Shown: positions 1 through 55,054 of the stretch, piece by piece
Layout of the letters: every line of letters begins with the position of its first letter
Position numbering within the stretch: the stretch's first letter is position 1
Notes under the pieces: generated by a model
Told to the model about the DNA's origin: nothing
Seen by the model: the letters and a program-made list of their open reading frames with translations, nothing else
Database searches by the model: none
Program-made: the position numbers and the translations under genes
IMG/VR virus record: IMGVR_UViG_3300044846_002992
Span: 1 to 55,054 of that record
Strand: one strand, 5' to 3'
Origin: a virus
Lineage: Duplodnaviria; Caudoviricetes
DNA: 55,054 nt

Positions 1-2
1 GC

Positions 3-230
3 TCACGCAACCTATGCCTTGGAGAATACTTCAATTACCTCTCAACTCACCCTGTAGAGCTTCTCATCAGCAACGAAGCCAACAACGACCTCAACTGGCG
101 AGGAAGAGCGCTTCTTGGTGAGTGGCATTCCACCCACTTCCAAATCGAAACATGGCCACCAATTCAATCGAGCGAGCATCAAGTCCCGCCTCCAGTCGCA
201 GAAAATTTCTCTGCCTGGTCGCGGCCCTGA
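3..230 (+). CDS. 5'-truncated ORF, probable prokaryotic E2-like (Prok-E2 / PRTRC protein B-like) C-terminus
   Basis: Frame 3 is open from the window edge to TGA at 228-230 (not in the ORF track). It reads SRNLCLGEYFNYLSTHPVELLISNEANNDLNWRG; the 'xCLG ... SxxNxDL' pattern resembles Prok-E2 families. It lies two genes upstream of a ThiF gene. Confidence 0.5.
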   Translation, partial: SRNLCLGEYFNYLSTHPVELLISNEANNDLNWRGRALLGEWHSTHFQIETWPPIQSSEHQVPPPVAENFSAWSRP

Positions 231-772
231 AAGCGAAGGGTATCAAGTCCCTTGAGCAATTTCTTGCTGCGGAGGATGTCCCCAAAGACGCACCGCTAAA
301 CCAGCTCCTCATCGCCATTGAGGAGGCAAAGCGACTCCAAACGCCACGCTATGAGAAGGCCCTCAAGCGCCTCGTGGAAGCGGATGGATCATTCACCCCA
401 ATTTTGTCACCGGAGATGGGATGGGTGGAGTTTGAGCAATTGAGGCTGGGGCAAATGAAGCGGTCCAGGCTGAATGAGTATGAAACCCATTTCATTTGGT
501 CTCCCGTGGAGGTGTGGGTAAGGTTTTACAGATCCCATCGAGACAAGCAGGTCTTTCACCTTATATCTCTTCTCACTGGAGAGAGTTACTATGCGGGAGT
601 GGATGGAGCCGATTGGACCGCCACTATGAAAATGATGGAGGCCGACAATTCCGAATCGTTCCCCATCCAGCGAGCGCCAAATTCCCAGATGAGCATCACC
701 CTCCCAGCTCTCCTTCTGTCAAAACCCCTCATTCCAATCACCCCACTCGTTTCCAACGTCATTTACGCATGA
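152..772 (+). CDS. hypothetical protein between E2-like and E1-like genes (start uncertain)
   Basis: Long ORF whose TGA overlaps the ThiF ATG (ATGA 769-772), which suggests translational coupling. Confidence 0.65.
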   Translation: MATNSIERASSPASSRRKFLCLVAALKAKGIKSLEQFLAAEDVPKDAPLNQLLIAIEEAKRLQTPRYEKALKRLVEADGSFTPILSPEMGWVEFEQLRLGQMKRSRLNEYETHFIWSPVEVWVRFYRSHRDKQVFHLISLLTGESYYAGVDGADWTATMKMMEADNSESFPIQRAPNSQMSITLPALLLSKPLIPITPLVSNVIYA

Positions 773-1440
773 ATAGTCCAACCAAATTCGCCATCGTAGG
801 AGCTGGAGGTATTGGCTGTGCCATTGCCCCGCTTCTTTCCCGCCTCGGATCAATCGTCCTCATCGACGCCGACTCTTACGAGCCCAAGAACGTCGAGCGT
901 CAATTCCCGGCTCTCACCAGCACGGAAAACAAGGCATCTGCTTTGGCCTCGCTGCTTCAGCCTCACACACTCCAAAGCGTTCAATTCATCCCGTCCTATA
1001 TGAAGGGGATTGAAATCGCCAATAGCCCGGAGTGGGAAGGTGTTGATTGCCTGATTGGGGCGGTGGATAACAATGAATCAAGAGCCATCATCGCGGAGCT
1101 TTCGTGGGGGTTGGAAATTCCAGCCATCCTTGCGGGGAATGCCCATGAGCACGGTGAGGCCCACCTCGTCATCCCCAATCGCTATAGCCCCCTCGATCAC
1201 TTCGAGTTTCCCATCATCCCGCATACAGCTCCATGGGGCTGCAATGCCGACTCCGTGGTGGAAGAACATCCTCAGACACCGCTGGCAAATGCCCTCGCGG
1301 CAGCGGCAGCAATGCACATCCTGCTCTCGTGGCGGAAAGCCTCCAAAGTGGATAACGTCATTGTCTATTCGAGGCTTGATCCATTTAGCGGCGTGGTAAA
1401 GCGTCTGCGCGACATGGAGAGCGAGTCCTCAGAGGGCTGA
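769..1440 (+). CDS. ThiF/E1-like adenylyltransferase (PRTRC ThiF-like)
   Basis: Motifs FAIVGAGGIG, LIDADSYEPKNVERQ, NKA, GAVDNNESR and C-terminal 'GC...PQTPLANALAAA'. Start set at ATG 769 rather than the track's 496. Confidence 0.9.
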   Translation: MNSPTKFAIVGAGGIGCAIAPLLSRLGSIVLIDADSYEPKNVERQFPALTSTENKASALASLLQPHTLQSVQFIPSYMKGIEIANSPEWEGVDCLIGAVDNNESRAIIAELSWGLEIPAILAGNAHEHGEAHLVIPNRYSPLDHFEFPIIPHTAPWGCNADSVVEEHPQTPLANALAAAAAMHILLSWRKASKVDNVIVYSRLDPFSGVVKRLRDMESESSEG

Positions 1441-1474
1441 AGTTTTTCGTCAACAAAACACACAAACACACATC

Positions 1475-2032
1475 ATGATCCAAACAGCACTATCACAAGG
1501 CTCCATCCTCAAGCTCGGTCCAGTTACCGTCAAAAAGACCTTCGACATGAAGGCTGGCGATAAAAACCGCTACGTAATCGTCACTGACCAGTCAGGCGAA
1601 GCAGCCCTCAAAATTTGGGGCGCAGCAGCAAACACAGCTCTCAACGCGGGCGACTCAATCACCCTCATCGGCACAGGCCCGAAGGGCGGAATCAAGGCTC
1701 AGGAATGGCCAGCAGGCTCAGGGAAGTGGTCACTCAATGCGAACGATTGCCGCCTCGAACTTGGAGGTGGCTCCAGGACTCACCAGGAGCCCTTAGGCGG
1801 CTCCGAAGAGCACGTCGGCTACTCTCATCCAGAAAGCCACTACTCGCCTCCTACAGGCAATTCTGGAGACAAGCTGGAAGCGGTGGCGAAACGAGCAGCA
1901 GCAGGAACAGCTTTCTACATTGACGAGCTTGTGGTCAATCACGGCTTCAGCAAGGACGAGGCCATCATGCTCGCTCAAGGCGCTCACTCGATGTTCCCAC
2001 TCTACTGGGGCGGAGAAAAATTCCTCCATTGA
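1475..2032 (+). CDS. OB-fold single-stranded DNA-binding protein (RPA-like)
   Basis: YVIVTDQSGEAALKIWG...LNAGDSITL matches the OB-fold 'DxSGxxxxxxW' pattern; located in the replication arm. Confidence 0.65.
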   Translation: MIQTALSQGSILKLGPVTVKKTFDMKAGDKNRYVIVTDQSGEAALKIWGAAANTALNAGDSITLIGTGPKGGIKAQEWPAGSGKWSLNANDCRLELGGGSRTHQEPLGGSEEHVGYSHPESHYSPPTGNSGDKLEAVAKRAAAGTAFYIDELVVNHGFSKDEAIMLAQGAHSMFPLYWGGEKFLH

Positions 2033-2074
2033 TGATTTGCGGCGACGGTATGCTTGGCGGGTCCTTTCTGCCCC

Positions 2075-2345
2075 ATTTTCACCAGCGTCACCCCGCGACC
2101 AAGTAGGGAAGAGTGACGCGCCGCATCCAATCACAACAACGCACCTCCAAAGTGCAGGTTGTGTCCAGCCGTAAGCGATCGTAGCGAGCTGGGCCCGTCT
2201 CAGGGATACGAGACTACCATTCGGGCGTGAATTCGTAGCCGAACGAAAGACAGGCATGCGAAAATTGCCATCCCGACCCGCAGCGGATCTGCGGAGGAGA
2301 GACTGAGTAAGCCCTCCTCAAGTGGCGTGCTCAACCCTTTTCCAA
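2075..2345 (+). ncRNA. putative structured non-coding RNA
   Basis: Intergenic region tiled by at least 7 hairpins: gcgtcac/gtgacgc, cacaac/gttgtg, ccagc/gctgg, gtctc/gagac, ttcgg/ccgaa, ccgcag/ctgcgg, gaggag/ctcctc. Confidence 0.6.
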
Positions 2346-2377
2346 TCATGATTAGCCCATCCAACTACCCTACAAAC

Positions 2378-4297
2378 ATGACGCCTCTGCCCGAGGCTTA
2401 TCGCGACTACCTGGTCCTTGGATGGGGAAACTCATTTCTAGTGCCAGCCAATTTTCAAGGAATTGCATTAAGCGAGGGTGCCAACAATTGGAACGATGAC
2501 AGCAACTGGAGCGGACTATCCACAAGAAGACTTTATGCCGCTCCTCCCAACTCTGCCATTGTAAGAGCAAACCTTCCTCAATTGCCTGAGGGTGCTCGCA
2601 TTCTTGGTTTGGGGGGCTCATTCAGTGTTGGGGAAATCTTTCGGGGATGGGCCATCAGCGAGCCATTCGCCGAATGGAGAGAAGGCGATCACTGGAGTGG
2701 GACAAGCGAAGAAAACATCTATGCCATTATGGAAACTCCTCAATCAGCTCCAGCGCCAACTCGATCGTTTATGCTCCCGCTGCCATCAGCCTGTCTGCTT
2801 GCCATCCCGGAGGGACAAATTTACCTTGGGACGGGTGGGGAATTTGAGACAGGAGGAGAGCGGTTTAGGGGGCGCTATGGCACACATCGCTTTGGACTCG
2901 AAGGGAACCAAAGCGGACATCAAACTGACTATCACTACTGCGCTCCCGCAAACTCGAATGTGGTAAGAATGAACCTGCCACCTCTGCCTGAGGGGTTTGC
3001 CATTGTCGGATACGGGTCAGCATTAATGCCGCCGATCAACGGAGGTTATCGCCTCAATCTTGAAAGCCCAGACCCGACCTGGGAGGGGCCTGGTGATTTT
3101 GCAGGAAAAGACTGGGACTCCATTTACGCGGTGAGAGAAGCTCCCGCAGTAGAAGACCAGCTGCAAGAAGTCCAAGTGGAGCAGCCGCAACAGCAAAAAG
3201 CAGCTCTTCAGTGGCATGTTGTCATTGGAGGTCAAGCTCTCTCAACTTGTGACGAGGTGCGGGTCGCTGCCTCTCCATTAGTTTCCGACTCAAACAACCT
3301 GCTCGGGGTGACTAATGCCATTGATGAGGCCATGCGAGTCAGCGACCCCGATCTCTTCATCGAAAGCTGGATTGATAAAGAGCCAGCTCTCATCTCCATG
3401 CTGGAGTGGGTTCCGCTTTCGTCAACGCAAGGAGTAGACATTCACGCCATTGCGGAGTCGAACGCCACCATTGCCGACGTGATCACGAAGGCTGCTGCGG
3501 GCGTCATGCTGCGCGGAGGCTTCTCAAGCCACTTCCGCTATCTTGAAGACGGAACGCTTGCCATTGACCCATCCAGCCCTCCCACAGTGGATCAGGCTTA
3601 CGAGTTGCTGCGCCGCACCCTTGAAATCAAGGAGACGGCCTCAAAGCTCGACAACTACTCTGCGTGGATGCTGGGGATGATTGCGGACCAGTTTGAGGTG
3701 TATTTCGGGGAGCGTTTCGACCCCTCCGTCATCATGCAGCAGACCAGCAGGGCCTACAACACCTACGTTTGCTCTCTGGGCACCTTCCGTGCTTGGTGGA
3801 CCGAGAAGCGCAACCTATCATTCACTCACCACCGCGAGGTTCAATATGCCAAGCATCTCGATCACGACACTGGCGGGCGCGTTCTCGACCTCTCAGAGCG
3901 CTTCAAGCTCACCGTCCTCCAGCAGCGCAAGCTCATCTCCTACGCCAAGCGATTCGACATCGCCAACCTTGAAGGCGAGATGGGCGAGATGGGTGAGTTG
4001 GAAGAGGGTGATGTGGAAGGGCTGATGGAGCGCATCGACATCCGAGCGGTGAACAAGCGCTACCTCTTCTTCCTGCGGACCACCAACAAGTGGTTTGAAT
4101 ACAAAGGTCCATTTGAGAACATTCCCAACGGGGCCTCTCCCATCATCAATGCGGACACCCGTCAAATCATGGGCCAAGATGGTCAAGCTACGAAGCCTGA
4201 CGAATGGATTCCTGTTGGTGTCATTGCCTCTCCAGCAGCCCTTGAATCTGTTGGGTTTGATGTAGAGGATGAAGAAGACGAGGAGGATGAGTCGTGA
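2378..4297 (+). CDS. N-terminal 4x tandem-repeat domain fused to an LmbU-like DNA-binding domain (start 2348 or 2378)
   Basis: Repeats of the form LPEG..LG.G..F...W.G....YA. The C-terminal SAWMLG..YFGERF..TSRAYNT..RNLSFTHHREV..LTVLQQR resembles the LmbU family pattern (WxLGD..LSFxHHxEV). Acidic tail. Confidence 0.6.
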   Translation: MTPLPEAYRDYLVLGWGNSFLVPANFQGIALSEGANNWNDDSNWSGLSTRRLYAAPPNSAIVRANLPQLPEGARILGLGGSFSVGEIFRGWAISEPFAEWREGDHWSGTSEENIYAIMETPQSAPAPTRSFMLPLPSACLLAIPEGQIYLGTGGEFETGGERFRGRYGTHRFGLEGNQSGHQTDYHYCAPANSNVVRMNLPPLPEGFAIVGYGSALMPPINGGYRLNLESPDPTWEGPGDFAGKDWDSIYAVREAPAVEDQLQEVQVEQPQQQKAALQWHVVIGGQALSTCDEVRVAASPLVSDSNNLLGVTNAIDEAMRVSDPDLFIESWIDKEPALISMLEWVPLSSTQGVDIHAIAESNATIADVITKAAAGVMLRGGFSSHFRYLEDGTLAIDPSSPPTVDQAYELLRRTLEIKETASKLDNYSAWMLGMIADQFEVYFGERFDPSVIMQQTSRAYNTYVCSLGTFRAWWTEKRNLSFTHHREVQYAKHLDHDTGGRVLDLSERFKLTVLQQRKLISYAKRFDIANLEGEMGEMGELEEGDVEGLMERIDIRAVNKRYLFFLRTTNKWFEYKGPFENIPNGASPIINADTRQIMGQDGQATKPDEWIPVGVIASPAALESVGFDVEDEEDEEDES

Positions 4298-4692
4298 ATG
4301 ACATCCCGACACCGAGGACGGAAGCCGAGCGGTTGAAGCGGGAGCTTGACTCATACCAGAAAGAAATACCGGATTGTATTCAAAGCGCGAAAGATGCTCA
4401 CTTGCAAAATTGGGAGCAGCTTTCCATTATCGGCGTATTAAGGCGATTCCCTCAAATTTGCCATTGGTATAAAACATCGGAGCGCGAGCTTGCCGAGGCA
4501 CGGGAATCCGAGGCATCCGAGGCGCGATGGGCGGCTCAATACAAGCAGCAACGGGACGCACTGGCGGGCGTTATTCTCGACATCCGCGCTGGATACGGCG
4601 GGCAAGTGGTCGATCCTGATTGCGCCTGTGATGACTGTGAGTTTCTCGGAAAACTGGATTCCGCCCTCGCCACCCTAGAAGAGAGGACCTGA
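4294..4692 (+). CDS. hypothetical coiled-coil phage protein
   Basis: GTGA overlap with the upstream stop; N-terminal TPRTEAE; CxCxxC near the C-terminus. Confidence 0.7.
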   Translation: MNDIPTPRTEAERLKRELDSYQKEIPDCIQSAKDAHLQNWEQLSIIGVLRRFPQICHWYKTSERELAEARESEASEARWAAQYKQQRDALAGVILDIRAGYGGQVVDPDCACDDCEFLGKLDSALATLEERT

Positions 4693-4693
4693 T

Positions 4694-4885
4694 ATGATTG
4701 CCCTCACAATAGCTCTAGGGCTCCTCTTGCTTCTGCTGCTCATTCTCCGTGAAGAATGGCGAAAGCTGGTGAAGCAAGCCCGCCTAGGCGTTCAATCCAC
4801 GTTCTCTCACGCCCATCAAATTTACCCTCACGCCAAGCCATTCTCCCATCCTCCTGGAAAATACCTCCCAAGGCAAGACTCCTAA
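4694..4885 (+). CDS. small membrane-anchored hypothetical protein
   Basis: Hydrophobic N-terminus IALTIALGLLLLLLLIL; starts 1 nt after the upstream stop. Confidence 0.6.
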   Translation: MIALTIALGLLLLLLLILREEWRKLVKQARLGVQSTFSHAHQIYPHAKPFSHPPGKYLPRQDS

Positions 4886-4946
4886 AAAGACAGAGTTTCT
4901 CAAAAAAGCTGGATTTGCCCACAAGCCCAGACAGCATCCCTCTCCT

Positions 4947-6842
4947 ATGACCAATCCCGAAGAATTCTACTCCTTCTCAACCGTCCTCGATACTGTAGGA
5001 TCACGCATTGACGAGCTAGTCAGCTACCTACTGCCTGCTGCCCGCAAGCAAGCTGGCTGCTACCGCGTAGGAGGCATTGACGGCTCTCCTGGCTCCTCCC
5101 TCTCCATCTCCACCAAGCCCTCCAATGCTGGCTGCTACTACGACCACAACGGAGGCGACAGCGGCAACGCTATTGGCCTCTGGGCGCACGTCAAAGGCCT
5201 AGACTACCAAGCAGCAGGCCGCGACCTCGCTCGCTTCCTAGGAGTGGCTCCAGAGCCCCGCATGCACATGCCCAAGCGGCGCAACCCTCCCAAGATTGTC
5301 CGAGAGGAGCGAGGACTTACCATGACCTGTGGCGGGCGAGAAGTGCATGTAGGCCCCCTCAACGCCAAAAGCATCAACTACGCCCTGTCACGCGGCATCA
5401 CCGAAGCCACCCTTAGACTCGCAAAATGCACCTCCACCGACACCCACATTGTATTCCCCCACTTCGATGAAGAAGACAAAGCAGTTTTGCTTAAAGCTTG
5501 GTCCTGTGACGGGCGGAAGCATATGTTCTCGAACGATGATCCTGTTCCAACCCTATTCGGCAAAAACATGGTTGACCCACTCAAGTCGGGATCGACCCTA
5601 ATCATCACGGAGGGGCAGTGGGACGCTCTGACATGGCAGCAGCTAGGCTATCCAGCCGTCTCCATCCCTTCAGGAGTCAGTAACGATGAGTGGATTGGTG
5701 AAGACTGGTCGTTCCTCAATTGCTTCTCCCAGATTTACCTCGATTTTGATGACGACCCACCCGGCCAAGAAGCCGAGCTGAAAGCCAAAGTGAGGCTGGG
5801 TTACGACAGGTGCCGCTCGATCCGCTATCGCTTCAAAGACGCCAACGCTGCGCTTGTGGCGGGCGCTGAGGACGTTCTCCGAGAAGCCTTCAAGCATGCC
5901 AAAGAGGCCCCTGTAGAGCGCATTGTCAAAGCCTCTGACATCAAAGACAAGGTGAAGGATAGGCTCAACCGGACCAACATGCAGGCCGGAACCCCGTTTT
6001 TCCTGAGGAGCGTTGAATTTGAATTTCGCCCCTACGAAATCACGCTTTGGTTCGGAATCACGGGTCACGGCAAATCCTCCATTCTCTCCAATCAAATCTG
6101 CTATGCTGCCTCCTTGGGTAAAATGGCGATGGTGGCATCCTTCGAGCAGGCCACGCCAATGACGGTGGCGGCAATGCTTTCGCAGTTTACCTCGGATGCA
6201 CAAATTGGCTCCAGTCCTGACTTTGACGAAGCCTTTGATGCCCTAACCTCTCGAGTGATGTTCTTTGACTCGATGCTTCGCGCCAACCCGGATGAACTCA
6301 TCGCCACGATGACCATTGCCCACAAGCAGTTGGGCATTGATGAATTTGTCATCGACAACATCATGACGCTGGAAGTGGACAGACAGGACAACACTGCCCA
6401 AGCGGCTGTCGCCGACAGGTTTCGGGTTTTTGCTGCTCAGTTCCCAGTTCACATTCATCTGGTTGCCCACCCCCGGAAGCCCCCAGCAAACGAGGCTTCA
6501 AAGCCCCCCTCCATCGCGGACATCATGGGCGCTTCAGAATGGAGCGGCATGGCTCACAACGTCATCTGCGTATGGCGTGACGTAGCCAAAACGCAGCGCC
6601 TCTCAGAGATGCGAGACGAGCAAATGGATGCTGCTGAAATCATGGCGTTCGATGAAAGCTGCCCTGATGGCAAGGCCTTCTGGCGAAAGCAGCGCGACTC
6701 AGGCGAGCTGCCAATGGTGTCTTATCGCTTTTGCAAAAAGACCAAACGCGCGTGGAAAACACCCGATGATCTCATGCCCCTGTGGTTCCCTGAGGATCAT
6801 CAATTTGGCGGCGAAACAATCTCCACAGAGGAGCAAGGCTGA
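4947..6842 (+). CDS. primase-helicase (TOPRIM + DnaB/SF4, Twinkle/T7 gp4-like)
   Basis: TOPRIM motifs IITEGQWDAL and YLDFDDDPPGQ, then KDAN; Walker A GITGHGKSS, Walker B FVIDNI, and HLVAHPRK. Confidence 0.95.
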   Translation: MTNPEEFYSFSTVLDTVGSRIDELVSYLLPAARKQAGCYRVGGIDGSPGSSLSISTKPSNAGCYYDHNGGDSGNAIGLWAHVKGLDYQAAGRDLARFLGVAPEPRMHMPKRRNPPKIVREERGLTMTCGGREVHVGPLNAKSINYALSRGITEATLRLAKCTSTDTHIVFPHFDEEDKAVLLKAWSCDGRKHMFSNDDPVPTLFGKNMVDPLKSGSTLIITEGQWDALTWQQLGYPAVSIPSGVSNDEWIGEDWSFLNCFSQIYLDFDDDPPGQEAELKAKVRLGYDRCRSIRYRFKDANAALVAGAEDVLREAFKHAKEAPVERIVKASDIKDKVKDRLNRTNMQAGTPFFLRSVEFEFRPYEITLWFGITGHGKSSILSNQICYAASLGKMAMVASFEQATPMTVAAMLSQFTSDAQIGSSPDFDEAFDALTSRVMFFDSMLRANPDELIATMTIAHKQLGIDEFVIDNIMTLEVDRQDNTAQAAVADRFRVFAAQFPVHIHLVAHPRKPPANEASKPPSIADIMGASEWSGMAHNVICVWRDVAKTQRLSEMRDEQMDAAEIMAFDESCPDGKAFWRKQRDSGELPMVSYRFCKKTKRAWKTPDDLMPLWFPEDHQFGGETISTEEQG

Positions 6843-6951
6843 GCTTCCAATGGCCCCAAAGTGGCTGATGGAGGTTTTTAGTTTTCCCTCCATCGGGACT
6901 TTGACAGTTGCGCCCTCCAACTGGTAATTGGAAGAGAGGGCAAATTTTCAA

Positions 6952-7075
6952 GCATAACGTCAAAGTGGAGGGACCGGCGGGGAGCACCGCGACGCCGAAG
7001 CCAACCAACTCACCCCAATGAAAAATCGAACTAACAACGCCGTTACGCCGGTTCCTCTCTCACGACTTGTTGTGC
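6952..7075 (+). mobile_element. attC-like recombination site 1
   Basis: Inverse core GCATAAC ... core GTTGTGC; imperfect inverted repeat agtggagggaccggcg / cgccggttcctctct; CGACTT precedes GTT. Confidence 0.75.
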
Positions 7076-7311
7076 CTTGGCCGGATGAGGATGACTATGA
7101 TGGCGAAACCGCTCAACTCTACCGCACCGTCGATCAAGACTGGAGCTTCCAGTTCCCCGGTTGGAAATGGGTGGCAAACCAGATCAACGCCGAATACGGA
7201 AACAACCGCACCGCTGCCGCCTGCCGTTCAAAATGGATACGATGGGTGAAGGCTCAATTCATTCGGCACAACGATGAGTCCATCCACGGCGGAAAAGGAA
7301 GCTTAAAATGA
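7018..7311 (+). CDS. cassette ORF 1, small Myb/HTH-like hypothetical protein
   Basis: WKWVANQINAEYGNNRTAAACRSKW resembles the Myb/SANT 'W..IA.......RT...C..KW' pattern; ATG lies in the attC1 loop. Confidence 0.65.
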   Translation: MKNRTNNAVTPVPLSRLVVPWPDEDDYDGETAQLYRTVDQDWSFQFPGWKWVANQINAEYGNNRTAAACRSKWIRWVKAQFIRHNDESIHGGKGSLK

Positions 7312-7354
7312 AAGAAGGACGTTGCCCGCCGTTGGATGAGACGACTTGTTGCGC
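7266..7354 (+). mobile_element. attC-like recombination site 2
   Basis: GCACAAC (exact reverse complement of the attC1 core GTTGTGC) ... catccacggcgg / ccgccgttggatg ... CGACTT GTTGCGC. Confidence 0.8.
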
Positions 7355-7607
7355 ATTGGTGGATGCGCTAAGTGAGGTGCTGCCGCAACATGCGATGGCC
7401 TGCGTCTCAAGGCTCAATCTCCATGATAAGCCATGGTCGTTCGACGTGACCGACGACGGCGGGCCACTCATAACGCCGGAAAGTTGCAGATGTTCCGGCG
7501 GCTCCATGAGGTATCTCAGGGCACTGCTGCCTGATGGACACCCGAAAGGATTTTCGCGCAACGAAAAGGGCATGGCGCGGGGAGCGCATGAGAAGCCCAT
7601 GGAATAA
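7308..7607 (+). CDS. cassette ORF 2, hypothetical protein
   Basis: ATGA overlap inside the attC2 loop; stop lies inside the attC3 loop. Confidence 0.55.
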   Translation: MKEGRCPPLDETTCCALVDALSEVLPQHAMACVSRLNLHDKPWSFDVTDDGGPLITPESCRCSGGSMRYLRALLPDGHPKGFSRNEKGMARGAHEKPME

Positions 7608-7650
7608 AATGGGACGACTCTCCCCGTCGACCATCATCGACTTGTTCTCT
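7556..7650 (+). mobile_element. attC-like recombination site 3
   Basis: GCGCAAC (exact reverse complement of the attC2 core GTTGCGC) ... atggcgcggggag / ctccccgtcgaccat ... CGACTT GTTCTCT. Confidence 0.8.
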
Positions 7651-7666
7651 GAATCAGCCCAAATCC

Positions 7667-7963
7667 ATGAAAGACATCGAATCACAAGCTATCGAATATG
7701 CAGAAGCTCTGAACGACATTGCGGATGTTCTCGACATGCCCACTGGTGCGAAATCCGCCGAAATAGTGCAAGCTGCCCGCAACCGATGGTCGAACGGAAT
7801 CCATACGTGCCACGACAAATGCAGCCGCGAAAGGTGCGTTGAGCGCCGCAAAATGAGATCCATGCGGGAGGCGCTGGAATACATCGCCCATAGTGGACTG
7901 TCCGCGCGGCATCTTTCCGACCATGCCCGAGATCACCTTTTTGTCAACAAAACCAACTTATGA
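7667..7963 (+). CDS. hypothetical protein
   Basis: Contains HTCHDKC...C; ATGA overlap with the next gene. Confidence 0.65.
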   Translation: MKDIESQAIEYAEALNDIADVLDMPTGAKSAEIVQAARNRWSNGIHTCHDKCSRERCVERRKMRSMREALEYIAHSGLSARHLSDHARDHLFVNKTNL

Positions 7964-8250
7964 AAACAACCACAGCCCTAATCCTAGAAGACTCAGACTT
8001 CACCAAAGACAAAAATCTGAAGTTTGAAGCTTTTGAAGCAATGTGCCACGCAGAAATCGTAATTCGCGGATCGGCAGTAATCAAAAACAGACCCACTGGA
8101 GAAATCTCCGAGAAGGGCCCAGATATGTCTAAAGGCCCTGCCAAGCGCGTCCGCAGGGCAAGAACCCCAGAAGTGACCATCGAGCCTCTACAAGCAGCGA
8201 CAGGACCTCAAAGCGACACTTCACCAGAACCATCCGATCACGATGGCTAA
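7960..8250 (+). CDS. hypothetical protein
   Basis: Overlaps both neighbours; a palindrome copy lies just upstream. Confidence 0.65.
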   Translation: MKTTTALILEDSDFTKDKNLKFEAFEAMCHAEIVIRGSAVIKNRPTGEISEKGPDMSKGPAKRVRRARTPEVTIEPLQAATGPQSDTSPEPSDHDG

Positions 8251-8932
8251 TCCAATCCGAATCACCACCATGCACCCCGAGTTCACATCCTTTCCTAAGC
8301 TGGCCCGCCTAAACCGCGAAATCTGGATCACTGAAAAAATCGACGGCACCAACGCTCAGGTTCGTATCATCAAACCCGAGGTCGCCGTCTCTGAATTTTC
8401 TGGATGGGTTGCCCACGTTGACGATCATCTCATCTGGGCTGGAAGCCGCAACCGCTGGGTGACGCCGGAACAAGACAATCACGGCTGGGCTCGCTGGGTA
8501 AAAGAAAACGCAGAAGAGCTGGTCAAGCTTGGCTACGGCTCCCATTTTGGGGAGTGGTGGGGAAGCGGAATTAATCGCGGCTACGGCCTGACCAAGGGCG
8601 AAAAGCACTTCAGCCTTTTCAACACTCTGCGCTGGAGCCCTCCGGGACAGCCCACAATTCAGTCAGGAGAGCGCTGGGACGACAAGTCCAAGGTGATGAC
8701 GCCGATCTTCACGCAAGAGGCTCCGGCCTGCTGTGGAGTGGTTCCTGTGCTCTATCGCGGGCTGTTTGAAACCGAATGCGTCAACATGGCGCTGAGCGAG
8801 CTCAAAGCGGTAGGCAGCATTGCATCTCCGGGATACATGAACCCAGAAGGAGTTGTTGTCTTTCACACAGCCGCCAACTCGGCGTTCAAAGTGACCATCA
8901 AGGACGACGAGAAACCCAAAGGCGCGGCCTGA
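8243..8932 (+). CDS. RNA ligase (Rnl2-like adenylation domain)
   Basis: Nucleotidyltransferase motifs I TEKIDGTNA, III FGEWWG, IIIa FSLFN, IV EGVVV and V FKV. Confidence 0.88.
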   Translation: MANPIRITTMHPEFTSFPKLARLNREIWITEKIDGTNAQVRIIKPEVAVSEFSGWVAHVDDHLIWAGSRNRWVTPEQDNHGWARWVKENAEELVKLGYGSHFGEWWGSGINRGYGLTKGEKHFSLFNTLRWSPPGQPTIQSGERWDDKSKVMTPIFTQEAPACCGVVPVLYRGLFETECVNMALSELKAVGSIASPGYMNPEGVVVFHTAANSAFKVTIKDDEKPKGAA

Positions 8933-8935
8933 GCA

Positions 8936-9481
8936 TCACCCTTCCCTCGTCCAGCAGCCCGACCAAAACGGAAACGCGTCCGCGCTCCCAAGCTGATCGC
9001 GAGGAACCCACACTTTGAGCGGCAAATAGCACCCGCAAGCTCCGCAAGCCTCGGGCGCGTCCACCTTCTCGGGTGGATGAATGGTGAGCTTCAAAGCGTC
9101 CTTGCACGTCGGGCACCCCGCCACCGAAGAGCGAAGCGGGCACCCTCTGCAAATGGAAGCTCTGCGATGCGCCTCCTGCGGAGCCACCAAAGAGCTGTCC
9201 ACTACGCGCTTCGCCATGAAGCGGAGGAAATTAAGAGCCGATCCCACCGACACCAAGCGTCGCTTCGCGCCGCCGGGAGCACGCTTGACGTGCTTGGGGT
9301 AGGCAGCAGCCAGCGCAGTCCAAACGAGCGATTCCCAGTTGATTGGGAGCCTTAGGTCGTTCTGGTCGTAATGACGCCTAAATTGATTGAAAAGCTGACC
9401 TGTGGTTTTGCCCGATAGGCGAACGCCCTCGACGGTGACGCTGAATTTACTTGGCACAGGCCCGTTTGTGGTCCATTTCAT
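8936..9481 (-). CDS. Cys-rich (probable Zn-binding) hypothetical protein
   Basis: RASICRGCP..CPTC..CGACGCYL..K..CW; fits exactly between the ligase stop and the tRNA. Confidence 0.75.
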   Translation of the reverse strand: MKWTTNGPVPSKFSVTVEGVRLSGKTTGQLFNQFRRHYDQNDLRLPINWESLVWTALAAAYPKHVKRAPGGAKRRLVSVGSALNFLRFMAKRVVDSSLVAPQEAHRRASICRGCPLRSSVAGCPTCKDALKLTIHPPEKVDAPEACGACGCYLPLKVWVPRDQLGSADAFPFWSGCWTREG

Positions 9482-9520
9482 GCGCGTCAGCCTACCTCCT
9501 GGTTTTGTTGACGCAAGAAC

Positions 9521-9596
9521 AACCGGGCATGACCCAAGGCTGGCGAGCTGGTTTCCAACTCCGGCTGGGTGAGTTCGATTCTCACTCCGGTTGCCA
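9521..9596 (+). tRNA. tRNA-Trp(CCA), slightly atypical
   Basis: Acceptor aaccggg/tccggtt, discriminator G and CCA; anticodon loop tt-cca-ac (U31-U39 mismatch); T arm gtgag-ttcgatt-ctcac; weak D arm. Confidence 0.75.
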
Positions 9597-9604
9597 TTTT
9601 CAAA

Positions 9605-9632
9605 AGCAGGATAGCTCAGAAGGTAGAGCGTT
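9605..9632 (+). pseudogene. 5' half of an interrupted tRNA-Met(CAT)
   Basis: agcagga-ta-gctc-agaaggta-gagc-g-tt: the acceptor strand is complementary to tcctgct at 10183-10189, and the D arm is intact. Confidence 0.8.
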
Positions 9633-9637
9633 TTTTC

Positions 9638-9666
9638 TTGATGCTGACTAGGCTACCCCACATCCT
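9638..9666 (+). promoter_or_regulatory. putative sigma70-type promoter of the HNH insert (near-leaderless mRNA)
   Basis: TTGATG-17 nt-CATCCT, followed by ATG 5 nt later. Confidence 0.4.
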
Positions 9667-9671
9667 CCCGC

Positions 9672-10148
9672 ATGCCCATCTGTAAAAAGTGCGAATCCAG
9701 ATTTCCCTGCAAAATCACAATCGAAGGCAAAAGGCGAAATCTCGCCAAACGTCGCTATTGCCTCATTTGCTCTCCTTTTGGAGCGCACAATACCATCCAG
9801 CTACATATAACGCAGCCGCCGAAGCTTGAAAGGAAATGTGATTCCTGCCAACGGGACTACATCTACGAAAAAAGCAAAGGCCATAAAGCAACCCGATGTA
9901 ATTCATGCACCCAGTCCGAAAGAAGAAAGGCGCGAAAACGACGCCTCGTTGATCTTAAAGGAGGCCAATGCGAAAAATGCGGTTACTCAAAATCATTAGC
10001 TGGTCTTCATTTTCATCATAAAGATCCAACCATCAAAGAATTTGAAATCAAACACGTCTTTGGAATGAAGATGGATACCCTGCTTCGGGAGATTGAAAAA
10101 TGTTCTCTCCTGTGCGCAAATTGCCACGCGGAAGAACACGAACGATAG
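9672..10148 (+). CDS. HNH homing endonuclease with N-terminal Zn-finger motifs
   Basis: CEKCGY..LHFHHKDP..KEF..EIEKCSLLCANCHAEEH, with additional CxxC pairs; more AT-rich than its neighbours. Confidence 0.9.
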   Translation: MPICKKCESRFPCKITIEGKRRNLAKRRYCLICSPFGAHNTIQLHITQPPKLERKCDSCQRDYIYEKSKGHKATRCNSCTQSERRKARKRRLVDLKGGQCEKCGYSKSLAGLHFHHKDPTIKEFEIKHVFGMKMDTLLREIEKCSLLCANCHAEEHER

Positions 10149-10193
10149 CCCATACCCCAATTGTCGTAGGTTCGAGTCCTACTCCTGCTACCA
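10149..10193 (+). pseudogene. 3' half of an interrupted tRNA-Met(CAT)
   Basis: Loop cc-CAT-ac, stem strand cccaa, variable loop ttgtc, T arm gtagg-ttcgagt-cctac, acceptor tcctgct-A-CCA. Confidence 0.8.
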
Positions 10194-10214
10194 CTTTTGC
10201 GAGTAAGCGACGTT

Positions 10215-11231
10215 GGCCCGTGTCGCGCAATGTCCTCGCGAACGATGCGAATTCCAAATTCGTTTCGTGTGAACGGGCCGCCACCCTCCAGTCCTTCAAG
10301 GCGTAGCCCACCCCCTCGGTGAGGGGTCTCGCGGTGCAAACCCGCGTGGAGGATTGGAGTGTGGTGGAGGCGTCATAGCTTAGTGCAGAGCGTCGGGCAA
10401 ATAACCCGCATGAACGGAACGTAGCAAACTCCTGGCGCGAACGAAAACCACACAGACACCCCGGAAAGACGGGGCGAGACACATCCAGCGCCCTAAGAAA
10501 CAGGCTCGACCTGCCCAAAGGCTGGATTGCGGGCGGAGCGTCATGCCGTTACCGGACACCGTAACCGGACTATTTCCGGGAAATACTAGTCCAATCCCGA
10601 AAACTGGACCACAGCAGTATCTGTGGAGGCTAGTCCAGAATAGCCATACCTGCTGGGCTTGGCGGAGTCACCCGCCTATATCGTCCGGGATGAATCATCC
10701 GAGACCGCAGTGGCCAAACCTGCGAAACTAAAGGGCATCAATTTCCAATCCAATGAGAGAGCGGCGCGGAAGCCAAAGCACAGCAGGAGACGTATTCCAC
10801 CTGTCGCTTGAGACGCGCCTACAGTCGGTGATGCAACGCGCTTTAATCCGATGTCAGCCTGTGCAAGCGCGACTAGCAGGAGCCGTAGTAGCGCACGGCC
10901 TCTCTCACCCTTTCCAATGACACCTCAGCCTGCCGAGACCGTCCAGCCGGGGCGCGGAGCGCGCGCGTTAGGCGCATAATGCTCCCTCGCAAATGTCCGG
11001 AATCAGGGGCGTAGCGGGTTGGGGTGCCACCTTTCACACAATGACGCGTCATCGCAAAGGAGCGGGGCCCAGATTGACGACCAGCTCCATGAAGTTTGGC
11101 GTTAATTCCTTGAAACGGACAAACGCTGGGATGCACGAAACCCCAAGTGGGGCAGCGGTGGGGCCAAACAGCCCCCTTGAATAATTATGGGAAATAGCCG
11201 CCGGAGCCAGTAGCCGCTGGCGCGCGTCACC
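10215..11231 (+). ncRNA. about 1 kb array of structured, partly tRNA-like RNA units
   Basis: No credible ORF. Successive units are closed by terminal helices at 10215-10283, 10281-10367, 10370-10438, 10543-10738, 10754-10909, 10918-11031 and 11042-11231. Confidence 0.7.
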
Positions 11232-11260
11232 TTTTTGTCAACAAAACCAAATCAACCCCT

Positions 11261-11716
11261 ATGAAAACAGACACCTCAATTGCAGCGCCTCAAAGAGCCT
11301 CTGCCCAAATCACGCCAAAACCAACAAAGGCCCAAATCATCAATGCCATTATTCAAGAGACCATCGCTGCCCGCATGGTTGAGAATGCCAAAAGGGAGCA
11401 AAAGCGATTGGTTATTCAGGCAAAGATGGATAAGGAAATCCAAAAATTAAAAAAGCGCTCCATCAAAATCGGAGACCTGGTGATCAACAACAGCTCTGGC
11501 CCAGACATTGCCGTTCCTTATCAAAAAATTAACGGAACGCCAGAAATGGCAAGGCTCGCCTCGGAAATCAAAAAACTTGCACCCCTTACAACCTGTCCAT
11601 TCAACGTAAAAGAGGAGGTTGTTCAGCGAATGGAAAATGAAATGATTGCCTTCATTCTGAGTCAGCCAGGAATGAAAAACGCCATCCAATCGACCATTCA
11701 AAAGCTTGGCTTGTAA
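11261..11716 (+). CDS. hypothetical protein
   Basis: Clean ORF after a palindrome copy; TAATG overlap with the next gene. Confidence 0.75.
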   Translation: MKTDTSIAAPQRASAQITPKPTKAQIINAIIQETIAARMVENAKREQKRLVIQAKMDKEIQKLKKRSIKIGDLVINNSSGPDIAVPYQKINGTPEMARLASEIKKLAPLTTCPFNVKEEVVQRMENEMIAFILSQPGMKNAIQSTIQKLGL

Positions 11717-12102
11717 TGGACGAACTTGAGCAGATCAGAGCTGACATGCTTGCCCGAAAGCTCAAGCAAAACGAGCGCAGGGCCAAAGCGGGCAAAAAGC
11801 CAATGCATCCCGAGCTTGTCCGCAAAACAGCCAAAAAGACCCCCTCACGAGCCAGCAAGCCGCCTCCAGCGCCATCAGGGGAAGAAGCTGATACCAACCT
11901 CTCATTTGATGAATGGAAAGCCTGTGGTTGGTCCGTGAAGAGAGGAGAAAAGTGCTCAGGGTTTGACGCGGAAGGCATCCCGCAATTTAATAGAAGCCAG
12001 GTTAGAAAAACCAACTCATGGAAAACAAGCCATCAAACGCCATTATCAATCACGCACTCGTTCACGAAAAAGCGCTCAAGCGGGCCGTCTCGGAAAAGCT
12101 GA
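11716..12102 (+). CDS. hypothetical protein with an ArdC-N-like motif
   Basis: LSFDEWKACGWSVKRGEK resembles the 'F..W...G..V.KGEK' ssDNA-binding motif; overlaps the next ORF by 85 nt. Confidence 0.55.
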   Translation: MDELEQIRADMLARKLKQNERRAKAGKKPMHPELVRKTAKKTPSRASKPPPAPSGEEADTNLSFDEWKACGWSVKRGEKCSGFDAEGIPQFNRSQVRKTNSWKTSHQTPLSITHSFTKKRSSGPSRKS

Positions 12103-12746
12103 CTTGGGAGCAAATCAGCATTCACTGCGGCATTGCGCCACATACAGCCAAATCCTACTGCAAAGTGCTTGGGATTGACGTCTCAAATTTGAGAGGCAAA
12201 CGCGTCAAGCTCGCCAGATCAAAGCACGCAGACACCATCATCAAGCTTCGCGAAGAAGGACAAACCCTTGAGGAAATTGGGGGCAAAATCGGAATTACGA
12301 GAGAGCGAGTAAGACAAATTCTGGCAAGGTGGTCTCCAAACACCATTATCAGAGTGAAACACGCAGCCATCAAAACCTGTCCCGTGTGCTCAAGCGAGTT
12401 TTCGGGACAAGGGAGAACATGCTCTCAAAAGTGCGGAGGCATCAAAAGAGCCAAGCATTCATACACTCGCGATTTGGCTGTTCAAATCATGAAGCTGCGC
12501 GAAAGGGGCCTGACCTGGGAGCAGGTAAGCAGCCAACTAATTCCTGGAGTTCATCACCCAGGATGGTTTGTCGGGCTTCACAGGGTTAAAGCCCAAGTTT
12601 TCTCAAGCGAAGAAATTGCCATCCATTTCTCAAAACACGGAGAGCCACGCGCTAAGCAGCAAGAAATCAAACTTTCCACCACTACCCAAAAACCCTCCAA
12701 ATCAATCATCACCAAGCTGAAAGAAGCCATTTATGGAAAATCCTGA
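12018..12746 (+). CDS. multi-HTH (sigma70 region 4-like) regulator with a Zn ribbon
   Basis: LREEGQTLEEIGGKIGITRERVRQIL; CPVC..CSQKC; two further LTWEQ HTH-like segments. Confidence 0.75.
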   Translation: MENKPSNAIINHALVHEKALKRAVSEKLTWEQISIHCGIAPHTAKSYCKVLGIDVSNLRGKRVKLARSKHADTIIKLREEGQTLEEIGGKIGITRERVRQILARWSPNTIIRVKHAAIKTCPVCSSEFSGQGRTCSQKCGGIKRAKHSYTRDLAVQIMKLRERGLTWEQVSSQLIPGVHHPGWFVGLHRVKAQVFSSEEIAIHFSKHGEPRAKQQEIKLSTTTQKPSKSIITKLKEAIYGKS

Positions 12747-13092
12747 AGAAGACCCCATCATCAAAATGATCCGCTCCATTGCTCAAGAGCGGCGCGGCCA
12801 ATTTGCAGCCTTGAGTGAAGCGGAGGCTGAAATGAAAAAAGACTCCGACAAGGTGGAGCGTGAAATTCTGATGGAGCTGTGGGCAAAAGCCGGGGACGCG
12901 CCACACACCTACTACATCGCCATCAAAACCATCCATCAATTTGTCGAGGCCCTCAATGGGATGCGATCAATCGAAGGTGTTCCAATCGACATGCACATCC
13001 TCATCTGCGAAACGCTCGCAAAATGCGCAGAAGTGGATGCTAGGGCCTTGAGGGCGGTTCAGGCCGCCAAAGAAAAACACAACGTGGAATGA
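12733..13092 (+). CDS. hypothetical protein
   Basis: Overlapping operon-style ORF. Confidence 0.7.
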   Translation: MENPEEDPIIKMIRSIAQERRGQFAALSEAEAEMKKDSDKVEREILMELWAKAGDAPHTYYIAIKTIHQFVEALNGMRSIEGVPIDMHILICETLAKCAEVDARALRAVQAAKEKHNVE

Positions 13093-13346
13093 AGACCCCA
13101 TCATACCAACAGCTCACCAATTGGTGCGACTTGCATGGCATCACTCTTACGCGAGAAGCGGGTGGCGTCAGGGCTGTTGCCTATGACCGCAACCAGCAAA
13201 TCATTACGTCCATTTTCTCATCGGCAAACTCGGCAGTGAAGGGGAAAGTCAATGAAGCCGCGTGCGCCATTCACGCATGCGATGCCATTGCTGAATCGCT
13301 GCTCATTGTAAAGCCCTCTATAGCCTTCCAGCTCAACTCAAAATGA
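13089..13346 (+). CDS. hypothetical protein
   Basis: ATGA overlaps on both sides. Confidence 0.7.
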   Translation: MKTPSYQQLTNWCDLHGITLTREAGGVRAVAYDRNQQIITSIFSSANSAVKGKVNEAACAIHACDAIAESLLIVKPSIAFQLNSK

Positions 13347-14242
13347 AACAAGCCTCCCTCACTCCGCGACAGTATCACCAACTGCAATTTGATCTAAACA
13401 AGCTGCCCGACCTAACGAAGACAGGTCCAATCTCAGCCTCCATCCTGAGCGCTGCGCGAGACCCTCTCCGAATGGTGCTGTGCCAAAAAGCGCAAACCAA
13501 CGAAATGCAGTGGGGCAATCTCGTTGATACCCTCTGGCTGACCCCCGCTCTGTTTGCCTCTGAATACGCCCTACTGCCCGAAGACGCGCCTCGCGATGTT
13601 CGTGGAGACAAACGCATCATGAACGCCAAGAAGCCGTCTCAGGACTCCCTGGACGCCATTGCGTGGTGGAATGGCTGGGATGCAAAAACGAGAGGTCAAA
13701 CCCCCATCAAGCAGGCAGAGCTGGATGAGGCCAAAATGGCCGTCAGCATGCTCAACCAAAATGACTTGGCCCGCTCCATCCTGGAGGCATCAAGCAAGCA
13801 GGTGGCCCTTGTGGGAGATTCGCCCTATGTCCCTGGAGCCAAAGCAAAATGCCTCATCGACCTCCTGCCAACCAGCGGGCCTTTTGTTGACGCAATTCCA
13901 GACCTCAAGACCACCGGGCAAATGGGAGAAAAGCAACTGGCCTCCACCGCGTTCACCTTCGACTACATCTTCAAGCTGGCCTACTACGGAGTGCTGGCAG
14001 AAATCGCCGGATTCGGCCCCAGGACGCGAGGTGTGCTGGTTTGGCAAAACTCCTCTTTCCCCTTTGAGGTGAAGGTGAGAGAGATCCCCAAGTCGCAAAT
14101 GGACATAGCTCGGCAGCTTCTGATGAGTCGCCATCGCAAACTCCAATCAATCAACCCCGCTGACATCAGATCCCACTTCGACACCACCCTCCGAGAAATG
14201 CCATTGCCCGACTGGGCGATGAATGCTTACGCTTCGGAATGA
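13343..14242 (+). CDS. PD-(D/E)XK exonuclease (RecE/ExoVIII, DUF3799-like)
   Basis: ISASIL, MQWGNLVD, KCLIDLL, DLKTT and Y..KLAYY. Confidence 0.8.
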   Translation: MKQASLTPRQYHQLQFDLNKLPDLTKTGPISASILSAARDPLRMVLCQKAQTNEMQWGNLVDTLWLTPALFASEYALLPEDAPRDVRGDKRIMNAKKPSQDSLDAIAWWNGWDAKTRGQTPIKQAELDEAKMAVSMLNQNDLARSILEASSKQVALVGDSPYVPGAKAKCLIDLLPTSGPFVDAIPDLKTTGQMGEKQLASTAFTFDYIFKLAYYGVLAEIAGFGPRTRGVLVWQNSSFPFEVKVREIPKSQMDIARQLLMSRHRKLQSINPADIRSHFDTTLREMPLPDWAMNAYASE

Positions 14243-14682
14243 AAAAGCGCAAAGCCGCGAAGAAACGCCCAAAACCCAGAGCGGGCCTAGAGCGCCCCTG
14301 GAACAACGGAGCGTGGACAGACGCGAGAATGCGGGCGTTTGCCATGAGCGCTCTCAGACGAGCCGCGTGGCCCCCGAAACACCAAGTCATTCAACGCGCC
14401 TTCGTCAAAAAAGGAACCAATACCAAGACTGGAAAGCCCTGCATGCTTCATCGCTGCGAGGAGTGCCAAGGGTTATTCCCGAAGGGGTCAATGAAAGCCG
14501 ATCACACGGAGCCGGTCATTCCACTGTCCCACAACTGGGCCGAAGGGGACAACTTCCTCGGCTACAACTTCAACGAAGTGATGCGCCGTTTGTGGATTGA
14601 AGCCGACGCTGGATGGGGCGTCCTCTGTGAAGGCTGTCACAACAAGAAGAGTTTGGAAGAAAAAGCTGCACGCAAATCATGA
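14239..14682 (+). CDS. HNH-family endonuclease
   Basis: CEECQG..KADHTEPV..LCEGCHNKKS. Confidence 0.8.
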   Translation: MKKRKAAKKRPKPRAGLERPWNNGAWTDARMRAFAMSALRRAAWPPKHQVIQRAFVKKGTNTKTGKPCMLHRCEECQGLFPKGSMKADHTEPVIPLSHNWAEGDNFLGYNFNEVMRRLWIEADAGWGVLCEGCHNKKSLEEKAARKS

Positions 14683-15026
14683 ATTTGGAACCCTTCTGCT
14701 CGCGCATCAAACTCGTTGGCTTAGAGCCTCAAATCAAATGGGCCACATCCATCCGTAAGAAAAAGGTGGAAGCGTGGAAAGCGATGACCTTTCGCCATCT
14801 AGTCATGGCAACAAAGCCTCATTTGACTGATGCCAACTTCAAAGCCATGGGATGCGTGACGGATAAGCACATTATCGCGTTCCTGTGGGCTGTTGCAAAG
14901 CATTCAATGTCATGCCCAAAAGCCCAATGGTGGATGCAGCACAGGGATGATCACATCGCCTCATGGCTCCCCCATTCCATCAAAGAGTGCGTAGCCCATT
15001 TCTCAAAAACCAAGCCATTCAAATGA
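14679..15026 (+). CDS. hypothetical protein
   Basis: LVG...QIKWATSIR..AQWWM; ATGA overlaps. Confidence 0.7.
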   Translation: MNLEPFCSRIKLVGLEPQIKWATSIRKKKVEAWKAMTFRHLVMATKPHLTDANFKAMGCVTDKHIIAFLWAVAKHSMSCPKAQWWMQHRDDHIASWLPHSIKECVAHFSKTKPFK

Positions 15027-15232
15027 GCCAAGGAATAACCCTTTATGGATCGGACGATGTCAGTCGTGCAGGACACAACATGCAGGCTGCCGCAAACGAT
15101 ATGCTTCGCGCGTCGAGAACCATAGAAGAATGCACCAGACGTTTGGAATTTCTTTTTGGCCAAGGATACGGATCTAACCTAGACCGCCTGATCGAAGCGC
15201 TGGAAAAAAATGCCCCACCTATTGAAAAATGA
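15023..15232 (+). CDS. hypothetical protein
   Basis: ATG at 15023 overlaps the upstream TGA; MSQGITLYGS... Confidence 0.65.
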   Translation: MSQGITLYGSDDVSRAGHNMQAAANDMLRASRTIEECTRRLEFLFGQGYGSNLDRLIEALEKNAPPIEK

Positions 15233-15504
15233 CAATCAACACCTCAGACATGGAAAGCGCGTGCCGCGCCTGGGAGCGCGATGTTGCCTTATGGCAGGTA
15301 TCCAGAGACGAAGGCGAAGAAATCCCGTGTCCACAAAAACCCGAGGGTTACGACCTGTTCGTTCAAGGTGAAGACCCCATGAACTTTTTGTCAACAAAAG
15401 GTCCACGCTGCCAAGGAGGCGGCCTAGTTCCAGCAAGCTGGACATCAACAACACTTCCGGTAAGGCTACCGGAACAACATTTGCACCAACCCGACCTATT
15501 ATGA
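15229..15504 (+). CDS. hypothetical protein
   Basis: ATGA overlaps on both sides. Confidence 0.6.
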   Translation: MTINTSDMESACRAWERDVALWQVSRDEGEEIPCPQKPEGYDLFVQGEDPMNFLSTKGPRCQGGGLVPASWTSTTLPVRLPEQHLHQPDLL

Positions 15505-16457
15505 CACAACCAGCCGAATCCGTCCTCGTCATCCCTCGCTCAGCATTCATCGAGCATGAATCATTTGAGGGCTTCCGCTCTCTTGAGGGCAGAACCGACT
15601 TGGGTGATTATCTACAGGGAGCGCCAACCAAAGTGGCTCAGTTTCTCAATCGCGACGAAGCCGAAACCAACCCGTTCTTCCTTCAAATCATCCCCTACAT
15701 CATCCTTCTCTCTGAAGACAACGTCTTCCTCTACAGGCGTGGCTCCATTGGCTCGGAAAGCCGCCTTCACGGGCAGTATTCCATTGGCTTGGGTGGTCAC
15801 GTCAATTCGGAGGATGACCCGTCAGGAGAGCCATTCTACGCCTTCCTCAATGGCGCAGCCCGAGAGCTGAAGGAGGAGGTGGGTCTCACTGTCGATTTGG
15901 AAACCCTACGCGGGTCCGCAATCGGCCTCGTGAACGACGAGCTAACTGATGTGAGCAAGGTTCATCTGGGTGTGGTTCTCATCATCAAAGTGAGCGCTGC
16001 CGCAGCCAAAGAAATTCTGACCAAGTGCGAGAACACTCTCTTGGAACCCCAATGGATTCCGCTCTACGAGCTGGAAAATCCCCAGCTTGCCACCCAGTTT
16101 GAAAGCTGGTCCTCCTACGCTGCATCCCACCTCATCGCACAAGCCTGTCAGGAGCCCAAGTGGGACGACAAGGCCTTCCGTGAGCGTGTCGCCATGCTGT
16201 CCATTTCGGCAGCCAACCTATCGTCCTCAGCTACCAGCTTCCTGCTTCAGGAGTCGCCTCGCGGTCACATGATCAGCAAAGCCATGGTTGAGGCTGGCGC
16301 TGGCGAAGTTCAGTGCATGCTCGCTGGCCTCATCGGAAACGCCGACATTGAAGGGCATGAGGTGAAGAAAGCCGCAAAGGAGTTTCACGCGACGCTTGGC
16401 GACATTGTAAAGCACCAGAAAGTCACCATGAAAGACCTCACCGTCACGCCTCAATGA
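15501..16457 (+). CDS. NUDIX-family phosphoesterase with a C-terminal extension
   Basis: QIIPY, ESRLHGQYSIGLGGHVN, RELKEEVG and VHLG match the COG4112-type NUDIX pattern. Confidence 0.85.
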   Translation: MTQPAESVLVIPRSAFIEHESFEGFRSLEGRTDLGDYLQGAPTKVAQFLNRDEAETNPFFLQIIPYIILLSEDNVFLYRRGSIGSESRLHGQYSIGLGGHVNSEDDPSGEPFYAFLNGAARELKEEVGLTVDLETLRGSAIGLVNDELTDVSKVHLGVVLIIKVSAAAAKEILTKCENTLLEPQWIPLYELENPQLATQFESWSSYAASHLIAQACQEPKWDDKAFRERVAMLSISAANLSSSATSFLLQESPRGHMISKAMVEAGAGEVQCMLAGLIGNADIEGHEVKKAAKEFHATLGDIVKHQKVTMKDLTVTPQ

Positions 16458-17254
16458 GCGAGCTTCCACACAACGCCCAAGTCCTAGGAAAAGGAGGAAC
16501 CTTCAAAGTGCCCGTTGGCGGCTTCCACGGCTGGATGCGCCTTGGCGATGATCCCTGGCAAGAAGATCACTGCTCTGGCGTGACGGCGGCGCTGGAGTTT
16601 GCATGCCCGATTGGCAGTGATGTCTGGAAGTTAAATCAGCCGGAAGTTGAGTCTGAAGTTGCGTCAACAAAACCAGAAGAGCGCGAAGGGGAAATCCCAT
16701 TGGCCGACCTCATTAACGCCTGTTGCCGGACTGATTTTGAAAATGATGAAGAAGCTAGGCGGGCAATACGAACAGAGCAATTCCAGCGCATGGAAAAACT
16801 GCTGTGGCCACGAAACCCAGGCAAAACAGTGAGTCCAATGCCCATCACGCCAGAAACCCACAAAGTGGAAGGCTACCCGCAATTGCCTCAGAATAGCTCA
16901 GGTGAGGCTTGCGCATCTCCAGAGGTGCCAAGCCTTCCAAATCCATTTGAAGCCCTTCAGAACGCTCCTGACGAAGAAGAAGACGTTTTGGAAGAAGCGC
17001 TCCGAATCACGAGTGGCGACAGGCAAAATCAATACGGCCCGCCAGATCAAGACTTCACCCGCACAGCAGCAATGTGGAGCGCTCTCTTCGGGCACAAGCT
17101 AAAGAGCCCCTTCGAGGCTCGTGACGTAGCGATGGCGATGATTTGCTTGAAGTTGTCCCGAGAAACTCATCAGAGAAAGCGCGACAACGCCGTTGACGGG
17201 GCTGGCTATTTCAGGTGCCTTCACCTATGCAATTTGAGCAAAAAACCGGAATGA
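16454..17254 (+). CDS. DUF6378-like (putative nucleotide diphosphohydrolase) domain protein
   Basis: C-terminal LEEALRITSGDRQNQYGPP..F..TAAMWS..MICLKLSR..DNAVDGAGY. Confidence 0.75.
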   Translation: MSELPHNAQVLGKGGTFKVPVGGFHGWMRLGDDPWQEDHCSGVTAALEFACPIGSDVWKLNQPEVESEVASTKPEEREGEIPLADLINACCRTDFENDEEARRAIRTEQFQRMEKLLWPRNPGKTVSPMPITPETHKVEGYPQLPQNSSGEACASPEVPSLPNPFEALQNAPDEEEDVLEEALRITSGDRQNQYGPPDQDFTRTAAMWSALFGHKLKSPFEARDVAMAMICLKLSRETHQRKRDNAVDGAGYFRCLHLCNLSKKPE

Positions 17255-17937
17255 GCAACAAAGCAGCGCAACGCGCAAAGCGTCTTCAGAAAGCCATTGA
17301 AATTGGAGAGCAATCCCTCAAGCGCCTCAATCTCGACCGAAACAACCCGAAGCTCGTGAGGCAGGCCGTAATGTCCATGAGGCTGTGTCACGCTCTCTCT
17401 CAGCCAATCAACGTGAAAATTAGCGAATCAATGGAGTGGTTCAAAGAGAGCGCCGAAATAGAAAAAGAGGCAGAAGTCGGAATTGGCATCCCAACCCCAT
17501 CAAAGGTGCTGTTTCTCGATGTGGACGGGGTTCTTAATCGCTGCGGAAAATCCAATCAGGGCCTGGAAACAGACAAAGTTGAACTGCTTGCTCAAATCGT
17601 TCGGGAAGCCAATCCTTCAATTGTCGTCTCTTCCACATGGCGAATTTTCGAGCATCAAATAAACAGGCTGAAAACAGTGCTGCAAAGCATTGAGGCCAAC
17701 TTCATTGGAACCACTCCATGGCATAATGGTAAAACTGAAGGGGGTCTCTACATAGCCAAGGCGCGAGGAAACGAAATCCAGGAATGGATGGACGAAAATG
17801 GAACTCCTGAGAAGTTTGTCATTCTTGATGATGATTCAGACATGCTCCACCTCAAGCCTCACCTAATCAAAACTGAGTCATTTGTGGGTCTCACGTCAGA
17901 AATCGCCAAATCGGTAATTGAGGCGCTGAACGCATAA
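17251..17937 (+). CDS. HAD-superfamily phosphatase (Swiss-army-knife RNA-repair HAD type)
   Basis: VLFLDVDGVLN, IVVSSTWR, RGNEIQEW and FVILDD; start at ATG 17251 (ATGA overlap). Confidence 0.85.
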   Translation: MSNKAAQRAKRLQKAIEIGEQSLKRLNLDRNNPKLVRQAVMSMRLCHALSQPINVKISESMEWFKESAEIEKEAEVGIGIPTPSKVLFLDVDGVLNRCGKSNQGLETDKVELLAQIVREANPSIVVSSTWRIFEHQINRLKTVLQSIEANFIGTTPWHNGKTEGGLYIAKARGNEIQEWMDENGTPEKFVILDDDSDMLHLKPHLIKTESFVGLTSEIAKSVIEALNA

Positions 17938-18012
17938 GCTCATGGACGCCGCCCCTAAATCTCCACATCGCCAGGGACGCTCCTCGGCGTTCCATGAAGC
18001 GACTTGTTCTGC
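17925..18012 (+). mobile_element. attC-like recombination site 4
   Basis: GCTGAAC ... tcatggacgccg / cggcgttccatga ... CGACTT GTTCTGC. Confidence 0.75.
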
Positions 18013-18199
18013 TCTTGTGGACTTCCTTATTGCAGAGACTTCCGAGGACGCTGTGTTTTGCTTCATCTCTGCAATCTCCTGCTTTGGAATCACGGATAGG
18101 GAAGACGCTATCGCCGCAATGGAGAAAGACCACGACACCCGCAACTGGGCTGTCATCACGGCAAACCTGATCCCCGAGCCTTATGTGCAGAACAGCTAG
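17942..18199 (+). CDS. cassette ORF 3, hypothetical protein
   Basis: ATG lies within the attC4 stem; the stop falls just after the inverse core of attC5. Confidence 0.55.
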   Translation: MDAAPKSPHRQGRSSAFHEATCSALVDFLIAETSEDAVFCFISAISCFGITDREDAIAAMEKDHDTRNWAVITANLIPEPYVQNS

Positions 18200-18238
18200 C
18201 TCATCCACTGCTAGGTCGGATGCGGCGACCTGTTCTAT
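18187..18238 (+). mobile_element. attC-like recombination site 5 (short)
   Basis: GCAGAAC (exact reverse complement of the attC4 core GTTCTGC) ... catcc / ggatg ... CGACCT GTTCTAT. Confidence 0.7.
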
Positions 18239-18267
18239 TGAGCGACAGCCGGGGAGGAGAGGTGTGG

Positions 18268-21200
18268 TCAGCGCCTCCACTGATTGTCCCAAATTTGGGC
18301 GCCTGTTTTGTTGACAAAACGCTTGTTCAAATCTTGCTGGAGTTCCCGCGGAGTGAATGGCATGCCTCCCAAAAGGAGAAGTCCCATATCCCGGACGGAA
18401 ACTTCATCAGGGGCGTTGCTGATCACCGTGAGAGGCTCCACGATATTCGCCACGCCGTCCATGACCAGAGAGTAGCGAGCCAGATCGTTCATCAGGGATG
18501 AAGTGGCGGTGTAGATGGCATTGTCCCATCCGCTACCATCACTGATGTCGGTGTTTTCCAAGGTGAAGCCAGCACGCTCAAAGTGAGCCGGGCTTCCTGG
18601 AATCAGAGGATCAACAACCTTGTTCATGGCGTATTGCCCAAATGCTCCACCGACCGCAGTGGAGGCCACAAGGCCAATGTTGCCATAGGGAACCTGCTTT
18701 AGAACCTCCATGCCCAATTCGACAGTGATCTGGTGCAGGTCCTGATTACTCTTAGACTCGTCAAACCCTCCAACTGAATCGGACCAGCCGATGGGACGCG
18801 TGCCACCCAGGGTTAGCGCAACCCACTTCATCATAGTGCGCTCGTCTGGGTTTTTCGGATCAATCCCGAAGAAGCTTGCATACAAATCCTCGCGCTCTTC
18901 CTCGTCCATTCCTGTGAGCATGCCGATTCCCTGTGCGATAAGGTATGACGCCACTTTGTATTTCACAAGGCGGAACAGGACGTTCTGAATGACATTCGAC
19001 GCAAGGAGGCGCTTGCCAACCGCGCGAGCCTGGGCATCTCCATTCATGATCATGCTGTAGGCTGCCATGCTGTTGCCAGCAACATGGACCTGGTGGTTCG
19101 AAAGCTGCATCGCGCCAAGCCTCAAGATCTCAGCCCCGATGGTCTCCCGTTGCTGGAACGCGCCAGCCTTCTTTGACTGGTCGGCGGTAGCGGCCATGTC
19201 TGCCACGTCCCGTTCGGAGCGGCGCAGGACAGAGGATGTGACCTCTTCCATGCTGAAGGAGGGCTCTAGGAACTCCTTGACTGTCAGTTTCGCGGGCATG
19301 CCAGCCGCCTCACGGGCAGCATTGATGTGCCTCACGACAGAATCTATGAAGATTGTATTGGCGATGGTCTTTTCCGCCCCGCCGATCACTGTCTGGACCA
19401 TGCGACTACCTGCCTCCATGGCAAGACTGCCAGCTCTCCCCACAGTGTCCGTCACGGGGGATAGGATGTTGGTGGCTCTTCCGGCAAGACGGCCCCGTGA
19501 ACGCATGCCTTTCGACGGGCGCACGTAGTTGATGTCGTCAAGGTAGTCGCGTTCGCCATTGGCCTTTCGAAGCTGCACGTTGATTCCAATCTCGGCGACG
19601 CGACGGTCAATGCGAGAAGCAAGGTTGTCAGGTAGCGCGGTTCCGGTCAAGGCGCGCAGAGGCGCTCCAAGGCCGTTCATGGCCCTGTGTAGTAAGTAGT
19701 CAGCGTAAAGAGCCATGTATCCCACGTTCTTGCCAACGCCTCCATGCACCATTGCGTAGGTGATGACTGCTGGCAGGGTTTGGGTATAGAGCTGGGAAAC
19801 AGAATTGAGAGCCTTCACGATGCCGAGCTGGTGAAGCTTCTGGACAAATCCCATCGCGCGATGCTTCGGTCCCTTGGAGGCCATCTCCTTGCGCAAGATT
19901 TGTTGCCCCATGTGGGCAATTGCGTTCGCTGCGTCAGTGAGCTGGTCTTCCTTGCCAGGAAGAAGAGTGGAGGCGTTCTCGTCGATGTAGCCATAGTCAT
20001 CAGTGCCCTTGGCCAAAACTCCATCGTGAATGTGGGTGGTGCCAACGGTGGCACGGAAAGCCTCGTAGGCCGGAGTGACGTTCTGCCTAAAGAGCATATC
20101 CTCCGCGATGCGCAGAGGCACCGTCAGGCCGTTGGTGTCGAGCATGTGCATCTCTCCGTGCTTCGGGTTGCGGACAGGCGACTGCATGAATGCAGCGCGT
20201 CCAAGCCCGAGCCGCTCATGGAGTGGAGCAATCTGCTCTGAGGTTGAGTGGGTCCTGCCGAAGGTTTGCCACATCATGGCCATTGGAGTTACTCCCTCCA
20301 TAAATTTGGTGTCCACACCGGAAAGTCTGGCTTGCTCGACATACGACTCACGCAGGTAGTTCAGGGTTTCGTTGACAAAAGTGCCCCATTGCAGAGAGCG
20401 TGGAGGCAGCGTGGCCTGCAGGCTCAGAAGCTCAGCATCTACATCAAAGCTGGACCCGGTGGTCATCCTGGCAAGGGGATCACGAAACGTCTTTTCAAGC
20501 TCTTGAACAATAACCCTCTGCTCAAGCAGGCGATAGGTCTCCTCGGTCATGTAGGCCTTCAGCTCGGAGGACTTCTGGCGAAGCTTCTCGATGCTCATGG
20601 AGAGAAGATCAGTCCTGGTGGTAGCTCCGGTAGTAGGAGGAAGCCCGGCAAGGATTGCCTCCTCAATACCATCCAGCGCCTGCAGGAACATCTTCTGCAT
20701 GGTCTTGACACGATCCTGAACCTTCGAGCCTGAAGGGCCAGATTGGATGTATCCACGCATCGCAAAGAACATATATCCAAGAGACGACTCCCACAGAACG
20801 TCAGGCCTGCTGGACGCCCTGGTAAAGGCGCGCTTGAAGCGACCACCAAAAATTTTGTTCATCTTGCGGTTGAACAACTTGGATACCTCATTGAGTTGAG
20901 CGCGATGATTATTGATGCCAGTCTTACCAGCAGGACCGTAGGACAGCACGCCAATCATGTCCTCGGCAGACTCAATGGCTGCAAACTTCTTGGCGAACAA
21001 CTTCCTCATGGCTCCGTCATGGTTCATCAGCATGGAAAACACGCCACCCTCAGCAAACGGCTTTTCTTTTTCCGTCCAGATGCGGGATGGAAGATAGCCA
21101 GACTCGATCAGAGCGGCAGACTGATTACTGCCAATCTGGGCCTCAGCAAGGTTGGCAACGACGTCAATCTTGCGAACAGTGCTGATTGTTGGGCTGCCCA

Positions 21201-24200
21201 TCTCACGCATCAGGGCTTCAGCCTGCACCTGCACCGAGCCGGAAAGCATATTGCCCTTCAGGGCCGCGATGATAGAAGCAATGCGAAGCTCCGTCGAAGA
21301 GCGGACAGACGCTTTTGGATCGAAGGCCCCAAGCTCTGCAGCAGTGTTTCCAATACGAGATGTGGCGCGATGGAAGCCAAGAATCGGATTGAGCGAGACC
21401 ATGTAGGCAGAAGCGTCGCGCTTCGACTGTGGATCAATGTGCGCCGCAGTGCGGAGGTTGGCGGAGCCATCAGCATTGACCTTGAGTGGAGCCCGTGGAG
21501 CGGCTGGCTTGGAGTCCACCGGACCAATCTGGTTATCCACAACGTGGTAAGGCTCACCAGTGAGTATGGTCATGGTATCAGCCACAATCTCGGCCTGTTC
21601 GTCAGCCGTGCGGGCCGCGACGTGGTTTGCAGCAAATTTGTCCAGAAGGCTGGAGTTGGCGATGTTCCTAGTATAGTTCTCCTCCCAAACCTGGGCTCTC
21701 CAGAGATGGTCACGGCGAAGGGCCTCAACGTCGTCTGCAGCTCCGAAGTAACGAAGCTGGCTCGGAAGATCCATGCCGCGTGGGGCGAACACCTTCTGTT
21801 TGCGCCTGATATATTTCTGCTCTTCGCGGAGGGCGTCCGAAAGAAGCCTCTCGGCCTTGCCGCGTTTATGGCGCTCGCGCTCCTGAAGGATGTTACGGGA
21901 CAGACTGAGTGCAATCTGGCGCTTGGTATTGGTGCTTAAGCCTTGAACGGCGGCGTGATTGGCTGACTCCATCTCGCTCAGAGTGCGGAACACGTCCATT
22001 ACCAAGGCGTTGGGAGTGTCTGGAGTGTTGTCCACGCGTGCCTCCCGGTCAGAGAGGCGCTGGGCCAGAATGCTCGTAAGCGCTTGCGCCTGCTGCTCAA
22101 ACGGGAACACGGACGCATGGATGGATGCCGCGATTGCCTGACGCTTCTCATCAGGAGACATCGTCTTGCTGATCAGGGCACTCACAATTTGGGGAAGCGC
22201 TTCATCAGGGATTTGGATTTCCCTATTCGGCTCCACACCGGAGAACTCCAGCGAGCTCAGGCCATTGGATGGGTCGTATGTCGCCAAGCCTTCCGCGGCC
22301 TCTAGGGCGGCAGCGGCTTCTGCGGTGCGCCTCACGCCAGTTGTGGTGGACATGCGGGTGGCGTGCGCCTGGATGCTTGCAATGGAAGCCAGGGCGTCAT
22401 CCAGAGAGTCCAACGCGTTGTTGCCCATGCGGAGCTCTGTAGACATCAGGCGCATTCCCATGCGCTCACCAACGAAGGTTGTGTAGGCATCGACAACTTG
22501 GTTGAACTTGCTTCTGGCCCTGCCCATCGCCATCACCGCGCGGAACAACGACTCATTTGCAGACTCCTTGGTTGCAAGGTTTTCAGCAGCCTCGCCTGCG
22601 GCTCGGGCGGCTTGCGCCTCCTGATGAAGGCGTTTGAAATTGGCTTCAGCCTTGGACAGCAGCTTGGAAACGCGGCGAGACTCGGCGGCGATTGCGGCCT
22701 GTTTCGACTCGATAATGACAGGGGTTCGGGTCAGGCCATTGCCGGGACTGGTTGCTGCAATCCTGTCACGCAGGGCATCCACTCCAAAAGCCTTGGCAAG
22801 CTGGGATAAGCTGGTCTCAATTTGCACGTCGGTCATGACGTGAGGAGCCTTCCCTCCGTTCATGACGGCGACGTAAGCATCAAACGCGGTCTCGTCTTTG
22901 ACGCTTGGGTTGCGCTGGTAGGTAATAGAGTTCGCCGCCCATTCATCAGCAGCAACACGCTGCCTGCTCTGACGGGCCTTGTAACGGCCTCTGGCTTCGT
23001 TCAGGCGGGTCTCAAGGACGTTCAGACGCTCCATGTCGGCCTTGCGACGCGCGGACTCAGCACGGGGATTCTGGATGGCAGGAGACGCAATCCTGGACAG
23101 CACTCGGGCATTAACCCTCGGGGCTTGCACGAGACGCAGGGAACGAAGCAGATCGCCACTCCGAGACTCAAATTGCTCGATCACAGAGTTGGTCATTGCA
23201 TCCACCAGCTCGCTGGCACCATCGAAGTGGGACTTAAGGAGAGGGCCCGCATCAGCCCAGTGGCCTTCTGCGATGGTCAGGTATTTCCCGCGGCCTAACA
23301 CCTCGCGAAACTGCTCCATATCACGAGCCGCCAACAAGTCCTTCCTGACCTCGTCCAGCTCGCTGATGGCATCAGAGACCACCTTAGCCTCAGCCATTGC
23401 GTTCGCGGCGGAAGTCTCCATCTCCGCGATTTCGCGCATGGCCTTGTTCGCCTCGCGCCTGATCATCGTCTGCTGCCAGGTGAGGCTGTCCACCTCCTGC
23501 TCGACTGGCTGAATGTCAAGATGACTGAAGCCATGGTTGGCCACTTGATGGAACAGCTCCTCTTGCGCCTTCCTAAAGACCTCCCCAGTCGAAAGGGCGC
23601 TACCAGTGGCGAGACCAGGCACAGTCAGGACATACACTCCGTTTTCATCAATGGTCCACTTTGTTGGAAAAGTGGCAGGCTTTTGAATGGGCTGGCGAAA
23701 AAGCTTTGCCCCTTTCACGGCGGCATCGTGAGCTGCTGTTTTCTTGAGCCTGTATCCGACGATGCGCGAGTAGGGAAGTCCAGTGATCATACCGGCCTTG
23801 TCCCACTGATCGCGACCACGCTCATCTTGCCCAATTCGCATCTCAATTCTCACGGGCTCCACCTCATCTCCCGTGTATTCCCTGCCAGTTTTGTCAACAA
23901 AAATAGGCCTGCCTTGGGCGTCGTGCTTCTGAAGCTTGCGCATCACAACACGGCCCTGTTCCTGACGCTCCCGCTTGATCTGCGGGAGGTTGGCGGCAAT
24001 CTCCAAACGGGCCTTGCCCCAGGCGTTCGTGACTTCGACGGCACCGTCGGCCTGCGCAATTGGGAATGCTCCCTTCTTGAGCCTGCCTTCATACCAGTTT
24101 TGCCCGGAGCCTCCCATCTGCGAAAACGACCACTGCTTGTAATGAGCGGCGACGTCCTCCTGCCATTCCGTGGTAAACGGAACGACGCTCAGGAAGTAGC

Positions 24201-27200
24201 TGCGCAGGCGCTCTGCGGCCTCTCCAGACATGGCGAGGAGCGACTCCACCGAAGGCGAGGCGATGCCAGCGCCGTTCCAGCCACCGCGGTCACTTTGGTC
24301 TCCCAAAATCCAATCGCGTAAGTCACCATCGGGAAGAGCCGCCAGCATCTGCCGGGCCTCGAAAGAAGTAAGCTTGGTTTCGCGGTTGGTACCAACAAGA
24401 GCCCCAAGGCCACGCGGAGCCTTGGCGTGCTTCTCATCCACAAATGGATTGCTCTGGTCCGCAGAATCCCACGATGGATTCACATTATCCAGGACAGAAT
24501 GCAGCAGACTGTTGGCCCACTCAGCGCGGATGGACATCACCGGAGTGCCGGATGGCGTTCCCACAATGGACATGCGGCGCTGATAACCTTCCTCAGTCTC
24601 ACCGTCAGTGACAACCTCCTCAGCAAACTCATTGGCAAGCGCGTCAAACTCCTCGTCTCCAAACTGAACATTCTCCATGCCCTTGCCGCGGTCAGCAAGG
24701 CTTCTTGAAATACGTTCCTCGGTCTCGATAAACTTGTCGTAACCAGGGAAGCGTGCGTCATCAATAAGCTCGCCACGGGCCGCTACAGCCTCAGGACGGA
24801 TGGGGCCGATGCCAAGCGGCATCACATTCATGGAAAGTGACAAGGCAAGCTTGGCGTCGTTATTGGTCATCGCCAGCGCAATGACGCCAGCGGCGCTCTC
24901 GGGAGAAAGACGTCCAGCCATCGAAATTGAGACAGAAGGATCAAACCACGGGGCAGCAGGATGGTTTCCGATATTGCGGGCGGCGGCAATAGCCGAGCGC
25001 TTTGCCTTCTCGGTCTCGCGGGCTGCAACAAGGTAGATTTTAGCGTCCTCCTCCTCAGTGATGGTCTTTCCGACCAGTTCGTAATCAGATTCCAGACGTT
25101 CACGGATGGCCTGCGCCAAGGAGTCGGGGTTGTTGCGAGGGCCGCGAATGGCTTCCGTGATTCGCCTGGCTTCTTTCACCACATCAACAGCCCCATTTTC
25201 ATGCAGCCAAACCAGCATGGCCTCAAGAGCGGCCACGGAGTCTTCAGGCGTCACTTGGACAGCGGAGCCGTATGGGAACGCCAAGACGGGAGCCTGCTTG
25301 TCAGGAATGAACAGGACGGTTGGAATACGGGCACCAGTTTCTTGAGTAACAAGCCCCTGCATGCCCATCTTTTCAAGCTGGGTATTGTCAATTTTGTCTG
25401 TTGCGCCACGAACCTCTTCGGACTTGTGGCGGTCCTGGCGACGATCATCACGCAGCAACAACTCGCGCTGGGCTGGAGCGCCAGTGCGTCTGGCAACACC
25501 ATCGCCAGCAACAACGCTGCCTCGATCCTGAGAACTAGTCCAGGGCACGTCACCGTCGATCACCGCGATGTTCCTGATCATCATTGCAACCGCGCTCACA
25601 ACGTGCCCGCTGGCCTGGTCGTCGCCACCATGGAAAGCGGCGGGATTGATTGGCATTGTAGCACTTGCGTAGAACTGGACATGCCCGCCACGCTCGCGCA
25701 GAGCCTCAATGGTGGCAGCCGCTTCAGGGTGGGATGCCTGAAGATTGGCAAGCGCACCGTCGAAAGTGTTTCGTTCACCCCGAGAATCAAACAGGTTCTT
25801 TCCAAAACGTGTGATCAGCCCGCGTTGTTTATGCTCTTCGTGACCCTGGGCAAGTCTGAACATGATTTCATTATCGAGCGCGTCAGTGTCATATCCTTCA
25901 CCAAGCGCGAAGCGTGGGTCATTGACGAAGGAGTAGACGTGCTCGCGGTTGCCTCCAAGCAGGGCGCTGAGGGCCCTTGCGCGCCAGCGGCCAAGGGACA
26001 CGGCCTGCATGGCCTCACGGTTCTGCTCGGCCCGAACACGCTCTGCGGTCAAGTCGCCCTCTTCCATCCGACTGGCTGTATCACGGTCTGCGGAGGTTGT
26101 AGCGTAGTAGTTGCCGACAGCCTCATCGTTCTCTGGGTCAACGCCATGACGCAAAAGCGCGGCCCTTTCCAGGGAGATGCTCTCGAACTGCTTCATCAGC
26201 TCAACTGGCTCGTCTGGACGAATCAGGGAAATCATTACTGAATTCTGCAATGGGCCAAACTCCGCATCCTTGGGTCGCGCGGCTTCCTGCGTCGATTGAG
26301 CCCGGACATCAATCTCAAACTCGATTTTGCTCATCTCGTCAGGATCTACAGGGAACTCGGCCCTGCGGCTGGCGGAGCGGCGCATGCTGTCGCGCCTGTC
26401 GTTGGCCTGTCTGATGGCTGACTTGTAGATGGTATTGACCAAGGAGACTCCATTGTAGAGTTCCCAGGCACGGAAAGTCAGATTGGTCGGGCGCTCTGCA
26501 AGCGCCTTGGCTTGAGCAGCAAAGACTGAAGCCTGCTCAATACCAGCCAGCAGACGGTCGTATGCGCCACGGGATTTCTTGAGGCGGTCGCGAAGAGGCA
26601 CGCCATCAATCACAAGGTCTTTTGTTGACGCAAGAAACTGAACCAGCCTGGGCGCGAGAATGGAGTTGGCAAGTCCAGCGGGCGTGAGGCCGTCACGATG
26701 ACTCAAGAGCGGATGCGTCTGATCTGCAGAGACGTCGTGCATCGTTGATACAAACTGGGCGGCAGCGCTCACCAAGTCATCAAGGAACCCGGAGTCGAGC
26801 ATCTTCGCCAGGTTCTCTTCGGGGCCAACTTCGAAATTGATTTCGCCGCTTGGGTCTGCAAGAAGCGCAAGATCGGGAGGGGTGATGATCAGCTCTGGAG
26901 CGAACGGGGAGCGATTGTAGGTATCGACCGCAGTGATAGGTAGGGAGAATCCAGCCGAGTTTACGGCCTGCGTATTGACGCCCGGATGACCGCGCCAAGC
27001 GGCCTCCGTCAGCGACTCATAAAGCTTGCGAGTGATAGCGATGGCATTACCCTTCATCACGCTATTGCGCTCTGACGAGTCCATCTTCTCTCCGATGTCA
27101 TTGATGGACGCGCGGGAGAAGGGATCGGGATTGACACCAAGGATCTCGAACGAGCCATCCACGCCAGACATGACGTCATTTGCAACAGCCTCAACCACGA

Positions 27201-30200
27201 CACTCATCATGCTCTCGGGCTGTGACTTCATCTTGCCGCCTTGCATTCCGACAGCAATGTCATAGGACGAGCCTTCACCAGAGCTGATGGTCATGGTGCC
27301 ATACGGGGAATCAATCTGGAAGCTTGTCAAAAATCCAGTTGTTGGAATGAGCGGGTTGGCAGAGTCGGCCATATCGCCACCAGAGAATGCAATCGGGCCG
27401 ATATGCACTGGCATCAGGTCAATCTTTGCTGAGTGCCTGAAGTCGAGTCCACTCCATGAGGTTGACGGGGCCCACAGGGAGCGCGGAGTGTCGCCGCCCA
27501 TGGTGATGTATGCCAGCTCTGCTCTGAAATTACGCAGGCGAGCGATGGCGTCATGAGATCCGGCAGCAGACGCAAGGGCGCTGATGGTCCTGCTGGCTGC
27601 AGTGGGGTCTTTCAGAGAGTCGTTGATCAAGGATCCGGCACGAGACGGGTCGCGCATGAAGAGATCAAGAAGTCCGTCCAGGCCATTGATTGAACTAACA
27701 GCATTAACTCTGGCCATTGCCAGATCAAAACGCTTGGCCTCGATCTGACGCACCAAACTCTGTAGTGCTTTGATATGAGGAGTGTCGGAGGTGGACTTGA
27801 GGATTGGCTGCAGGAGCGCGTTGACGTCGGCCAGTCGGTCATCAACCAGCTTTTCAGCAGCGAGGTAGGCCTCACGACTCAGCGAAAACTCGGCCATGTC
27901 CTTCTTGAACTGGTCAAGAGCCTCTGTCACCGCAGCACTGGCAACAGCTTGTTCCGCCCGGATGGCATCCAGCGCTGCTTCGAGCTCATCTGGAGATAGG
28001 TCTGGATCGACGCTGGTGTCGGTGAGCTTGTCAACCAGTTCACGCGATACGGAGAGAGCTCTGTCTACCGCTCCAGCACTTGGGGCGACTGGCTCGGCCA
28101 TCATGGAGAAGGCCTTCTTTGCGTCCTGGTGGGCCGTCAGGGCTTTCGAAAGAGCGATGTCGCCAGTGGATGCCCGCTTCAGCAGGGAGGCCTCCAGCTC
28201 GTCAATAGAGGCCACAATCTCACCTACGGCAGAGTCACGACTGAAGATGGTGCCGTTGATGGCAGCAATCAAATCGGCAGCAGGCATTCCAGCCTCGCTC
28301 TCAATAGCCAACTCGATTTGTTGACGCAAGTTGGCCGTGTTTGAGACAACCGCGTCAACCAGCTTGGTCACGGGACGGTCATTCTCGTCGCGTGCGTCAC
28401 GCCGGGAGCGCTGCAGGCCGAAAAGCGGCTCGCCAAGATTACGAAGGCGGAGGAGCGAGGACAGGTCGCGCTCTGCTTCCACGAGGCGCTCAATAAACTC
28501 AGGGCGTCCGTTGTCGTTCAAAACTTCAAGGGCCTCGGAGAGCTCCGCATCATTGATCCCTGGAGCTGGCTCAAGACGACCGCCCACAAGGGACACCGGC
28601 ATCAGATCGGGATCGCCGGAGGCGGCGCGCATCCGACCAATCACACCGCGGACAGATGCCTGAGCCGCAGACACACGAGCGCCAGCGCGAGCAAACTTAT
28701 GAATGCCGCGCAAAGTCACAACCTGTTGCCTGGAGGCCTCGTTGCCAACTCCCTGCACATCAGGAGAAAGAAATCCCTGCTCGCTCACCACTTTGTTGAG
28801 GCGTTCAAGCATGATGCCAATTTCGTTCGGGAGGCCATTGGCCACGCGATGCGCCTCAAGCATGTTCTTCACGGCGCGGACGAGACGGTTAGCCATCTCG
28901 CGCAAGCGCTGCAGAAAGCCCCGTGAGCCCTCAGTGGCGTTGTCGGCGTAGTAGCCAAAGTCAGCCAGCACAGAGCCGCTGGTCTTGCCTGAAACAAGCC
29001 TCTGACGGAACTGTGCCATCCACTCGTGAGAGGATGCAACAAGCTCTTCGAAAGAGATACCCCTCACTGCCTCATCGACAGAATTGAACGGAGTCGCACC
29101 GAATCCAGCGCGACGCCAGTTGATGGCAGTAAGCCACGACTTTGCCAGACGTGGATTAGACAAAGACTGGTTGGTCAGATTTTCGGCCAAATCCATCATC
29201 TCGTCGTCCGTGAACTCGGAGACGCTGGCAATGTGGACGAGCTCTTCGTATACAATCTGGGCCAAATACTCGGCGAAGTCCTGAACCGCATAGTATTGCC
29301 CAACCTTGTTGCTTGGGGCGATGCGGTTGTATTTGCTGGCCAGCGAACGTGCCACGTTCTCTGGATTCACCTCGATCATCAGCGTGCCATCAGCAGATGG
29401 ATTTACCTGCATGGTAACGTCTGGATCATCGGTCCAGGTGACATGCTTAGCCGCAAACTCGTCAGAAACCAGCGACCCAACCTGCGCCAAAACCATCTCT
29501 TTTGTCAACGCAATGACCTCCGGGGAAACGGTGCCTTTACCTGCGGTGATTGATTCCACGATTGTGGCGGCAATCTTCTCGGCCTTCTCGGTGATGTGCC
29601 TGCGAGGAGTGTAGCGACTGATTGCCGAGAACACCTTGGAACCAAACGTGTTGGCATCAAACTGACCGGAAGTTCCGACCTGTGAAGTCACCTCGGCCAG
29701 GTCGTAGCGGATACGCCCGTCTTTACCAACCTCACGATTCACGACGATGTGCGCGCTCTCAACCTTGTTGTCCTTGTTGACGCCGAGCACCAAACCTCCC
29801 ACCTCAGCAGTGACATCCAGATCTCCTTCAGCGCCGGAATACATGACAGAGCGTCCCGAGTCCTTGCCGTGCTTCTTGCTGGCAGTCAGGAGCTTGGACT
29901 TGTCAGAGGACGAGAGCACGACAGAGGCGTCTGTGGCGACGGTTGCCACTGGGGCAGTGGTGGCGGTCTTGAGACCTCCTTTTGCAGCGGCGCGCTCACG
30001 ACGTAGACGAGCAAACCTCTCCTCGATGGTCTCATTGGCTGGAGGAGCCTCTGCTGGAGGGGTTGCCTCCACGGCGGGCTCGGGCTCTGGAGCCGCCTCC
30101 ACCTCTGGGGCAGAAGCGGGCTCCGACTCTTGTGTTACAGGTTCCGGCATTTGCCCTTCGGCTTGCCCTTGCCCTTCGATTTCGTCTTCATCGGGTTGTG

Positions 30201-32670
30201 GTGTTTGAGGTTCCGCTGCGGGCAATTCTTCTGCTGGAGCAGCCTCGGCTTCAGCCTCTTCGGCAAAAGCAACCTTGCCACCATTGGCAAATGATGATGC
30301 CCATGCGGCATCTCCTGGCTTCTGACCAACTTGAGCGCTACCCTTCATCACGACAAAGCCTTTCGGGGTTTTCGTGACGGTGATGACATCGGGACCGCTG
30401 CCTGACGTGACAACAGCACCATCAGGCAAGCCTTCAAGCTCGGCGACAATCTGGGGCCTTGCGGAATCAAACGCGCCTTGCTCGTTGCGGTCGAAAGCAG
30501 TGATGGTTCCTCCGTCCTCAATGATGGAGGGCTTGGCAGCAGGGGGCTCCGCCCCTGGAATGTCGTCGTCCGCAGCATCATCGGGCACGTCCTTCATGTC
30601 TGCCTGGAACAGCTCTGCAGCAATCGGACGATTGCGCTTCAGACTTGCCTCGGAGGCTGGTCCAATCTGACCAGTTGCGCGGTTGATTGCGCGCCCGGTC
30701 GAACGAGGGGCCAAAGCATTCTGGAAGAAGATGACGTCCTGTTCTGGGTTTCCAGGGTCCTGTGCCAAGCTCCAAACTCCGGTCTCTCCAGACGCGGAAG
30801 GAGCGTTAAACCAAATCTTGCCACTTTCCGGCGGGCCAAACACAGCCTCGGCGATGCTCTGGAAAGTCGAGTCTTTCGCCCCAAGCTGGATGGACTGGCC
30901 AGAAGAAGAGGGGAGAGCGACTGGAGCTGGAGTGAATACTGGAGCTGGAGTAGCCGCAGAAGGCACAATACCAGCGTTGATTACAGCGGTGGGCTGGACA
31001 GCCGCGGCGGTTCGCGCGAGACCATGTGCAGCAAGATCGCGCTCAAGACCAGGGAATGACTGGATAGACTTACTGATCACATCAATAGACCCGCCCAGCA
31101 TGGCACCAATGCCAGCGGCCTCACGGGCACCATCCCAAGCGTCCGCGATGTTCATGCCTGGATCGAAGTTGACGAAGGCCTGTGCCCATTCGTCAGCGCC
31201 TTCTTCCAGGCCCTCCCCAACAATGCCCTTCAGGAGATCCTTGGTAAATTTATACACCACTTTGCCAGCAGCCATCTTGGCACCATCAGCACCAGTCTTG
31301 CCAGCCTGAAGGGCGATTGCCTTGATGAAGTCTTTCACCGTGACATCTGCCGCAGCCTTGCCAGCCATGGTGGATTCCACACCACCCAGGCCCATCATCA
31401 TGAAGGCTCCGGTGATGAGGGACGTGGACACCCCAGCGCGCCGCGCCAAGGCCTCCGCCTCCTCGCGGGTCTTGCCTTGCGCGATGGCGTCAGAGTAAGT
31501 CAAACCCGCAGACTGCCCACCAGCAAGCAGCGTGGCCGATACAAGCCCGGTTGTTCTCGCGCCAGAGGCCGTTTTGGTGACAGCGCCACCAATACCGCCA
31601 GCGCCTCTTGTCAACAAAACATGCGTTAGTAGCGATGGGGCTTCATGGAGAATCACTTCAAAAACACGCCCAGCGCCTGAGCCTCGGGCCTCTTCGCCTT
31701 GACCAAGCGACGAAGTCTCCGACTGATCAGCCGCCCAATTGGACAGCGTGTCAGAATTGAACACACCTCCAAGGAGTCCACCGACAGTGGCATTGATCTT
31801 AGCGCCGCCAACCATAACGTCGCCAGCCGCCCTCGCGCCAGTGCCAGCCTTGTCAACCACCTGCTTCTTGAACTCACTGACAAACGCAGGGGTCCCGAAT
31901 TCATCCAGTTTGCCGTACTTGATGGCCCAATCAATTGGATCCTCCATTGGAGTGCCTTTGGCCATAACCGCAAACTCCTCAAGCTTGCGCGCGGCAATCT
32001 CGATCTGCTGGTCCTTGAGTCTTGCGCGGAACTCAGCCTTGCGCTCGGGAGATGTTGGCATCGCCTCAATCATCGCCTCGGCCTTCTTGTCATCCAGCCA
32101 GTCGGCATTCTTCTGGTTGGCAATGATGTGTCCATCAGAGAGCGCGCGGCCCTGTTCTCCGGGCTCCATCTTACGGGTTAGGGCTACAAGGTCATTCCAC
32201 GCGGTCTGGACCTGCTCTGGAGTAAGGTTTTGCTCTTGAGCAAACTGCTTGAGAGCCTCATTCGTCACCTGATTGTGAGAGAATCCGGGGCGGTCAGTGG
32301 TCCTGTAGCCAGAGGCCTGTGCAGCAAGCGTTGCGCCCGCCTTAATAGAGTCCAACATGCCGCCAGCGATGTCACCAATAGCATCAAAAAAGCCGCTATC
32401 ATTCGGGTCATCGGCCTTGAGCTGCTGCATCTGAGGGGCATCCCAATTGCCATCTGGAGCAAGTCGAATACTCTTGTCTGCTGCGTAGTTGGAAGCGCTA
32501 CCAAACGACTCCAACAGACCAGCCGCGGAGAGCTTGTCCTGAAGGGCCAGATAAGCTGGCTTCTGCATTCCATAGACAGGTGCCTCAGAGGCCTCGTCCA
32601 CCGGAATACCCCACAACGAATCGGACGCGGGCGCGTCGTCCACTGGAATGCCCCAAGTGCTCTCGTTCAT
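18268..32670 (-). CDS. giant (4800 aa) internal virion / ejection-type polyvalent protein
   Basis: Last gene of the structural operon. N-terminal WGIPVD repeat, a Gly/Ala-rich hydrophobic segment with EGLEEG, a degenerate zincin-like YEELVH, and a helical C-terminus. Confidence 0.75.
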   Translation of the reverse strand: MNESTWGIPVDDAPASDSLWGIPVDEASEAPVYGMQKPAYLALQDKLSAAGLLESFGSASNYAADKSIRLAPDGNWDAPQMQQLKADDPNDSGFFDAIGDIAGGMLDSIKAGATLAAQASGYRTTDRPGFSHNQVTNEALKQFAQEQNLTPEQVQTAWNDLVALTRKMEPGEQGRALSDGHIIANQKNADWLDDKKAEAMIEAMPTSPERKAEFRARLKDQQIEIAARKLEEFAVMAKGTPMEDPIDWAIKYGKLDEFGTPAFVSEFKKQVVDKAGTGARAAGDVMVGGAKINATVGGLLGGVFNSDTLSNWAADQSETSSLGQGEEARGSGAGRVFEVILHEAPSLLTHVLLTRGAGGIGGAVTKTASGARTTGLVSATLLAGGQSAGLTYSDAIAQGKTREEAEALARRAGVSTSLITGAFMMMGLGGVESTMAGKAAADVTVKDFIKAIALQAGKTGADGAKMAAGKVVYKFTKDLLKGIVGEGLEEGADEWAQAFVNFDPGMNIADAWDGAREAAGIGAMLGGSIDVISKSIQSFPGLERDLAAHGLARTAAAVQPTAVINAGIVPSAATPAPVFTPAPVALPSSSGQSIQLGAKDSTFQSIAEAVFGPPESGKIWFNAPSASGETGVWSLAQDPGNPEQDVIFFQNALAPRSTGRAINRATGQIGPASEASLKRNRPIAAELFQADMKDVPDDAADDDIPGAEPPAAKPSIIEDGGTITAFDRNEQGAFDSARPQIVAELEGLPDGAVVTSGSGPDVITVTKTPKGFVVMKGSAQVGQKPGDAAWASSFANGGKVAFAEEAEAEAAPAEELPAAEPQTPQPDEDEIEGQGQAEGQMPEPVTQESEPASAPEVEAAPEPEPAVEATPPAEAPPANETIEERFARLRRERAAAKGGLKTATTAPVATVATDASVVLSSSDKSKLLTASKKHGKDSGRSVMYSGAEGDLDVTAEVGGLVLGVNKDNKVESAHIVVNREVGKDGRIRYDLAEVTSQVGTSGQFDANTFGSKVFSAISRYTPRRHITEKAEKIAATIVESITAGKGTVSPEVIALTKEMVLAQVGSLVSDEFAAKHVTWTDDPDVTMQVNPSADGTLMIEVNPENVARSLASKYNRIAPSNKVGQYYAVQDFAEYLAQIVYEELVHIASVSEFTDDEMMDLAENLTNQSLSNPRLAKSWLTAINWRRAGFGATPFNSVDEAVRGISFEELVASSHEWMAQFRQRLVSGKTSGSVLADFGYYADNATEGSRGFLQRLREMANRLVRAVKNMLEAHRVANGLPNEIGIMLERLNKVVSEQGFLSPDVQGVGNEASRQQVVTLRGIHKFARAGARVSAAQASVRGVIGRMRAASGDPDLMPVSLVGGRLEPAPGINDAELSEALEVLNDNGRPEFIERLVEAERDLSSLLRLRNLGEPLFGLQRSRRDARDENDRPVTKLVDAVVSNTANLRQQIELAIESEAGMPAADLIAAINGTIFSRDSAVGEIVASIDELEASLLKRASTGDIALSKALTAHQDAKKAFSMMAEPVAPSAGAVDRALSVSRELVDKLTDTSVDPDLSPDELEAALDAIRAEQAVASAAVTEALDQFKKDMAEFSLSREAYLAAEKLVDDRLADVNALLQPILKSTSDTPHIKALQSLVRQIEAKRFDLAMARVNAVSSINGLDGLLDLFMRDPSRAGSLINDSLKDPTAASRTISALASAAGSHDAIARLRNFRAELAYITMGGDTPRSLWAPSTSWSGLDFRHSAKIDLMPVHIGPIAFSGGDMADSANPLIPTTGFLTSFQIDSPYGTMTISSGEGSSYDIAVGMQGGKMKSQPESMMSVVVEAVANDVMSGVDGSFEILGVNPDPFSRASINDIGEKMDSSERNSVMKGNAIAITRKLYESLTEAAWRGHPGVNTQAVNSAGFSLPITAVDTYNRSPFAPELIITPPDLALLADPSGEINFEVGPEENLAKMLDSGFLDDLVSAAAQFVSTMHDVSADQTHPLLSHRDGLTPAGLANSILAPRLVQFLASTKDLVIDGVPLRDRLKKSRGAYDRLLAGIEQASVFAAQAKALAERPTNLTFRAWELYNGVSLVNTIYKSAIRQANDRRDSMRRSASRRAEFPVDPDEMSKIEFEIDVRAQSTQEAARPKDAEFGPLQNSVMISLIRPDEPVELMKQFESISLERAALLRHGVDPENDEAVGNYYATTSADRDTASRMEEGDLTAERVRAEQNREAMQAVSLGRWRARALSALLGGNREHVYSFVNDPRFALGEGYDTDALDNEIMFRLAQGHEEHKQRGLITRFGKNLFDSRGERNTFDGALANLQASHPEAAATIEALRERGGHVQFYASATMPINPAAFHGGDDQASGHVVSAVAMMIRNIAVIDGDVPWTSSQDRGSVVAGDGVARRTGAPAQRELLLRDDRRQDRHKSEEVRGATDKIDNTQLEKMGMQGLVTQETGARIPTVLFIPDKQAPVLAFPYGSAVQVTPEDSVAALEAMLVWLHENGAVDVVKEARRITEAIRGPRNNPDSLAQAIRERLESDYELVGKTITEEEDAKIYLVAARETEKAKRSAIAAARNIGNHPAAPWFDPSVSISMAGRLSPESAAGVIALAMTNNDAKLALSLSMNVMPLGIGPIRPEAVAARGELIDDARFPGYDKFIETEERISRSLADRGKGMENVQFGDEEFDALANEFAEEVVTDGETEEGYQRRMSIVGTPSGTPVMSIRAEWANSLLHSVLDNVNPSWDSADQSNPFVDEKHAKAPRGLGALVGTNRETKLTSFEARQMLAALPDGDLRDWILGDQSDRGGWNGAGIASPSVESLLAMSGEAAERLRSYFLSVVPFTTEWQEDVAAHYKQWSFSQMGGSGQNWYEGRLKKGAFPIAQADGAVEVTNAWGKARLEIAANLPQIKRERQEQGRVVMRKLQKHDAQGRPIFVDKTGREYTGDEVEPVRIEMRIGQDERGRDQWDKAGMITGLPYSRIVGYRLKKTAAHDAAVKGAKLFRQPIQKPATFPTKWTIDENGVYVLTVPGLATGSALSTGEVFRKAQEELFHQVANHGFSHLDIQPVEQEVDSLTWQQTMIRREANKAMREIAEMETSAANAMAEAKVVSDAISELDEVRKDLLAARDMEQFREVLGRGKYLTIAEGHWADAGPLLKSHFDGASELVDAMTNSVIEQFESRSGDLLRSLRLVQAPRVNARVLSRIASPAIQNPRAESARRKADMERLNVLETRLNEARGRYKARQSRQRVAADEWAANSITYQRNPSVKDETAFDAYVAVMNGGKAPHVMTDVQIETSLSQLAKAFGVDALRDRIAATSPGNGLTRTPVIIESKQAAIAAESRRVSKLLSKAEANFKRLHQEAQAARAAGEAAENLATKESANESLFRAVMAMGRARSKFNQVVDAYTTFVGERMGMRLMSTELRMGNNALDSLDDALASIASIQAHATRMSTTTGVRRTAEAAAALEAAEGLATYDPSNGLSSLEFSGVEPNREIQIPDEALPQIVSALISKTMSPDEKRQAIAASIHASVFPFEQQAQALTSILAQRLSDREARVDNTPDTPNALVMDVFRTLSEMESANHAAVQGLSTNTKRQIALSLSRNILQERERHKRGKAERLLSDALREEQKYIRRKQKVFAPRGMDLPSQLRYFGAADDVEALRRDHLWRAQVWEENYTRNIANSSLLDKFAANHVAARTADEQAEIVADTMTILTGEPYHVVDNQIGPVDSKPAAPRAPLKVNADGSANLRTAAHIDPQSKRDASAYMVSLNPILGFHRATSRIGNTAAELGAFDPKASVRSSTELRIASIIAALKGNMLSGSVQVQAEALMREMGSPTISTVRKIDVVANLAEAQIGSNQSAALIESGYLPSRIWTEKEKPFAEGGVFSMLMNHDGAMRKLFAKKFAAIESAEDMIGVLSYGPAGKTGINNHRAQLNEVSKLFNRKMNKIFGGRFKRAFTRASSRPDVLWESSLGYMFFAMRGYIQSGPSGSKVQDRVKTMQKMFLQALDGIEEAILAGLPPTTGATTRTDLLSMSIEKLRQKSSELKAYMTEETYRLLEQRVIVQELEKTFRDPLARMTTGSSFDVDAELLSLQATLPPRSLQWGTFVNETLNYLRESYVEQARLSGVDTKFMEGVTPMAMMWQTFGRTHSTSEQIAPLHERLGLGRAAFMQSPVRNPKHGEMHMLDTNGLTVPLRIAEDMLFRQNVTPAYEAFRATVGTTHIHDGVLAKGTDDYGYIDENASTLLPGKEDQLTDAANAIAHMGQQILRKEMASKGPKHRAMGFVQKLHQLGIVKALNSVSQLYTQTLPAVITYAMVHGGVGKNVGYMALYADYLLHRAMNGLGAPLRALTGTALPDNLASRIDRRVAEIGINVQLRKANGERDYLDDINYVRPSKGMRSRGRLAGRATNILSPVTDTVGRAGSLAMEAGSRMVQTVIGGAEKTIANTIFIDSVVRHINAAREAAGMPAKLTVKEFLEPSFSMEEVTSSVLRRSERDVADMAATADQSKKAGAFQQRETIGAEILRLGAMQLSNHQVHVAGNSMAAYSMIMNGDAQARAVGKRLLASNVIQNVLFRLVKYKVASYLIAQGIGMLTGMDEEEREDLYASFFGIDPKNPDERTMMKWVALTLGGTRPIGWSDSVGGFDESKSNQDLHQITVELGMEVLKQVPYGNIGLVASTAVGGAFGQYAMNKVVDPLIPGSPAHFERAGFTLENTDISDGSGWDNAIYTATSSLMNDLARYSLVMDGVANIVEPLTVISNAPDEVSVRDMGLLLLGGMPFTPRELQQDLNKRFVNKTGAQIWDNQWRR

Positions 32671-34151
32671 GGCTTTATGTATGGTTTGCCATCAGGGGCA
32701 ATGAATCGAACACCAGACTTCAAAGCGCCAATGCGACTTCTAGCTTCCTCTTCGGAAAGCTGGGAGAAGTCATTGGGGTCTTTAGGTGTTCGCGGAGTTG
32801 GAGTCATTTGCTTGGCTTTGAATTCTTGAGCGACATTGACGAAATCGCGAGCAGCTTGTGCCGCTGCTTTCCGTTTGGCCGCGTGGTCCTCTTCGGTCTT
32901 TGCGGCCTCAAGAGACGCAGTGATGTCAGTAAGTTTAGTAATCGGAACACCAATAGCAAGATTGACTTGGGTGATCCAGTCCTCGGCAAACCCGATGGCC
33001 TGGTCTCCATTGTCCGGCACTTTAAGCTCACTGCCACTGCCCTTCACTGGCTCGTTGAATCCCTTGAACGCATCAACCACATCCTTGTAAGAATTCCCGA
33101 GATCCGCTGCAAAGGACAGAAGCTCGTCCCTAGCAGTAATGGATTTTGAGGCTTCTTCGGTATATCGCGAGTAGCGACGAATGTTCTCCACGATCACAGC
33201 CTTGGCGGTGGCGCGTTCTTCGTCAGGGAGAGCCGTATTGGCATATACGTCAATCGCCTGACCGAGGGCTGTCCGCTCTTCGAGAGTGAGCTCCTCGCGG
33301 GCCCACGTCGGATGAGCGAGCATTGCTGGTGCAGCCCGGCTGCCACTTAGGGCCGTCATGGTGGCCTTGACGTCCGTGATAGGGACACCACTACCCAATG
33401 CTTCCTGAATGCCCGCCTCAGCGTCGAGAGAGCCATCAAGACCAAAGGCTTTGATTTTTGCGAGGTTCTCATTGGTCTCGCGGAGGTCCTGTTCAGCCTT
33501 CACTTTTAAGGCCTGCTTCACGACCGCGTCAGCATCCAGACCGAGCAGCTTGGAATTGTAGTCCATCTGCATGAGCTTCTTGGTAGCGTCCGGGTTATCC
33601 CGCATCCATTCCATGCGGTCCTCGTCTCCCATCTTCGAGACAGTGTTGTGGATGTCTTGCGCCTCCCTGGCTAGATTGCGGCTGGCGATGTCGGCGTCCG
33701 ATTCAAACATGGAGAGCGCCTTGCCACCCATGTCAACGAATTTGCTATTGGTCAGAATGGATGGATTGGCCTGGGTGTGTTGCGACATTGCCCACTTGAG
33801 ACCCTTGTCCGGGTTCTTGGCGAGAAGATCGTTCACCTGCTGCATAGCGCTAATTGCCACAACATCGTCCTGAGAGTCCTGGGTGAACTTCCTGTCCAAT
33901 TCTTGCCTCATGCTCTGAGCATTGGTAAGGTCGCGCTCTTGGTTGAGTTGGGCGGTTAGGTTGGCTCGAAACTTCAGATCGTCCTCAAGCCACTTGTATC
34001 CCGTGGCAGCATCAATGCCTGAAACGGTTGGCATGGGGTTGAGGATGTGACTAGTAATCCGCTCATCCACAGCTCGCTCGGGAGCGGTGAATTGACGTGA
34101 CACTTCCTGAACGCGGGTGCCAGATGAGCGTGACTGGAATGGAGATGACAT
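32667..34151 (-). CDS. probable internal virion (ejection) protein
   Basis: Helical composition; C-terminal LKSGVRFIAPDGKPYIKP; directly upstream of the giant gene. Start set at MSSPF. Confidence 0.6.
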   Translation of the reverse strand: MSSPFQSRSSGTRVQEVSRQFTAPERAVDERITSHILNPMPTVSGIDAATGYKWLEDDLKFRANLTAQLNQERDLTNAQSMRQELDRKFTQDSQDDVVAISAMQQVNDLLAKNPDKGLKWAMSQHTQANPSILTNSKFVDMGGKALSMFESDADIASRNLAREAQDIHNTVSKMGDEDRMEWMRDNPDATKKLMQMDYNSKLLGLDADAVVKQALKVKAEQDLRETNENLAKIKAFGLDGSLDAEAGIQEALGSGVPITDVKATMTALSGSRAAPAMLAHPTWAREELTLEERTALGQAIDVYANTALPDEERATAKAVIVENIRRYSRYTEEASKSITARDELLSFAADLGNSYKDVVDAFKGFNEPVKGSGSELKVPDNGDQAIGFAEDWITQVNLAIGVPITKLTDITASLEAAKTEEDHAAKRKAAAQAARDFVNVAQEFKAKQMTPTPRTPKDPNDFSQLSEEEARSRIGALKSGVRFIAPDGKPYIKP

Positions 34152-34155
34152 GGAT

Positions 34156-35382
34156 TCAGTAGGAGTGTCCGGTAAAATACAACCCAAGAGACTTCAGAGT
34201 TTTATTCAAAAGGGAGTCGGGGTCAGCAAAGCTAACCGGAGGCTCCATTTCATTCCAGAGCTTATTATAGGCGTCGCGCTTAGTCTTGAGCTGCTGGTCT
34301 AGTTTTTCACGAGCAATGGCGGAGGAATCAGAAAGCTGACGATCAAGAGTGGTCGCAAAATGTTTTGGTGGGCGAGTCTGAATAAGGGATTGTGATGGTG
34401 CGGACTGGCTGGCCTGAGTGCCTTGGGGGTTAAGGCTCTGAATTAGAGGGCCGATAGTAGGAATCCCCCCGCTCAAAAACGATTTACCCAAAGCATCAGA
34501 AAGTGGAGGCGACTGAAATTGAGTTGACGCAAAACCGCTACTGGGTGCTGGAGCGGGAGTTGCCGATGCTTGATAGTCAGACATCAAGGAGCTCGCCTCT
34601 GAGAAAGCGCGAAGGCGATCAGCCAATGGCGTTGAACTTTCATTCTGCCCCCCGATAGCCTGTGGGGTAGAGCCTTGAGGGAGACTGGTTGGAGTGGATG
34701 CTTGGCCAGCAGCAAAAGACGGAACCGGAAGGCCCGGCTGAGGGCTTCTCAGAAGGGAACCGGGGGCCGGAGTGGTTGAGCCGCCAGTCGCCTGAGCCCA
34801 TGTTGATGGCTGCGCTGGCGCTGCTGGAGCAGCGCTGCCTGCTGGAGCCGTAGTTGCATCACGACCCAAGTAGCGGTCAATGGCATCACGACCAACCCCG
34901 ACGCCAGCACCTCGATCATAAGCACGCTGAAGAGCCCCCTCGTCCCCAGACTGAATGAGCGCGGAGCGATTGAGATCTTGCGCGAAAGTCTGCCTGTCTC
35001 GCAAAGATCCTTGGGTCACGGCTTGAGGTTGCTGAAACGAAAGAGAGTCGCGACGATTCTCGAATTGAGACATCAGGCGGTTTTCCACAGCACCAGCCTG
35101 CCGGATTCCGCCAGAGCTAAACCCGCCCTTATCCATTTCCTGAAGCACTTGGAATGCCCCCATGGAATTGCCTGAGCGAAGCGCGTCACGATAGGCCCTG
35201 CGACCCATGCGCTCCATGCGCTTGAAGTTTTGAACGCCTTCGCGAACCCCGCGTTGTTCCGACTCGGCTTGACGCTGCTCATTGAGGGTTTTGCCTAGGC
35301 GCGAAAATCCACTTGTGCCAAAAGCGCGGCCATTCATAGGACCTGCAAAATCGGAGTTGTCTTTGGTTGGGTCCATAATCAA
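34156..35382 (-). CDS. probable internal virion protein, low complexity
   Basis: Pro/Ala/Ser/Gln-rich; position after the tail adaptor. Confidence 0.55.
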   Translation of the reverse strand: MIMDPTKDNSDFAGPMNGRAFGTSGFSRLGKTLNEQRQAESEQRGVREGVQNFKRMERMGRRAYRDALRSGNSMGAFQVLQEMDKGGFSSGGIRQAGAVENRLMSQFENRRDSLSFQQPQAVTQGSLRDRQTFAQDLNRSALIQSGDEGALQRAYDRGAGVGVGRDAIDRYLGRDATTAPAGSAAPAAPAQPSTWAQATGGSTTPAPGSLLRSPQPGLPVPSFAAGQASTPTSLPQGSTPQAIGGQNESSTPLADRLRAFSEASSLMSDYQASATPAPAPSSGFASTQFQSPPLSDALGKSFLSGGIPTIGPLIQSLNPQGTQASQSAPSQSLIQTRPPKHFATTLDRQLSDSSAIAREKLDQQLKTKRDAYNKLWNEMEPPVSFADPDSLLNKTLKSLGLYFTGHSY

Positions 35383-36068
35383 GCGAAGTTGGTGCGGGAG
35401 CGTCTGCGAACAGGTTGAAATAGGAGGGGCTTAAACACCTCGTTGGCGAGACCCCTATATGCTTTTTCGTGCTCATTGCAAGTGTTGATAGCCAAGCTTC
35501 TGTATTCGAGGGATTTGGCCGCATCGTTGGCTTCCTCATAAACAATGGAGAGCATCATCTGCTTGATGGCTGGAGCCGAGGGGCACAACACGGCTGACCA
35601 GTCACTAGCGTAAGAGGTGATGGCTGCAAATCGGCAAAGGGCGTCCACCTCATTGATTGACGCGTCGCTCACCTTGTAGGTGCGAAAACGAGTGATGACA
35701 TCGTCCGACTCATCAGAGGTTGATTGATCCTCAAGAGCGTCAGTCCATCCTTGGTCCACAAGACGAGCGGAGCAGCCCTCAATGCTGATTTCTCCAGGTC
35801 CACCCTCAAGGTATTCAGTTTCCTGCCAAACAATGCCTTGAGGCATTCCACCAACTCGGCAGCCAACAATCGACTCGTATTCCTCTGGGAGCACAATGAG
35901 GCCATCATCACTTGGAGAGAAGGAGTCGGGCTTTCGAGTCCAGTGCCAACGCCCTGAAGCGAGAAGGCGCTCGTCAGCCTCAAGGAGAAGGCGCTCAAAC
36001 TCCGCATCGTCGCCCGGAGCCACCAAGTCCTGGTAGCGCTGCTTCAGGGAGTGAACGGTGAGAGGCAT
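35379..36068 (-). CDS. head-tail adaptor / tail tubular protein A-like
   Basis: LLEADERLL..RWHW..LPEEYESI pattern; size and position fit this role. Confidence 0.55.
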   Translation of the reverse strand: MPLTVHSLKQRYQDLVAPGDDAEFERLLLEADERLLASGRWHWTRKPDSFSPSDDGLIVLPEEYESIVGCRVGGMPQGIVWQETEYLEGGPGEISIEGCSARLVDQGWTDALEDQSTSDESDDVITRFRTYKVSDASINEVDALCRFAAITSYASDWSAVLCPSAPAIKQMMLSIVYEEANDAAKSLEYRSLAINTCNEHEKAYRGLANEVFKPLLFQPVRRRSRTNFA

Positions 36069-36071
36069 GGC

Positions 36072-37370
36072 TTATAGAGGAGTGTTTTCACGCGAAGCGC
36101 AAGTCCCATCTTTTGTTGACGCAACAGACCAACCAAATCCTCGCTGTGTGTGCTGGCCCTCACGCTTCTCCTTGTCCTCGCTCCACAAGCGACCGGGTGC
36201 CTCGCGGAGGATGGAGGCTGCCATTTCCGAGCCCCAGCAAGACTCGATTCCAGCCGTGAGGGAGTTGGTATCGTGCATGGCGATGACTGGGGTTTTCAGA
36301 GCAAGGGCCGTCGCCAAATCAGCAAGGGCGGGCCAGCGATGATCGCCGTCAATGAAGACCAAATCAGCCTCGATGCGGGCCTCCCAGTAGGGCTTGAGGT
36401 GAACGGTGATTCGGTCTTTGGCTTTGCATGCGTCAATGCGGGCTTGGAGCGCTGGGGTGATGTGAAGCTCAATGATGTGAAACTGCTCGATAAAGCCAGA
36501 ATCAAGAGCATCCAGAAAAGCCTGAGTGCTCACTCCGTCATGTGATCCAATTTCAACAGCGACCTTTGGTGAATGCTCCTCGATTAGAGCCTGAAGCATG
36601 AGGACGTGGCCTTCATCCATGTGCATAGGCCATTGGCTTCTGGCTGTCCTTTTCGCTGTTTGCCTTGGCTTGATCGAAATCAAATTGCGTTTCATGTTGG
36701 AGGGCGTTCTGACGAGCATTTTCGGATGAGGCGCTGAAGGAAGTCGGCGTTTGTCCAAATCGGCGAACCTGGAAGCTTTCTCTTTCCCGTAAACATGGAA
36801 CATCCATGCAGGTTTGAACTCTTTCGGAAACGAGTGCCATTTCCTGTCCAAATCCCAAATCTTCAAACCATCTCTCTCAGCAAGCATCAGCCACCAGTTG
36901 AAGTGATTTTGCTCCATGATGCCCTCGATGTAAGGCTCCTCAATCACGCGAAGAAGTCGCTTCGCCGCATCCCTGTCCACCACCCAAATCCCAGCATTGC
37001 GGTAGTTGCCGCCATTGTCAGGCTCTTCGCCGAAGTGCTCAATGCACCAAGGAATCCAGTAGGGGTTATTCACTCGTCTGGCATGGCACCTTGCGTGCAT
37101 TCCGGGCCCAAAGTGGGGAAAGGGGGCTTCCGGGTGAACGAGGACATCCGCATCCACATACATCATCTGATCGGAGTCTCCACGAATGAACGCCCTGAGC
37201 ATGTCCACCTCGCAAAACTTCACGTCCGGGTATCCCTTCTCAAGGGCTGTTTCATCGGTCCAAATATGCCTCTCCAAGCCGTGGCGTTTACACCACGCAT
37301 CAAGAGTTTTGGAGCACCTCTCCATCCAAAACGGGTTGCCGAAGCGAATGGTGTGAACCTCCACCTTCAT
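36072..37370 (-). CDS. GT-A glycosyltransferase fused to a class I SAM methyltransferase
   Basis: GT motifs YVDADVLV, NAGIWVVD and EQNHFN; MTase motifs VEIGSHDGVST, DLVFIDGDH and MHDT. Start at MKVEV (ATGA overlap). Confidence 0.85.
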   Translation of the reverse strand: MKVEVHTIRFGNPFWMERCSKTLDAWCKRHGLERHIWTDETALEKGYPDVKFCEVDMLRAFIRGDSDQMMYVDADVLVHPEAPFPHFGPGMHARCHARRVNNPYWIPWCIEHFGEEPDNGGNYRNAGIWVVDRDAAKRLLRVIEEPYIEGIMEQNHFNWWLMLAERDGLKIWDLDRKWHSFPKEFKPAWMFHVYGKEKASRFADLDKRRLPSAPHPKMLVRTPSNMKRNLISIKPRQTAKRTARSQWPMHMDEGHVLMLQALIEEHSPKVAVEIGSHDGVSTQAFLDALDSGFIEQFHIIELHITPALQARIDACKAKDRITVHLKPYWEARIEADLVFIDGDHRWPALADLATALALKTPVIAMHDTNSLTAGIESCWGSEMAASILREAPGRLWSEDKEKREGQHTQRGFGWSVASTKDGTCASRENTPL

Positions 37371-38296
37371 TTTTCCCAAGGGGCTTTCGTTGACAAAAGA
37401 CGCCTCAGCTCGTCCTGCGTTCTCGGGTCCGGACCTCCAGATTTGTGGTTGAGGTAGCGATGATTCCCCGGAACCGGGAGCCGATTGGTTTTGTGAGGAT
37501 CGCATGGTTCGTGAGGCGTTCTGTGATGATTGTGGTAAATGTTGACCCAGCTTCCCTTAAAAGCCAAGTAGAACTCGCGCATCACCTCAATGGACTTCTC
37601 TCTCTCGAAAAGATAGGGGGTGTGCGTTGCGAAGCGCCAGATGGGGCTGTGGCCTCGCTTCTTGAGTTCCGCGCACGCATCTCCCATTGCCTGCCTCCAG
37701 CCGTTCTGAGACGATCTGAGGGCATCTTCCTGATCGTCGAGAGTCCCCTCGGTGAGGGCGATGCGGAGGTCGTCCCAGCCAGTAGGCCTGAGGAAGTAAA
37801 TGTCATCGTTGGTCCAGCAAACCTCATCGGCGATTTGGAGACCAATTTGGTTTGCCGCCCACAAGCCCGCAGCTCTCGATTGCTGGTATTCGGGAATGAG
37901 GATGAATTGAACGCGCTCTCCCGACTTCAGCCACGCTGGGGCTCGATTGCCGATGATGTAAATGGGGGACTCCTTGTCCTTGAAGAAACGATGGATGGAG
38001 CGCAGGGAATACTTCAGCTCGTCCCAGGCCTCATTCACGGCAAGCCATGGGCACACGATGGCCCTTTCGTGACGAGGCTCGTAGATGGTGAAGGGCTTGG
38101 GCTTCTGGGTGACGTAGGGCTTGGGCGTGCTCCTTCGCTGGCTCGCGGTAGGGAATGCCGAGGGGCGAACTAAATTTGGATGGTTTCTTTGGGTTGCTTT
38201 CATGTCTCGTGGTTGGCCGCATCCGGCGCATGATTTGACTAGCTGGGCTCCTTGGTAAACTGGCCCATCCTCTCCGCCTTTCAGCTTCCAGCGCAT
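37367..38296 (-). CDS. Stealth-like (hexose-1-phosphate transferase) protein
   Basis: DELKYSLRSI..IYIIG..WL and TNDDIYFLRP match the Stealth CR2 pattern; start uncertain. Confidence 0.7.
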   Translation of the reverse strand: MRWKLKGGEDGPVYQGAQLVKSCAGCGQPRDMKATQRNHPNLVRPSAFPTASQRRSTPKPYVTQKPKPFTIYEPRHERAIVCPWLAVNEAWDELKYSLRSIHRFFKDKESPIYIIGNRAPAWLKSGERVQFILIPEYQQSRAAGLWAANQIGLQIADEVCWTNDDIYFLRPTGWDDLRIALTEGTLDDQEDALRSSQNGWRQAMGDACAELKKRGHSPIWRFATHTPYLFEREKSIEVMREFYLAFKGSWVNIYHNHHRTPHEPCDPHKTNRLPVPGNHRYLNHKSGGPDPRTQDELRRLLSTKAPWEK

Positions 38297-38336
38297 CAAG
38301 GCTGGTCTGCTGCTGATTTGCGGAGAAGAAAACGGG

Positions 38337-39851
38337 TCATCCTGATGATTGGTCTGATTCAACATAAATTCCAAAATTGGGGTAAATTTGAAACTTCTCT
38401 CCGAGCGCAGACCTATAGCATAGCACCCTGACATTTCGCACTTCCGTGACGCCGTCCATTCCCTCGGGAACACGAACAACGGGAGACCATGGACTGCATC
38501 TTTCATCCGACGAGCTTTCTGATAAACTTAATGAAAAGCTATCCGATCCAGAAGATTCGCTTGGATGCGTTGGAGGCCCGGTCCACTCCCATGATTTTGG
38601 AGTAATTTGGGGCTCTGGAGGAGTGGAGTCTTGAGAGTCGTCCCACCCATCTGGAAAAGAAACCTCGTCCCACTCGATTCGGTAGTAGCTCCCATAATGG
38701 TCATCGGGAACGCACCACCCATACCTAATGTCCTGACCCACAATTAAACCAGACCAATCATCAACAGATTCAGAAAACCTAGCCATGCAAAACCCCTCAT
38801 ACTCGCACGGATTACTTCCGCCTGAATCGCTCACGCCATCCCAATTCATCTGGTTTCTCGCCCACTCAAGCCCGAGGGCCAATTGCTCAATTGGGGAAAC
38901 GGCTTCACCAAACTCTGTCTCAATTTCGGTCGATGAGCTTCGAGGTCTTACGGGAGAGCCAAAAAATTCCTGAACAAATGGATTTGGCTCTTCCTCCGTG
39001 CTTTCAGAGGGTTCTGAAAATGGCTCACCATCAACAAATGAAACATCGTAAAGGGTGGAGCTGATGGTTGTCTTGGTGGTGCAGGGAGGCCAAAACTCAA
39101 CTGGCTCATTCGGCTCTGCTGGCTCTTCTGGTTCGTTTGGTGGATTGTAGTCGGGCTCATCGCCAACCATGCCGCCGTCCACCCAATCATCATAAGCCTC
39201 CTGATACCCCTCATCGTAACTAGCTAAATCAATAACCCACTGAGCATGATCGCTTTCCCAATCACTATGATCCAACTCCCACTGAGCGAATTCGTCCTCC
39301 CATTCAGCATACGCTGGATTAAGGTCTCCTCCAACATCCTCATAGGTGAATTCCCGAGTTAGGGTGGTGACAATCTTCCGTTCTTGAGGAGATCCGTAAA
39401 CGTAACCAACCCTTTCTTCCTCAGAGAAGCTTCCCGCAACCTCGCATCTTGTTGACTCCTCAGAAGTTGAAGAAGCTCCGCACTGAATTACAGAAGCGCT
39501 CCAGCCCTGACTCCACTCCTCCACAACTTCACGCAAAAGAGTCCCGGAGACAATTTCACGCTCATAGGGATAATCCTCAAGAATGACAGTCCCGCCATCT
39601 GTCTTGGCGTAAACATTAGTGGTGAGGTTTGCGCCTGAATAGGATGTTCCAGTCCTCTGGCTAAGATGAAGGCTGAATTCAGGACTTAAATCTGAGCTGC
39701 TATCAGAGCTTAAAAGTGTTTGCTTGTATCCAGCGGTTACGACTGCAAATCCAATTGACTGGCAAACCTGAATAGGCCCTGGACACTCCGGCATCGCGCA
39801 GCATCCACACTGCTCCAGTCGCTCATTCCAGTCATGTAAAAACTCAATCAC
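38337..39851 (-). CDS. acidic virion-associated protein
   Basis: CGCC N-terminus, Trp heptad (EWEDEFAQWELDHSDWESDHAQW), PEEP and Ser-rich tracts; in the tail module. Confidence 0.6.
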   Translation of the reverse strand: MIEFLHDWNERLEQCGCCAMPECPGPIQVCQSIGFAVVTAGYKQTLLSSDSSSDLSPEFSLHLSQRTGTSYSGANLTTNVYAKTDGGTVILEDYPYEREIVSGTLLREVVEEWSQGWSASVIQCGASSTSEESTRCEVAGSFSEEERVGYVYGSPQERKIVTTLTREFTYEDVGGDLNPAYAEWEDEFAQWELDHSDWESDHAQWVIDLASYDEGYQEAYDDWVDGGMVGDEPDYNPPNEPEEPAEPNEPVEFWPPCTTKTTISSTLYDVSFVDGEPFSEPSESTEEEPNPFVQEFFGSPVRPRSSSTEIETEFGEAVSPIEQLALGLEWARNQMNWDGVSDSGGSNPCEYEGFCMARFSESVDDWSGLIVGQDIRYGWCVPDDHYGSYYRIEWDEVSFPDGWDDSQDSTPPEPQITPKSWEWTGPPTHPSESSGSDSFSLSLSESSSDERCSPWSPVVRVPEGMDGVTEVRNVRVLCYRSALGEKFQIYPNFGIYVESDQSSG

Positions 39852-40438
39852 GAACGGGTGATGTTATAGCTGCTTGGGCAAAAGCCAATTTGAATGTTAC
39901 CCACTCTTGCGGGGGCAAACCCGGTTGAGGTGAAGGTTCCGAGTGAAATGTAGGCGTTCTTTTCTGTTGAAGAAGCAGCGGTTGGAAGTGTGTTTTCTGG
40001 GATTGAGCCGGAGTCGAGAATGGCATCAGCAAGATCGGTGAGATTGAAGCCGGGCATCAAGACATCATCCTCAACCACTCCATTTCCGGTGCATTGAAGA
40101 ACAAGGTGGTCTCCAGGATCACCTTCTGGGCCAGTGCTGCCATCAACAACCTTCACCGCATCCCACGCGATGGTGTTGTCTCCCGCCGTTACAGTGCCAC
40201 CCTGAAGGTAGATGTCGCCACCATCAGCAATGAGGCCATAAAACGCTCCAAACTCCACCGTGGCGGCACCGTTTGTTCCGCGCGGATTACGAATCTCAAT
40301 GGTCTTTTGGGGCTCTTCAACTCCAGGGCCATAAGATGGTGCTGCGTAGCCATAGGAGCGGGGCTCAGGCATTCCCAGTGGTGGCTTGGAGAACGACTGA
40401 ACGAGCTGATCTAGGGAGATGGGGGCGGGATTATTCAT
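39848..40438 (-). CDS. probable tail protein
   Basis: ATGA overlap; beta-rich; position in the tail module. Confidence 0.55.
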   Translation of the reverse strand: MNNPAPISLDQLVQSFSKPPLGMPEPRSYGYAAPSYGPGVEEPQKTIEIRNPRGTNGAATVEFGAFYGLIADGGDIYLQGGTVTAGDNTIAWDAVKVVDGSTGPEGDPGDHLVLQCTGNGVVEDDVLMPGFNLTDLADAILDSGSIPENTLPTAASSTEKNAYISLGTFTSTGFAPARVGNIQIGFCPSSYNITRS

Positions 40439-41685
40439 GCACCTGTAACCCAATTAATTTGAGCTGGTGGAACTGGCCTAGTCACCACTTTCCGGGTTCG
40501 AAGGAATCCTCCACGAAAAGGCTGTTGGTCATCAAAGGCCGTGATGGTTGCTGGCCATGTAGTGAAATTAGTGGCTGAAAAGTGACGAGCCGATCCAGCG
40601 TTCTCTGCATACACCGCGTCAGTATTACCGATATCACATCGAACAGCAATGGCCCCATGAAGACACTCAGGGATGTTCAGCGTGAAGAATGGGGAAGCGT
40701 AGTAGATGCGCGTAGGCTGCATTTGCTCCACAACGGGGATAGAGAAGGGTGTGATGCTCCATGTAGTGGTGGTGGTGGTGAGACAGGGGCCGTTGTAGCC
40801 CTCTGGTGAGAACCTGATGGCGGGGAAGTAGTCGAAGCTTCCATCTAGCCGCTCCCAGTTGAGCAGCTCATAGGTGTCGAGAACTGGGGGCCAGTAGTAG
40901 TTGTCGTTGCTGGTGTAGGAGTGAATGGTTAAGAGGCCATCCACCATCACCCCTCCAATTACTTGAGCGGTTTCAATGATGAACCACTGCTCAGAGAGTT
41001 GCTTTCCGCTGCGCTGCGTCCCATCTGATTGGAGCCCCCAATAGGCATTAGTCGGGGCGGCGAAAAGAGCGGTGGCGGTAGTGCTACCAGTAACTACCTC
41101 TGTGGCGTAGTAGAGATTGGTCCACGAAAAAAGCGACTGACCATTCAGCGGGTCCACGCCAATTTCCCTGATGCTCGTTCGTTTGATGTAGGTGCGGACA
41201 TCAAGAACGTAGAGGGAGTTGATTTCCTTTTCTGGCGTCTCTCCCTGTCTGCGCTCAGACAAGACGTAATCAGACACCACGGAGGGATCGCCAGAGCCAG
41301 TCCCGAACAGTTCCGCTGGGATGTTTGGCATGGAAGTTCCCATAACGGGAACATCCGGGTCCCACTCATCACGGGGGATGATGTAAACGCGCTGAACGGC
41401 TTTGAACTTCACGCCTCCAATGTCTGCATCCGAGAAGGCGAAGTTGTAGAGGTCTTGATTCTCACGGTCAGCCGCAAACCACCACATTTGCTTCCCGTCC
41501 TCTTTGCGCGTTTGAATGAAGACGAGCTTGTGATTGGGCCATTTGACGACGTTCTCGTGAGGCTGCCCGTATGGGGGCCATTTGTTCTTCGGGAGAACAT
41601 TATCCCTCACTTCATAGAACAGCACATCCGTCGCGATGGGCGTCGGATATGCCTGAACCTGAAACCTTTCGTGAGCGAGGGCCAT
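40435..41685 (-). CDS. probable tail protein
   Basis: Thr/aromatic-rich beta composition in the structural operon. Confidence 0.6.
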   Translation of the reverse strand: MALAHERFQVQAYPTPIATDVLFYEVRDNVLPKNKWPPYGQPHENVVKWPNHKLVFIQTRKEDGKQMWWFAADRENQDLYNFAFSDADIGGVKFKAVQRVYIIPRDEWDPDVPVMGTSMPNIPAELFGTGSGDPSVVSDYVLSERRQGETPEKEINSLYVLDVRTYIKRTSIREIGVDPLNGQSLFSWTNLYYATEVVTGSTTATALFAAPTNAYWGLQSDGTQRSGKQLSEQWFIIETAQVIGGVMVDGLLTIHSYTSNDNYYWPPVLDTYELLNWERLDGSFDYFPAIRFSPEGYNGPCLTTTTTTWSITPFSIPVVEQMQPTRIYYASPFFTLNIPECLHGAIAVRCDIGNTDAVYAENAGSARHFSATNFTTWPATITAFDDQQPFRGGFLRTRKVVTRPVPPAQINWVTGA

Positions 41686-41690
41686 TGGGC

Positions 41691-42353
41691 TTATGCGGTG
41701 GCAACGCGAAGCTTTTTGAGGGTGGTATCCCAGAAAAAGTCACCAGAAGCAAGGGCGGCATTTGCAGCGGTAAGATCGACGTATGAAGGAACAGACGCAA
41801 GCGTTCCGCTGAAGTCCGGCAGATTGAAAGCCCTGTTGGCAGTGAGGGTCGAAGCCTGAATAGCCCATGAATACGTAGAATGAAATTCTAGAATCGCCGT
41901 CGAGCGAGGATCACCAACATCGGGATTCCAAAAAAACTCCACCAAGGAATCTCCAGATCGCATTTCGGTACCACCGTCTACCCCTGGCATCCAAAAAGAC
42001 TCAGCTCGTAGAGCGCCATAGTCATCTCGTAGTGCCAGGCTTTCTGCGGTATTGTCACTCGTCGCGGTGTCGAGCAATACCTTGTCTGCGGCGGACATCA
42101 CACCCGCCGTCTCGTCCGTCGCGGCAGGGATCTCCACCCCATCTCCGGAGTCGTTATCAATGATCACCACCTCTGGCTCGCCCGCGCCGAGGCTGAGGTT
42201 GACCACTCCGCCACCAAGAGGAGATACAGAGCCGTCAGCCTCGCGCACAGCAAGCTGTCCGGTGGCGGGGTTGTAAACCAAATCGACATAGCCCTGAGGC
42301 GGATTGCGGCGCTGCGTGTTCTTTTTGATGCGGAGGAAGGAGAAGATGCTCAT
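41691..42353 (-). CDS. tail fibre-like protein
   Basis: IPAAT..AGVMSAADK..LD and LTANRAFNLPDFSGTLA are motifs typical of fibre proteins. Confidence 0.65.
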   Translation of the reverse strand: MSIFSFLRIKKNTQRRNPPQGYVDLVYNPATGQLAVREADGSVSPLGGGVVNLSLGAGEPEVVIIDNDSGDGVEIPAATDETAGVMSAADKVLLDTATSDNTAESLALRDDYGALRAESFWMPGVDGGTEMRSGDSLVEFFWNPDVGDPRSTAILEFHSTYSWAIQASTLTANRAFNLPDFSGTLASVPSYVDLTAANAALASGDFFWDTTLKKLRVATA

Positions 42354-42401
42354 TGGGGTGGTGGTTGCGTTGACAAAAGTGTGACCGATTTTTCAGGGAG
42401 G

Positions 42402-43412
42402 TCAACCCTTCATGCGAGCGTGCATCGAGCCGACGAGGGACAAGCCCTCCCAGATGGAGACATTCATGTGCAGGAATTCTCCAGAGCGAGAGACAAACTG
42501 GACTGCATAGCCATGACTCCATCCGGTTGGGTCGGAATGCCGCCAAAGCGGCTGTCGTTGACAGAGGCATCCGGGATTCCATGCTTTCACCAAGCCGACG
42601 CCAGGCATCACCATGGAAGCGGAGTCCTCGCGGTGAGTGTGGGCATACACCACATTACCCGCAGTTCGGCCCACGGCTGAGGACGCAGCGTTCTTGCCGG
42701 ACCCAAGCTCGTGAACGAAAAACACCTTCCCCAGCTTAATCCAGCCAGGAGGCAGGCCGGGAATTGTTTCTTCGGACCTACGATAGAAATTGATGCCTCG
42801 CTCCTTCAGGCGGAGCAGTTTGTCAGGAGCGAGCATCTGGCGCAAAAACTCAGCATCCCTGCTGTGACGCATAGTTTGATCCACAATCCACCGCTCGACC
42901 CGATCTTCATGATTGCCCTCAAGGTAGTGGATGACGGCTCTGGGAGCGGCCTTCACCACCTCATCAAGAAACCAGTTCCCAGCAGCGATGTCATCCTGCC
43001 ATGAGTAGGCAGTTTGAGCCACGTATCCGAGCGTGTGATGGGCTGCGAGAAAGCCGCCGCATTCCACAATGTCGCCAAGTAGGACAATTTCATCAGGGTC
43101 CCACTTCTTAAGGTCGGCAAGGAAGGCATCCACTGCTGGCTTGTCCATCATGCTTCCATGGACATCGGCGCAGATGACGCGAACGAGGTCTTCCCGATTG
43201 CAACTTGCGGGCTGAGGGGATGGGGGGATCGGGAACTTGGCGTTGCCCAGCGCCTCAAACTCCTGAAGGAGGTCATCCCTGTCCTTCGTTACAGCGGCTA
43301 GTTCCCGCTTTGTTTTCGCGAGGAGGGCTCGGGCCTTCGTCACTTCCGAAATGGCTTCATCAGAGCTGACGCGCTTTCCGGTCAAATCGTGTCCTGTGTT
43401 TGGTGCGCTCAT
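42402..43412 (-). CDS. calcineurin-like metallophosphoesterase with an N-terminal coiled coil
   Basis: ADVHG, LLGDIVE, EGNHE, VHE and AHTHR. Confidence 0.88.
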   Translation of the reverse strand: MSAPNTGHDLTGKRVSSDEAISEVTKARALLAKTKRELAAVTKDRDDLLQEFEALGNAKFPIPPSPQPASCNREDLVRVICADVHGSMMDKPAVDAFLADLKKWDPDEIVLLGDIVECGGFLAAHHTLGYVAQTAYSWQDDIAAGNWFLDEVVKAAPRAVIHYLEGNHEDRVERWIVDQTMRHSRDAEFLRQMLAPDKLLRLKERGINFYRRSEETIPGLPPGWIKLGKVFFVHELGSGKNAASSAVGRTAGNVVYAHTHREDSASMVMPGVGLVKAWNPGCLCQRQPLWRHSDPTGWSHGYAVQFVSRSGEFLHMNVSIWEGLSLVGSMHARMKG

Positions 43413-43837
43413 AGGGAGTAGGATTGGGCTGTTTCAGGGCTAAGGACGAGGGCTTGCCACTCATCTTCACTCACTTCGACAAATTTCAAACACCCCATGT
43501 CTCGGGCGTGCTTCCGAATGGTTTCTTCGCTCATTCCCCAGTTCTTGGAAAGTTCGGCAAGTGTGAAGCCTCGATCTTTAGGGAGGCGCTTAATGAACTT
43601 GGCCGCGCTCTCAACGGGCCGTCGTGAAAGCACGTTCCTGCCTCTGAGGGCGATTCCTGGGCTGTAAACAGGGTCTGGCGAGGCGTTTGTAGCGTGGATG
43701 GGGATTGGCTGCATTTTCAACCTCACTGCGGCCACGAGGGCGGCAGAGGCCCCCTTGTAGTTCTTGGCGATGGAGGAGTTGTTTTTGCCCGGATTTCGAG
43801 CAATGGTGGAGGCGATGCGTTTTTCTAGGTCGTTCAT
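43409..43837 (-). CDS. probable HTH DNA-binding protein
   Basis: FTLAELSKNWGMSEETIRKHA. Confidence 0.6.
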   Translation of the reverse strand: MNDLEKRIASTIARNPGKNNSSIAKNYKGASAALVAAVRLKMQPIPIHATNASPDPVYSPGIALRGRNVLSRRPVESAAKFIKRLPKDRGFTLAELSKNWGMSEETIRKHARDMGCLKFVEVSEDEWQALVLSPETAQSYSL

Positions 43838-43839
43838 AA

Positions 43840-44409
43840 TTATGCTTCGTTCGTGGAGAGTTTGCCAGTTGAGGCAATGCGATAGGGCTTCGCCCCGGCA
43901 GGGGTGGTGATGTATGGTGGTCGGCGAGCGGCAATGAGGCGATCCTTAGCAATGCGGGCAATGCTGACTCGGTTTCCCTGATTGCCACCAAATACGTGGT
44001 AGGCCGTGGAATCCTCGCCGACGTAAAAGCCAACATGGCCTCCTGAGCCTCGAGAAAAAACAAGCGCATCACCCAAAGCGGGCTTGGTGGTTTTCACTCC
44101 ATATTTAGCCCAGTTGCGAGCCCAGAGAGGGGACTTCACCACTTCCTCAATTTTCTTGAGGCGGCGGAAACAAACGACGGCAGCAAACAGTCCACACCAT
44201 GCAATGTCGTCATCAGAGAACCCGGAGACGATTGGCTTGCCTGCTGGAGAAGCGCCGTTCAGCTCGTCTCGCCAGCCGATGATAGTTCGGTTGGAGCCCT
44301 TCCCGACAATCTCCTGAATGCCGTGAAGCTCGATGCACAGCTTGATGGTGTTGGGGAGTTCCTTGACGGAATGAAGCCACTGATAGGCTTTGGGAAGTGG
44401 AGTGGTCAT
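43840..44409 (-). CDS. endolysin, TIGR02594 / CHAP-NlpC-like peptidoglycan hydrolase
   Basis: DDIAWCGLFA, ARNW, GGHVGFYVG and GGNQGNRV. Confidence 0.88.
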   Translation of the reverse strand: MTTPLPKAYQWLHSVKELPNTIKLCIELHGIQEIVGKGSNRTIIGWRDELNGASPAGKPIVSGFSDDDIAWCGLFAAVVCFRRLKKIEEVVKSPLWARNWAKYGVKTTKPALGDALVFSRGSGGHVGFYVGEDSTAYHVFGGNQGNRVSIARIAKDRLIAARRPPYITTPAGAKPYRIASTGKLSTNEA

Positions 44410-44765
44410 GATTTTGGAAGGCGGTCACGCATGAGTTGCGTCTGCTCGGCCAGCGAGTGTTCCATATTCTGAAGAGTGGTAAGCATCGCCTGTCGAAGCT
44501 CAGCAGCTTCTTTAACCTCACTTTCGCGCTGATGCAAGAGGTCATCGCGATCTGCAATGCGAGCATCGGTGGTGATTTTGTAAAGAGCAAAGATTTTCAC
44601 TCCTCCCCAGATGGCAAGGCCCGCGACGACGATTGGCAATCCAAACTCCCGAAGCAAATCAGGAATGGCATCAGTGAGCGCTAAAAGCTTATCGGAAGCC
44701 CATAGAGTTGCGCTGGTTCCAAGAGCCATGAGGGCCTTGCTCATTTCTGCTGCGTCGTGTGTCAT
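44406..44765 (-). CDS. putative holin
   Basis: Hydrophobic FGLPIVVAGLAIWGGVKIFALY followed by a coiled coil; immediately upstream of the endolysin. Start at MTHDAA. Confidence 0.55.
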   Translation of the reverse strand: MTHDAAEMSKALMALGTSATLWASDKLLALTDAIPDLLREFGLPIVVAGLAIWGGVKIFALYKITTDARIADRDDLLHQRESEVKEAAELRQAMLTTLQNMEHSLAEQTQLMRDRLPKS

Positions 44766-45364
44766 AATGGTGTGGCCTGAATGGCTTTCGGTGGAAACGC
44801 CCAGGTGGTGAGTTCCTCGCGGATGAGGTCCACCCACCGGGGGGCGTGGTCGATGAGGGTGTGGCGGAGGGGGATGATGAGGGGGTCCGCAACGTGGGTG
44901 CTGGTGGGATCCTCGGGGATGAGGTCGTGGCCGCGTGGGAGGTCGATCTTTTGGCGGACCCATGCGACGCGGCGGATGCAGCGCGGGACGGTGATTTTCC
45001 CGTTGGGGAGCATGGCGCGGAAGGCGAGGGGCTGGAGGCAGTTCCAGCGCGGGAGGAAGGTGTGGCGGTAGACGGGATCGCAAGCCAGCCAGAGGTCGGT
45101 GGAGATGCCGAGGGTGTAGGCGAATTTGGCGAAGGCGACGGCGGCGGCTTGGCCGTGGGAGTAGGAGACGAGGGCGACGTTGCGAATGCCCTGCCTTGAG
45201 AGCTGGTGGGCGAGGGCTTTCACGTCGGATGTCCAGTCCCGTGGGTGATAGGTGGTGATTTCTGAACTGGCGAACTGGCGGATGACGGAGAAAAACGCAT
45301 CCTCCGTCCCCGTGCGTGCGTGCTCGGACTCGCGAAAACCTTGGAATGTGAGGATGGCTCTCAT
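44762..45364 (-). CDS. alpha/beta hydrolase-fold protein
   Basis: Nucleophile elbow ALVSYSHGQAAA, LACDPV and a C-terminal HTLID. Confidence 0.65.
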   Translation of the reverse strand: MRAILTFQGFRESEHARTGTEDAFFSVIRQFASSEITTYHPRDWTSDVKALAHQLSRQGIRNVALVSYSHGQAAAVAFAKFAYTLGISTDLWLACDPVYRHTFLPRWNCLQPLAFRAMLPNGKITVPRCIRRVAWVRQKIDLPRGHDLIPEDPTSTHVADPLIIPLRHTLIDHAPRWVDLIREELTTWAFPPKAIQATPL

Positions 45365-45660
45365 GATTCGGGGATTATATCTTCGGGCGAAATATCAACC
45401 CTCTCGCCCATGCCTCCGAGAGCGGCAATGAGTTGTGAGAACTCGGGAAAATCCTTTGGGGTCATTGGCGGATCACCGCGTAGCGGGGTGTCGAACATTG
45501 TGTCGTCTCCCGGCACAAAGCATTTCCCGGCGTGCTCACCACGTAGAATTGGGAAGCTGCCTGGAATCCAATAAACGGGAAGCCCACGCGACGTTTGGGC
45601 GTCTGCAACGGCGGCGTTGACCGTCTGTGCTTGTTCTGGAGTGACGATGAATCCGATCAT
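45361..45660 (-). CDS. hypothetical protein (tail accessory?)
   Basis: ATGA overlaps on both sides. Confidence 0.65.
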   Translation of the reverse strand: MIGFIVTPEQAQTVNAAVADAQTSRGLPVYWIPGSFPILRGEHAGKCFVPGDDTMFDTPLRGDPPMTPKDFPEFSQLIAALGGMGERVDISPEDIIPES

Positions 45661-46496
45661 GGTAGTGTAAGTCCGGTTGCCCCCTCCCAGAGGTTCTTGA
45701 GGGCGAGTGAATATGCGCTGTCTTGCGCGTCCGTAAGTTCAAGACCGATGCTGAATGCGCCGATCTCTTCTCCGCAGAAACCAGTTACACTTCCCGAGAC
45801 ATTGTTGGCTAGAAACGCGACATTGACGTTGTTTGGTTGCGCCAGAATTGTTGTTGTCGAAGTGCCAAGCGTAGTGACTCCGCTGGTTTTGCGTCTTTTA
45901 AGAAAACGCGCCGATTCCGCACCGCTAAAAGTAAAGATGCCAAGTCTGTCTCCATGAGCCACGGTTCCAGTTGCCCTGCCTTGCGACGGACTAGCTAAAT
46001 CTGCATGGTATGCAGTCCCAGATATAAACATCCGGTTGACGTTGCTGCCTGATTGAGACCCAAACAAATAGGAGTTGGGTTTTATTGACGATGTTTTGTA
46101 AAGCCCTGCAAAGTGGTAGCTGCTTAGAGATAGCCCCAAAGTCGTAATCCCGACGTTGGTGTCCATGTAACCATTGGATGTCGGACTTTTTACAAATCCA
46201 GCACCATGAGTCACCTGACCGACAAACGTGCCGCTTGTCAGGGATTTCATACAGATGGCGTTGGGTGCAGCAACTCCCCAGATTGGCAGATATACGCGCT
46301 TCAACGAGGGATACCAGCCGTCAGATTTCCCAGTCTTGTAGAAGGTGTTGATAACCGACGCCTGCGCCCCGCTAACCACCCCGCCAGCATCCACTACGGC
46401 GTCGATGTAGGCGGCGGCGTCTGGGTCCAATACTCCAAACACCCCCGACATGGATCGGGCATGAAGTCCTAGTTCAAGAGCTAAGGCGAGTGACAT
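45657..46496 (-). CDS. probable receptor-binding / lectin-like virion protein
   Basis: MSLALALELGL N-terminus, DPDAAAYIDAV domain, and a Gly/Ser/Thr-rich beta-sandwich-like C-terminus. Confidence 0.6.
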   Translation of the reverse strand: MSLALALELGLHARSMSGVFGVLDPDAAAYIDAVVDAGGVVSGAQASVINTFYKTGKSDGWYPSLKRVYLPIWGVAAPNAICMKSLTSGTFVGQVTHGAGFVKSPTSNGYMDTNVGITTLGLSLSSYHFAGLYKTSSIKPNSYLFGSQSGSNVNRMFISGTAYHADLASPSQGRATGTVAHGDRLGIFTFSGAESARFLKRRKTSGVTTLGTSTTTILAQPNNVNVAFLANNVSGSVTGFCGEEIGAFSIGLELTDAQDSAYSLALKNLWEGATGLTLP

Positions 46497-46510
46497 AATG
46501 TATTGGATCC

Positions 46511-46545
46511 AAGAGTTGGCAAAACCGTCAGACGCTTGCACGGCG
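46511..46545. repeat. direct repeat copy A (29/35 identical to 47621-47655)
   Basis: aagagttggcaaaaccgtcagacgcttgcacggcg versus aagagttggcaaaactatcagggacttgaacggcg. Confidence 0.8.
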
Positions 46546-46565
46546 GAACGACGGGTAATAGCGCA

Positions 46566-46925
46566 TCAGGCAATGACCTCCGGTGTTGAGTTTTCGACAG
46601 GAGCGACGTAAAGCACCGTACCATCCCCCTGCAGTTGGAAAACCTCCATGTTCGCCTCCGGCACGCCCAGATCCGGCTTCACCGTCGCCAGCGCACCACG
46701 GAACGCCACAAACGCCGTCAAAGCCTGCATTGCATTCGTCCCGAACCGATCCATGACCGCCTGCTCATGCCCCGGCGTATTCGCCAACGCATGCAATCGC
46801 CGCAACTGCGCATCCGTGTAGGAGGTCAGTTGCGAAATAATTTCCTGCATCTCATTCGATGCAGCCTCCGACGGCGTGATGTGAATTAGGCTCATAAAGA
46901 TAAAACTAGGGTCGATAGTGTGCAA
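46566..46925 (-). CDS. hypothetical protein (fibre accessory/chaperone?)
   Basis: Follows the fibre-like gene; the true start may be at MSLIHIT. Confidence 0.6.
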   Translation of the reverse strand: MHTIDPSFIFMSLIHITPSEAASNEMQEIISQLTSYTDAQLRRLHALANTPGHEQAVMDRFGTNAMQALTAFVAFRGALATVKPDLGVPEANMEVFQLQGDGTVLYVAPVENSTPEVIA

Positions 46926-47607
46926 TCACCGTCAATGCCTGCAAGATCCCAACGTCCCCCGCGTTGATGCTGGAGTGAGTCACCTCAAAGGTCTGATCTA
47001 TCGCCGTATTGATGGCTGCATTGACTGTAAGCGCGGTGTCATCGCCTGACGGATCACTGTTATTGGTCGAATCCCAATAATACCTGGCATCGGTGACTTG
47101 GTGGTTGGTGAGTTGTTTTGTTGTCCCCTCATCTCCTCGATTCATTAACACAACCATGCCTCCAATGATTAAGTTCTGTGATGCGATTGACCCAAGCTGT
47201 TTGAAGGTCTGGCCGCCTAACCTGAACCGCGTGATTCTTGTGCCCACGTCGGCGGTATTTTTCAATGTGAAGGAAAAGCGCATTTCTAACCAACCATTCG
47301 GTCCCAGCGTGCCGCCGGGGACCGTAAATGACGCTAGGACCTCGTTAGCAACTGCTGGCGAGTGCGCGACCTTAACCGCGCTCGAAAAGATAACACGCGG
47401 CACATGCCTCTTCAGAACACTCCAAACAATCATCTCTTCCTCCGTCGCCGGAGTTGCATTCTGCCCCGTCGAACGCTGCACCCCAGTCCACGTCTTATTT
47501 CCTGAAACTGTAATGTTTCCATCAAAACCTATCGCTGAGCGCATTTCCGCATCCGTCAATGCAGCGAGCAGCTCGGAAACTGAGGTAGATGCGGTTAATT
47601 TTGACAT
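46906..47607 (-). CDS. tail fibre / spike-like protein
   Basis: Beta-rich C-terminus (FTVPGGTLGPNG, AINTAIDQTF). Confidence 0.6.
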   Translation of the reverse strand: MSKLTASTSVSELLAALTDAEMRSAIGFDGNITVSGNKTWTGVQRSTGQNATPATEEEMIVWSVLKRHVPRVIFSSAVKVAHSPAVANEVLASFTVPGGTLGPNGWLEMRFSFTLKNTADVGTRITRFRLGGQTFKQLGSIASQNLIIGGMVVLMNRGDEGTTKQLTNHQVTDARYYWDSTNNSDPSGDDTALTVNAAINTAIDQTFEVTHSSINAGDVGILQALTVIAHYRP

Positions 47608-47618
47608 GAGGAATTGAA

Positions 47619-47795
47619 TTAAGAGTTGGCAAAACTATCAGGGACTTGAACGGCGAGACCATCGGCGTGATAGAGTTGGCGGCCATCCGCATGGAAAACG
47701 AAGACATATCCCAGATCCGGCAACAGAATAGAGGTGCCAGCCCACGGAAGGCGTGATGCCAAACTCAAATCAAGGGCTAAGGCAAGTGGTTGCAT
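47619..47795 (-). CDS. 58-aa small protein (below the ORF-track cutoff)
   Basis: MQPLALALDLSLASRLPWAGTSILLPDLGYVFVFHADGRQLYHADGLAVQVPDSFANS; fills the gap between its neighbours. Confidence 0.65.
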   Translation of the reverse strand: MQPLALALDLSLASRLPWAGTSILLPDLGYVFVFHADGRQLYHADGLAVQVPDSFANS

Positions 47796-47803
47796 GAAAG
47801 AGA

Positions 47804-48094
47804 TTAGAAAAGAGCCACAATGCCCTCAGCGTCGGTATCCTCAGAGAGGATGGCCTGACCGCCATAAGGGTAGGGAGAGCCTGCGGCAAAAAGGGCTAGA
47901 ACAGCCGTCCCACCATCAAGGCCCACGATGTTCACATTGCCATCCTCAAGGACCGCCAGCCCGCGAAAAGGGCGAGAGGGGCGATAGTCCTCAGCAGACA
48001 CATCAACCTCCTTGTAGATGACGACGCAGTTTGCCCCGGCCTTAATGGCTTGAGCGTTGATTGTTGCAAAAAATTCGGAGCGTTCTTCTGGCAT
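47804..48094 (-). CDS. small virion protein
   Basis: First ORF after the capsid terminator; ends TDAEGIVALF. Confidence 0.6.
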   Translation of the reverse strand: MPEERSEFFATINAQAIKAGANCVVIYKEVDVSAEDYRPSRPFRGLAVLEDGNVNIVGLDGGTAVLALFAAGSPYPYGGQAILSEDTDAEGIVALF

Positions 48095-48111
48095 GGCCGT
48101 GTTTTGTTGAC

Positions 48112-48166
48112 GAAAGAGAAAAGGAAAAGGCCCCCTTGCTCAGGGGTTCTGGCAAAGGGGCCTTTC
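48112..48166 (-). terminator. intrinsic terminator after the major capsid gene
   Basis: Hairpin aaaggcccctttgc..gcaagggggccttt followed by a U-rich tract on the - strand. Confidence 0.75.
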
Positions 48167-48183
48167 GTTGGGGGTTAGTCAGC

Positions 48184-49461
48184 TCAGACCGATTCGGTTG
48201 GGCAGATGATGGGTTGGATGTCAGTGCAAACCTTGTGGCGCAAGGTATACATGACATGGGGGTTGATTGGCTCAACGCCTGCGGTCATGACACCACGGAA
48301 GAATCCGAGCTTGCCATCGGGGTTGTAGGCAGGGGAGGTGGCGTCAAGGTTGACACTGTTCTTCCACTGGATGTCACCCAGATACATTTGCGGATCAAAC
48401 TTCGCACGGGATACGGAATTGATGGAGGCTGGAACGCGGAGCTGGTAGGCATCCTTCACGTAAATGTAGGAGTCCTGGAACTCGGCGGTGAGCCAGTCGG
48501 GGTTGACCTCTTTGCGGTAGGAGCCGTCGTCCTGGGGAATGAGGTAGTAGGGCTCAACGTATTCCCACGCATCGGTGAAATCAGATGCAGAAGCGTCACT
48601 GAGCGAGTCAGAAGCAAGTTCCGCATTGAAGTTGTAGCGATTTGGCATGTCATCCAGCATGTGGATGAAGCCCGCGTAGGTGTGACTGATGCCAAGCGCC
48701 TCAAGGTTTCGGTCAGCGGCAGCATACCGGAAGTCTTCACGAACCTCTGGCTCACGGGTGAGCGAGCGGGAAGTGAGGGAGTCGGTGATGAGGCCGTAAA
48801 CGGGGGCTCCATTCTGGATGGAGAGCGCGTGACGACGACCCTGTTCCAAGTTCAGCTTGTGATGGAAAAAATCCATGTGGCTGTTGGTCAGGCGGCTCGT
48901 GGCTGGGCTCTGAGGGAACACCAGGCCATCGGTTTCGTCCGTGTAGGACTGAAGCGAGCCGTCGATGATGTATTTCTTGGACCAGCGGGTGAAACCGTCG
49001 CGGTTCCAGTTGATCCAGTAGAGGCGAACCATGTCGCCAAGACCCCACTCGATGTTCCGCATCTGAACCTCGCGCTTCGCCGTGAGGAGAAGGTCGGTAA
49101 CGCAGAAGCGCGGCGACTGAATGGAGGTTTGGTAGAGCGCGGTCCGACGCAGGGTTTGGCTAAAGTTGATGGTGGAGACGGGAGGGATACAAGAACCTCC
49201 AGCATCGCCATCAGATTGGCCGTTGTTGAAAGAGACCAAGCCCCAAGTTGGGCGGCCTTCACTGCCAGCCGCGTTAGCGGAGGGATCGGCAACGTATGGG
49301 CGTTCCCACATGATGTTGTCGAAGGTTTCACCGATGCCGTCAGGCCATGCCACTTTGCGGGGCTGGCTGATCCAAGGGGACGAATGTTGCTCACGACGGT
49401 AGATGTCGTAAACGATGCGGCCACCTTCCGTGACCATGAATTGATTGATGTCGTTTGCCAT
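48184..49461 (-). CDS. major capsid protein
   Basis: 425 aa after portal and scaffold, followed by a strong terminator; start MANDINQF with an upstream AGGAG. Confidence 0.8.
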   Translation of the reverse strand: MANDINQFMVTEGGRIVYDIYRREQHSSPWISQPRKVAWPDGIGETFDNIMWERPYVADPSANAAGSEGRPTWGLVSFNNGQSDGDAGGSCIPPVSTINFSQTLRRTALYQTSIQSPRFCVTDLLLTAKREVQMRNIEWGLGDMVRLYWINWNRDGFTRWSKKYIIDGSLQSYTDETDGLVFPQSPATSRLTNSHMDFFHHKLNLEQGRRHALSIQNGAPVYGLITDSLTSRSLTREPEVREDFRYAAADRNLEALGISHTYAGFIHMLDDMPNRYNFNAELASDSLSDASASDFTDAWEYVEPYYLIPQDDGSYRKEVNPDWLTAEFQDSYIYVKDAYQLRVPASINSVSRAKFDPQMYLGDIQWKNSVNLDATSPAYNPDGKLGFFRGVMTAGVEPINPHVMYTLRHKVCTDIQPIICPTESV

Positions 49462-49643
49462 AAAAAGGGTGCTCCTGTGGAGCGGTTCAGGTGGAAGAGC
49501 CACTTGCGTAGTGCGTGCGGCAGATGCTTTAGAACGGCTTGAAGCTCCGAGCTGGCTAACGGCTGTCTGTTTCAGCACCCACAGCCATCGCGGGGTGCAA
49601 GGCCAATCAATGGGGTTTTCCACCACCTTGCAAGTTTTTTCGC

Positions 49644-49678
49644 AAAAAAAAGAGCAGGGGTCGCTAGGCCCCCGCCCT
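49644..49678 (-). terminator. intrinsic terminator after the scaffold gene
   Basis: agggcgggg-gcctagcga-cccctgctct followed by T7 on the - strand. Confidence 0.7.
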
Positions 49679-49770
49679 TACAAATCATCAGGTGTCTCTC
49701 GCTCTGGTGTTCTGTGGAGCAAAGATGACACGTAACAAAGCGATTGTCAACAAGTTATGAATCGACCAGT

Positions 49771-51021
49771 TTATGCTGGTGGGGTGAATGTGAATTCCAT
49801 GCCCCTCATGCGATCGGCGAGGCCCTCGAACTCATTGCCTCCAGTGGGTGTTGGGGCTGGTTGACCGCTGATTGGGGCGGGTGCTTGTCTGGTGCCTTTC
49901 AGAATGGCCAACTCCTTGCGAAGCGCGGCAATGGCCTTACGAGCCTCTGGGAGGGCCGTAGCGGTGAATGCAAGATAGCCGATGTCGTCAGGCCCAAGCG
50001 TATTCAGATCAACGACAGAGGCCCCATTCATCGCTGCAATGGCAACGTCGGTGAGCTGGCCGGATGAGTCGGTGAAGCCCGGAACCGTTTTGGCATACTT
50101 GGTGAAGGACGACTCGACGGACGCCTTGAACAATTGCACTTTCTGCTCCGCTTCCTGACGCAGAGCTGTTTCACGAGCTAGACGGGCTTTCTCGGCGTTT
50201 GTTCCTGAAGAGGCTAGCAGAGCAGCGCCCTTGGCCTCGGCGGCCTTGTAGTCGTCGCAGAAGCGCTCAATGCGGCCTGCCGTCCGGGAGCCCAACTTCT
50301 GGTGGAGCTGCTCAAGCATTTGGTCCTGCTTGATGATGTCAGTTTCGGTAATGACGGCAAAGATGGAGCTGGGATCAATCTTGGAGGTTTCGGCAATTTG
50401 CCCAACCAGCTTCTCGATGGCCTTGATAGGCTCTCTGACTTGAGCGATGAACTCGTCCGACTCCTTCACCTCCACCTCGTTGTTAACCTGAAGCAGCTCC
50501 TTGTTGCGTTGACGCAACGCCTCGGCCTCGCCGCGAAGACGCTCAGCCTCTGCGGCCTGCTGCCTGAGGGTTTGCACCTCTGGAATTGAGTCGATGTCAG
50601 CAATGGGCTTCTGCTCCTTGAGAACCTTCAGTTCAGCACGGAGGCGCTTGTATTCGTCGCCGGGATGGCCCTTGGCGGTGATGGCTGCAACGATGGCATC
50701 TGTCTGAGCATCGAAGTCGAGGTTGGGCGTAGCCGCTGGAGTTTGCTTCACTCCAAAGGTTGGAAGATCATCATCTTCTTCATCAGCGTCAGGGATTGGC
50801 GCAACTGCTGGAGTCGATGGTTCTACCGGGGTTGCTGGCTCAGCAGACTCCACGGGAGCAGTGATGGATACGGGCGCTGGTTCATCCTCCACAGGCAAAC
50901 TGCCCGGAGGAGTGAAGGTGAAGTCCTTGCCAGCCATGCGGGAGGAGAGGCTTTCTCCGGCATAGTCGGAATCTCCAGCGGCTTCGTTGCGAAGGAATAG
51001 TGGGAATGCGTGTCGTTTCAT
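49771..51021 (-). CDS. capsid scaffolding protein
   Basis: Acidic Pro-rich N-terminus with coiled coils; the FTFTPP motif occurs near both ends; lies between portal and MCP. Confidence 0.7.
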   Translation of the reverse strand: MKRHAFPLFLRNEAAGDSDYAGESLSSRMAGKDFTFTPPGSLPVEDEPAPVSITAPVESAEPATPVEPSTPAVAPIPDADEEDDDLPTFGVKQTPAATPNLDFDAQTDAIVAAITAKGHPGDEYKRLRAELKVLKEQKPIADIDSIPEVQTLRQQAAEAERLRGEAEALRQRNKELLQVNNEVEVKESDEFIAQVREPIKAIEKLVGQIAETSKIDPSSIFAVITETDIIKQDQMLEQLHQKLGSRTAGRIERFCDDYKAAEAKGAALLASSGTNAEKARLARETALRQEAEQKVQLFKASVESSFTKYAKTVPGFTDSSGQLTDVAIAAMNGASVVDLNTLGPDDIGYLAFTATALPEARKAIAALRKELAILKGTRQAPAPISGQPAPTPTGGNEFEGLADRMRGMEFTFTPPA

Positions 51022-51030
51022 GGATGCGTA

Positions 51031-51279
51031 TTATTGTTGTGAGTTGAGAGAACGTGGTTTAAGCGGCGTATTAGCCGGAGCGCTCTTCGCGATGACGGCA
51101 AGAACCCGGAACGCGTTTCTAGCCCCTTTTTCAAGAGCCATCTTGATTCCCGCTTCTGGGGCATCCAGACCCTCTACAGAGCCATCGGTCATGCGTAGCA
51201 CTTCCTCTTTGGCTGCCTTGAAAATAGGTGAGTCTAGGAGCTGCTGGAGTTCCTGTTGTTGAGCTTGGCTAAGTGACAT
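51031..51279 (-). CDS. small hypothetical head-associated protein
   Basis: Typical small gene after a podovirus portal (LLDSPIFK..EKGARNAF). Confidence 0.6.
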   Translation of the reverse strand: MSLSQAQQQELQQLLDSPIFKAAKEEVLRMTDGSVEGLDAPEAGIKMALEKGARNAFRVLAVIAKSAPANTPLKPRSLNSQQ

Positions 51280-51281
51280 AA

Positions 51282-53633
51282 TTATCGTCCTGATTGAGCC
51301 CTGGCCAAGATTTCCTTGCGCCGGATGTCGGCTGCTGCTTGGGCGTCCATAGTGAGGATGCGGGCTGTTGATTCTTCGTGCATGATGGCTTGCTTGGCTT
51401 GGCTCAGTTGCTGCATCATTTGGATTTTGGCCTGTGCCTCAGCAAAGATTTTCGCCATCTTCAGGTCGTTGTCCTGCTGTGCGGCTGAAGCCTTCTGCTG
51501 CTCGGGGGTGGGAGCTGCGCCTTCAGCGGGCACCGCATTGCCATTCGGATCGAGGCCCTGGCTCTGATCCCCCTGCTCACGCAGCTTGTTGATGTGACGG
51601 AGCCCGTTGTCGATGATTTCTCCGGCCTGCTGGATTTGCTGGCGGAAGGAATTGAGTTCCTGGATGCGAGACTCGTGGACGGTGGTTTGCTCAAGCGTAT
51701 CGACGCAGTGGCGATAGAGCGGGATGTTTCGGATGGTCCATTCCGCGATGTCCACTTGACCTTCATTGACTTGCTCGATGCCAGCCACAAGCTCCTCGAT
51801 GTGCTCAGCGAGGTGGACCATTTTATTCTCTCCGTCAACCGGGTCGATGATGGAGCCTTCGAGAAGATCATTGTTTTCGAGCTGAGCAAAGGAAACATCA
51901 ACGTGGCCCCGACGTTCTCCGGGCTTGCCGAAGTAGCGATCTGCCGCGTTCTGGTCCTTGATTTCGGCAGCAAAGTCGTAGTTGAAATACTCCTTCCCGC
52001 GAGGGTCCATTTCCGCATAGAGCTGCCCAAGCTGCTGGAAGGCAATGAGACGGGAGCCCTTTGACCCTGCACCAGAAAGGCGCATGGCCGTAGTGGCCTC
52101 CAGATCAATCTTTCCAAGAACATCACGGGGGACGCCACGGGCAATGCAAGCCTCCTTCATCCGCCTAACCATCTTGGCGAGGGCGAGGTCGGTTTGTGAC
52201 TCATTGAACGAACGGCGAAGCAGCTCACGGATGTATTTGTCGTAGGGGGCGTAGAACAAGCTCACCGCAAATCCCTGCATCTTGTTGCTGAATTCCAGCT
52301 CAGCCGTCACCTGCATCTCATTCCGACGCGCTGTGGGATTGTTGACGATGGAAGAAGAAGAAAGGCCAGCGCCGTGCTTATTCATCACGTCCATGTTGGC
52401 GCTGAGGACGAAGCCAATGTTCTCATCCAGCTTCATCGTGTTCTGCTGCTGCATACCCTTGATCGCCTTGGGCGCGAGGGTGTAGTGGCCCATATCCCTA
52501 AATTGCAGGTCTTCGAGGGCGTCAACGCTCGACTCAGGCTGAAAGATTTCAGAGGCGCGGAAACGAGCACAGTCCATCATCTTGCTTCGGAGGATGTTGT
52601 CGGCCTGTCCGGGTTCGTAAAGCGCATAGCCAAATCCACGAATGGTGTAGATGCGGTTTTTGTTGCCAACCGAGAAGGCGAAAATTTGGAACATTTGGTT
52701 TGCGTCGTCGTAGGCGGAGCGCTTCCGATACACCCAATCCTCCGAGTCTCTCACTTGGCCATTGCTGTCCAACTTGTTCATTGGGGCGGCATAGACGGAA
52801 ATGGTCCCATCCAACTCACGGATGACACCCCACACCAACTGAACTGATGGGAGGTTGTAGGGGTTGGAGGCGCGGCAGGCTTTCACCATACGGGCTGCTT
52901 CCTCGAAGTTCCAGCGGTCGGAGTCGATGTCTCGTGGGCGGGCTTCCTCGATGAGCTTTTTGCAGGCTGGACCATTCCAGCCCTTGTAGTCCACCTCGTT
53001 CTCATGTCCTTCAATTTTGGCATACAACTCACTCACGCTCATGTAGCGGGAAATAGTCATGGCCTCAATCTTGGAGGGAACAGCCACTGCATCTGCGTCA
53101 AACTTGCAGTCTTCGAGGGAGCCGATTTGGTGGTTTAGGGAGGACTTGTCCTCGAACCAAGGAATGGAGATGCCGTGCGTGACGAAGGTGTCAACAAGCT
53201 GAAGGACGTTGGGGGGCATGAGATCCCACGCCCGAATCATCTTGGTCCATTCATCGCTCATGACGGCGGCGTAGGTGTCTCGGGCATCCGGGTCCACTTC
53301 CTCCTTGAGAACGATTTTGGCGAGGGTGGAGGGCGAGGTGAAGATGTCGATGAATGGGCCTACGGCTTCGTTTTTGAGAGCGGATGAAACGCCGTAGTTG
53401 ATGTTGAAGCGCTCTCCCATGTTCCGATCATCAAGGTCTTCCTGAACGAAAGGTGGAACAAAATCCATCAACTCCTGAACGGCTGCCCGGTTTGAGCTTC
53501 CTTCCGAGTCATCCTCGCAAAACCGATCATGCAAGGCGCGTAGCGCTGACGGAGATTGAAGGCGCTCGTCCTGGTCAATGGATTCGATTTCCATTGCTTC
53601 CAGATCGGCTTGGGATGCGGCAAATTGACTCAT
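51282..53633 (-). CDS. portal protein
   Basis: 783 aa after the terminase region, with a Gln/Ala-rich coiled-coil C-terminus as in P22-like portals. Confidence 0.75.
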   Translation of the reverse strand: MSQFAASQADLEAMEIESIDQDERLQSPSALRALHDRFCEDDSEGSSNRAAVQELMDFVPPFVQEDLDDRNMGERFNINYGVSSALKNEAVGPFIDIFTSPSTLAKIVLKEEVDPDARDTYAAVMSDEWTKMIRAWDLMPPNVLQLVDTFVTHGISIPWFEDKSSLNHQIGSLEDCKFDADAVAVPSKIEAMTISRYMSVSELYAKIEGHENEVDYKGWNGPACKKLIEEARPRDIDSDRWNFEEAARMVKACRASNPYNLPSVQLVWGVIRELDGTISVYAAPMNKLDSNGQVRDSEDWVYRKRSAYDDANQMFQIFAFSVGNKNRIYTIRGFGYALYEPGQADNILRSKMMDCARFRASEIFQPESSVDALEDLQFRDMGHYTLAPKAIKGMQQQNTMKLDENIGFVLSANMDVMNKHGAGLSSSSIVNNPTARRNEMQVTAELEFSNKMQGFAVSLFYAPYDKYIRELLRRSFNESQTDLALAKMVRRMKEACIARGVPRDVLGKIDLEATTAMRLSGAGSKGSRLIAFQQLGQLYAEMDPRGKEYFNYDFAAEIKDQNAADRYFGKPGERRGHVDVSFAQLENNDLLEGSIIDPVDGENKMVHLAEHIEELVAGIEQVNEGQVDIAEWTIRNIPLYRHCVDTLEQTTVHESRIQELNSFRQQIQQAGEIIDNGLRHINKLREQGDQSQGLDPNGNAVPAEGAAPTPEQQKASAAQQDNDLKMAKIFAEAQAKIQMMQQLSQAKQAIMHEESTARILTMDAQAAADIRRKEILARAQSGR

Positions 53634-54376
53634 GCTTGTGCTGGTTGCTCAAGTTGTTGTGCCATTTGGCGAAGCTTGTCAATGCCGGTGAAGTGGTGAG
53701 GGCGCTTGCCAGTTGCCTTCTCGATGAACGAAATGAGTTGGTCTTTTTCAAATTCATCCTCTCCGTGTTCAGAAATGGATGTTTTTTGTTCTTCTGGTAA
53801 GGCTTCATCCAGTCGCCGGAACAGAGCCTCCTTCTCCTCCAACCTGCTGAACCCATTTCCCATCAACAGATAGCGGCCACGAGAGCGCCACGATTCGTTG
53901 GTGGAGAAGCGGAACATCTTCATCATCTGCGCCGAAAGCTGGAGGGTGATTGGGCCTCGGGTCAGGAAGGTCTTGCCGTCCTGCTCAGCCAAGCCGCAAC
54001 TCTTTCCGCCACGGCTTCCATGGAGGCGGAGAATGGCCTGAGCCCAATTATCAACGAGCGGGACCGAGGGCTCATCAATGACCAGCCACGCGCCGGGAAA
54101 GCGCGAATAGGCCAGCATGGCGAAGCGGGCGAACATCGCCGCAACCTGAGCGTCGTGAGACAAGCTAAAGTTGCCCGAGCTTTTGATTGAAGAAGTGGTG
54201 GCGAAAACGTCGATGAGTGGGCGGGCGATGCGCTGGGCCTCTTTGGCAGAGATAACGCTCTGGTGGGAGATGATGAGAGCCCCGTTCACTTTTGCTGTTT
54301 GTCGCTCAGCCAAAAGCTGGATGGAGCGGGCCATGTCGGCCTTGTTGCTCTTCGTGAGGAAAATAACTGTGTTCAT
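53630..54376 (-). CDS. hypothetical protein between terminase and portal
   Basis: ATGA overlaps on both sides. Confidence 0.7.
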   Translation of the reverse strand: MNTVIFLTKSNKADMARSIQLLAERQTAKVNGALIISHQSVISAKEAQRIARPLIDVFATTSSIKSSGNFSLSHDAQVAAMFARFAMLAYSRFPGAWLVIDEPSVPLVDNWAQAILRLHGSRGGKSCGLAEQDGKTFLTRGPITLQLSAQMMKMFRFSTNESWRSRGRYLLMGNGFSRLEEKEALFRRLDEALPEEQKTSISEHGEDEFEKDQLISFIEKATGKRPHHFTGIDKLRQMAQQLEQPAQA

Positions 54377-55053
54377 CTGTGTCTAATTTTGGAACTGCGT
54401 CCGCTGAAACCCAAGCGCCTAACCTTCGGCATTGCAATCAAAGAATTGGTCGAACCCATTTTTTTTGCCATGAAGCCATTCAGCGTCTCATTGAACATCC
54501 GGTTGATTCGGCGGTCATCACGCCTGATTTCCACCACATCAAGCAGCCCGTTCAGGATGGCCACCTCAACGAGAATGACGAAGGTGTCAGCTAAGTCGGG
54601 GCTTTTTCCGAGCCGCTTCTTCATGTCCGCCTTCTCCTCCACACAGGCGCAGGTGGCGGAGTGGTTTTTGACGTGCCACTTGCGTTGACACAACTCATCC
54701 ACCACGTCCTGAGGAATGCCCCTAATTTGGCCCTGCCTCACCATTGCCTTCGGCTGCACCCAGAGCTGGGTGACGCGGTTCTTGTAAATTTTCTCGTCGT
54801 TGGTGGAGTCGGGCCTGCGCTCGACGGGCTTCTCTCCAAAACGAATGCCATGCACCGCATGAGACCATTTGGTGTGAAGCCACTGCCCGAATACAACACC
54901 CCCACCCGTGGCGTCAAAGCCCGCCCTCTTCGCGGGGATGCGGTGGTATTCACAGTGCTCCCTGAATTGGTTGATGGTGCTTTCACTAACGGTGATGTCC
55001 ACTTCCTCGCCTGTGTCCGAAATCCCTTTGCCTGCCGCCTCCTGAACGATTTT
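54373..55053 (-). CDS. terminase large subunit, C-terminal part (5'-truncated)
   Basis: FDATGGG, YKNRVTQLW and EEKADMKKRLGKSPDLADT nuclease-domain motifs; the frame is open to the window edge. Confidence 0.88.
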   Translation of the reverse strand, partial: KIVQEAAGKGISDTGEEVDITVSESTINQFREHCEYHRIPAKRAGFDATGGGVVFGQWLHTKWSHAVHGIRFGEKPVERRPDSTNDEKIYKNRVTQLWVQPKAMVRQGQIRGIPQDVVDELCQRKWHVKNHSATCACVEEKADMKKRLGKSPDLADTFVILVEVAILNGLLDVVEIRRDDRRINRMFNETLNGFMAKKMGSTNSLIAMPKVRRLGFSGRSSKIRHR

Positions 55054-55054
55054 G

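Follow-up and report, generated by a model that had tools for sequence, protein, structure and literature searches.

The window analysed here is a stretch of 55,054 nucleotides from a virus of the Caudoviricetes (IMG/VR record IMGVR_UViG_3300044846_002992). It carries a 14-bp quasi-palindrome, TTKYGTYRACRMAA, of which some 22 copies are distributed over both transcription arms at about one per 2.5 kb. The copies and the genes that bear on their interpretation are listed in Table 1.

Table 1. Copies of the 14-bp motif in the window, and the genes and predicted domain discussed with them.
Feature	Position	Strand	Context
Site TTTCGTCAACAAAA	1445..1458	+	Intergenic, 16 nt before ATG 1475; heads the operon holding the ParB-like gene; G001 copy at the same place (14187)
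Candidate binder gene	2327..4297	+	656 aa; AF2 model pLDDT 84.7; homologues in G001 and G004
Site	3417..3430	+	Within gene 2327-4297; not kept in G001
Predicted ParB/Noc/Spo0J-like DNA-binding domain, residues 440-544	3644..3958	+	From VIA-align fold comparison
T7 gp4-like primase-helicase	4947-6842		
Site	7939..7952	+	Last codons of ORF 7667-7963; ATG 7960 at 7 nt
Site	9503..9516	-	Divergent intergenic region; start of minus-strand gene 8936-9481 at 21 nt
Site	11233..11246	+	Intergenic, ATG 11261 at 14 nt
Site	13882..13895	-	Antisense within exonuclease gene 13343-14242; 13/14 bases kept in G001, antisense there too
Site	15386..15399	+	Small ORF 15229-15504; start 15501 at 102 nt
Site	16659..16672	+	Within gene 16454-17254
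Site	18306..18319	-	4800-aa ORF, 38 nt before its stop
Site	20367..20380	-	Within 4800-aa ORF, sense
Site	23889..23902	+	Within 4800-aa ORF, antisense
Site	26620..26633	-	Within 4800-aa ORF, sense
Site, one mismatch	28316..28329	-	Within 4800-aa ORF, sense
Site	29500..29513	+	Within 4800-aa ORF, antisense
Site, one mismatch	31606..31619	+	Within 4800-aa ORF, antisense
Site, one mismatch	34519..34532	-	Within gene 34156-35382
Site	36111..36124	-	39 nt before stop of gene 36072-37370; next start 36068 at 42 nt
Site	37385..37398	-	Last codons of gene 37367-38506; ATG 37370 at 14 nt (ATGA overlap)
Site	42365..42378	-	Intergenic, start 42353 at 11 nt
Site	48102..48115	-	Intergenic, past hairpin 3' of capsid-like gene; ATG 48094 at 7 nt; degenerate G001 copy at the same place (35379)
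Site	50504..50517	-	Within gene 49771-51021; 14/14 bases identical in G001, gene at 51% nucleotide identity
Site	54680..54693	-	Within truncated terminase-like ORF; 12/14 bases kept in G001

A first-pass annotation of the sequence had reported 19 exact and three one-mismatch copies, far above chance. All 19 exact copies were recovered where it had placed them, and dinucleotide shuffles (n = 100) held on average 0.02 exact copies, with one as the most in any shuffle. Allowing up to two mismatches gave 23 matches, namely the 19 exact copies, three with one mismatch (28316, 31606 and 34519), which are counted among the 22, and one with two mismatches (47140), which is left out of that count. The annotation had named codon-preserving shuffles as the comparison that could overturn the excess. 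In the 46 coding sequences of the window used for this purpose there are 14 exact copies, against a mean of 0.44 and a maximum of 3 in 1000 such shuffles, none of which reached 14. The 14-bp element is real and under selection.

The site has 6-bp inverted arms, a short palindromic layout typical of ParB-family targets. Arm variants are TTTT, TTGC and TTTC, and the two arms vary independently, so that 9 of the 22 copies have mixed arms. This independent variation fits recognition of half-sites in duplex DNA and not a hairpin; a hairpin or RNA structure was ruled out, as the arms lack covariation. A protein-coding motif was also ruled out because the intragenic copies fall in all three reading frames. 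An Rfam search gave no family at gathering score and no tRNA genes were found; a tRNA-like element was seen on the plus strand, 3 nt past site 9503..9516. As first annotated, the centre is never symmetric: in all 22 copies it is GTCAAC or GTTGAC (nine and 13, respectively, when read on the plus strand). The window is poor in 6-bp palindromes generally (389 observed, 720 expected), and GTCGAC occurs once against 11.5 expected. In the relative G001, GTCGAC is not avoided (15 against 18.8 expected), and one motif copy there is centred on it. Given the general avoidance of palindromes and the exception in G001, the constant asymmetry of the centre probably reflects avoidance of restriction sites and not a property of the binder.

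The orientation, estimated in the annotation as about 18 of 22 copies reading GTCAAC on the transcribed strand, was reproduced. On the coding strand of the arm in which they lie, 17 copies read GTCAAC, and the count becomes 18 with copy 9503 assigned to the minus-strand gene downstream (two-sided p = 0.017); background GTCAAC/GTTGAC hexamers were split 15:13. The six copies described as lying just upstream of start codons were found there, and counting all copies that end no more than 45 nt upstream raises the number to eight of 22 (7-42 nt; 0.83 expected, p = 8e-7), every one of which reads GTCAAC towards the downstream gene. The allocation of seven copies to the 4800-aa ORF was also correct. 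The copies are over-dispersed along the window: the smallest gap measures 1184 bp, a value that none of 100,000 random placements reached, and the gaps have a coefficient of variation of 0.51 (P = 7e-4). In G001 there are fewer copies and two of them lie only 322 bp from each other, which shows that even spacing does not hold everywhere.

Conservation of the sites was assessed in G001, the sole close relative found for this comparison; both it and the window are incomplete records. Three intragenic copies kept 13/14, 14/14 and 12/14 bases there, in genes at 51-62% nucleotide identity, compared with 7-10 of 14 bases for non-motif GTYRAC hexamers. The intergenic copies 1445 and 48102 were kept although their flanks barely align. 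Four lake runs yielded contigs nearly identical to the window, and none of the 40 listed differences fell within a site, but with 0.4 expected this comparison had no power. Single-protein and alignment scans for other close relatives yielded only G001 and short metagenome pieces. Searches of cultured phages gave no match, either by megablast with 20 kb or by tblastn with the ParB-like domain and with a homologue from locus L277.

A dispersed array of the same motif was found in a second phage, G004 (41.5 kb), with nine exact and three one-mismatch copies against one for a reversed-pattern control. No similarity between G004 and the window was detected by tblastx. When all ORFs of the window and G001 were compared with those of G004 by blastp (E ≤ 0.01), the only match between credible genes linked the product of gene 2327-4297 and its G001 orthologue to G004 ORF 19529-20434; the remaining six rows were short overlapping ORFs. 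The similarity between the window and G004 proteins is short, 35% over 65 residues. Further homologues, at 27-35% identity, were found at 17 IMG/VR loci, several of them copies of one phage, and 13 of the 17 contain a 14-mer of the same build, TTTAGCCAACTAAA. In whole records this 14-mer occurs 10, 17, 9 and 10 times with up to two mismatches, against 0-1 for the reversed control. Two homologue-bearing contigs are without an array, L278 and L288/G009, the latter with one copy in 73 kb. Other repeated 10-mers in L273, L278 and L288 were local tandem or coding repeats and were discarded as arrays.

The copy that heads the operon lies 882 nt upstream of the ParB-like gene in the window and 666-1015 nt upstream in L273, L277, L281 and L282. 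The notion that a site stands directly before the homologue's own gene was therefore wrong, as the copy precedes the ORF before it. The ParB-like domain is absent from the motif-less relatives G002 (88% complete) and G003. Provirus G005 lacks it as well; there the 14-mer forms no dispersed array but a cluster of three copies, placed between a divergent pair of XRE-type genes with an integrase adjoining, and we treat these copies as a presumably unrelated operator set. Since the same 14-mer occurs in G005 without the domain, its sequence alone does not name its binder. The dyad is longer, at 16 bp, in both G004 and G005. Across the phage groups, which represent few independent lineages, the motif appears to change together with the protein. 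T-S-R/K and S-D/E-K residues were observed in the protein's recognition region.

The AF2 model of the 2327-4297 protein predicts beta-rich repeats at the N-terminus, a long helix, a helical DNA-binding domain of ParB type and a part with beta structure at the C-terminus. In VIA-align comparisons the domain model from the window matched Noc (7ng0) with a Z of 10.8 and an rmsd of 2.6 Å over 97 residues, the G004 domain matched ParB/Noc-type domains with a Z of 12.4 and 2.3 Å over 99 residues, and KorB was matched at Z 7.1-7.6; by the tool's own note, values below about 13 can reflect a common arrangement in helical domains. The best 11 rows for the window domain were all ParB, Noc or Spo0J. Foldseek E-values were all above 0.001 (best 2.4e-3 and 0.31), an Atlas structure search gave sub-threshold rows only, and PDB sequence searches with the G001 protein, the domain profile and the G004 protein returned nothing meaningful. 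The G004 homologue matched Pfam HTH_ParB (E 5.8e-5, 23.6 bits against a cut-off of 22.6), and neither Pfam nor NCBIfam gave a match for the window protein or its G001 orthologue. This one marginal Pfam match and the modelled fold point to a central ParB-type HTH domain.

The family comprises 1930 representatives at E ≤ 1e-3. HTH_ParB was matched by only four of 92 members tested, and any Pfam family likewise by only four. ParBc, the N-terminal CTPase domain, was matched by none of the 92. The G.RR.R motif is absent from the window, G001 and G004 proteins, and the N-terminus of the window protein is beta-rich, with no sign of a ParB/Srx CTPase domain with a GERRxR-type motif. The search for a ParA-type ATPase partner gave no ParA family match in the ORFs scanned (window and G001, both incomplete records), and no ORF of at least 45 aa in the window, G001 or G004 contains a KGGxGK[ST] Walker box. 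A homodimer model of residues 380-656 scored 0.60, compared with 0.01 for the best control. Of proteins solved as one-chain pairs, 20 of 30 attained this mark, as did 1 of 23 solved as single chains. At least 74% of contacts agreed between runs and the partner pLDDT was at least 72. Since ParB-family dimers have already been solved, the pass may reflect likeness to them.

The first-pass annotation had put forward this gene, as 'LmbU-like', among its candidate binders. It is the one among them that is common to all three motif-bearing lineages, and its fold is of ParB type; the LmbU assignment itself fell away, as NCBIfam returned no such match. The multi-HTH gene 12018-12746 was dropped because it is absent from motif-bearing G001; the comparison with G001 does not extend to the third candidate, HTH gene 43409-43837, which lies outside the part that this record covers. 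The comparative data favour the broader proposal of a site for a dimeric protein spread over the genome, which we regard as supported in part. Among the four functions offered for it, the parS-like and the stoperator- or operator-like ones are retained, and an ejection signal or a host decoy gained no support.

We consider it the best reading, with a probability of roughly 0.6, that the 14-mers are parS- or OB-like sites of a phage ParB-type protein that lacks the CTPase domain. The motif, its excess, spacing and conservation, its co-occurrence with the gene and the modelled fold are the observations from which we infer binding by this protein, its dimeric state and its role. The predicted binder is the ParB/KorB-type HTH product of gene 2327-4297, which would act through a domain at about residues 440-544 on sites alike in kind to parS, KorB OB or Noc sites, with forms including TTTTGTCAACAAAA and TTGCGTCAACGCAA. 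A homodimer would place one recognition helix on each TTKYGT arm, and the roughly 22 sites would give occupied points every 2.5 kb or so along both transcription arms. Since the family shows no ParB N-terminal CTPase domain, the protein is expected to stay bound at its site and not to form a sliding clamp. Its most likely role would be KorB-like global control of phage gene expression, in which protein bound at gene starts, including that of its own operon, may form a complex that serves as operator or roadblock. A second role, that of organising the replicating genome, may fall to the evenly spaced copies inside genes. The orientation bias and the same-strand flanks in G004 (aaG...CCgg) are left unexplained by a symmetric dimer. 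A wider version of the proposal is tentative and in our view rather doubtful, namely that CTPase-less ParB-type proteins form a phage family in which each lineage has a co-evolving, polar and evenly spaced 14-bp array, running through genes as well, that constitutes a genome-wide 'address' system and not a classical operator set. Such a system would organise or mark the genome while it replicates; its sites could be periodic anchors in replication, condensation or packaging, or could allow self-marking.

Unrelated phages could share a motif because they share a host, in which case the 14-mer would be a signal specific to that host and recognised by one of its proteins, for instance a global regulator or nucleoid protein, or a polar signal like Chi or Ter. 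Consistent with this, the same array occurs in two lineages that otherwise show no detectable similarity, its orientation tracks the two arms in the manner of Chi and Ter sites, and the sequence serves another system in provirus G005. We consider a host signal unlikely, however, as the two lineages do have one gene in common, its product has a DNA-binding fold, the motif changes along with that protein in more distant phages, and palindromic arms are unlike signals read on a single strand such as Chi. An exact-match scan of the genomes of 185,579 species also argues weakly against it: there were at least 120 stretches in scattered taxa and none was motif-rich among the matches listed, where 2 of 80 rows had two copies and the others one. 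A phage-specific promoter or promoter-proximal activator site, used by a phage or a redirected host RNA polymerase, would account for the eight sense copies ending 7-42 nt before start codons and for copies that follow a hairpin (48102, and 35379 and 18427 in G001). It would also suit the lack of a Shine-Dalgarno sequence in any gene and of an excess of sigma-70-like or Bacteroidota-like promoters; sigma-70-like matches were fewer than in shuffles, and the Bacteroidota -7 motif TANNTTTG occurred about as often as chance predicts (13 times against 11.9). Terminator-like matches were not enriched. This explanation is quite improbable, since seven copies, of which three are antisense, lie in the last gene of an arm, where a promoter would be of no use, and since the antisense copy in the exonuclease gene is conserved. 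Furthermore, the divergent region from which both arms of G001 start is free of copies, no second element was seen within 15 nt on either side of the copies, and no RNA polymerase gene or DxDxD motif was found; the 4800-aa ORF was rejected as a polymerase, having no Pfam match, no PDB sequence match and no DxDxD motif.

The binder might instead be a different phage protein, for instance a small ribbon-helix-helix or zinc-finger protein that lacks annotation, such as the product of the conserved gene 8936-9481, with the ParB-like gene merely travelling along. Many ORFs have no family match, and the cysteine-rich product of 8936-9481 retains 47% identity in G001 and has a copy 21 nt upstream of its gene. 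That copy is not kept in G001, however, and at blastp E ≤ 0.01 only the ParB-like ORF is common with G004, which makes another binder very unlikely. We find it still harder to credit that the sites are cut or primed DNA, either single-strand nicks as in T5, phiKMV and tf-like phages or starts of a T7 gp4-like primase-helicase. Enzymes of the latter type read GTC, and GTC on the sense strand would be the lagging-strand template if forks follow transcription. The even spacing is within the range of Okazaki fragments, HNH genes are present, and site positions are conserved among relatives, as they are for nick sites of the tf group (PMC3517423, available part). Known nick motifs are asymmetric and confined to one strand, according to the same part of that report, whereas here nine copies point one way and 13 the other. 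The second palindromic arm would have no role in priming, and G002 and G003 have a homologous primase without the motif.

A ParB/KorB-like protein with dispersed sites is known from plasmids and barely studied in phages. Dispersed dyad repeats to which no binder or function is attached are in turn known from phages such as the Cluster O mycobacteriophages (PMC4351075, available part). The parS/OB-like reading proposes a concrete pair of one gene and 22 sites; the pair recurs in a second lineage, and in a third phage group protein and site are altered together. If binding is true, the biology of ParB and KorB would reach into apparently lytic phages and into proteins without a CTP switch, some two thousand unannotated proteins would gain a function, and the way in which a phage marks or regulates its genome as a whole, at regular intervals, would become accessible to study. 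The intragenic copies imply that the coding sequence of these phages is constrained by a DNA-level signal. An 'address' system, if true, might also explain the orphan dyad repeats of the Cluster O mycobacteriophages.

Among known systems, Noc and ParB/Spo0J provide the best structural matches of the phage domain (Z 10.4-12.4, within the range that a common helical arrangement can produce). Noc binds many dispersed palindromic sites on one replicon, and we know of no report of a regular 2-3 kb spacing for Noc, ParB or Spo0J sites. Unlike the phage protein these proteins carry a CTPase domain, Noc also has a membrane-targeting helix, and they are chromosomal, not viral. The LmbU regulators of actinomycetes have their HTH domain in the centre of the protein, act as homodimers and recognise a short palindrome, as is proposed for the present case (PMC6510168, available part). 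One Atlas structure row names the LmbU family (TM 0.58, below the tool's bar), but NCBIfam gave no LmbU match for the window or G001 protein at E ≤ 0.1 and the phage proteins are three to four times longer.

The stoperators of Cluster A mycobacteriophages (L5, Bxb1) resemble the array in number (20 to 30 sites), in the two-arm genome of about 50 kb, in their orientation with transcription, and in being mostly off promoters (PMC6550527, available part); orientation with transcription holds on both arms here. They differ in being asymmetric and bound by the monomeric immunity repressor of a temperate phage (PMC9283540, available part), whereas the sites described here have dyad arms and lie mostly deep in genes. 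The window yielded no gene for an integrase, a repressor or partition, and the extra 11 kb of G001 no integrase or repressor (incomplete records). The nick sites of T5, phiKMV and tf-like phages likewise consist of a short motif at 4-14 conserved positions in a convergent-arm genome (PMC3517423, available part), and differ in the asymmetry and strand restriction mentioned above. Cluster O mycobacteriophages (Corndog) have more than 30 dispersed 17-bp inverted repeats whose centre is non-symmetric. Of 34 such repeats, 14 are intergenic, 10 are close to the start of a gene and 10 are intragenic. These phages encode a ParB-like domain protein and are not obviously temperate. Their repeat, TGTTCGGNNNCCGAACA, has another sequence and no orientation bias; in the available part of that report (PMC4351075) a dimeric binder was predicted, no function was assigned, and the authors drew no link between the repeat and the ParB-like protein.

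KorB differs from the phage protein in having an N-terminal CTPase domain (GARRYR), in sliding as a clamp and in its partners KorA and IncC (PMC11790492, available part). The phage sites are set apart by their 14-bp length, their 2-bp non-symmetric centre and their location mostly inside genes. KorB and its operators are alike to the phage system in the ParB-family DNA-binding domain, in control of the regulator's own operon, and in sites that lie at promoters and also kilobases away from any (PMC11790492, available part). The KorB operator on IncP-1 plasmid RK2, TTTAGC(C/G)GCTAAA, has arms that nearly match TTTAGCCAACTAAA of the second phage group (PMC2680271, available part).

The 14-bp motif that the first-pass annotation had described as dispersed over the genome was strongly over-represented: dinucleotide shuffles predict 0.02 copies, and the window has 19 that match exactly and 3 with one mismatch. 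The excess held under codon-preserving shuffling: 14 exact copies are coding, against a mean of 0.44 and a maximum of 3 in 1000 shuffles. As had been noted, the centre is never symmetric, being GTCAAC or GTTGAC in 22 of 22 copies. The reported orientation bias was recovered as well, GTCAAC lying on the coding strand of the gene arm in 17 of 22 copies, or in 18 if the copy at 9503 is assigned to its downstream minus-strand gene (two-sided p = 0.017; background hexamers split 15:13). Eight of the 22 copies, where 0.83 would be expected (p 8e-7), have a start codon 7-42 nt beyond their end, which agrees with the proximity to gene starts claimed earlier, and all eight are in sense orientation. The seven copies assigned to the 4800-aa ORF are indeed present (4 sense, 3 antisense), and intragenic copies use all three reading frames. 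The arms are TTTT, TTGC or TTTC, chosen independently on each side, so there is no hairpin covariation. Spacing is more even than expected at random: no gap is shorter than 1184 bp, a minimum that none of 100,000 random placements reached, and the gaps have a coefficient of variation of 0.51 (P 7e-4).

The window is an entire IMG/VR virus record, linear, with 55,054 bp and a CheckV completeness estimate of 52%, and its sequence is present in contigs from many lake-water DNA runs. Its genes form two arms, which point away from each other near the terminase gene and meet at 18.2 kb. The single close relative found, G001, has 37,283 bp and a primase 65% identical to that of the window. It is collinear with the window and joins its two ends through about 11 kb absent from it, which makes the window an incomplete or permuted genome. 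The 4800-aa ORF gave 0 Pfam matches and 0 PDB sequence matches and has no DxDxD motif. The multi-HTH gene at 12018-12746 is missing from the syntenic place in G001 and its product weakly matches HNH-endonuclease PHROGs, which suggests that it may be a mobile insertion. Neither an Rfam family nor a tRNA gene was found in the window, and ARAGORN made no tRNA call, the tRNA-like element at 9520-9593 included. None of 44 listed gene starts has a Shine-Dalgarno sequence, and the leaders are C/A-rich and G-poor, which suggests a host that probably begins translation without Shine-Dalgarno pairing.

Coordinates of features in the window and in related records
Record	Position	Feature	Observation
Window	1445, 13882, 48102 (degenerate), 50504, 54680	Motif sites	Same-place copy in G001
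Window	3417, 9503, 11233	Motif sites	Alignable, counterpart missing in G001
Window	7939	Motif site	In segment absent from G001
Window	to ~18.2 kb	Right-going arm	ThiF-like, OB-fold SSB-like, primase-helicase, RNA ligase, HNH endonucleases, exonuclease, NUDIX and HAD proteins
Window	from right end	Left-going arm	Truncated terminase-like ORF, unannotated structural-looking genes, 4800-aa ORF closing the arm
Window	1-137; 54373-55054	Terminase-like gene	Contains both window ends, cut there
Window	496-1440, 8243-8932, 15501-17937, 42402-43412	RNA-repair-like/nucleotide-handling gene set	ThiF-like E1, RNA ligase, NUDIX, DUF6378, HAD domain of 'Swiss Army Knife' RNA repair proteins, metallophosphoesterase
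Window	2327-4297 (+)	Candidate binder	656 aa
Window	9520-9593	tRNA-like element	tRNA-Sec model 24.6 bits, under gathering score
Window	9520-9671; 10149-11260	Apparent 5' and 3' tRNA halves	On either side of HNH endonuclease gene 9672-10148; followed by 1.1-kb ORF-free G+C-rich stretch (10149-11260 region)
Window	9520-11260	Whole region	May be an intron or homing-endonuclease insertion within a tRNA gene
Window	12018-12746	242-aa protein	Three HTH-like repeats (one like sigma-70 region 4), zinc-ribbon-like motif
Window	18268-32670	4800-aa ORF	Alanine-rich along full length
Window	49650-49679; 48125-48165 (minus strand)	Strong hairpins with T-runs	On both sides of capsid-like gene 48184-49626; downstream hairpin kept in G001
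G001	17000-28100	~11 kb of genes between the window's ends	Four further motif copies: 18427, 23583, 25058, 25380
G004	19529-20434	ORF	Match to candidate binder
G005	38050-38450 (L150 8050-8450)	Cluster of the same 14-16-bp dyad, three copies in 165 bp	Between divergent XRE-type genes; ImmA-like protease and integrase genes adjoin

Conservation in related phages, which had been proposed as a check, was found at five of the eight sites alignable with G001; the other three lack a counterpart. The conserved coding copies keep 13/14, 14/14 and 12/14 bases in genes with nucleotide identities of 55%, 51% and 62%, respectively. Just 4.6% of the 14-nt windows in the six aligned genes together reach 13/14, and non-motif GTYRAC hexamers, used as a control, retain 7-10 of 14. 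In the exonuclease gene the antisense copy persists in G001, where it is still antisense. These coding copies, the antisense one included, argue that the element is selected at the DNA level also where it lies within genes. Copies in G001 are sparser than in the window, with one pair 322 bp apart.

Palindromes of 6 bp are strongly avoided in the window (389 observed, 720 expected) and GTCGAC occurs once against 11.5 expected. In G001 GTCGAC is not avoided (15 against 18.8 expected), and one motif copy there has a GTCGAC centre. We therefore attribute the asymmetric centre to probable restriction-site avoidance acting on a dyad site and do not take it to prove that the core is intrinsically polar. 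Such avoidance does not account for the orientation bias, which is above the background rate. Fourteen palindromes are absent from the window, including GCCGGC, CCCGGG, CACGTG and AACGTT, and 6-bp palindrome avoidance is far milder in G001 (493 against 570).

A search of IMG/VR with one exact window 14-mer matched at least 120 stretches, and among the matches listed three contigs were multi-copy, namely G001, the phage G004 and the provirus G005. G004 (41,475 bp, 127-bp terminal repeat, every gene on one strand) has no tblastx similarity to the window. It carries 12 copies, 9 of them exact and 3 with one mismatch, where the reversed control gives 1. The smallest gap between them is 1678 bp, with P 6e-4 when all 12 sites are taken and P 0.02 when only the 9 exact ones are; these copies share same-strand flanks, which a symmetric dimer would not read. 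When all ORFs of at least 45 aa from the window and G001 were compared with those of G004 and G005, the single match between credible genes was that of window gene 2327-4297 with the G004 ORF (pairwise E-values: window protein 6e-6, G001 orthologue 1e-4). A 174-position profile of the shared domain matched only the window, G001 and G004 proteins among all ORFs of six records. On whole records it matched only in the window record and G004, with no match in G005 or the distant relatives G002 and G003.

The G005 dyad cluster looks like a classical immunity region, with the same sequence and an unrelated protein. G002 (L020-L024) and G003 (L025-L026), with primases 31% identical, are without the 14-mer. 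In both, a motif AACCCGAA(CCCGAA) is strand-exclusive, with 61/61 and 42/42 copies on one strand, respectively, mostly 3-15 nt before ATG; it looks like a non-Shine-Dalgarno ribosome-binding signal. Upstream of it are 6-8 copies of a promoter-like T-rich element with a GTCAGT end.

In Pfam, the G004 protein scores above the HTH_ParB cut-off of 22.6 bits, at 23.6 bits and E 5.8e-5. In its AF2 model (pLDDT 83.4), residues 112-211 align with the DNA-binding domains of Noc, ParB and Spo0J at Z 12.4-9.8 (best match 7ol9_A, rmsd 2.3 Å over 99 residues) and with KorB at Z 7.2-7.6, and residues 440-544 of the window protein (pLDDT 84.7) return the same structures at Z 10.8-8.7 and KorB at 6.8-7.1, values that helical domains may reach through common arrangement. 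Foldseek placed ParB-family chains first for G004 and among the top rows for the window model, with E >0.001 in both. The window protein itself has no family match. The family is large and almost without annotation, with 1930 representatives at E<=1e-3 and Pfam matches in only 4 of 92 tested members, all to HTH_ParB. The N-terminal CTPase domain of ParB was not detected (0/92 ParBc matches, no G.RR.R motif), and no ORF contains a ParA-like Walker box. A two-copy model of window protein residues 380-656 passed the homodimer test with a score of 0.60, against 0.01 for the best control. Of proteins solved as same-chain pairs, 20 of 30 attain this mark, and of those solved as single chains, 1 of 23; solved ParB dimers may add to the result by likeness. 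The runs agree in >=74% of contacts, with partner pLDDT >=72.

A family-alignment scan of IMG/VR gave 17 further loci with homologues 27-35% identical, from phages of about 40% G+C; they include several copies of one phage and perhaps four or five independent lineages. A 14-mer of the same build, TTTAGCCAACTAAA, is present in 13 of the 17 and in none of L274, L278, L280 and L288. Allowing up to 2 mismatches, whole records G006, G007, G008 and G010 contain 10, 17, 9 and 10 copies (reversed-pattern control 1, 0, 1 and 0), and G009 1 copy (control 2); the array was not found in two homologue-bearing contigs, L278 and L288/G009. In this group an ATG follows many of the copies at 2-6 nt, and in G007 the copy strand flips at about 35-40 kb. 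A copy also stands at the head of the gene's operon, 882 nt upstream in the window and 666-1015 nt upstream in four second-group loci. Where the recognition regions align, T-S/G-R/K in the proteins of the window, G001 and G004 corresponds to S/T-D/E-K in the second group, a difference that is suggestive only.

The best-supported reading, to which we assign a probability of about 0.6, is that the 14-mers are the cognate sites of a phage ParB-type protein that lacks the CTPase domain and binds as a dimer. The earlier proposal of a dimeric-protein site spread over the genome is favoured by the comparison with related records; its functional side we infer. The remaining probability is shared by a host factor, a promoter, a nick or priming site, and another binder. 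A promoter would suit the eight start-proximal copies and the hairpin-then-motif layout downstream of the capsid-like gene, but seven copies lie within the terminal gene of an arm, antisense copies are conserved, and the divergent region of G001 has no copy. Sigma-70-like and Bacteroidota-like promoter patterns showed no excess in the window, and no RNA polymerase was found there. Known phage nick motifs occupy one strand only (PMC3517423), whereas the window copies occupy both.

If the ParB-type protein binds these sites, occupied copies would exert KorB-like or stoperator-like control of expression, as suggested by the gene-start enrichment, the sense orientation and the copy before the protein's own operon. 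They would also organise the replicating genome along its length, to which the even spacing and the conserved deep intragenic copies point.

KorB offers a parallel for expression control (PMC11790492), and its operator TTTAGC(C/G)GCTAAA (PMC2680271) resembles the arms of the second-group 14-mer. The Cluster A stoperators (PMC6550527) are like the window sites in number and orientation; they are asymmetric and come from temperate phages, whereas the window sites have dyad arms. Literature searches, with most subscription journals outside their scope, found no paper tying a ParB-type protein to a genome-wide phage site array. The Cluster O mycobacteriophages combine dispersed dyad repeats without a known binder with an encoded protein that has a ParB-like domain (PMC4351075).

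Follow-up and report, generated by a model that had tools for sequence, protein, structure and literature searches.

Probable integron attC-type sites in two integrase-less cassette clusters of an uncultivated freshwater phage, with genes on the attC bottom strand

An uncultivated lake-water phage carries two attC clusters, both integrase-less and located among its small early genes, in a 55-kb record (IMGVR_UViG_3300044846_002992; the whole stretch of 55,054 nt is referred to as the window). We consider it likely that these clusters are CALINs made of genuine integron attC-type sites, that their genes lie on the attC bottom strand, and that a host integrase recombines single strands at AA^C. 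At the level of sequence comparison, the analysis demonstrates structure, covariation, kinship with chromosomal attC, strand, phase-locking and cassette-precise reshuffling with breaks at AAC. Phage attC clusters have already been published; the inverted, in-frame, phase-locked design is new.

Results

Sites and covariance model

An earlier note on this DNA had described three imperfect inverted repeats of 124, 89 and 95 nt at 6952-7075, 7266-7354 and 7556-7650, all ending in CGACTT followed by GTT (GTT at 7069, 7348 and 7644). The repeats and their common ending are present, and a covariance model of chromosomal attC sites gives matches at the same coordinates. This model, designated R1, was built from 27 attC sites adjoining IntI genes in three Verrucomicrobial chromosomes, using the bottom-strand reading. 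Applied to the window, R1 matched five sites over their full length and on the + strand only, with the scores given below; the next best match reached 4.3 bits. Values of E for R1 should be treated as rough due to short calibration. A second small cluster, at 17925-18238, was overlooked in the earlier note.

Site 1 (6952-7075, + strand, 124 nt), the first in its cluster, extends from R'' GCATAAC (6952-6958) to R' GTTGTGC (7069-7075), has ATG 7018 in its loop, and was matched at 24.7 bits (E 7e-6). Its 12-nt arms (6968-6979 and 7046-7057) are 92% complementary, and over its first 29 nt it shares 96.6% identity with an attC of a relative (G003). In our reading, site 1 is a variant in which one 3-nt bulge in the 3' arm takes the place of two single bulges. 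Site 2 (7266-7354, + strand, 89 nt; R'' GCACAAC at 7266-7272, R' GTTGCGC at 7348-7354) scored 35.2 bits (E 3.7e-7 for the whole window) and was the sole match under default filters. Its loop contains a Shine-Dalgarno-like GGAAG, ATG 7308 and the ORF1 stop codon. When folded as DNA, site 2 gave z-scores of -3.3 on the + strand and -3.6 on the - strand, and 0 of 200 shuffles were equally stable. Read from the AAC end, it is composed of a 4-nt internal loop, 3 bp, a 1-nt bulge, 6 bp, a bulged T and the distal stem. Site 3 (7556-7650, + strand, 95 nt; R'' GCGCAAC at 7556-7562, R' GTTCTCT with GTT at 7644) is the last in the cluster, is irregular in geometry, and gave a weak match (15.7 bits, E 0.0016 for 2.1 kb with filters off). 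Sites 1 and 3 folded no better than shuffles (z -0.8 for site 3), and an AGAGAAC partner of the site 3 R' box was absent downstream.

In the second cluster, site 4 (17925-18012, + strand, 88 nt; R'' GCTGAAC, R' GTTCTGC) contains ATG 17942 and scored 32.2 bits (E 4.5e-8). Sites 2 and 4 covary in their arms, where site 4 has CATGGA/TCCATG and site 2 has CATCCA/TGGATG. Site 5 (18187-18238, + strand, 52 nt; R'' GCAGAAC, R' GTTCTAT, with CGACCT preceding GTT) was matched weakly at 12.1 bits (E 0.007 for 1.1 kb).

All five window sites have the AAC and GTT end triplets, which are described as the only conserved bases of attC (PMC5371416, PMC5027507). Four of the lengths (124, 89, 95 and 88 nt) fall inside the attC range of 57-141 bp, and site 5 (52 nt) is slightly short; sites in relatives measure 57-132 nt, plus one 188-nt composite. 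The R boxes of the window (GTTGTGC, GTTGCGC, GTTCTCT, GTTCTGC, GTTCTAT) depart from the R''/R' consensus RYYYAAC/GTTRRRY. R' boxes reading GTTAGGC or GTTAGAT were found in some relatives and in chromosomal arrays. A CALIN, as defined by Cury et al. 2016 (PMC4889954), consists of two or more attC sites on the same strand with spacings below 4 kb, without a nearby integron integrase. The window has a group of three sites spanning less than 700 nt and a group of two spanning less than 320 nt, every one of them on the + strand, in a record without PF00589. The proposal in the earlier note that attC-type sites form an integrase-less cassette cluster in a phage is supported.

Across 40 sources (490 kb), R1 gave 38 matches at E<=0.01, and none in 14 loci classed as chance or as junction-less relatives. 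Among 39 phage sites aligned to the model, AAC and GTT were invariant (39/39), 98% of inner-helix cells were paired, and all 13 helix pairs showed changes on both sides. The covariation score was 0.535, compared with 0.162 in shuffles (0 of 500 reached 0.535) and at most 0.112 with the partner slid; note that these counts lean toward structure because the alignment was fitted to the model. The four variable R-box positions, considered in array context, were unpaired in 11-19 of the 39 sites. Folds of 32 unique phage junctions consist of an R stem of 5-8 bp, an internal loop of ∼4x4 nt, 3 bp, a bulge, 5-6 bp, a bulge and a stem, with a terminal loop of ∼30-70 nt. The spacer in phage sites is 4-5 nt per arm, compared with “usually five to six” in the literature. 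On the + strand, the extrahelical bases are on the arm opposite AAC, as two bulges separated by a stem of 5-6 bp, the distal one being T; sites 2 and 4 and most relatives have this arrangement. Bulges opposite AAC, a 6-bp separation and a distal T are features given for the recombinogenic bottom strand by Nivina et al. 2016 (PMC5027507). The gene-sense strand has attC bottom-strand geometry, and a cassette therefore comprises its own upstream attC and the ORF body.

Three Verrucomicrobiia chromosomal arrays beside TIGR02249 genes (L193, L195, L199) have the same succession of AAC, ∼5 unpaired nt, 3 bp, bulge, 6 bp, bulged T and stem. They share with the phage sites a G(C/A)CT(T/G) spacer before GTT and the rule of cassette-end complementarity described below. 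They differ in that the integrase adjoins the array and the ORFs are contained within the cassette and are on the top strand, opposite to the strand read here, in 58 of 60 cassettes.

Complementarity of cassette ends

Cassette ends had been noted to be exact reverse complements, and this is the case for GTTGTGC (7069-7075) with GCACAAC (7266-7272) and for GTTGCGC (7348-7354) with GCGCAAC (7556-7562). Such 7-mer pairs alone are not significant because they are common window-wide, with 36 GTTNNNN-type inverted pairs on the + strand. The sequence CGACTTGTT was counted four times in the window, always on the + strand; a control pattern occurred once forward and never in reverse. When the window and three relatives are taken together, 9 of 10 CGACTTGTT sites have an exact partner no more than 900 nt away, where the chance rate is estimated at ∼5% per site. 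When sites were defined independently, by the covariance model, the four variable bases matched 4/4 in 11 of 19 consecutive-site pairs, and these 11 matches account for all but one of the 12 consecutive-site pairs spaced <=400 nt. Within a single site, a 4/4 match was seen in only 1 of 43. These two counts support the reading, put forward in the earlier note, of end complementarity as a footprint of site-specific recombination. The cassette-end pairing spans ends 140-850 nt apart, while pairing within a site is imperfect. The rule holds in chromosomal arrays also, which the same scanner recovers.

Cassettes and reading frames

ORF1 (7018-7311, + strand, 97 aa) starts in the site 1 loop and stops in the site 2 loop, where its stop codon overlaps ATG 7308 (ATGA). 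It matches phrog_37969 (E 4e-7); Myb-like Pfam matches were weak and below cut-off. Cassette unit 1 would correspond to 6958-7271 (+ strand), starting at the C of AA^C in site 1 and ending with the AA of the AAC that follows, and would consist of site 1 and the ORF1 body (7069-7272 with its 7-mer ends). Cassette unit 2 would correspond to 7272-7561 (+ strand) and consist of site 2 and the ORF2 body (7348-7562 with its 7-mer ends). Unit boundaries were assigned in this way because relatives break at AAC and the ends are exactly complementary.

ORF2 (7308-7607, + strand, 99 aa, no family) stops in the site 3 loop. A homologue with 70% identity is present in a relative (L010), whose 7-mer ends covary (GTTCTGC/GCAGAAC). 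The DNA homology is limited to the body, from GTT to AAC, and the N-terminal extensions of the two proteins are unrelated. The N-terminal ∼31 aa of ORF2 resemble those of an 85-aa ORF in the second cluster (17942-18199, + strand), the body of which is bounded by GTTCTGC (18006) and GCAGAAC (18187). This 85-aa ORF is the final + strand gene before a 4800-aa minus-strand ORF. After site 3 there is a probable gene of 98 aa (7667-7963, + strand); the alternative start ATG 7609, in site 3, gives a 77-aa frame. Use of ATG 7609 is doubtful, and the frame from ATG 7667 looks more protein-like by eye. The product of 7667-7963 showed no likeness to the L010 neighbour and no family at E<0.01. Other cassette ORFs belong to families, including a Dam methyltransferase (PF05869, 44 bits) and DUF5131 (PF07505, 265 bits).

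The earlier note placed start and stop codons inside the attC loops. ATG 7018, 7308 and 7609 and the stops at 7309-7311 and 7605-7607 are located there, and for ATG 7609 only the location, not the use as a start, can be upheld. It also held that the frames run through the recombination points and are coupled in translation; both statements are supported, the coupling by the ATGA overlap at 7308-7311. The length of the longest open stretch separated the strands poorly (36 sense, 19 antisense and 1 tie; n=56) and was replaced by a test of whether a frame is open across the body. By this test, the sense frame is open from GTT to AAC in 45 of 56 phage cassettes, and in 45/45 of these AAC is in codon phase 0; the codon phase at GTT is variable. 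Chromosomal cassettes are open across the body in 0/60 cases on the strand equivalent to phage sense and in 5/60 on the other strand. A canonical cassette has its ORF on the top strand, inside the recombination points and followed by attC, an arrangement that the phage cassettes do not have.

Several other readings of the repeats were rejected. Protein-level conservation of the 9-mer was discarded as the 9-mer occurs in all three codon phases, a transposon with terminal inverted repeats as the repeats vary between cassettes, and invertible segments as all ORFs are co-oriented.

Related phages and module reshuffling

The same element was found in ∼20 related viral contigs, including complete genomes with terminal repeats, in arrays of up to eight or more cassettes. 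Modules 93-100% identical occupy different places in related phages, and homology breaks exactly at the AAC triplet. For example, three units adjacent to one another in L036 (97.9-100% identity) are scattered over three locations in G010, where they occur in both orientations. Homology between L036 and G010 starts at AAC and ends at AACG(C), as it does for G010 compared with L046 and with L026. Every near-identical module pair (97.9-100%) breaks at AAC on both sides and carries the upstream attC along. Breaks at AAC occur even between attC types that are unrelated on one side, for example after GCCGAACGC in L035 versus L036. The earlier note had called for comparison of related phages for precise presence or absence of cassettes; cassette-precise rearrangement was indeed seen, with breaks at AAC. 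As judged from sequences, exchange between genomes has been shown to have occurred repeatedly. Two homologous pairs share the body only, namely ORF2 of the window and L010 (GTT to AAC), and L035 and L046 (from 16 nt before GTT); therefore, either exchange at or near GTT occurs too or the junctions were replaced.

In contigs of four lake metagenomes, which hide rare variants, no cassette-skipping joints were found. In these contigs many different continuations follow 7348-7351, just past GTT. Depth over 7197-7450 was raised 3-10 fold, and the junction family occurs in multiple, highly conserved copies across the community. A search of genome contigs with an 18-nt junction pattern gave at least 120 matches; among the matches listed, one (L089) was genuine and the others arose by chance, several owing to a protein motif encoded in unrelated genes. 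Of two patterns used on viral sequences, the first gave six matches, three of which were one AT-rich chance sequence, and the second gave 29 stretches, ∼9 of which looked like chance.

Viral identity of the record is based on the classification of the collection, on replication genes and on the terminal repeats of relatives. When ten large minus-strand ORFs were compared with PHROG, no structural or packaging family was found; nine were unmatched and the tenth matched a metallo-phosphoesterase only. Comparison of 4900-9500 with 50,697 phage records by distant BLAST yielded RNA-ligase matches only and no relatives of the cluster. An Rfam scan of 6000-9000 gave zero families at E<=1. A promoter read by eye at 6901-6930 (TTGACA, 18 nt, TAATTG) was dropped after a promoter scan of 6700-7800 found none.

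Integrase and host

PF00589 tyrosine recombinases were absent from the 55-kb record, in agreement with the earlier note, which had reported no IntI in the window. They were also absent from 10 other viral records, five of which are 96-100% complete, so that none of these 11 holds a complete integron, in which intI, attI and a Pc promoter adjoin the array. A Luteolibacter MAG (G011) that holds a related phage contig was below the IntI cut-off. In the class of this MAG, 93 of 301 genomes were above the TIGR02249 cut-off. The host class is likely Verrucomicrobiia, on the basis of one binned contig and of attC likeness. Any integrase must be external to the window, as the earlier note held in proposing one that acts in trans; because no integrase was found, the catalyst is one that we purely infer. 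No cargo common to phage and chromosomal arrays was seen in the few arrays examined, where tblastn of 45 cassette bodies gave one 25-aa match.

Discussion

In the mechanism we propose, a cassette would begin with the C of AA^C, followed by an unpaired spacer, the 5' arm, and a loop with the ribosome site and start codon. The 3' arm with its two bulged bases, CTT, GTTNNNN, the ORF body and NNNNAA would complete it. The ORF would thus begin in its own attC, cross its own R' and the crossover point, pass AAC as an in-frame Asn, and end a few codons into the attC of the following cassette, near the start codon of that cassette. The following cassette would supply the last codons and the stop only. 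The reaction would be attC x attC single-strand recombination with its crossover at AA^C; it would take place during infection and be catalyzed by an integron integrase of the host.

The earlier note had the opposite polarity, with a crossover at G^TT on the gene strand and the attC of an upstream cassette lending ribosome site, start and first codons to the next incoming cassette downstream. Three observations can be read in its favor: ORF2 and its L010 homologue share GTT to AAC only and have unrelated N-terminal extensions, the similarity of L035 and L046 starts 16 nt before GTT, and lake metagenome contigs continue variously after 7348-7351. However, sequences should diverge right after GTT in any case, as the four bases that follow are specific to each cassette. 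On the + strand the bulges are opposite AAC, where PMC5027507 places them on the bottom strand, R1 matches this strand only, and the codon phase is fixed at AAC (45/45) and not at GTT. Near-identical modules break at AAC on both sides and bring their upstream attC, so each cassette instead carries its own start codon. Both parts of that earlier proposal are unsupported by these results, and we regard the G^TT polarity as quite unlikely. Something other than an integron integrase could also recombine the sites, whether a phage enzyme that escaped recognition, a Xer-type recombinase of the host, or exchange by short homology between the conserved parts of neighboring sites. IntI was not found in the 11 viral records or in MAG G011, and conserved multi-copy junctions such as 7197-7450, with their 3-10 fold depth, are a substrate for homologous exchange. 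On the other side, AAC breaks occur even where the attC types on one side are unrelated. The geometry equals, nucleotide for nucleotide, that of chromosomal attC beside IntI, and IntI is frequent in the candidate host class; we hold this explanation to be unlikely.

Alternatively, the phage might have acquired the clusters as an inert fragment of a chromosomal integron of its host, given that the attC layout is that of chromosomal arrays of the likely host class and such captures have been published for some Vibrio phages (PMC9892861). Against this, the ORF strand is opposite to that of chromosomal cassettes (58/60), ORFs span the sites in 45/56 cassettes versus 0-5/60, and the cargo is phage-like (Dam, DUF5131, phrog_37969). 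Arrays in ∼20 viral contigs, complete genomes among them, and movement of modules between phages also speak against an inert fragment, and we give this origin very little credence. It is similarly hard to believe that the hairpins act solely at the mRNA level, coupling or tuning the translation of neighboring small genes, with no DNA recombination. Stops and starts in loops, ATGA overlaps and structures on the sense strand would suit such a function, and there is no Rfam family match to argue against it by name. It would, however, leave unexplained why cassette ends 140-850 nt apart are exactly complementary when pairing within a site is imperfect, why homology between genomes breaks at AAC, and why the sites match a model of chromosomal DNA sites that have their genes on the opposite strand. 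The hairpins may well serve translation in addition to recombination.

PeSL elements, the “mobile regulatory cassettes” of T4-type phages, were reportedly described by Arbiol and colleagues in 2010 as repeated stem-loop elements that flank small accessory genes in plastic regions, with a proposed role in shuffling. They are said to combine a promoter with stem-loop repeats and to act by homologous recombination. Unlike the phage sites reported here, they are not known to have an AAC/GTT core, bulged-base geometry, cassette-end complementarity or integron kinship.

Published phage CALINs are the closest known systems. Among the 10,705 sequenced phage genomes surveyed by Qi et al. 2023 (PMC9892861), 21 had integron components and 17 CALINs were found, and IntI1 recombined 5 of 6 phage attC sites tested. 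Those clusters resemble the present ones in having at least two attC on one strand, no integrase, co-oriented cassettes and DNA methyltransferase cargo. Here, in contrast, bottom-strand genes run across both recombination points with their codon phase locked at AAC, and arrays are common in one uncultivated freshwater phage group. The passages searched in PMC9892861 describe no ORFs that start inside attC or lie on the bottom strand; its supplements may bear on this. In freely accessible literature, no description of phage bottom-strand cassettes or of ORFs starting in attC was found. Since structure is what defines an attC, a site can be encoded in nearly any sequence, even within a reading frame, and the synthetic coding attC sites of Nivina et al. 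2020 (PMC7439510) are based on this idea. Those sites were engineered, whereas the sites here are natural and evolved, with arms that encode N- and C-terminal codons of many genes.

We are evenly divided over a broader interpretation, in which a freshwater phage lineage maintains its own cassette pool, distinct from that of its hosts, and the host integrase reshuffles early or accessory genes by means of a plug-and-play coding design. Under this design, the start and leader would be in the cassette's own attC, the body would be fully open, and AAC would be in phase 0. With AAC locked in phase 0, any neighboring cassette would therefore supply a stop and a coupled restart. If true, these would be the first natural attC sites that serve as translated linkers, and this would be the first virus to parasitize integron machinery for its own genome plasticity.

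Integrons are regarded as devices of bacteria, and homologous or illegitimate recombination is the usual explanation for phage mosaicism. The clusters point to a defined site-specific route by which phages could swap single small genes, including anti-restriction methyltransferases. Reading frames can evidently inhabit attC, which bears on cassette birth, a long-open integron question, and on attC engineering. The proposed mechanism predicts that a host integrase works on infecting phage DNA, and that its substrate is the gene-sense strand.

Sites and cassettes in the window

The window, a 55-kb record from a viral contig collection, is estimated to be about half complete and has plus-strand genes in its left 18 kb. 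Small ORFs occupy the interval between a primase/helicase gene (4947–6842, +; phrog_239, E 6e-74) and an RNA ligase gene (8243–8932, +; PF09414, phrog_548), where three imperfect inverted repeats of 124, 89 and 95 nt are found on the plus strand: site 1 (6952–7075), site 2 (7266–7354) and site 3 (7556–7650). All three share the 3′ end CGACTT, followed by GTT. GTTGTGC (7069) is the exact reverse complement of GCACAAC (7266), as GTTGCGC (7348) is of GCGCAAC (7556). Both ORF1 (7018–7311, +) and ORF2 (7308–7607, +) start and stop within repeat loops, as the earlier note had read them, and their overlap is ATGA. Around an ORF at 17942–18199 lies a second cluster, smaller but built alike, with site 4 (17925–18012, +) and site 5 (18187–18238, +); the two ends of its cassette body are GTTCTGC and GCAGAAC.

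Note that 7-base inverted pairs of the GTT…AAC type are common, with 36 on the plus strand of the window. The 9-mer CGACTTGTT is present there in four exact copies, all on the plus strand and three of them within 600 nt; it falls in three different codon phases and is therefore not a protein motif. Across the window and three relatives, 9 of 10 CGACTTGTT sites have an exact partner no more than 900 nt away.

The site 1 box GCATAAC (6952–6958) is identical to the end of a 728-nt cassette in G003, a related genome. No GTTATGC partner for this box lies upstream within the window, so at its left edge the cluster appears to begin with a truncated cassette or an illegitimate join. By primase, the nearest relative is L006 (65% identity), which has one 75-aa ORF (7866–8093) where the window has five small genes spanning 2.1 kb; the region from the primase to the conserved minus-strand gene is therefore hypervariable. 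A single ORF of 4800 aa (18268–32670, −) starts directly after the second cluster, and the right part of the window is entirely minus strand. Ten large ORFs at 32667–53633 (−) were compared with PHROGs at E ≤ 1e-5. A metallo-phosphoesterase (42402–43412) was the sole match, and as none of the ten gave a capsid, portal or terminase family, the structural module is taken to be very divergent.

Related viral arrays

Two patterns were used to scan the viral collection: that for the conserved 3′ arm gave 6 loci, 3 of them genuine, and that for the conserved 5′ arm gave 29 stretches, ∼20 of them genuine. Exact-partner pairs in related viral contigs were chained at separations of 40 to 160 nt, and after eight obvious false chains and two duplicates were dropped, 56 cassettes resulted. 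Seven are consecutive in G002, a complete 76-kb genome with terminal repeats, and G003 has eight or more. Read from the AAC end, 32 unique junctions share one fold: an R stem of 5–8 bp with AAC/GTT as its closing triplets, an internal loop of about 4×4 nt, 3 bp, a single bulged base on the 3′ arm, 5–6 bp, a T bulged out on the same arm and a distal stem, with a terminal loop of ∼30–70 nt that holds the stop codon of one gene and the start codon of the next.

In G001, a complete 34.6-kb genome, the ORF2 homologue adjoins a YqaJ-like exonuclease and a possible recombinase, as judged by eye only; this genome has at least one attC-model match (34.2 bits) and lacks the CGACTT motif (L023 4440–4539, +; L010 3923–4249). 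On the L022 reverse strand (10537–10724, the same as L014), a junction of 188 nt is composite, its two boxes each ending in AAC, and could represent two abutting sites or an empty cassette. Scans with the 18-nt junction pattern return false positives, because a conserved motif encoded by unrelated genes of bacterial MAG contigs (L066, L080, L122), …W-M-x-x-N-G/A-E-S-I-H-G…, fits it as well.

Relation to integron attC sites

In the available text of PMC5371416 and PMC5027507, attC sites (57–141 bp) are defined by structure, the AAC/GTT triplets being the sole conserved bases. Such a hairpin comprises an R box, a central spacer that is unpaired (usually 5–6 nt per arm), extrahelical bases and a terminal structure that varies. 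On the bottom strand, crossover takes place at AA^C, and the arm opposite AAC carries the extrahelical bases, the first and last a 6-bp stem apart and the distal one a conserved T. Read on its plus strand, the phage element has every one of these features; it departs from the looser RYYYAAC/GTTRRRY consensus.

A Luteolibacter MAG bin also contains at least one related viral contig. The integron integrase model TIGR02249 exceeded its curated cut-off in 93 of 301 genomes of the class of this MAG and fell below it in the MAG itself. Many of these integrases are situated at the ends of contigs, where they would be expected if assemblies break at cassette arrays. Three adjoin long chromosomal arrays, which the end-complementarity scanner recovered as a positive control, and the attC layout of these arrays agrees with that of the phage at each nucleotide, down to the G(C/A)CT(T/G) spacer before GTT.

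Covariance model R1 was built from 27 chromosomal attC sites only, with no phage sites. It gave five full-length matches in the window, all on the plus strand, at 24.7, 35.2, 15.7, 32.2 and 12.1 bits for sites 1 to 5, with a runner-up of 4.3 bits. The three attC-like repeats of the earlier note are thus all matched by the model; its single cluster at 6952–7650 holds for these three, and the second, at 17925–18238, had been overlooked. Over 40 sources the model gave 38 matches at E ≤ 0.01 and none in 14 control loci; five further records gave 20 more at E ≤ 0.05, a few by-eye junctions (L026, L045, L046) being missed at the same threshold. When 39 phage sites were aligned to the model, which as a fitted alignment favours structure, the inner helix was 98% paired, compensatory changes were present in 13 of 13 pairs, and the covariation score was 0.535 versus 0.162 in shuffles and at most 0.112 with slid partners.

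Cassette footprint and exchange

The four variable bases after GTT match the four before the next AAC completely in 11 of 19 consecutive model-defined site pairs, and in 11 of 12 at spacings of ≤400 nt; most wider pairs contain a site that escaped the model. Within a single site, the two ends agree at all four positions in only 1 of 43 cases. This difference is the classical sign of where crossover is located, and it bears out the earlier proposal that each leading core complements the downstream inverse core of its own cassette.

Three adjacent units of locus L036 (1580–1914, 1905–2229 and 2225–2346) match three stretches of genome G010, which lie apart from one another and in two orientations, at 97.9%, 99.7% and 100% identity, and homology in each begins at AAC and ends at AACG(C). 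The same AAC-bounded homology is found between G010 and L046 and between G010 and L026, the latter with flanking genes ∼92% identical and different intervening cassettes. Cassette-precise exchange, which the earlier note had proposed to look for at G^TT, is therefore present, with breaks at AAC in all three comparisons. Two pairs share the body only (window ORF2/L010; L035/L046, beginning 16 nt before GTT), so GTT-side exchange or later junction replacement also occurs.

The sequence is present in many lake-water runs. No cassette-skipping joints were found in contigs of four runs, although rare products of excision would not be visible in contigs. Over 7197–7450, which includes site 2, summed contig depth was 3–10 fold above that of the flanks (runs X11, X14, X17, X21), and many contigs match site 2 alone, diverging right after GTT (7348–7360) or in the loop (7280, 7311–7318); the junction is therefore multi-copy in the community.

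Strand and reading frames

Model R1 represents the reading of the chromosomal sites that is similar to the phage sense strand. In 58 of 60 chromosomal cassettes the ORF lies on the opposite strand, in keeping with where the three integrase genes are located and the way they point, and the phage sense strand therefore corresponds to the attC bottom strand, to which bulge geometry also points. Both lines contradict the polarity of the earlier note, an interpretation that is right in kind and wrong in polarity, with its observation confirmed.

The sense frame is open from GTT to AAC throughout in 45 of 56 phage cassettes, with AAC in phase 0 in all 45 and the phase at GTT varying. Chromosomal cassettes have an open body in 0/60 on the model-reading strand and 5/60 on the other. 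Sense-strand cassette ORFs include a Dam methyltransferase and a DUF5131 protein, both well above Pfam cut-offs.

According to the available text of Qi et al. 2023 (PMC9892861), attC clusters are known in temperate and virulent phages and are recombined by IntI1, which settles the category of the arrays described here. These arrays differ from the clusters in that text in coding strand, in ORFs that begin in their own attC and cross both recombination points, in the phase-locked AAC, and in their abundance and demonstrable turnover in one uncultivated freshwater phage group. A search of the openly accessible literature found no description of bottom-strand coding, ORFs starting in attC, phase-locked AAC or array turnover in freshwater phages.

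Proposed mechanism

The tyrosine recombinase family PF00589 was absent from 11 viral records (five of them 96–100% complete; controls positive 14/14), in agreement with the earlier reading that the window has no IntI. The catalyst is probably not phage-encoded, and a host integron integrase would be the obvious candidate. A cassette unit would run from the C of AA^C through its own attC and ORF body to the next AA; single-strand recombination of attC with attC, on the gene-sense strand, would both excise it and insert it. The upstream ORF extends 3–102 nt into the following attC before its stop codon, which lies beside the start codon of the incoming gene and thus provides translational coupling. 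AAC is always read as a codon in frame, so each cassette can be succeeded by any other one.

Follow-up and report, generated by a model that had tools for sequence, protein, structure and literature searches.

The window, a 55-kb viral record that is the whole stretch of DNA analysed here, is judged to be 52% complete. Its genes lie on the + strand from position 1 to about 18200 and on the - strand from 18268 onward, so that the locus under study is the exact convergence point of two arms. The features on which the analysis relies are the following (positions in the window, strand, description):

4947-6842, +, primase/helicase gene
6952-7075, +, attC hairpin A of the first array, left box GCATAAC, right box GTTGTGC
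7266-7354, +, attC hairpin B of the first array, left box GCACAAC, right box GTTGCGC
7556-7650, +, attC hairpin C of the first array, left box GCGCAAC, right box GTTCTCT
8243-8932, +, RNA ligase gene
13343-14242, +, exonuclease VIII-like gene
17215-17937, +, HAD-family phosphatase-like gene, the last resident early gene (Pfam HAD_SAK_2; phrog_1818)
17925-18012, + (= bottom strand), attC hairpin D, imperfect, 88 nt, identified by DNA minimum-energy fold, descriptor match and covariation
17931-18192, +, putative mobile cassette of 262 bp, made of the left-box C, hairpin D, its right box, the orf85 body and GCAGAA
17942-18199, +, cassette gene orf85, an 85-aa ORF with no Pfam or PHROG family
18187-18238, +, short terminal element E, 52 nt, left box GCAGAAC (18187-18193), right box GTTCTAT (18232-18238)
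18268-32670, -, convergent ORF of 4800 aa, whose stop lies 30 nt past element E

The + arm further contains two HNH endonuclease genes, a NUDIX gene and a DUF6378 gene, and the window has no tRNA genes. For the stretch of the window that was searched, 24 lake and freshwater metagenome runs were listed. A DNA search of deposited phages gave no near relative of the window. Protein searches returned only distant primase relatives (29-31% identity) and nothing that matched a 783-aa late protein, and scans for related loci with HAD, DUF6378 and giant-protein queries found no syntenic relatives.

The HAD gene matches Pfam HAD_SAK_2 with an E value of 1.3e-27 over residues 98-229. Its stop codon (TAA, 17935-17937) and last codons lie inside hairpin D, and so does the orf85 ATG at 17942. 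A preliminary description of this DNA had noticed that the hairpin overlaps the HAD stop and contains the start of an 85-aa ORF, which our coordinates confirm. The HAD gene is not regarded as a cassette itself, since the partner box GTTCAGC is absent upstream of it.

Hairpin D can be compared with the published rules for attC, the recombination site of integron cassettes. On the attC bottom strand, the 5' box contains AAC, which is cut between A and C, and the 3' box contains GTT (PMC5027507). The site has a spacer of 5-6 nt in each arm, a length of 57-141 bp and a variable terminal structure. Its extrahelical bases are found at position 16, usually a G, and at position 23 or 24, a conserved T, and the 6-bp stem between them is required (PMC5027507). 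The usual pattern is T-N6-G with both bases sharing one side of the hairpin (Larouche and Roy 2011, PMC3053210). In hairpin D, the left box GCTGAAC (17925-17931) and the right box GTTCTGC (18006-18012) form an R box with 6 of 7 pairs. The stem arms (17938-17951 and 17985-18000) enclose a terminal loop of 33 nt and, when positions are numbered from the right box's 3' end, the extrahelical bases are A17997 at position 16 and T17990 at position 23, with 6 bp between them. The unpaired spacer consists of CATAA (5 nt) on the 5' arm and of GACT (18001-18004) plus a G-T apposition on the 3' arm. The first bulged base is an A instead of the usual G, while the related loci L019 and L020 carry G at 16 and T at 23, and hairpin B shows the same bulge pattern as D. 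As the AAC and GTT triplets, the spacer and the bulge geometry match the published rules, hairpin D fits the attC definition to the nucleotide, the + strand being the bottom strand. Judged by its sequence, hairpin D is a genuine attC-type recombination hairpin.

The same architecture is formed by nine of ten full-size elements of the window, of L019 and L020 and of G001, a related viral record, when they are folded with DNA parameters. Its outer part is an ..AAC(G)/(T)GTT.. stem followed by an internal loop of 4-5 by 4 nt, the 3' side of which is GACT or a near variant. Its inner part consists of 3 bp, a bulged base, 6 bp, a bulged T, at least 5 pairs and the loop, and in this common fold the bulges are always on the 3' arm of the + strand. 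Terminal loops measure 28-81 nt and elements 86-134 nt, inside the published range of 57-141 bp, which element E with its 52 nt does not reach. The tenth element, G001_e1 (151 nt), does not form the pattern in its fold. The AAC and GTT triplets are invariant in 12 to 13 of 13 aligned hairpins, and the unpaired GAC(T/C)T that adjoins the right box is conserved. The left boxes (GCATAAC, GCACAAC, GCGCAAC, GCTGAAC and GCAGAAC) fit the RYYYAAC/GTTRRRY consensus only in part.

A structural descriptor (....AAC, spacer, stem of 12 bp or more that may contain up to two one-base bulges, loop, spacer, GTT....), which ignores the CGACYTGTT motif, was run on the window. It gave exactly four + strand matches, namely A, B, C and D, against a mean of 0.04 matches per strand and a maximum of 1 in 100 dinucleotide shuffles. 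The motif itself, which had been reported earlier as a CGACYT-GTT signature common to both loci, holds up: there are six copies, all on the + strand (7063, 7342, 7638, 15351, 18000 and 18226), where 0.74 are expected, and none of 100 shuffles reached six. The 15351 site has the CGACCT-GTT motif with neither left box nor hairpin, and for this reason may be a chance occurrence or a remnant. A separate pattern scan with GAGGGACCGGC...CGACTTGTT had a single match, L016, which was discarded as a chance match in unrelated GC-rich coding DNA. Protein paralogy was also considered as the origin of the repeat, since 12 of 31 residues are identical between ORF 7308 and orf85. It was rejected, because what the two have in common is the hairpin arm, and the frame in which related hairpins are read differs. 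This is the case for hairpin D and its copy in the viral record L022, and for hairpins A and B.

Covariation was studied in an alignment of 13 hairpins from six sources (the window, L019, L020, L022 and the bacterial loci L026 and L028). RNAalifold found the same structure, with compensatory (double) changes in 12 of its 17 pairs. Cells were pairing in 94.5% of cases, compared to 69.8 +/- 2.2% with shuffled partners (0 of 500 shuffles reached the observed value) and 25-50% with slid partners. Double changes are present at all 11 pairs of the long stem, or L helix, in which only 5 of about 143 cells are G-U. DNA pairing thus suits the L helix better than RNA pairing.

This last observation bears on the idea that the hairpins work mainly as RNA (processing sites, translation control or terminators) and that the cassette pattern is incidental. 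Since hairpins on the coding strand enclose stop and start codons, they will fold in mRNA, and there is one weak terminator-like site at 18212-18232, inside element E. However, terminator-like sites are not enriched (26 against 19.3 +/- 5.4 in shuffled sequence), which lends no support to the terminator function that had been suggested for the point between the arms, and Rfam gave no matches at gathering score, having no family for these hairpins. A role as RNA would also leave unexplained the integrase genes that adjoin the same hairpins, as described below, an attC geometry that is exact to the nucleotide and boxes that pair better between neighbours than within an element. We consider such a role very improbable.

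The relation between boxes is itself informative. Inside a single hairpin the two boxes differ at 1 to 4 positions, whereas each right box and the left box of the hairpin that follows are exact reverse complements. In the window this chaining holds in 3 of 3 steps, A to B, B to C and D to E, and the preliminary description was right that GTTCTGC (18006-18012) is the exact reverse complement of GCAGAAC (18187-18193). Chaining was also found in L020 (3 of 3 steps), in L022 (nine steps), in L028 (seven consecutive steps) and in L026 (ten consecutive steps, plus an 11th by eye), the exception being one L019 step that is off by a single base. A loose version of the test gave three chance matches elsewhere in the window, none of them adjoining a hairpin. 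Analysed in this way, the chimeric boxes are the expected product of cutting and rejoining at one fixed point of the box along an integron array. A MITE reading was discarded, as boxes match between neighbouring elements and not inside one.

Gene shuffling by general or phage homologous recombination, with the hairpins as linkers and no site-specific enzyme, would resemble what has been described for the PeSLs of T4-like phages (PMC4122927). These are repeated stem-loops that flank small accessory genes in variable early regions, as the hairpins do here. T4-type phages shuffle genes in this manner (PMC4122927), the window encodes an exonuclease VIII-like protein, and, from one contig to another, hairpins of the same family are alike to 85% or more over about 70 nt. 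PeSLs, as that paper presents them, are however promoter or terminator sequences exchanged by homologous recombination, where the AAC/GTT boxes, the bulge geometry and the link to an integrase are absent. In the elements analysed here the stems covary and sequence is not kept, no promoter-like sites were found within them, and complementary 7-mers that are specific to each cassette are not predicted by homologous exchange. We therefore give PeSL-like modules hardly any chance of being the right explanation.

The link to an integrase came from bacterial genomes. Twenty nucleotides from the 3' arm of hairpin B, one of them left unspecified, served as a query against 185,579 species, each represented by one genome. 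This query had three matches, all of them in Verrucomicrobia MAG loci that hold hairpin arrays. In two of these three loci, L028 and L026, an integron integrase gene lies beside the array. The L028 gene codes for a 375-aa integron integrase, is found 76 nt past the last junction on the bulge-carrying strand, and scores 394.6 bits against NCBIfam TIGR02249, for which the cut-off is 265. In L026, which is part of a 442-kb contig, a 332-aa relative starts about 40 nt past the last junction. It reaches 215.5 bits on TIGR02249, below the 265 cut-off, while Xer models give only about 117-120 bits. Among proteins of solved structure it is closest to VchIntIA, the integron integrase of Vibrio cholerae (2A3V, E 2.8e-38), to which it aligns from end to end, the IntI-specific stretch included. 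The orientation of intI in both L026 and L028 is that of ordinary integrons, with the gene directed away from the array.

The neighbours of the L026 array are prophage genes (antirepressor, AAA_24, DUF2303, PD-(D/E)XK nuclease and RNA ligase, and further VRR-NUC, primase-like AAA_25 and phage lysozyme), with ordinary chromosomal genes beyond them. This prophage is not close to the window phage, as it shares with it only the RNA ligase (48% identity) and a weak primase match. Strong covariation, together with the presence of the same hairpin family beside integron integrase genes, leads us to regard the elements of the window as integron attC sites. Verrucomicrobia are listed among the phyla having integrons (Cury et al. 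2016, PMC4889954), and they are the likely hosts of the window phage.

Strand polarity has consequences for the limits of the cassette. Bulges are on the 3' arm of the + strand and intI is to the right of the bacterial arrays, which identifies the + strand as the bottom strand. The crossover should thus be at AA|C of the left-hand box, that is, at 17930|17931 and 18192|18193. From the sequence, the most likely limits of the focal cassette are 17931-18192, and its own attC would be hairpin D, upstream of orf85. These limits are drawn from the bulge positions, the break points between L019 and L020, the orf85 tails and the integrase-side junctions of L026 and L028. L019 and L020 carry one and the same cassette in unlike surroundings: body (83% identity) and hairpin (74%) are more alike than the left (50%) and right (34%) flanks, which are bounded by the upstream and downstream AA|C. 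In L026 and L028, the junction nearest to intI consists of an ..AAC box alone, neither hairpin nor right box coming after it, which is the expected joint between attI and a cassette and so supports the AA|C crossover. When the window is compared to L019 or L020, the hairpin is 44-48% alike and the body 69-71%. As the hairpin is far less alike than the body, joint travel of hairpin and body is not supported at this distance.

Element E completes the right-hand side of the locus. Its left box consists of GCAGAA, derived from the cassette, and a resident C, and the element retains the right box and the CGACCT-GTT motif as well. It folds into a 7-bp outer stem around two small hairpins, and its interior shows a small hairpin (GTCG, 7 nt, CGAC), then CT and then the right box. 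Since the long stem with two bulges is absent, element E is not a full attC, and its earlier designation as "attC5" had to be abandoned. Elements of this type also end the arrays of L019 and of L020, in the latter just before a terminase-like gene. Comparison of element E and the other terminal elements with the attI region of L026 gave no convincing similarity. Element E is probably a resident landing site that adjoins the cassette insertion.

The preliminary description had taken the + strand as the top strand, with G|TT crossovers at 18006|18007 and 18232|18233, a cassette of 18007-18232 and element E as its attC. Several observations agree with that arrangement: genes would then take their classical place upstream of the attC, the conserved part of orf85 starts at the right box, and other contigs have their loose ends at 7348-7351 and 18013. 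Box chaining is compatible with either crossover. On the other hand, the side on which the bulges lie marks the bottom strand, the last junction before intI in L026 and L028 is the bare ..AAC box, and element E is devoid of both L stem and bulges. In addition, three different elements follow orf85 in different loci and the tails of its homologues are unlike after ..CAGAAC. A crossover at G|TT is consequently improbable, and the AA|C limits are preferred. What stood of the earlier cassette reading is that attC-type hairpins on the + strand bound cassettes at two loci, and at other positions in relatives; what did not stand are the limits 18007-18232.

The cargo of the focal cassette, orf85, has 16 homologues in metagenomes, with 58-99% identity, and no relatives in species-representative bacterial genomes or in IMG/VR. 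Conservation begins with the residues that the right box encodes and ends with those of the next left box. In the eight closest homologues the hairpin-encoded N-terminus is common and all tails are unlike after the ..CAGAAC residues; the element 3' of the gene is a different one in each of the window, L019 and L020. An AlphaFold2 model of the protein has a mean pLDDT of 77.5, with residues 1-14 below 50. Residues 22-76 are predicted as a confident four-helix domain, while residues 1-20, encoded by the hairpin, are predicted to be disordered. Searches for a function in Pfam, PHROG, the Atlas and fold comparisons had no match. The true start may be the in-frame GTG at 18017, because two homologues begin there.

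Gene orientation is another peculiarity of these arrays. Among 35 cassette bodies, 21 are open on both strands; of the others, 12 are open on the + strand alone and 2, which belong to L028, on the - strand alone. On the + strand of L022, a hairpin stands in front of each of three DNA methyltransferase genes that Pfam confirmed, and a near-identical copy of hairpin D precedes a DNA methyltransferase gene there. As genes are on the bottom (+) strand, the attC of phage-associated arrays precedes its gene, in the reverse order of the textbook cassette. In L026, the stop codon of the last cassette ORF overlaps the start codon of intI (ATGA). In the open-access literature we found no description of a cassette arrangement with bottom-strand coding.

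An integrase gene was searched for (PF00589, six frames) in the window and in six related viral records, G001 and five that share an 18-nt arm of hairpin B, all of them fragments, and was found in 0 of the 7. Only L022 has a clear array among the five, and G001 encodes only a TnpB-like protein and no tyrosine recombinase. A complete integron is thus not present in the window, as intI and attI next to the array were found only in the bacterial loci L028 and L026. The phage arrays, being attC clusters without an integrase, are CALIN-like. The first array (6952-7650) has three full attC sites, where a CALIN needs at least two that lie close together, while the focal locus alone is borderline as a CALIN because it has one full site and a short terminal element.

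Relatives of the window carry the hairpins at other places. In G001 (45-65% protein identity) the whole block 6842-8932 is absent, and hairpins are found elsewhere, after the exonuclease gene and near the contig end. This pattern supports repeated gain and loss at several loci, which is not the same as activity in the window phage itself. In L020, the orf85 homologue is part of an array. A contig of the X12 run shares only 17928-18013 (hairpin D) with the window and has unlike DNA on either side, and contigs from lake runs share hairpin B alone (7280 to 7348-7351), again with unlike DNA on either side. Thus, the hairpin families are reused between cassettes, joining other DNA in three lake runs; exchange at either box fits these hairpin-only contigs equally well. 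Joints of deletion or insertion over 6500-19500 were searched for in four of the 24 runs (X6, X12, X16 and X21) and none was found, in assembled contigs that cannot show absence.

These data have to be weighed against the possibility that the cassettes are inherited fossils, taken as a block from an ancestor or prophage that bore an integron, and immobile in this phage. In that case the two loci would not mean recurrent capture here. The missing integrase and the lack of joints in contigs from four of 24 runs agree with this view, and L026 is an existing example of a prophage with intI and an array. However, 7-mers that match perfectly across cassettes while the boxes inside a hairpin are mismatched, hairpin families that link other DNA in three lake runs, and array positions that differ in relatives, with G001 missing an entire block, argue against it. 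We regard immobile fossils as unlikely, though they deserve consideration.

All in all, we think with a probability of about 0.8 that positions 17925-18238 of this lake phage hold a single gene cassette of the integron type, inserted behind the last of the resident early genes. We propose that hairpin D folds as single-stranded DNA into the R box, the spacer, the L stem with its two extrahelical bases and the loop. An integron integrase acting in trans, supplied by the host or by a co-resident prophage, would then cut between A and C of AAC. The mobile unit 17931-18192 would comprise the attC and orf85, read on one strand, and would have been inserted next to the resident element E (18187-18238). 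Without the cassette, the HAD gene would continue as ..GCTGAA|CAGCTAG and its product would end in ...ALNS at the TAG at 18197. The anatomy, the covariation, the chained boxes and the association of this hairpin family with intI are observed; the exact crossover and the source of the integrase are inferred, and the cassette may or may not still move in this phage.

The hairpins described here have AAC/GTT boxes, spacer, bulges, loop, length and chimeric boxes in common with the attC sites and cassettes of integrons, as far as these are detailed in PMC5027507 and PMC4889954, and the integrase gene beside the array in two bacterial loci adds to this likeness. They are unlike ordinary integrons in that the genes of phage arrays are on the bottom strand, so the attC is 5' of the gene and may hold its start codon. 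The conserved unpaired GAC(T/C)T and the partial fit of the boxes to RYYYAAC are further differences. In the Treponema denticola reverse integron (PMC4909258), the integrase gene is co-directional with the cassette genes, as in L026. Unlike in Treponema, the L026 array is upstream of intI and its genes run towards intI, while the polarity of attC with respect to intI is ordinary. The Treponema array lies downstream of intI.

Clusters of attC have been reported in 21 phages, where they were treated as passengers, and 17 clusters lack an integrase (Qi et al. 2023, PMC9892861). In that report IntI1 recombined five of six tested sites from virulent phages, and methyltransferases were among the cargo. 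The CALINs of Qi et al. are phage arrays with two or more attC sites and no nearby integrase, as here, and share the methyltransferase cargo with L022 (PMC9892861). Their sites were found by IntegronFinder and assayed, whereas the present ones are known from sequence alone. With attC clusters in phages (PMC9892861) and integrons in Verrucomicrobia (PMC4889954) already on record, the kind of element we describe is a known one. What differs from the clusters of Qi et al., as they are presented in PMC9892861, and is new, is that an uncultured lake phage, whose hosts are probably Verrucomicrobia, has two sense-read arrays, each at its own locus within the early operon. Coding on the bottom strand is also new, as is an integrase that a prophage bears and that read-through from cassettes reaches.

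It is tempting to propose, as a tentative idea to which we give somewhat less than even odds, that lake Verrucomicrobia phages carry a phage-adapted integron, with all cassettes coded on the bottom strand, read-through from the early operon and swapping of early genes. If true, the attC at the 5' end of the gene may supply a start codon and a disordered leader. Arrays would be read through from the early operon and, in the L026 prophage, into intI. Phages would in this way swap early accessory genes such as DNA methyltransferases, the integrase being borne by some phages and borrowed by others.

In summary, hairpin families are common to the window, other phage lineages, an intI-bearing prophage and a bacterial integron. 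Cassette exchange driven by an integrase could thus be a testable source of the small variable early genes of phages, and phages could be a route for cassettes between hosts. The reversed order of gene and attC, if general, would mean that cassettes need not depend on a promoter beside attI.

The window block 6842-8932, comprising the first array, two more small ORFs and an RNA ligase, is missing from G001, a related viral record with 45-65% protein identity to the window, which has at that place one unrelated 75-aa ORF (L013:9830-10100). An RNA ligase, 48% identical, was found immediately upstream of the array in L026, a prophage locus from a Verrucomicrobiae MAG. Further genes in the two arms of the window, and one in G001, are the following:

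Window 496-1440: ThiF-family gene, early arm.
Window 9672-10148: HNH endonuclease gene, early arm.
Window 14239-14682: HNH endonuclease gene, early arm.
Window 18268-32670, reverse strand: single ORF of 4800 aa, first of the late arm.
G001, L017:14970-16124, forward strand: TnpB-like gene (Cas12f1-like TNB, OrfB_IS605), immediately 5' of that record's own ThiF-like gene.

For the last 499 residues of the 4800-aa ORF, no relatives were found in IMG/VR.

We also observed a near-palindrome of 14 nt, TTTTGTCAACAAAA, which occurs five times in the window:

Window 7939-7952: copy.
Window 11233-11246: copy.
Window 15386-15399: copy.
Window 18306-18319: inverted centre.
Window 23889-23902: copy.

At 7939 and 11233 the match extends further (CACCT on the 5' side and CCAA on the 3' side), start codons follow 7 and 14 nt downstream, and the ORFs behind both copies share the same N-terminal start, ATGAAAAC. 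The near-palindrome may serve as a phage promoter or operator. Another of its copies is preceded, at a distance of 23 nt, by a lone CGACCT-GTTCGTT site (window 15351-15363, within ORF 15229-15504). The site, similar to the right-hand half of the short terminal elements but with neither left box nor hairpin, could be either a chance match or a remnant.

Two further features were observed in other loci that share the window's attC hairpin family:

L022, about 5576-5630 and 7615-7665, reverse strand: repeated element of about 45 nt, with the 5' start ACGTTATTATAAC.
L019:270-300: tandem right-box-like motifs, GTTCTGC and GTTCGGC, 8 nt apart.

The L022 element lies in two cases immediately 3' of a left box and is itself a tiny palindrome (GTTAT/ATAAC); it could act as a minimal site or as a promoter. 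The L019 tandem may represent a fused or emptied junction.

Two bacterial loci bear on how arrays and genes are oriented:

L026:653-1651 (neighbours L029 and L030), reverse strand: integron-integrase-like gene in the prophage.
L028, 2042-2613, 4412-5034 and 5123-5523, reverse strand: cassette regions examined for orientation.

The L026 array, of at least 11 cassettes, lies upstream of the integrase-like gene, which has the same orientation as the array; the final cassette ORF ends in a stop that overlaps the start codon of this gene (ATGA). The best integrase match belongs to the bacterial integron L028, where at least two of the cassettes have an open frame on the classical (top) strand only. 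A plausible ORF, accompanied by a GGAGG-like site, runs along the top strand of the integrase-proximal cassette. Therefore, the attC family has both gene orientations.
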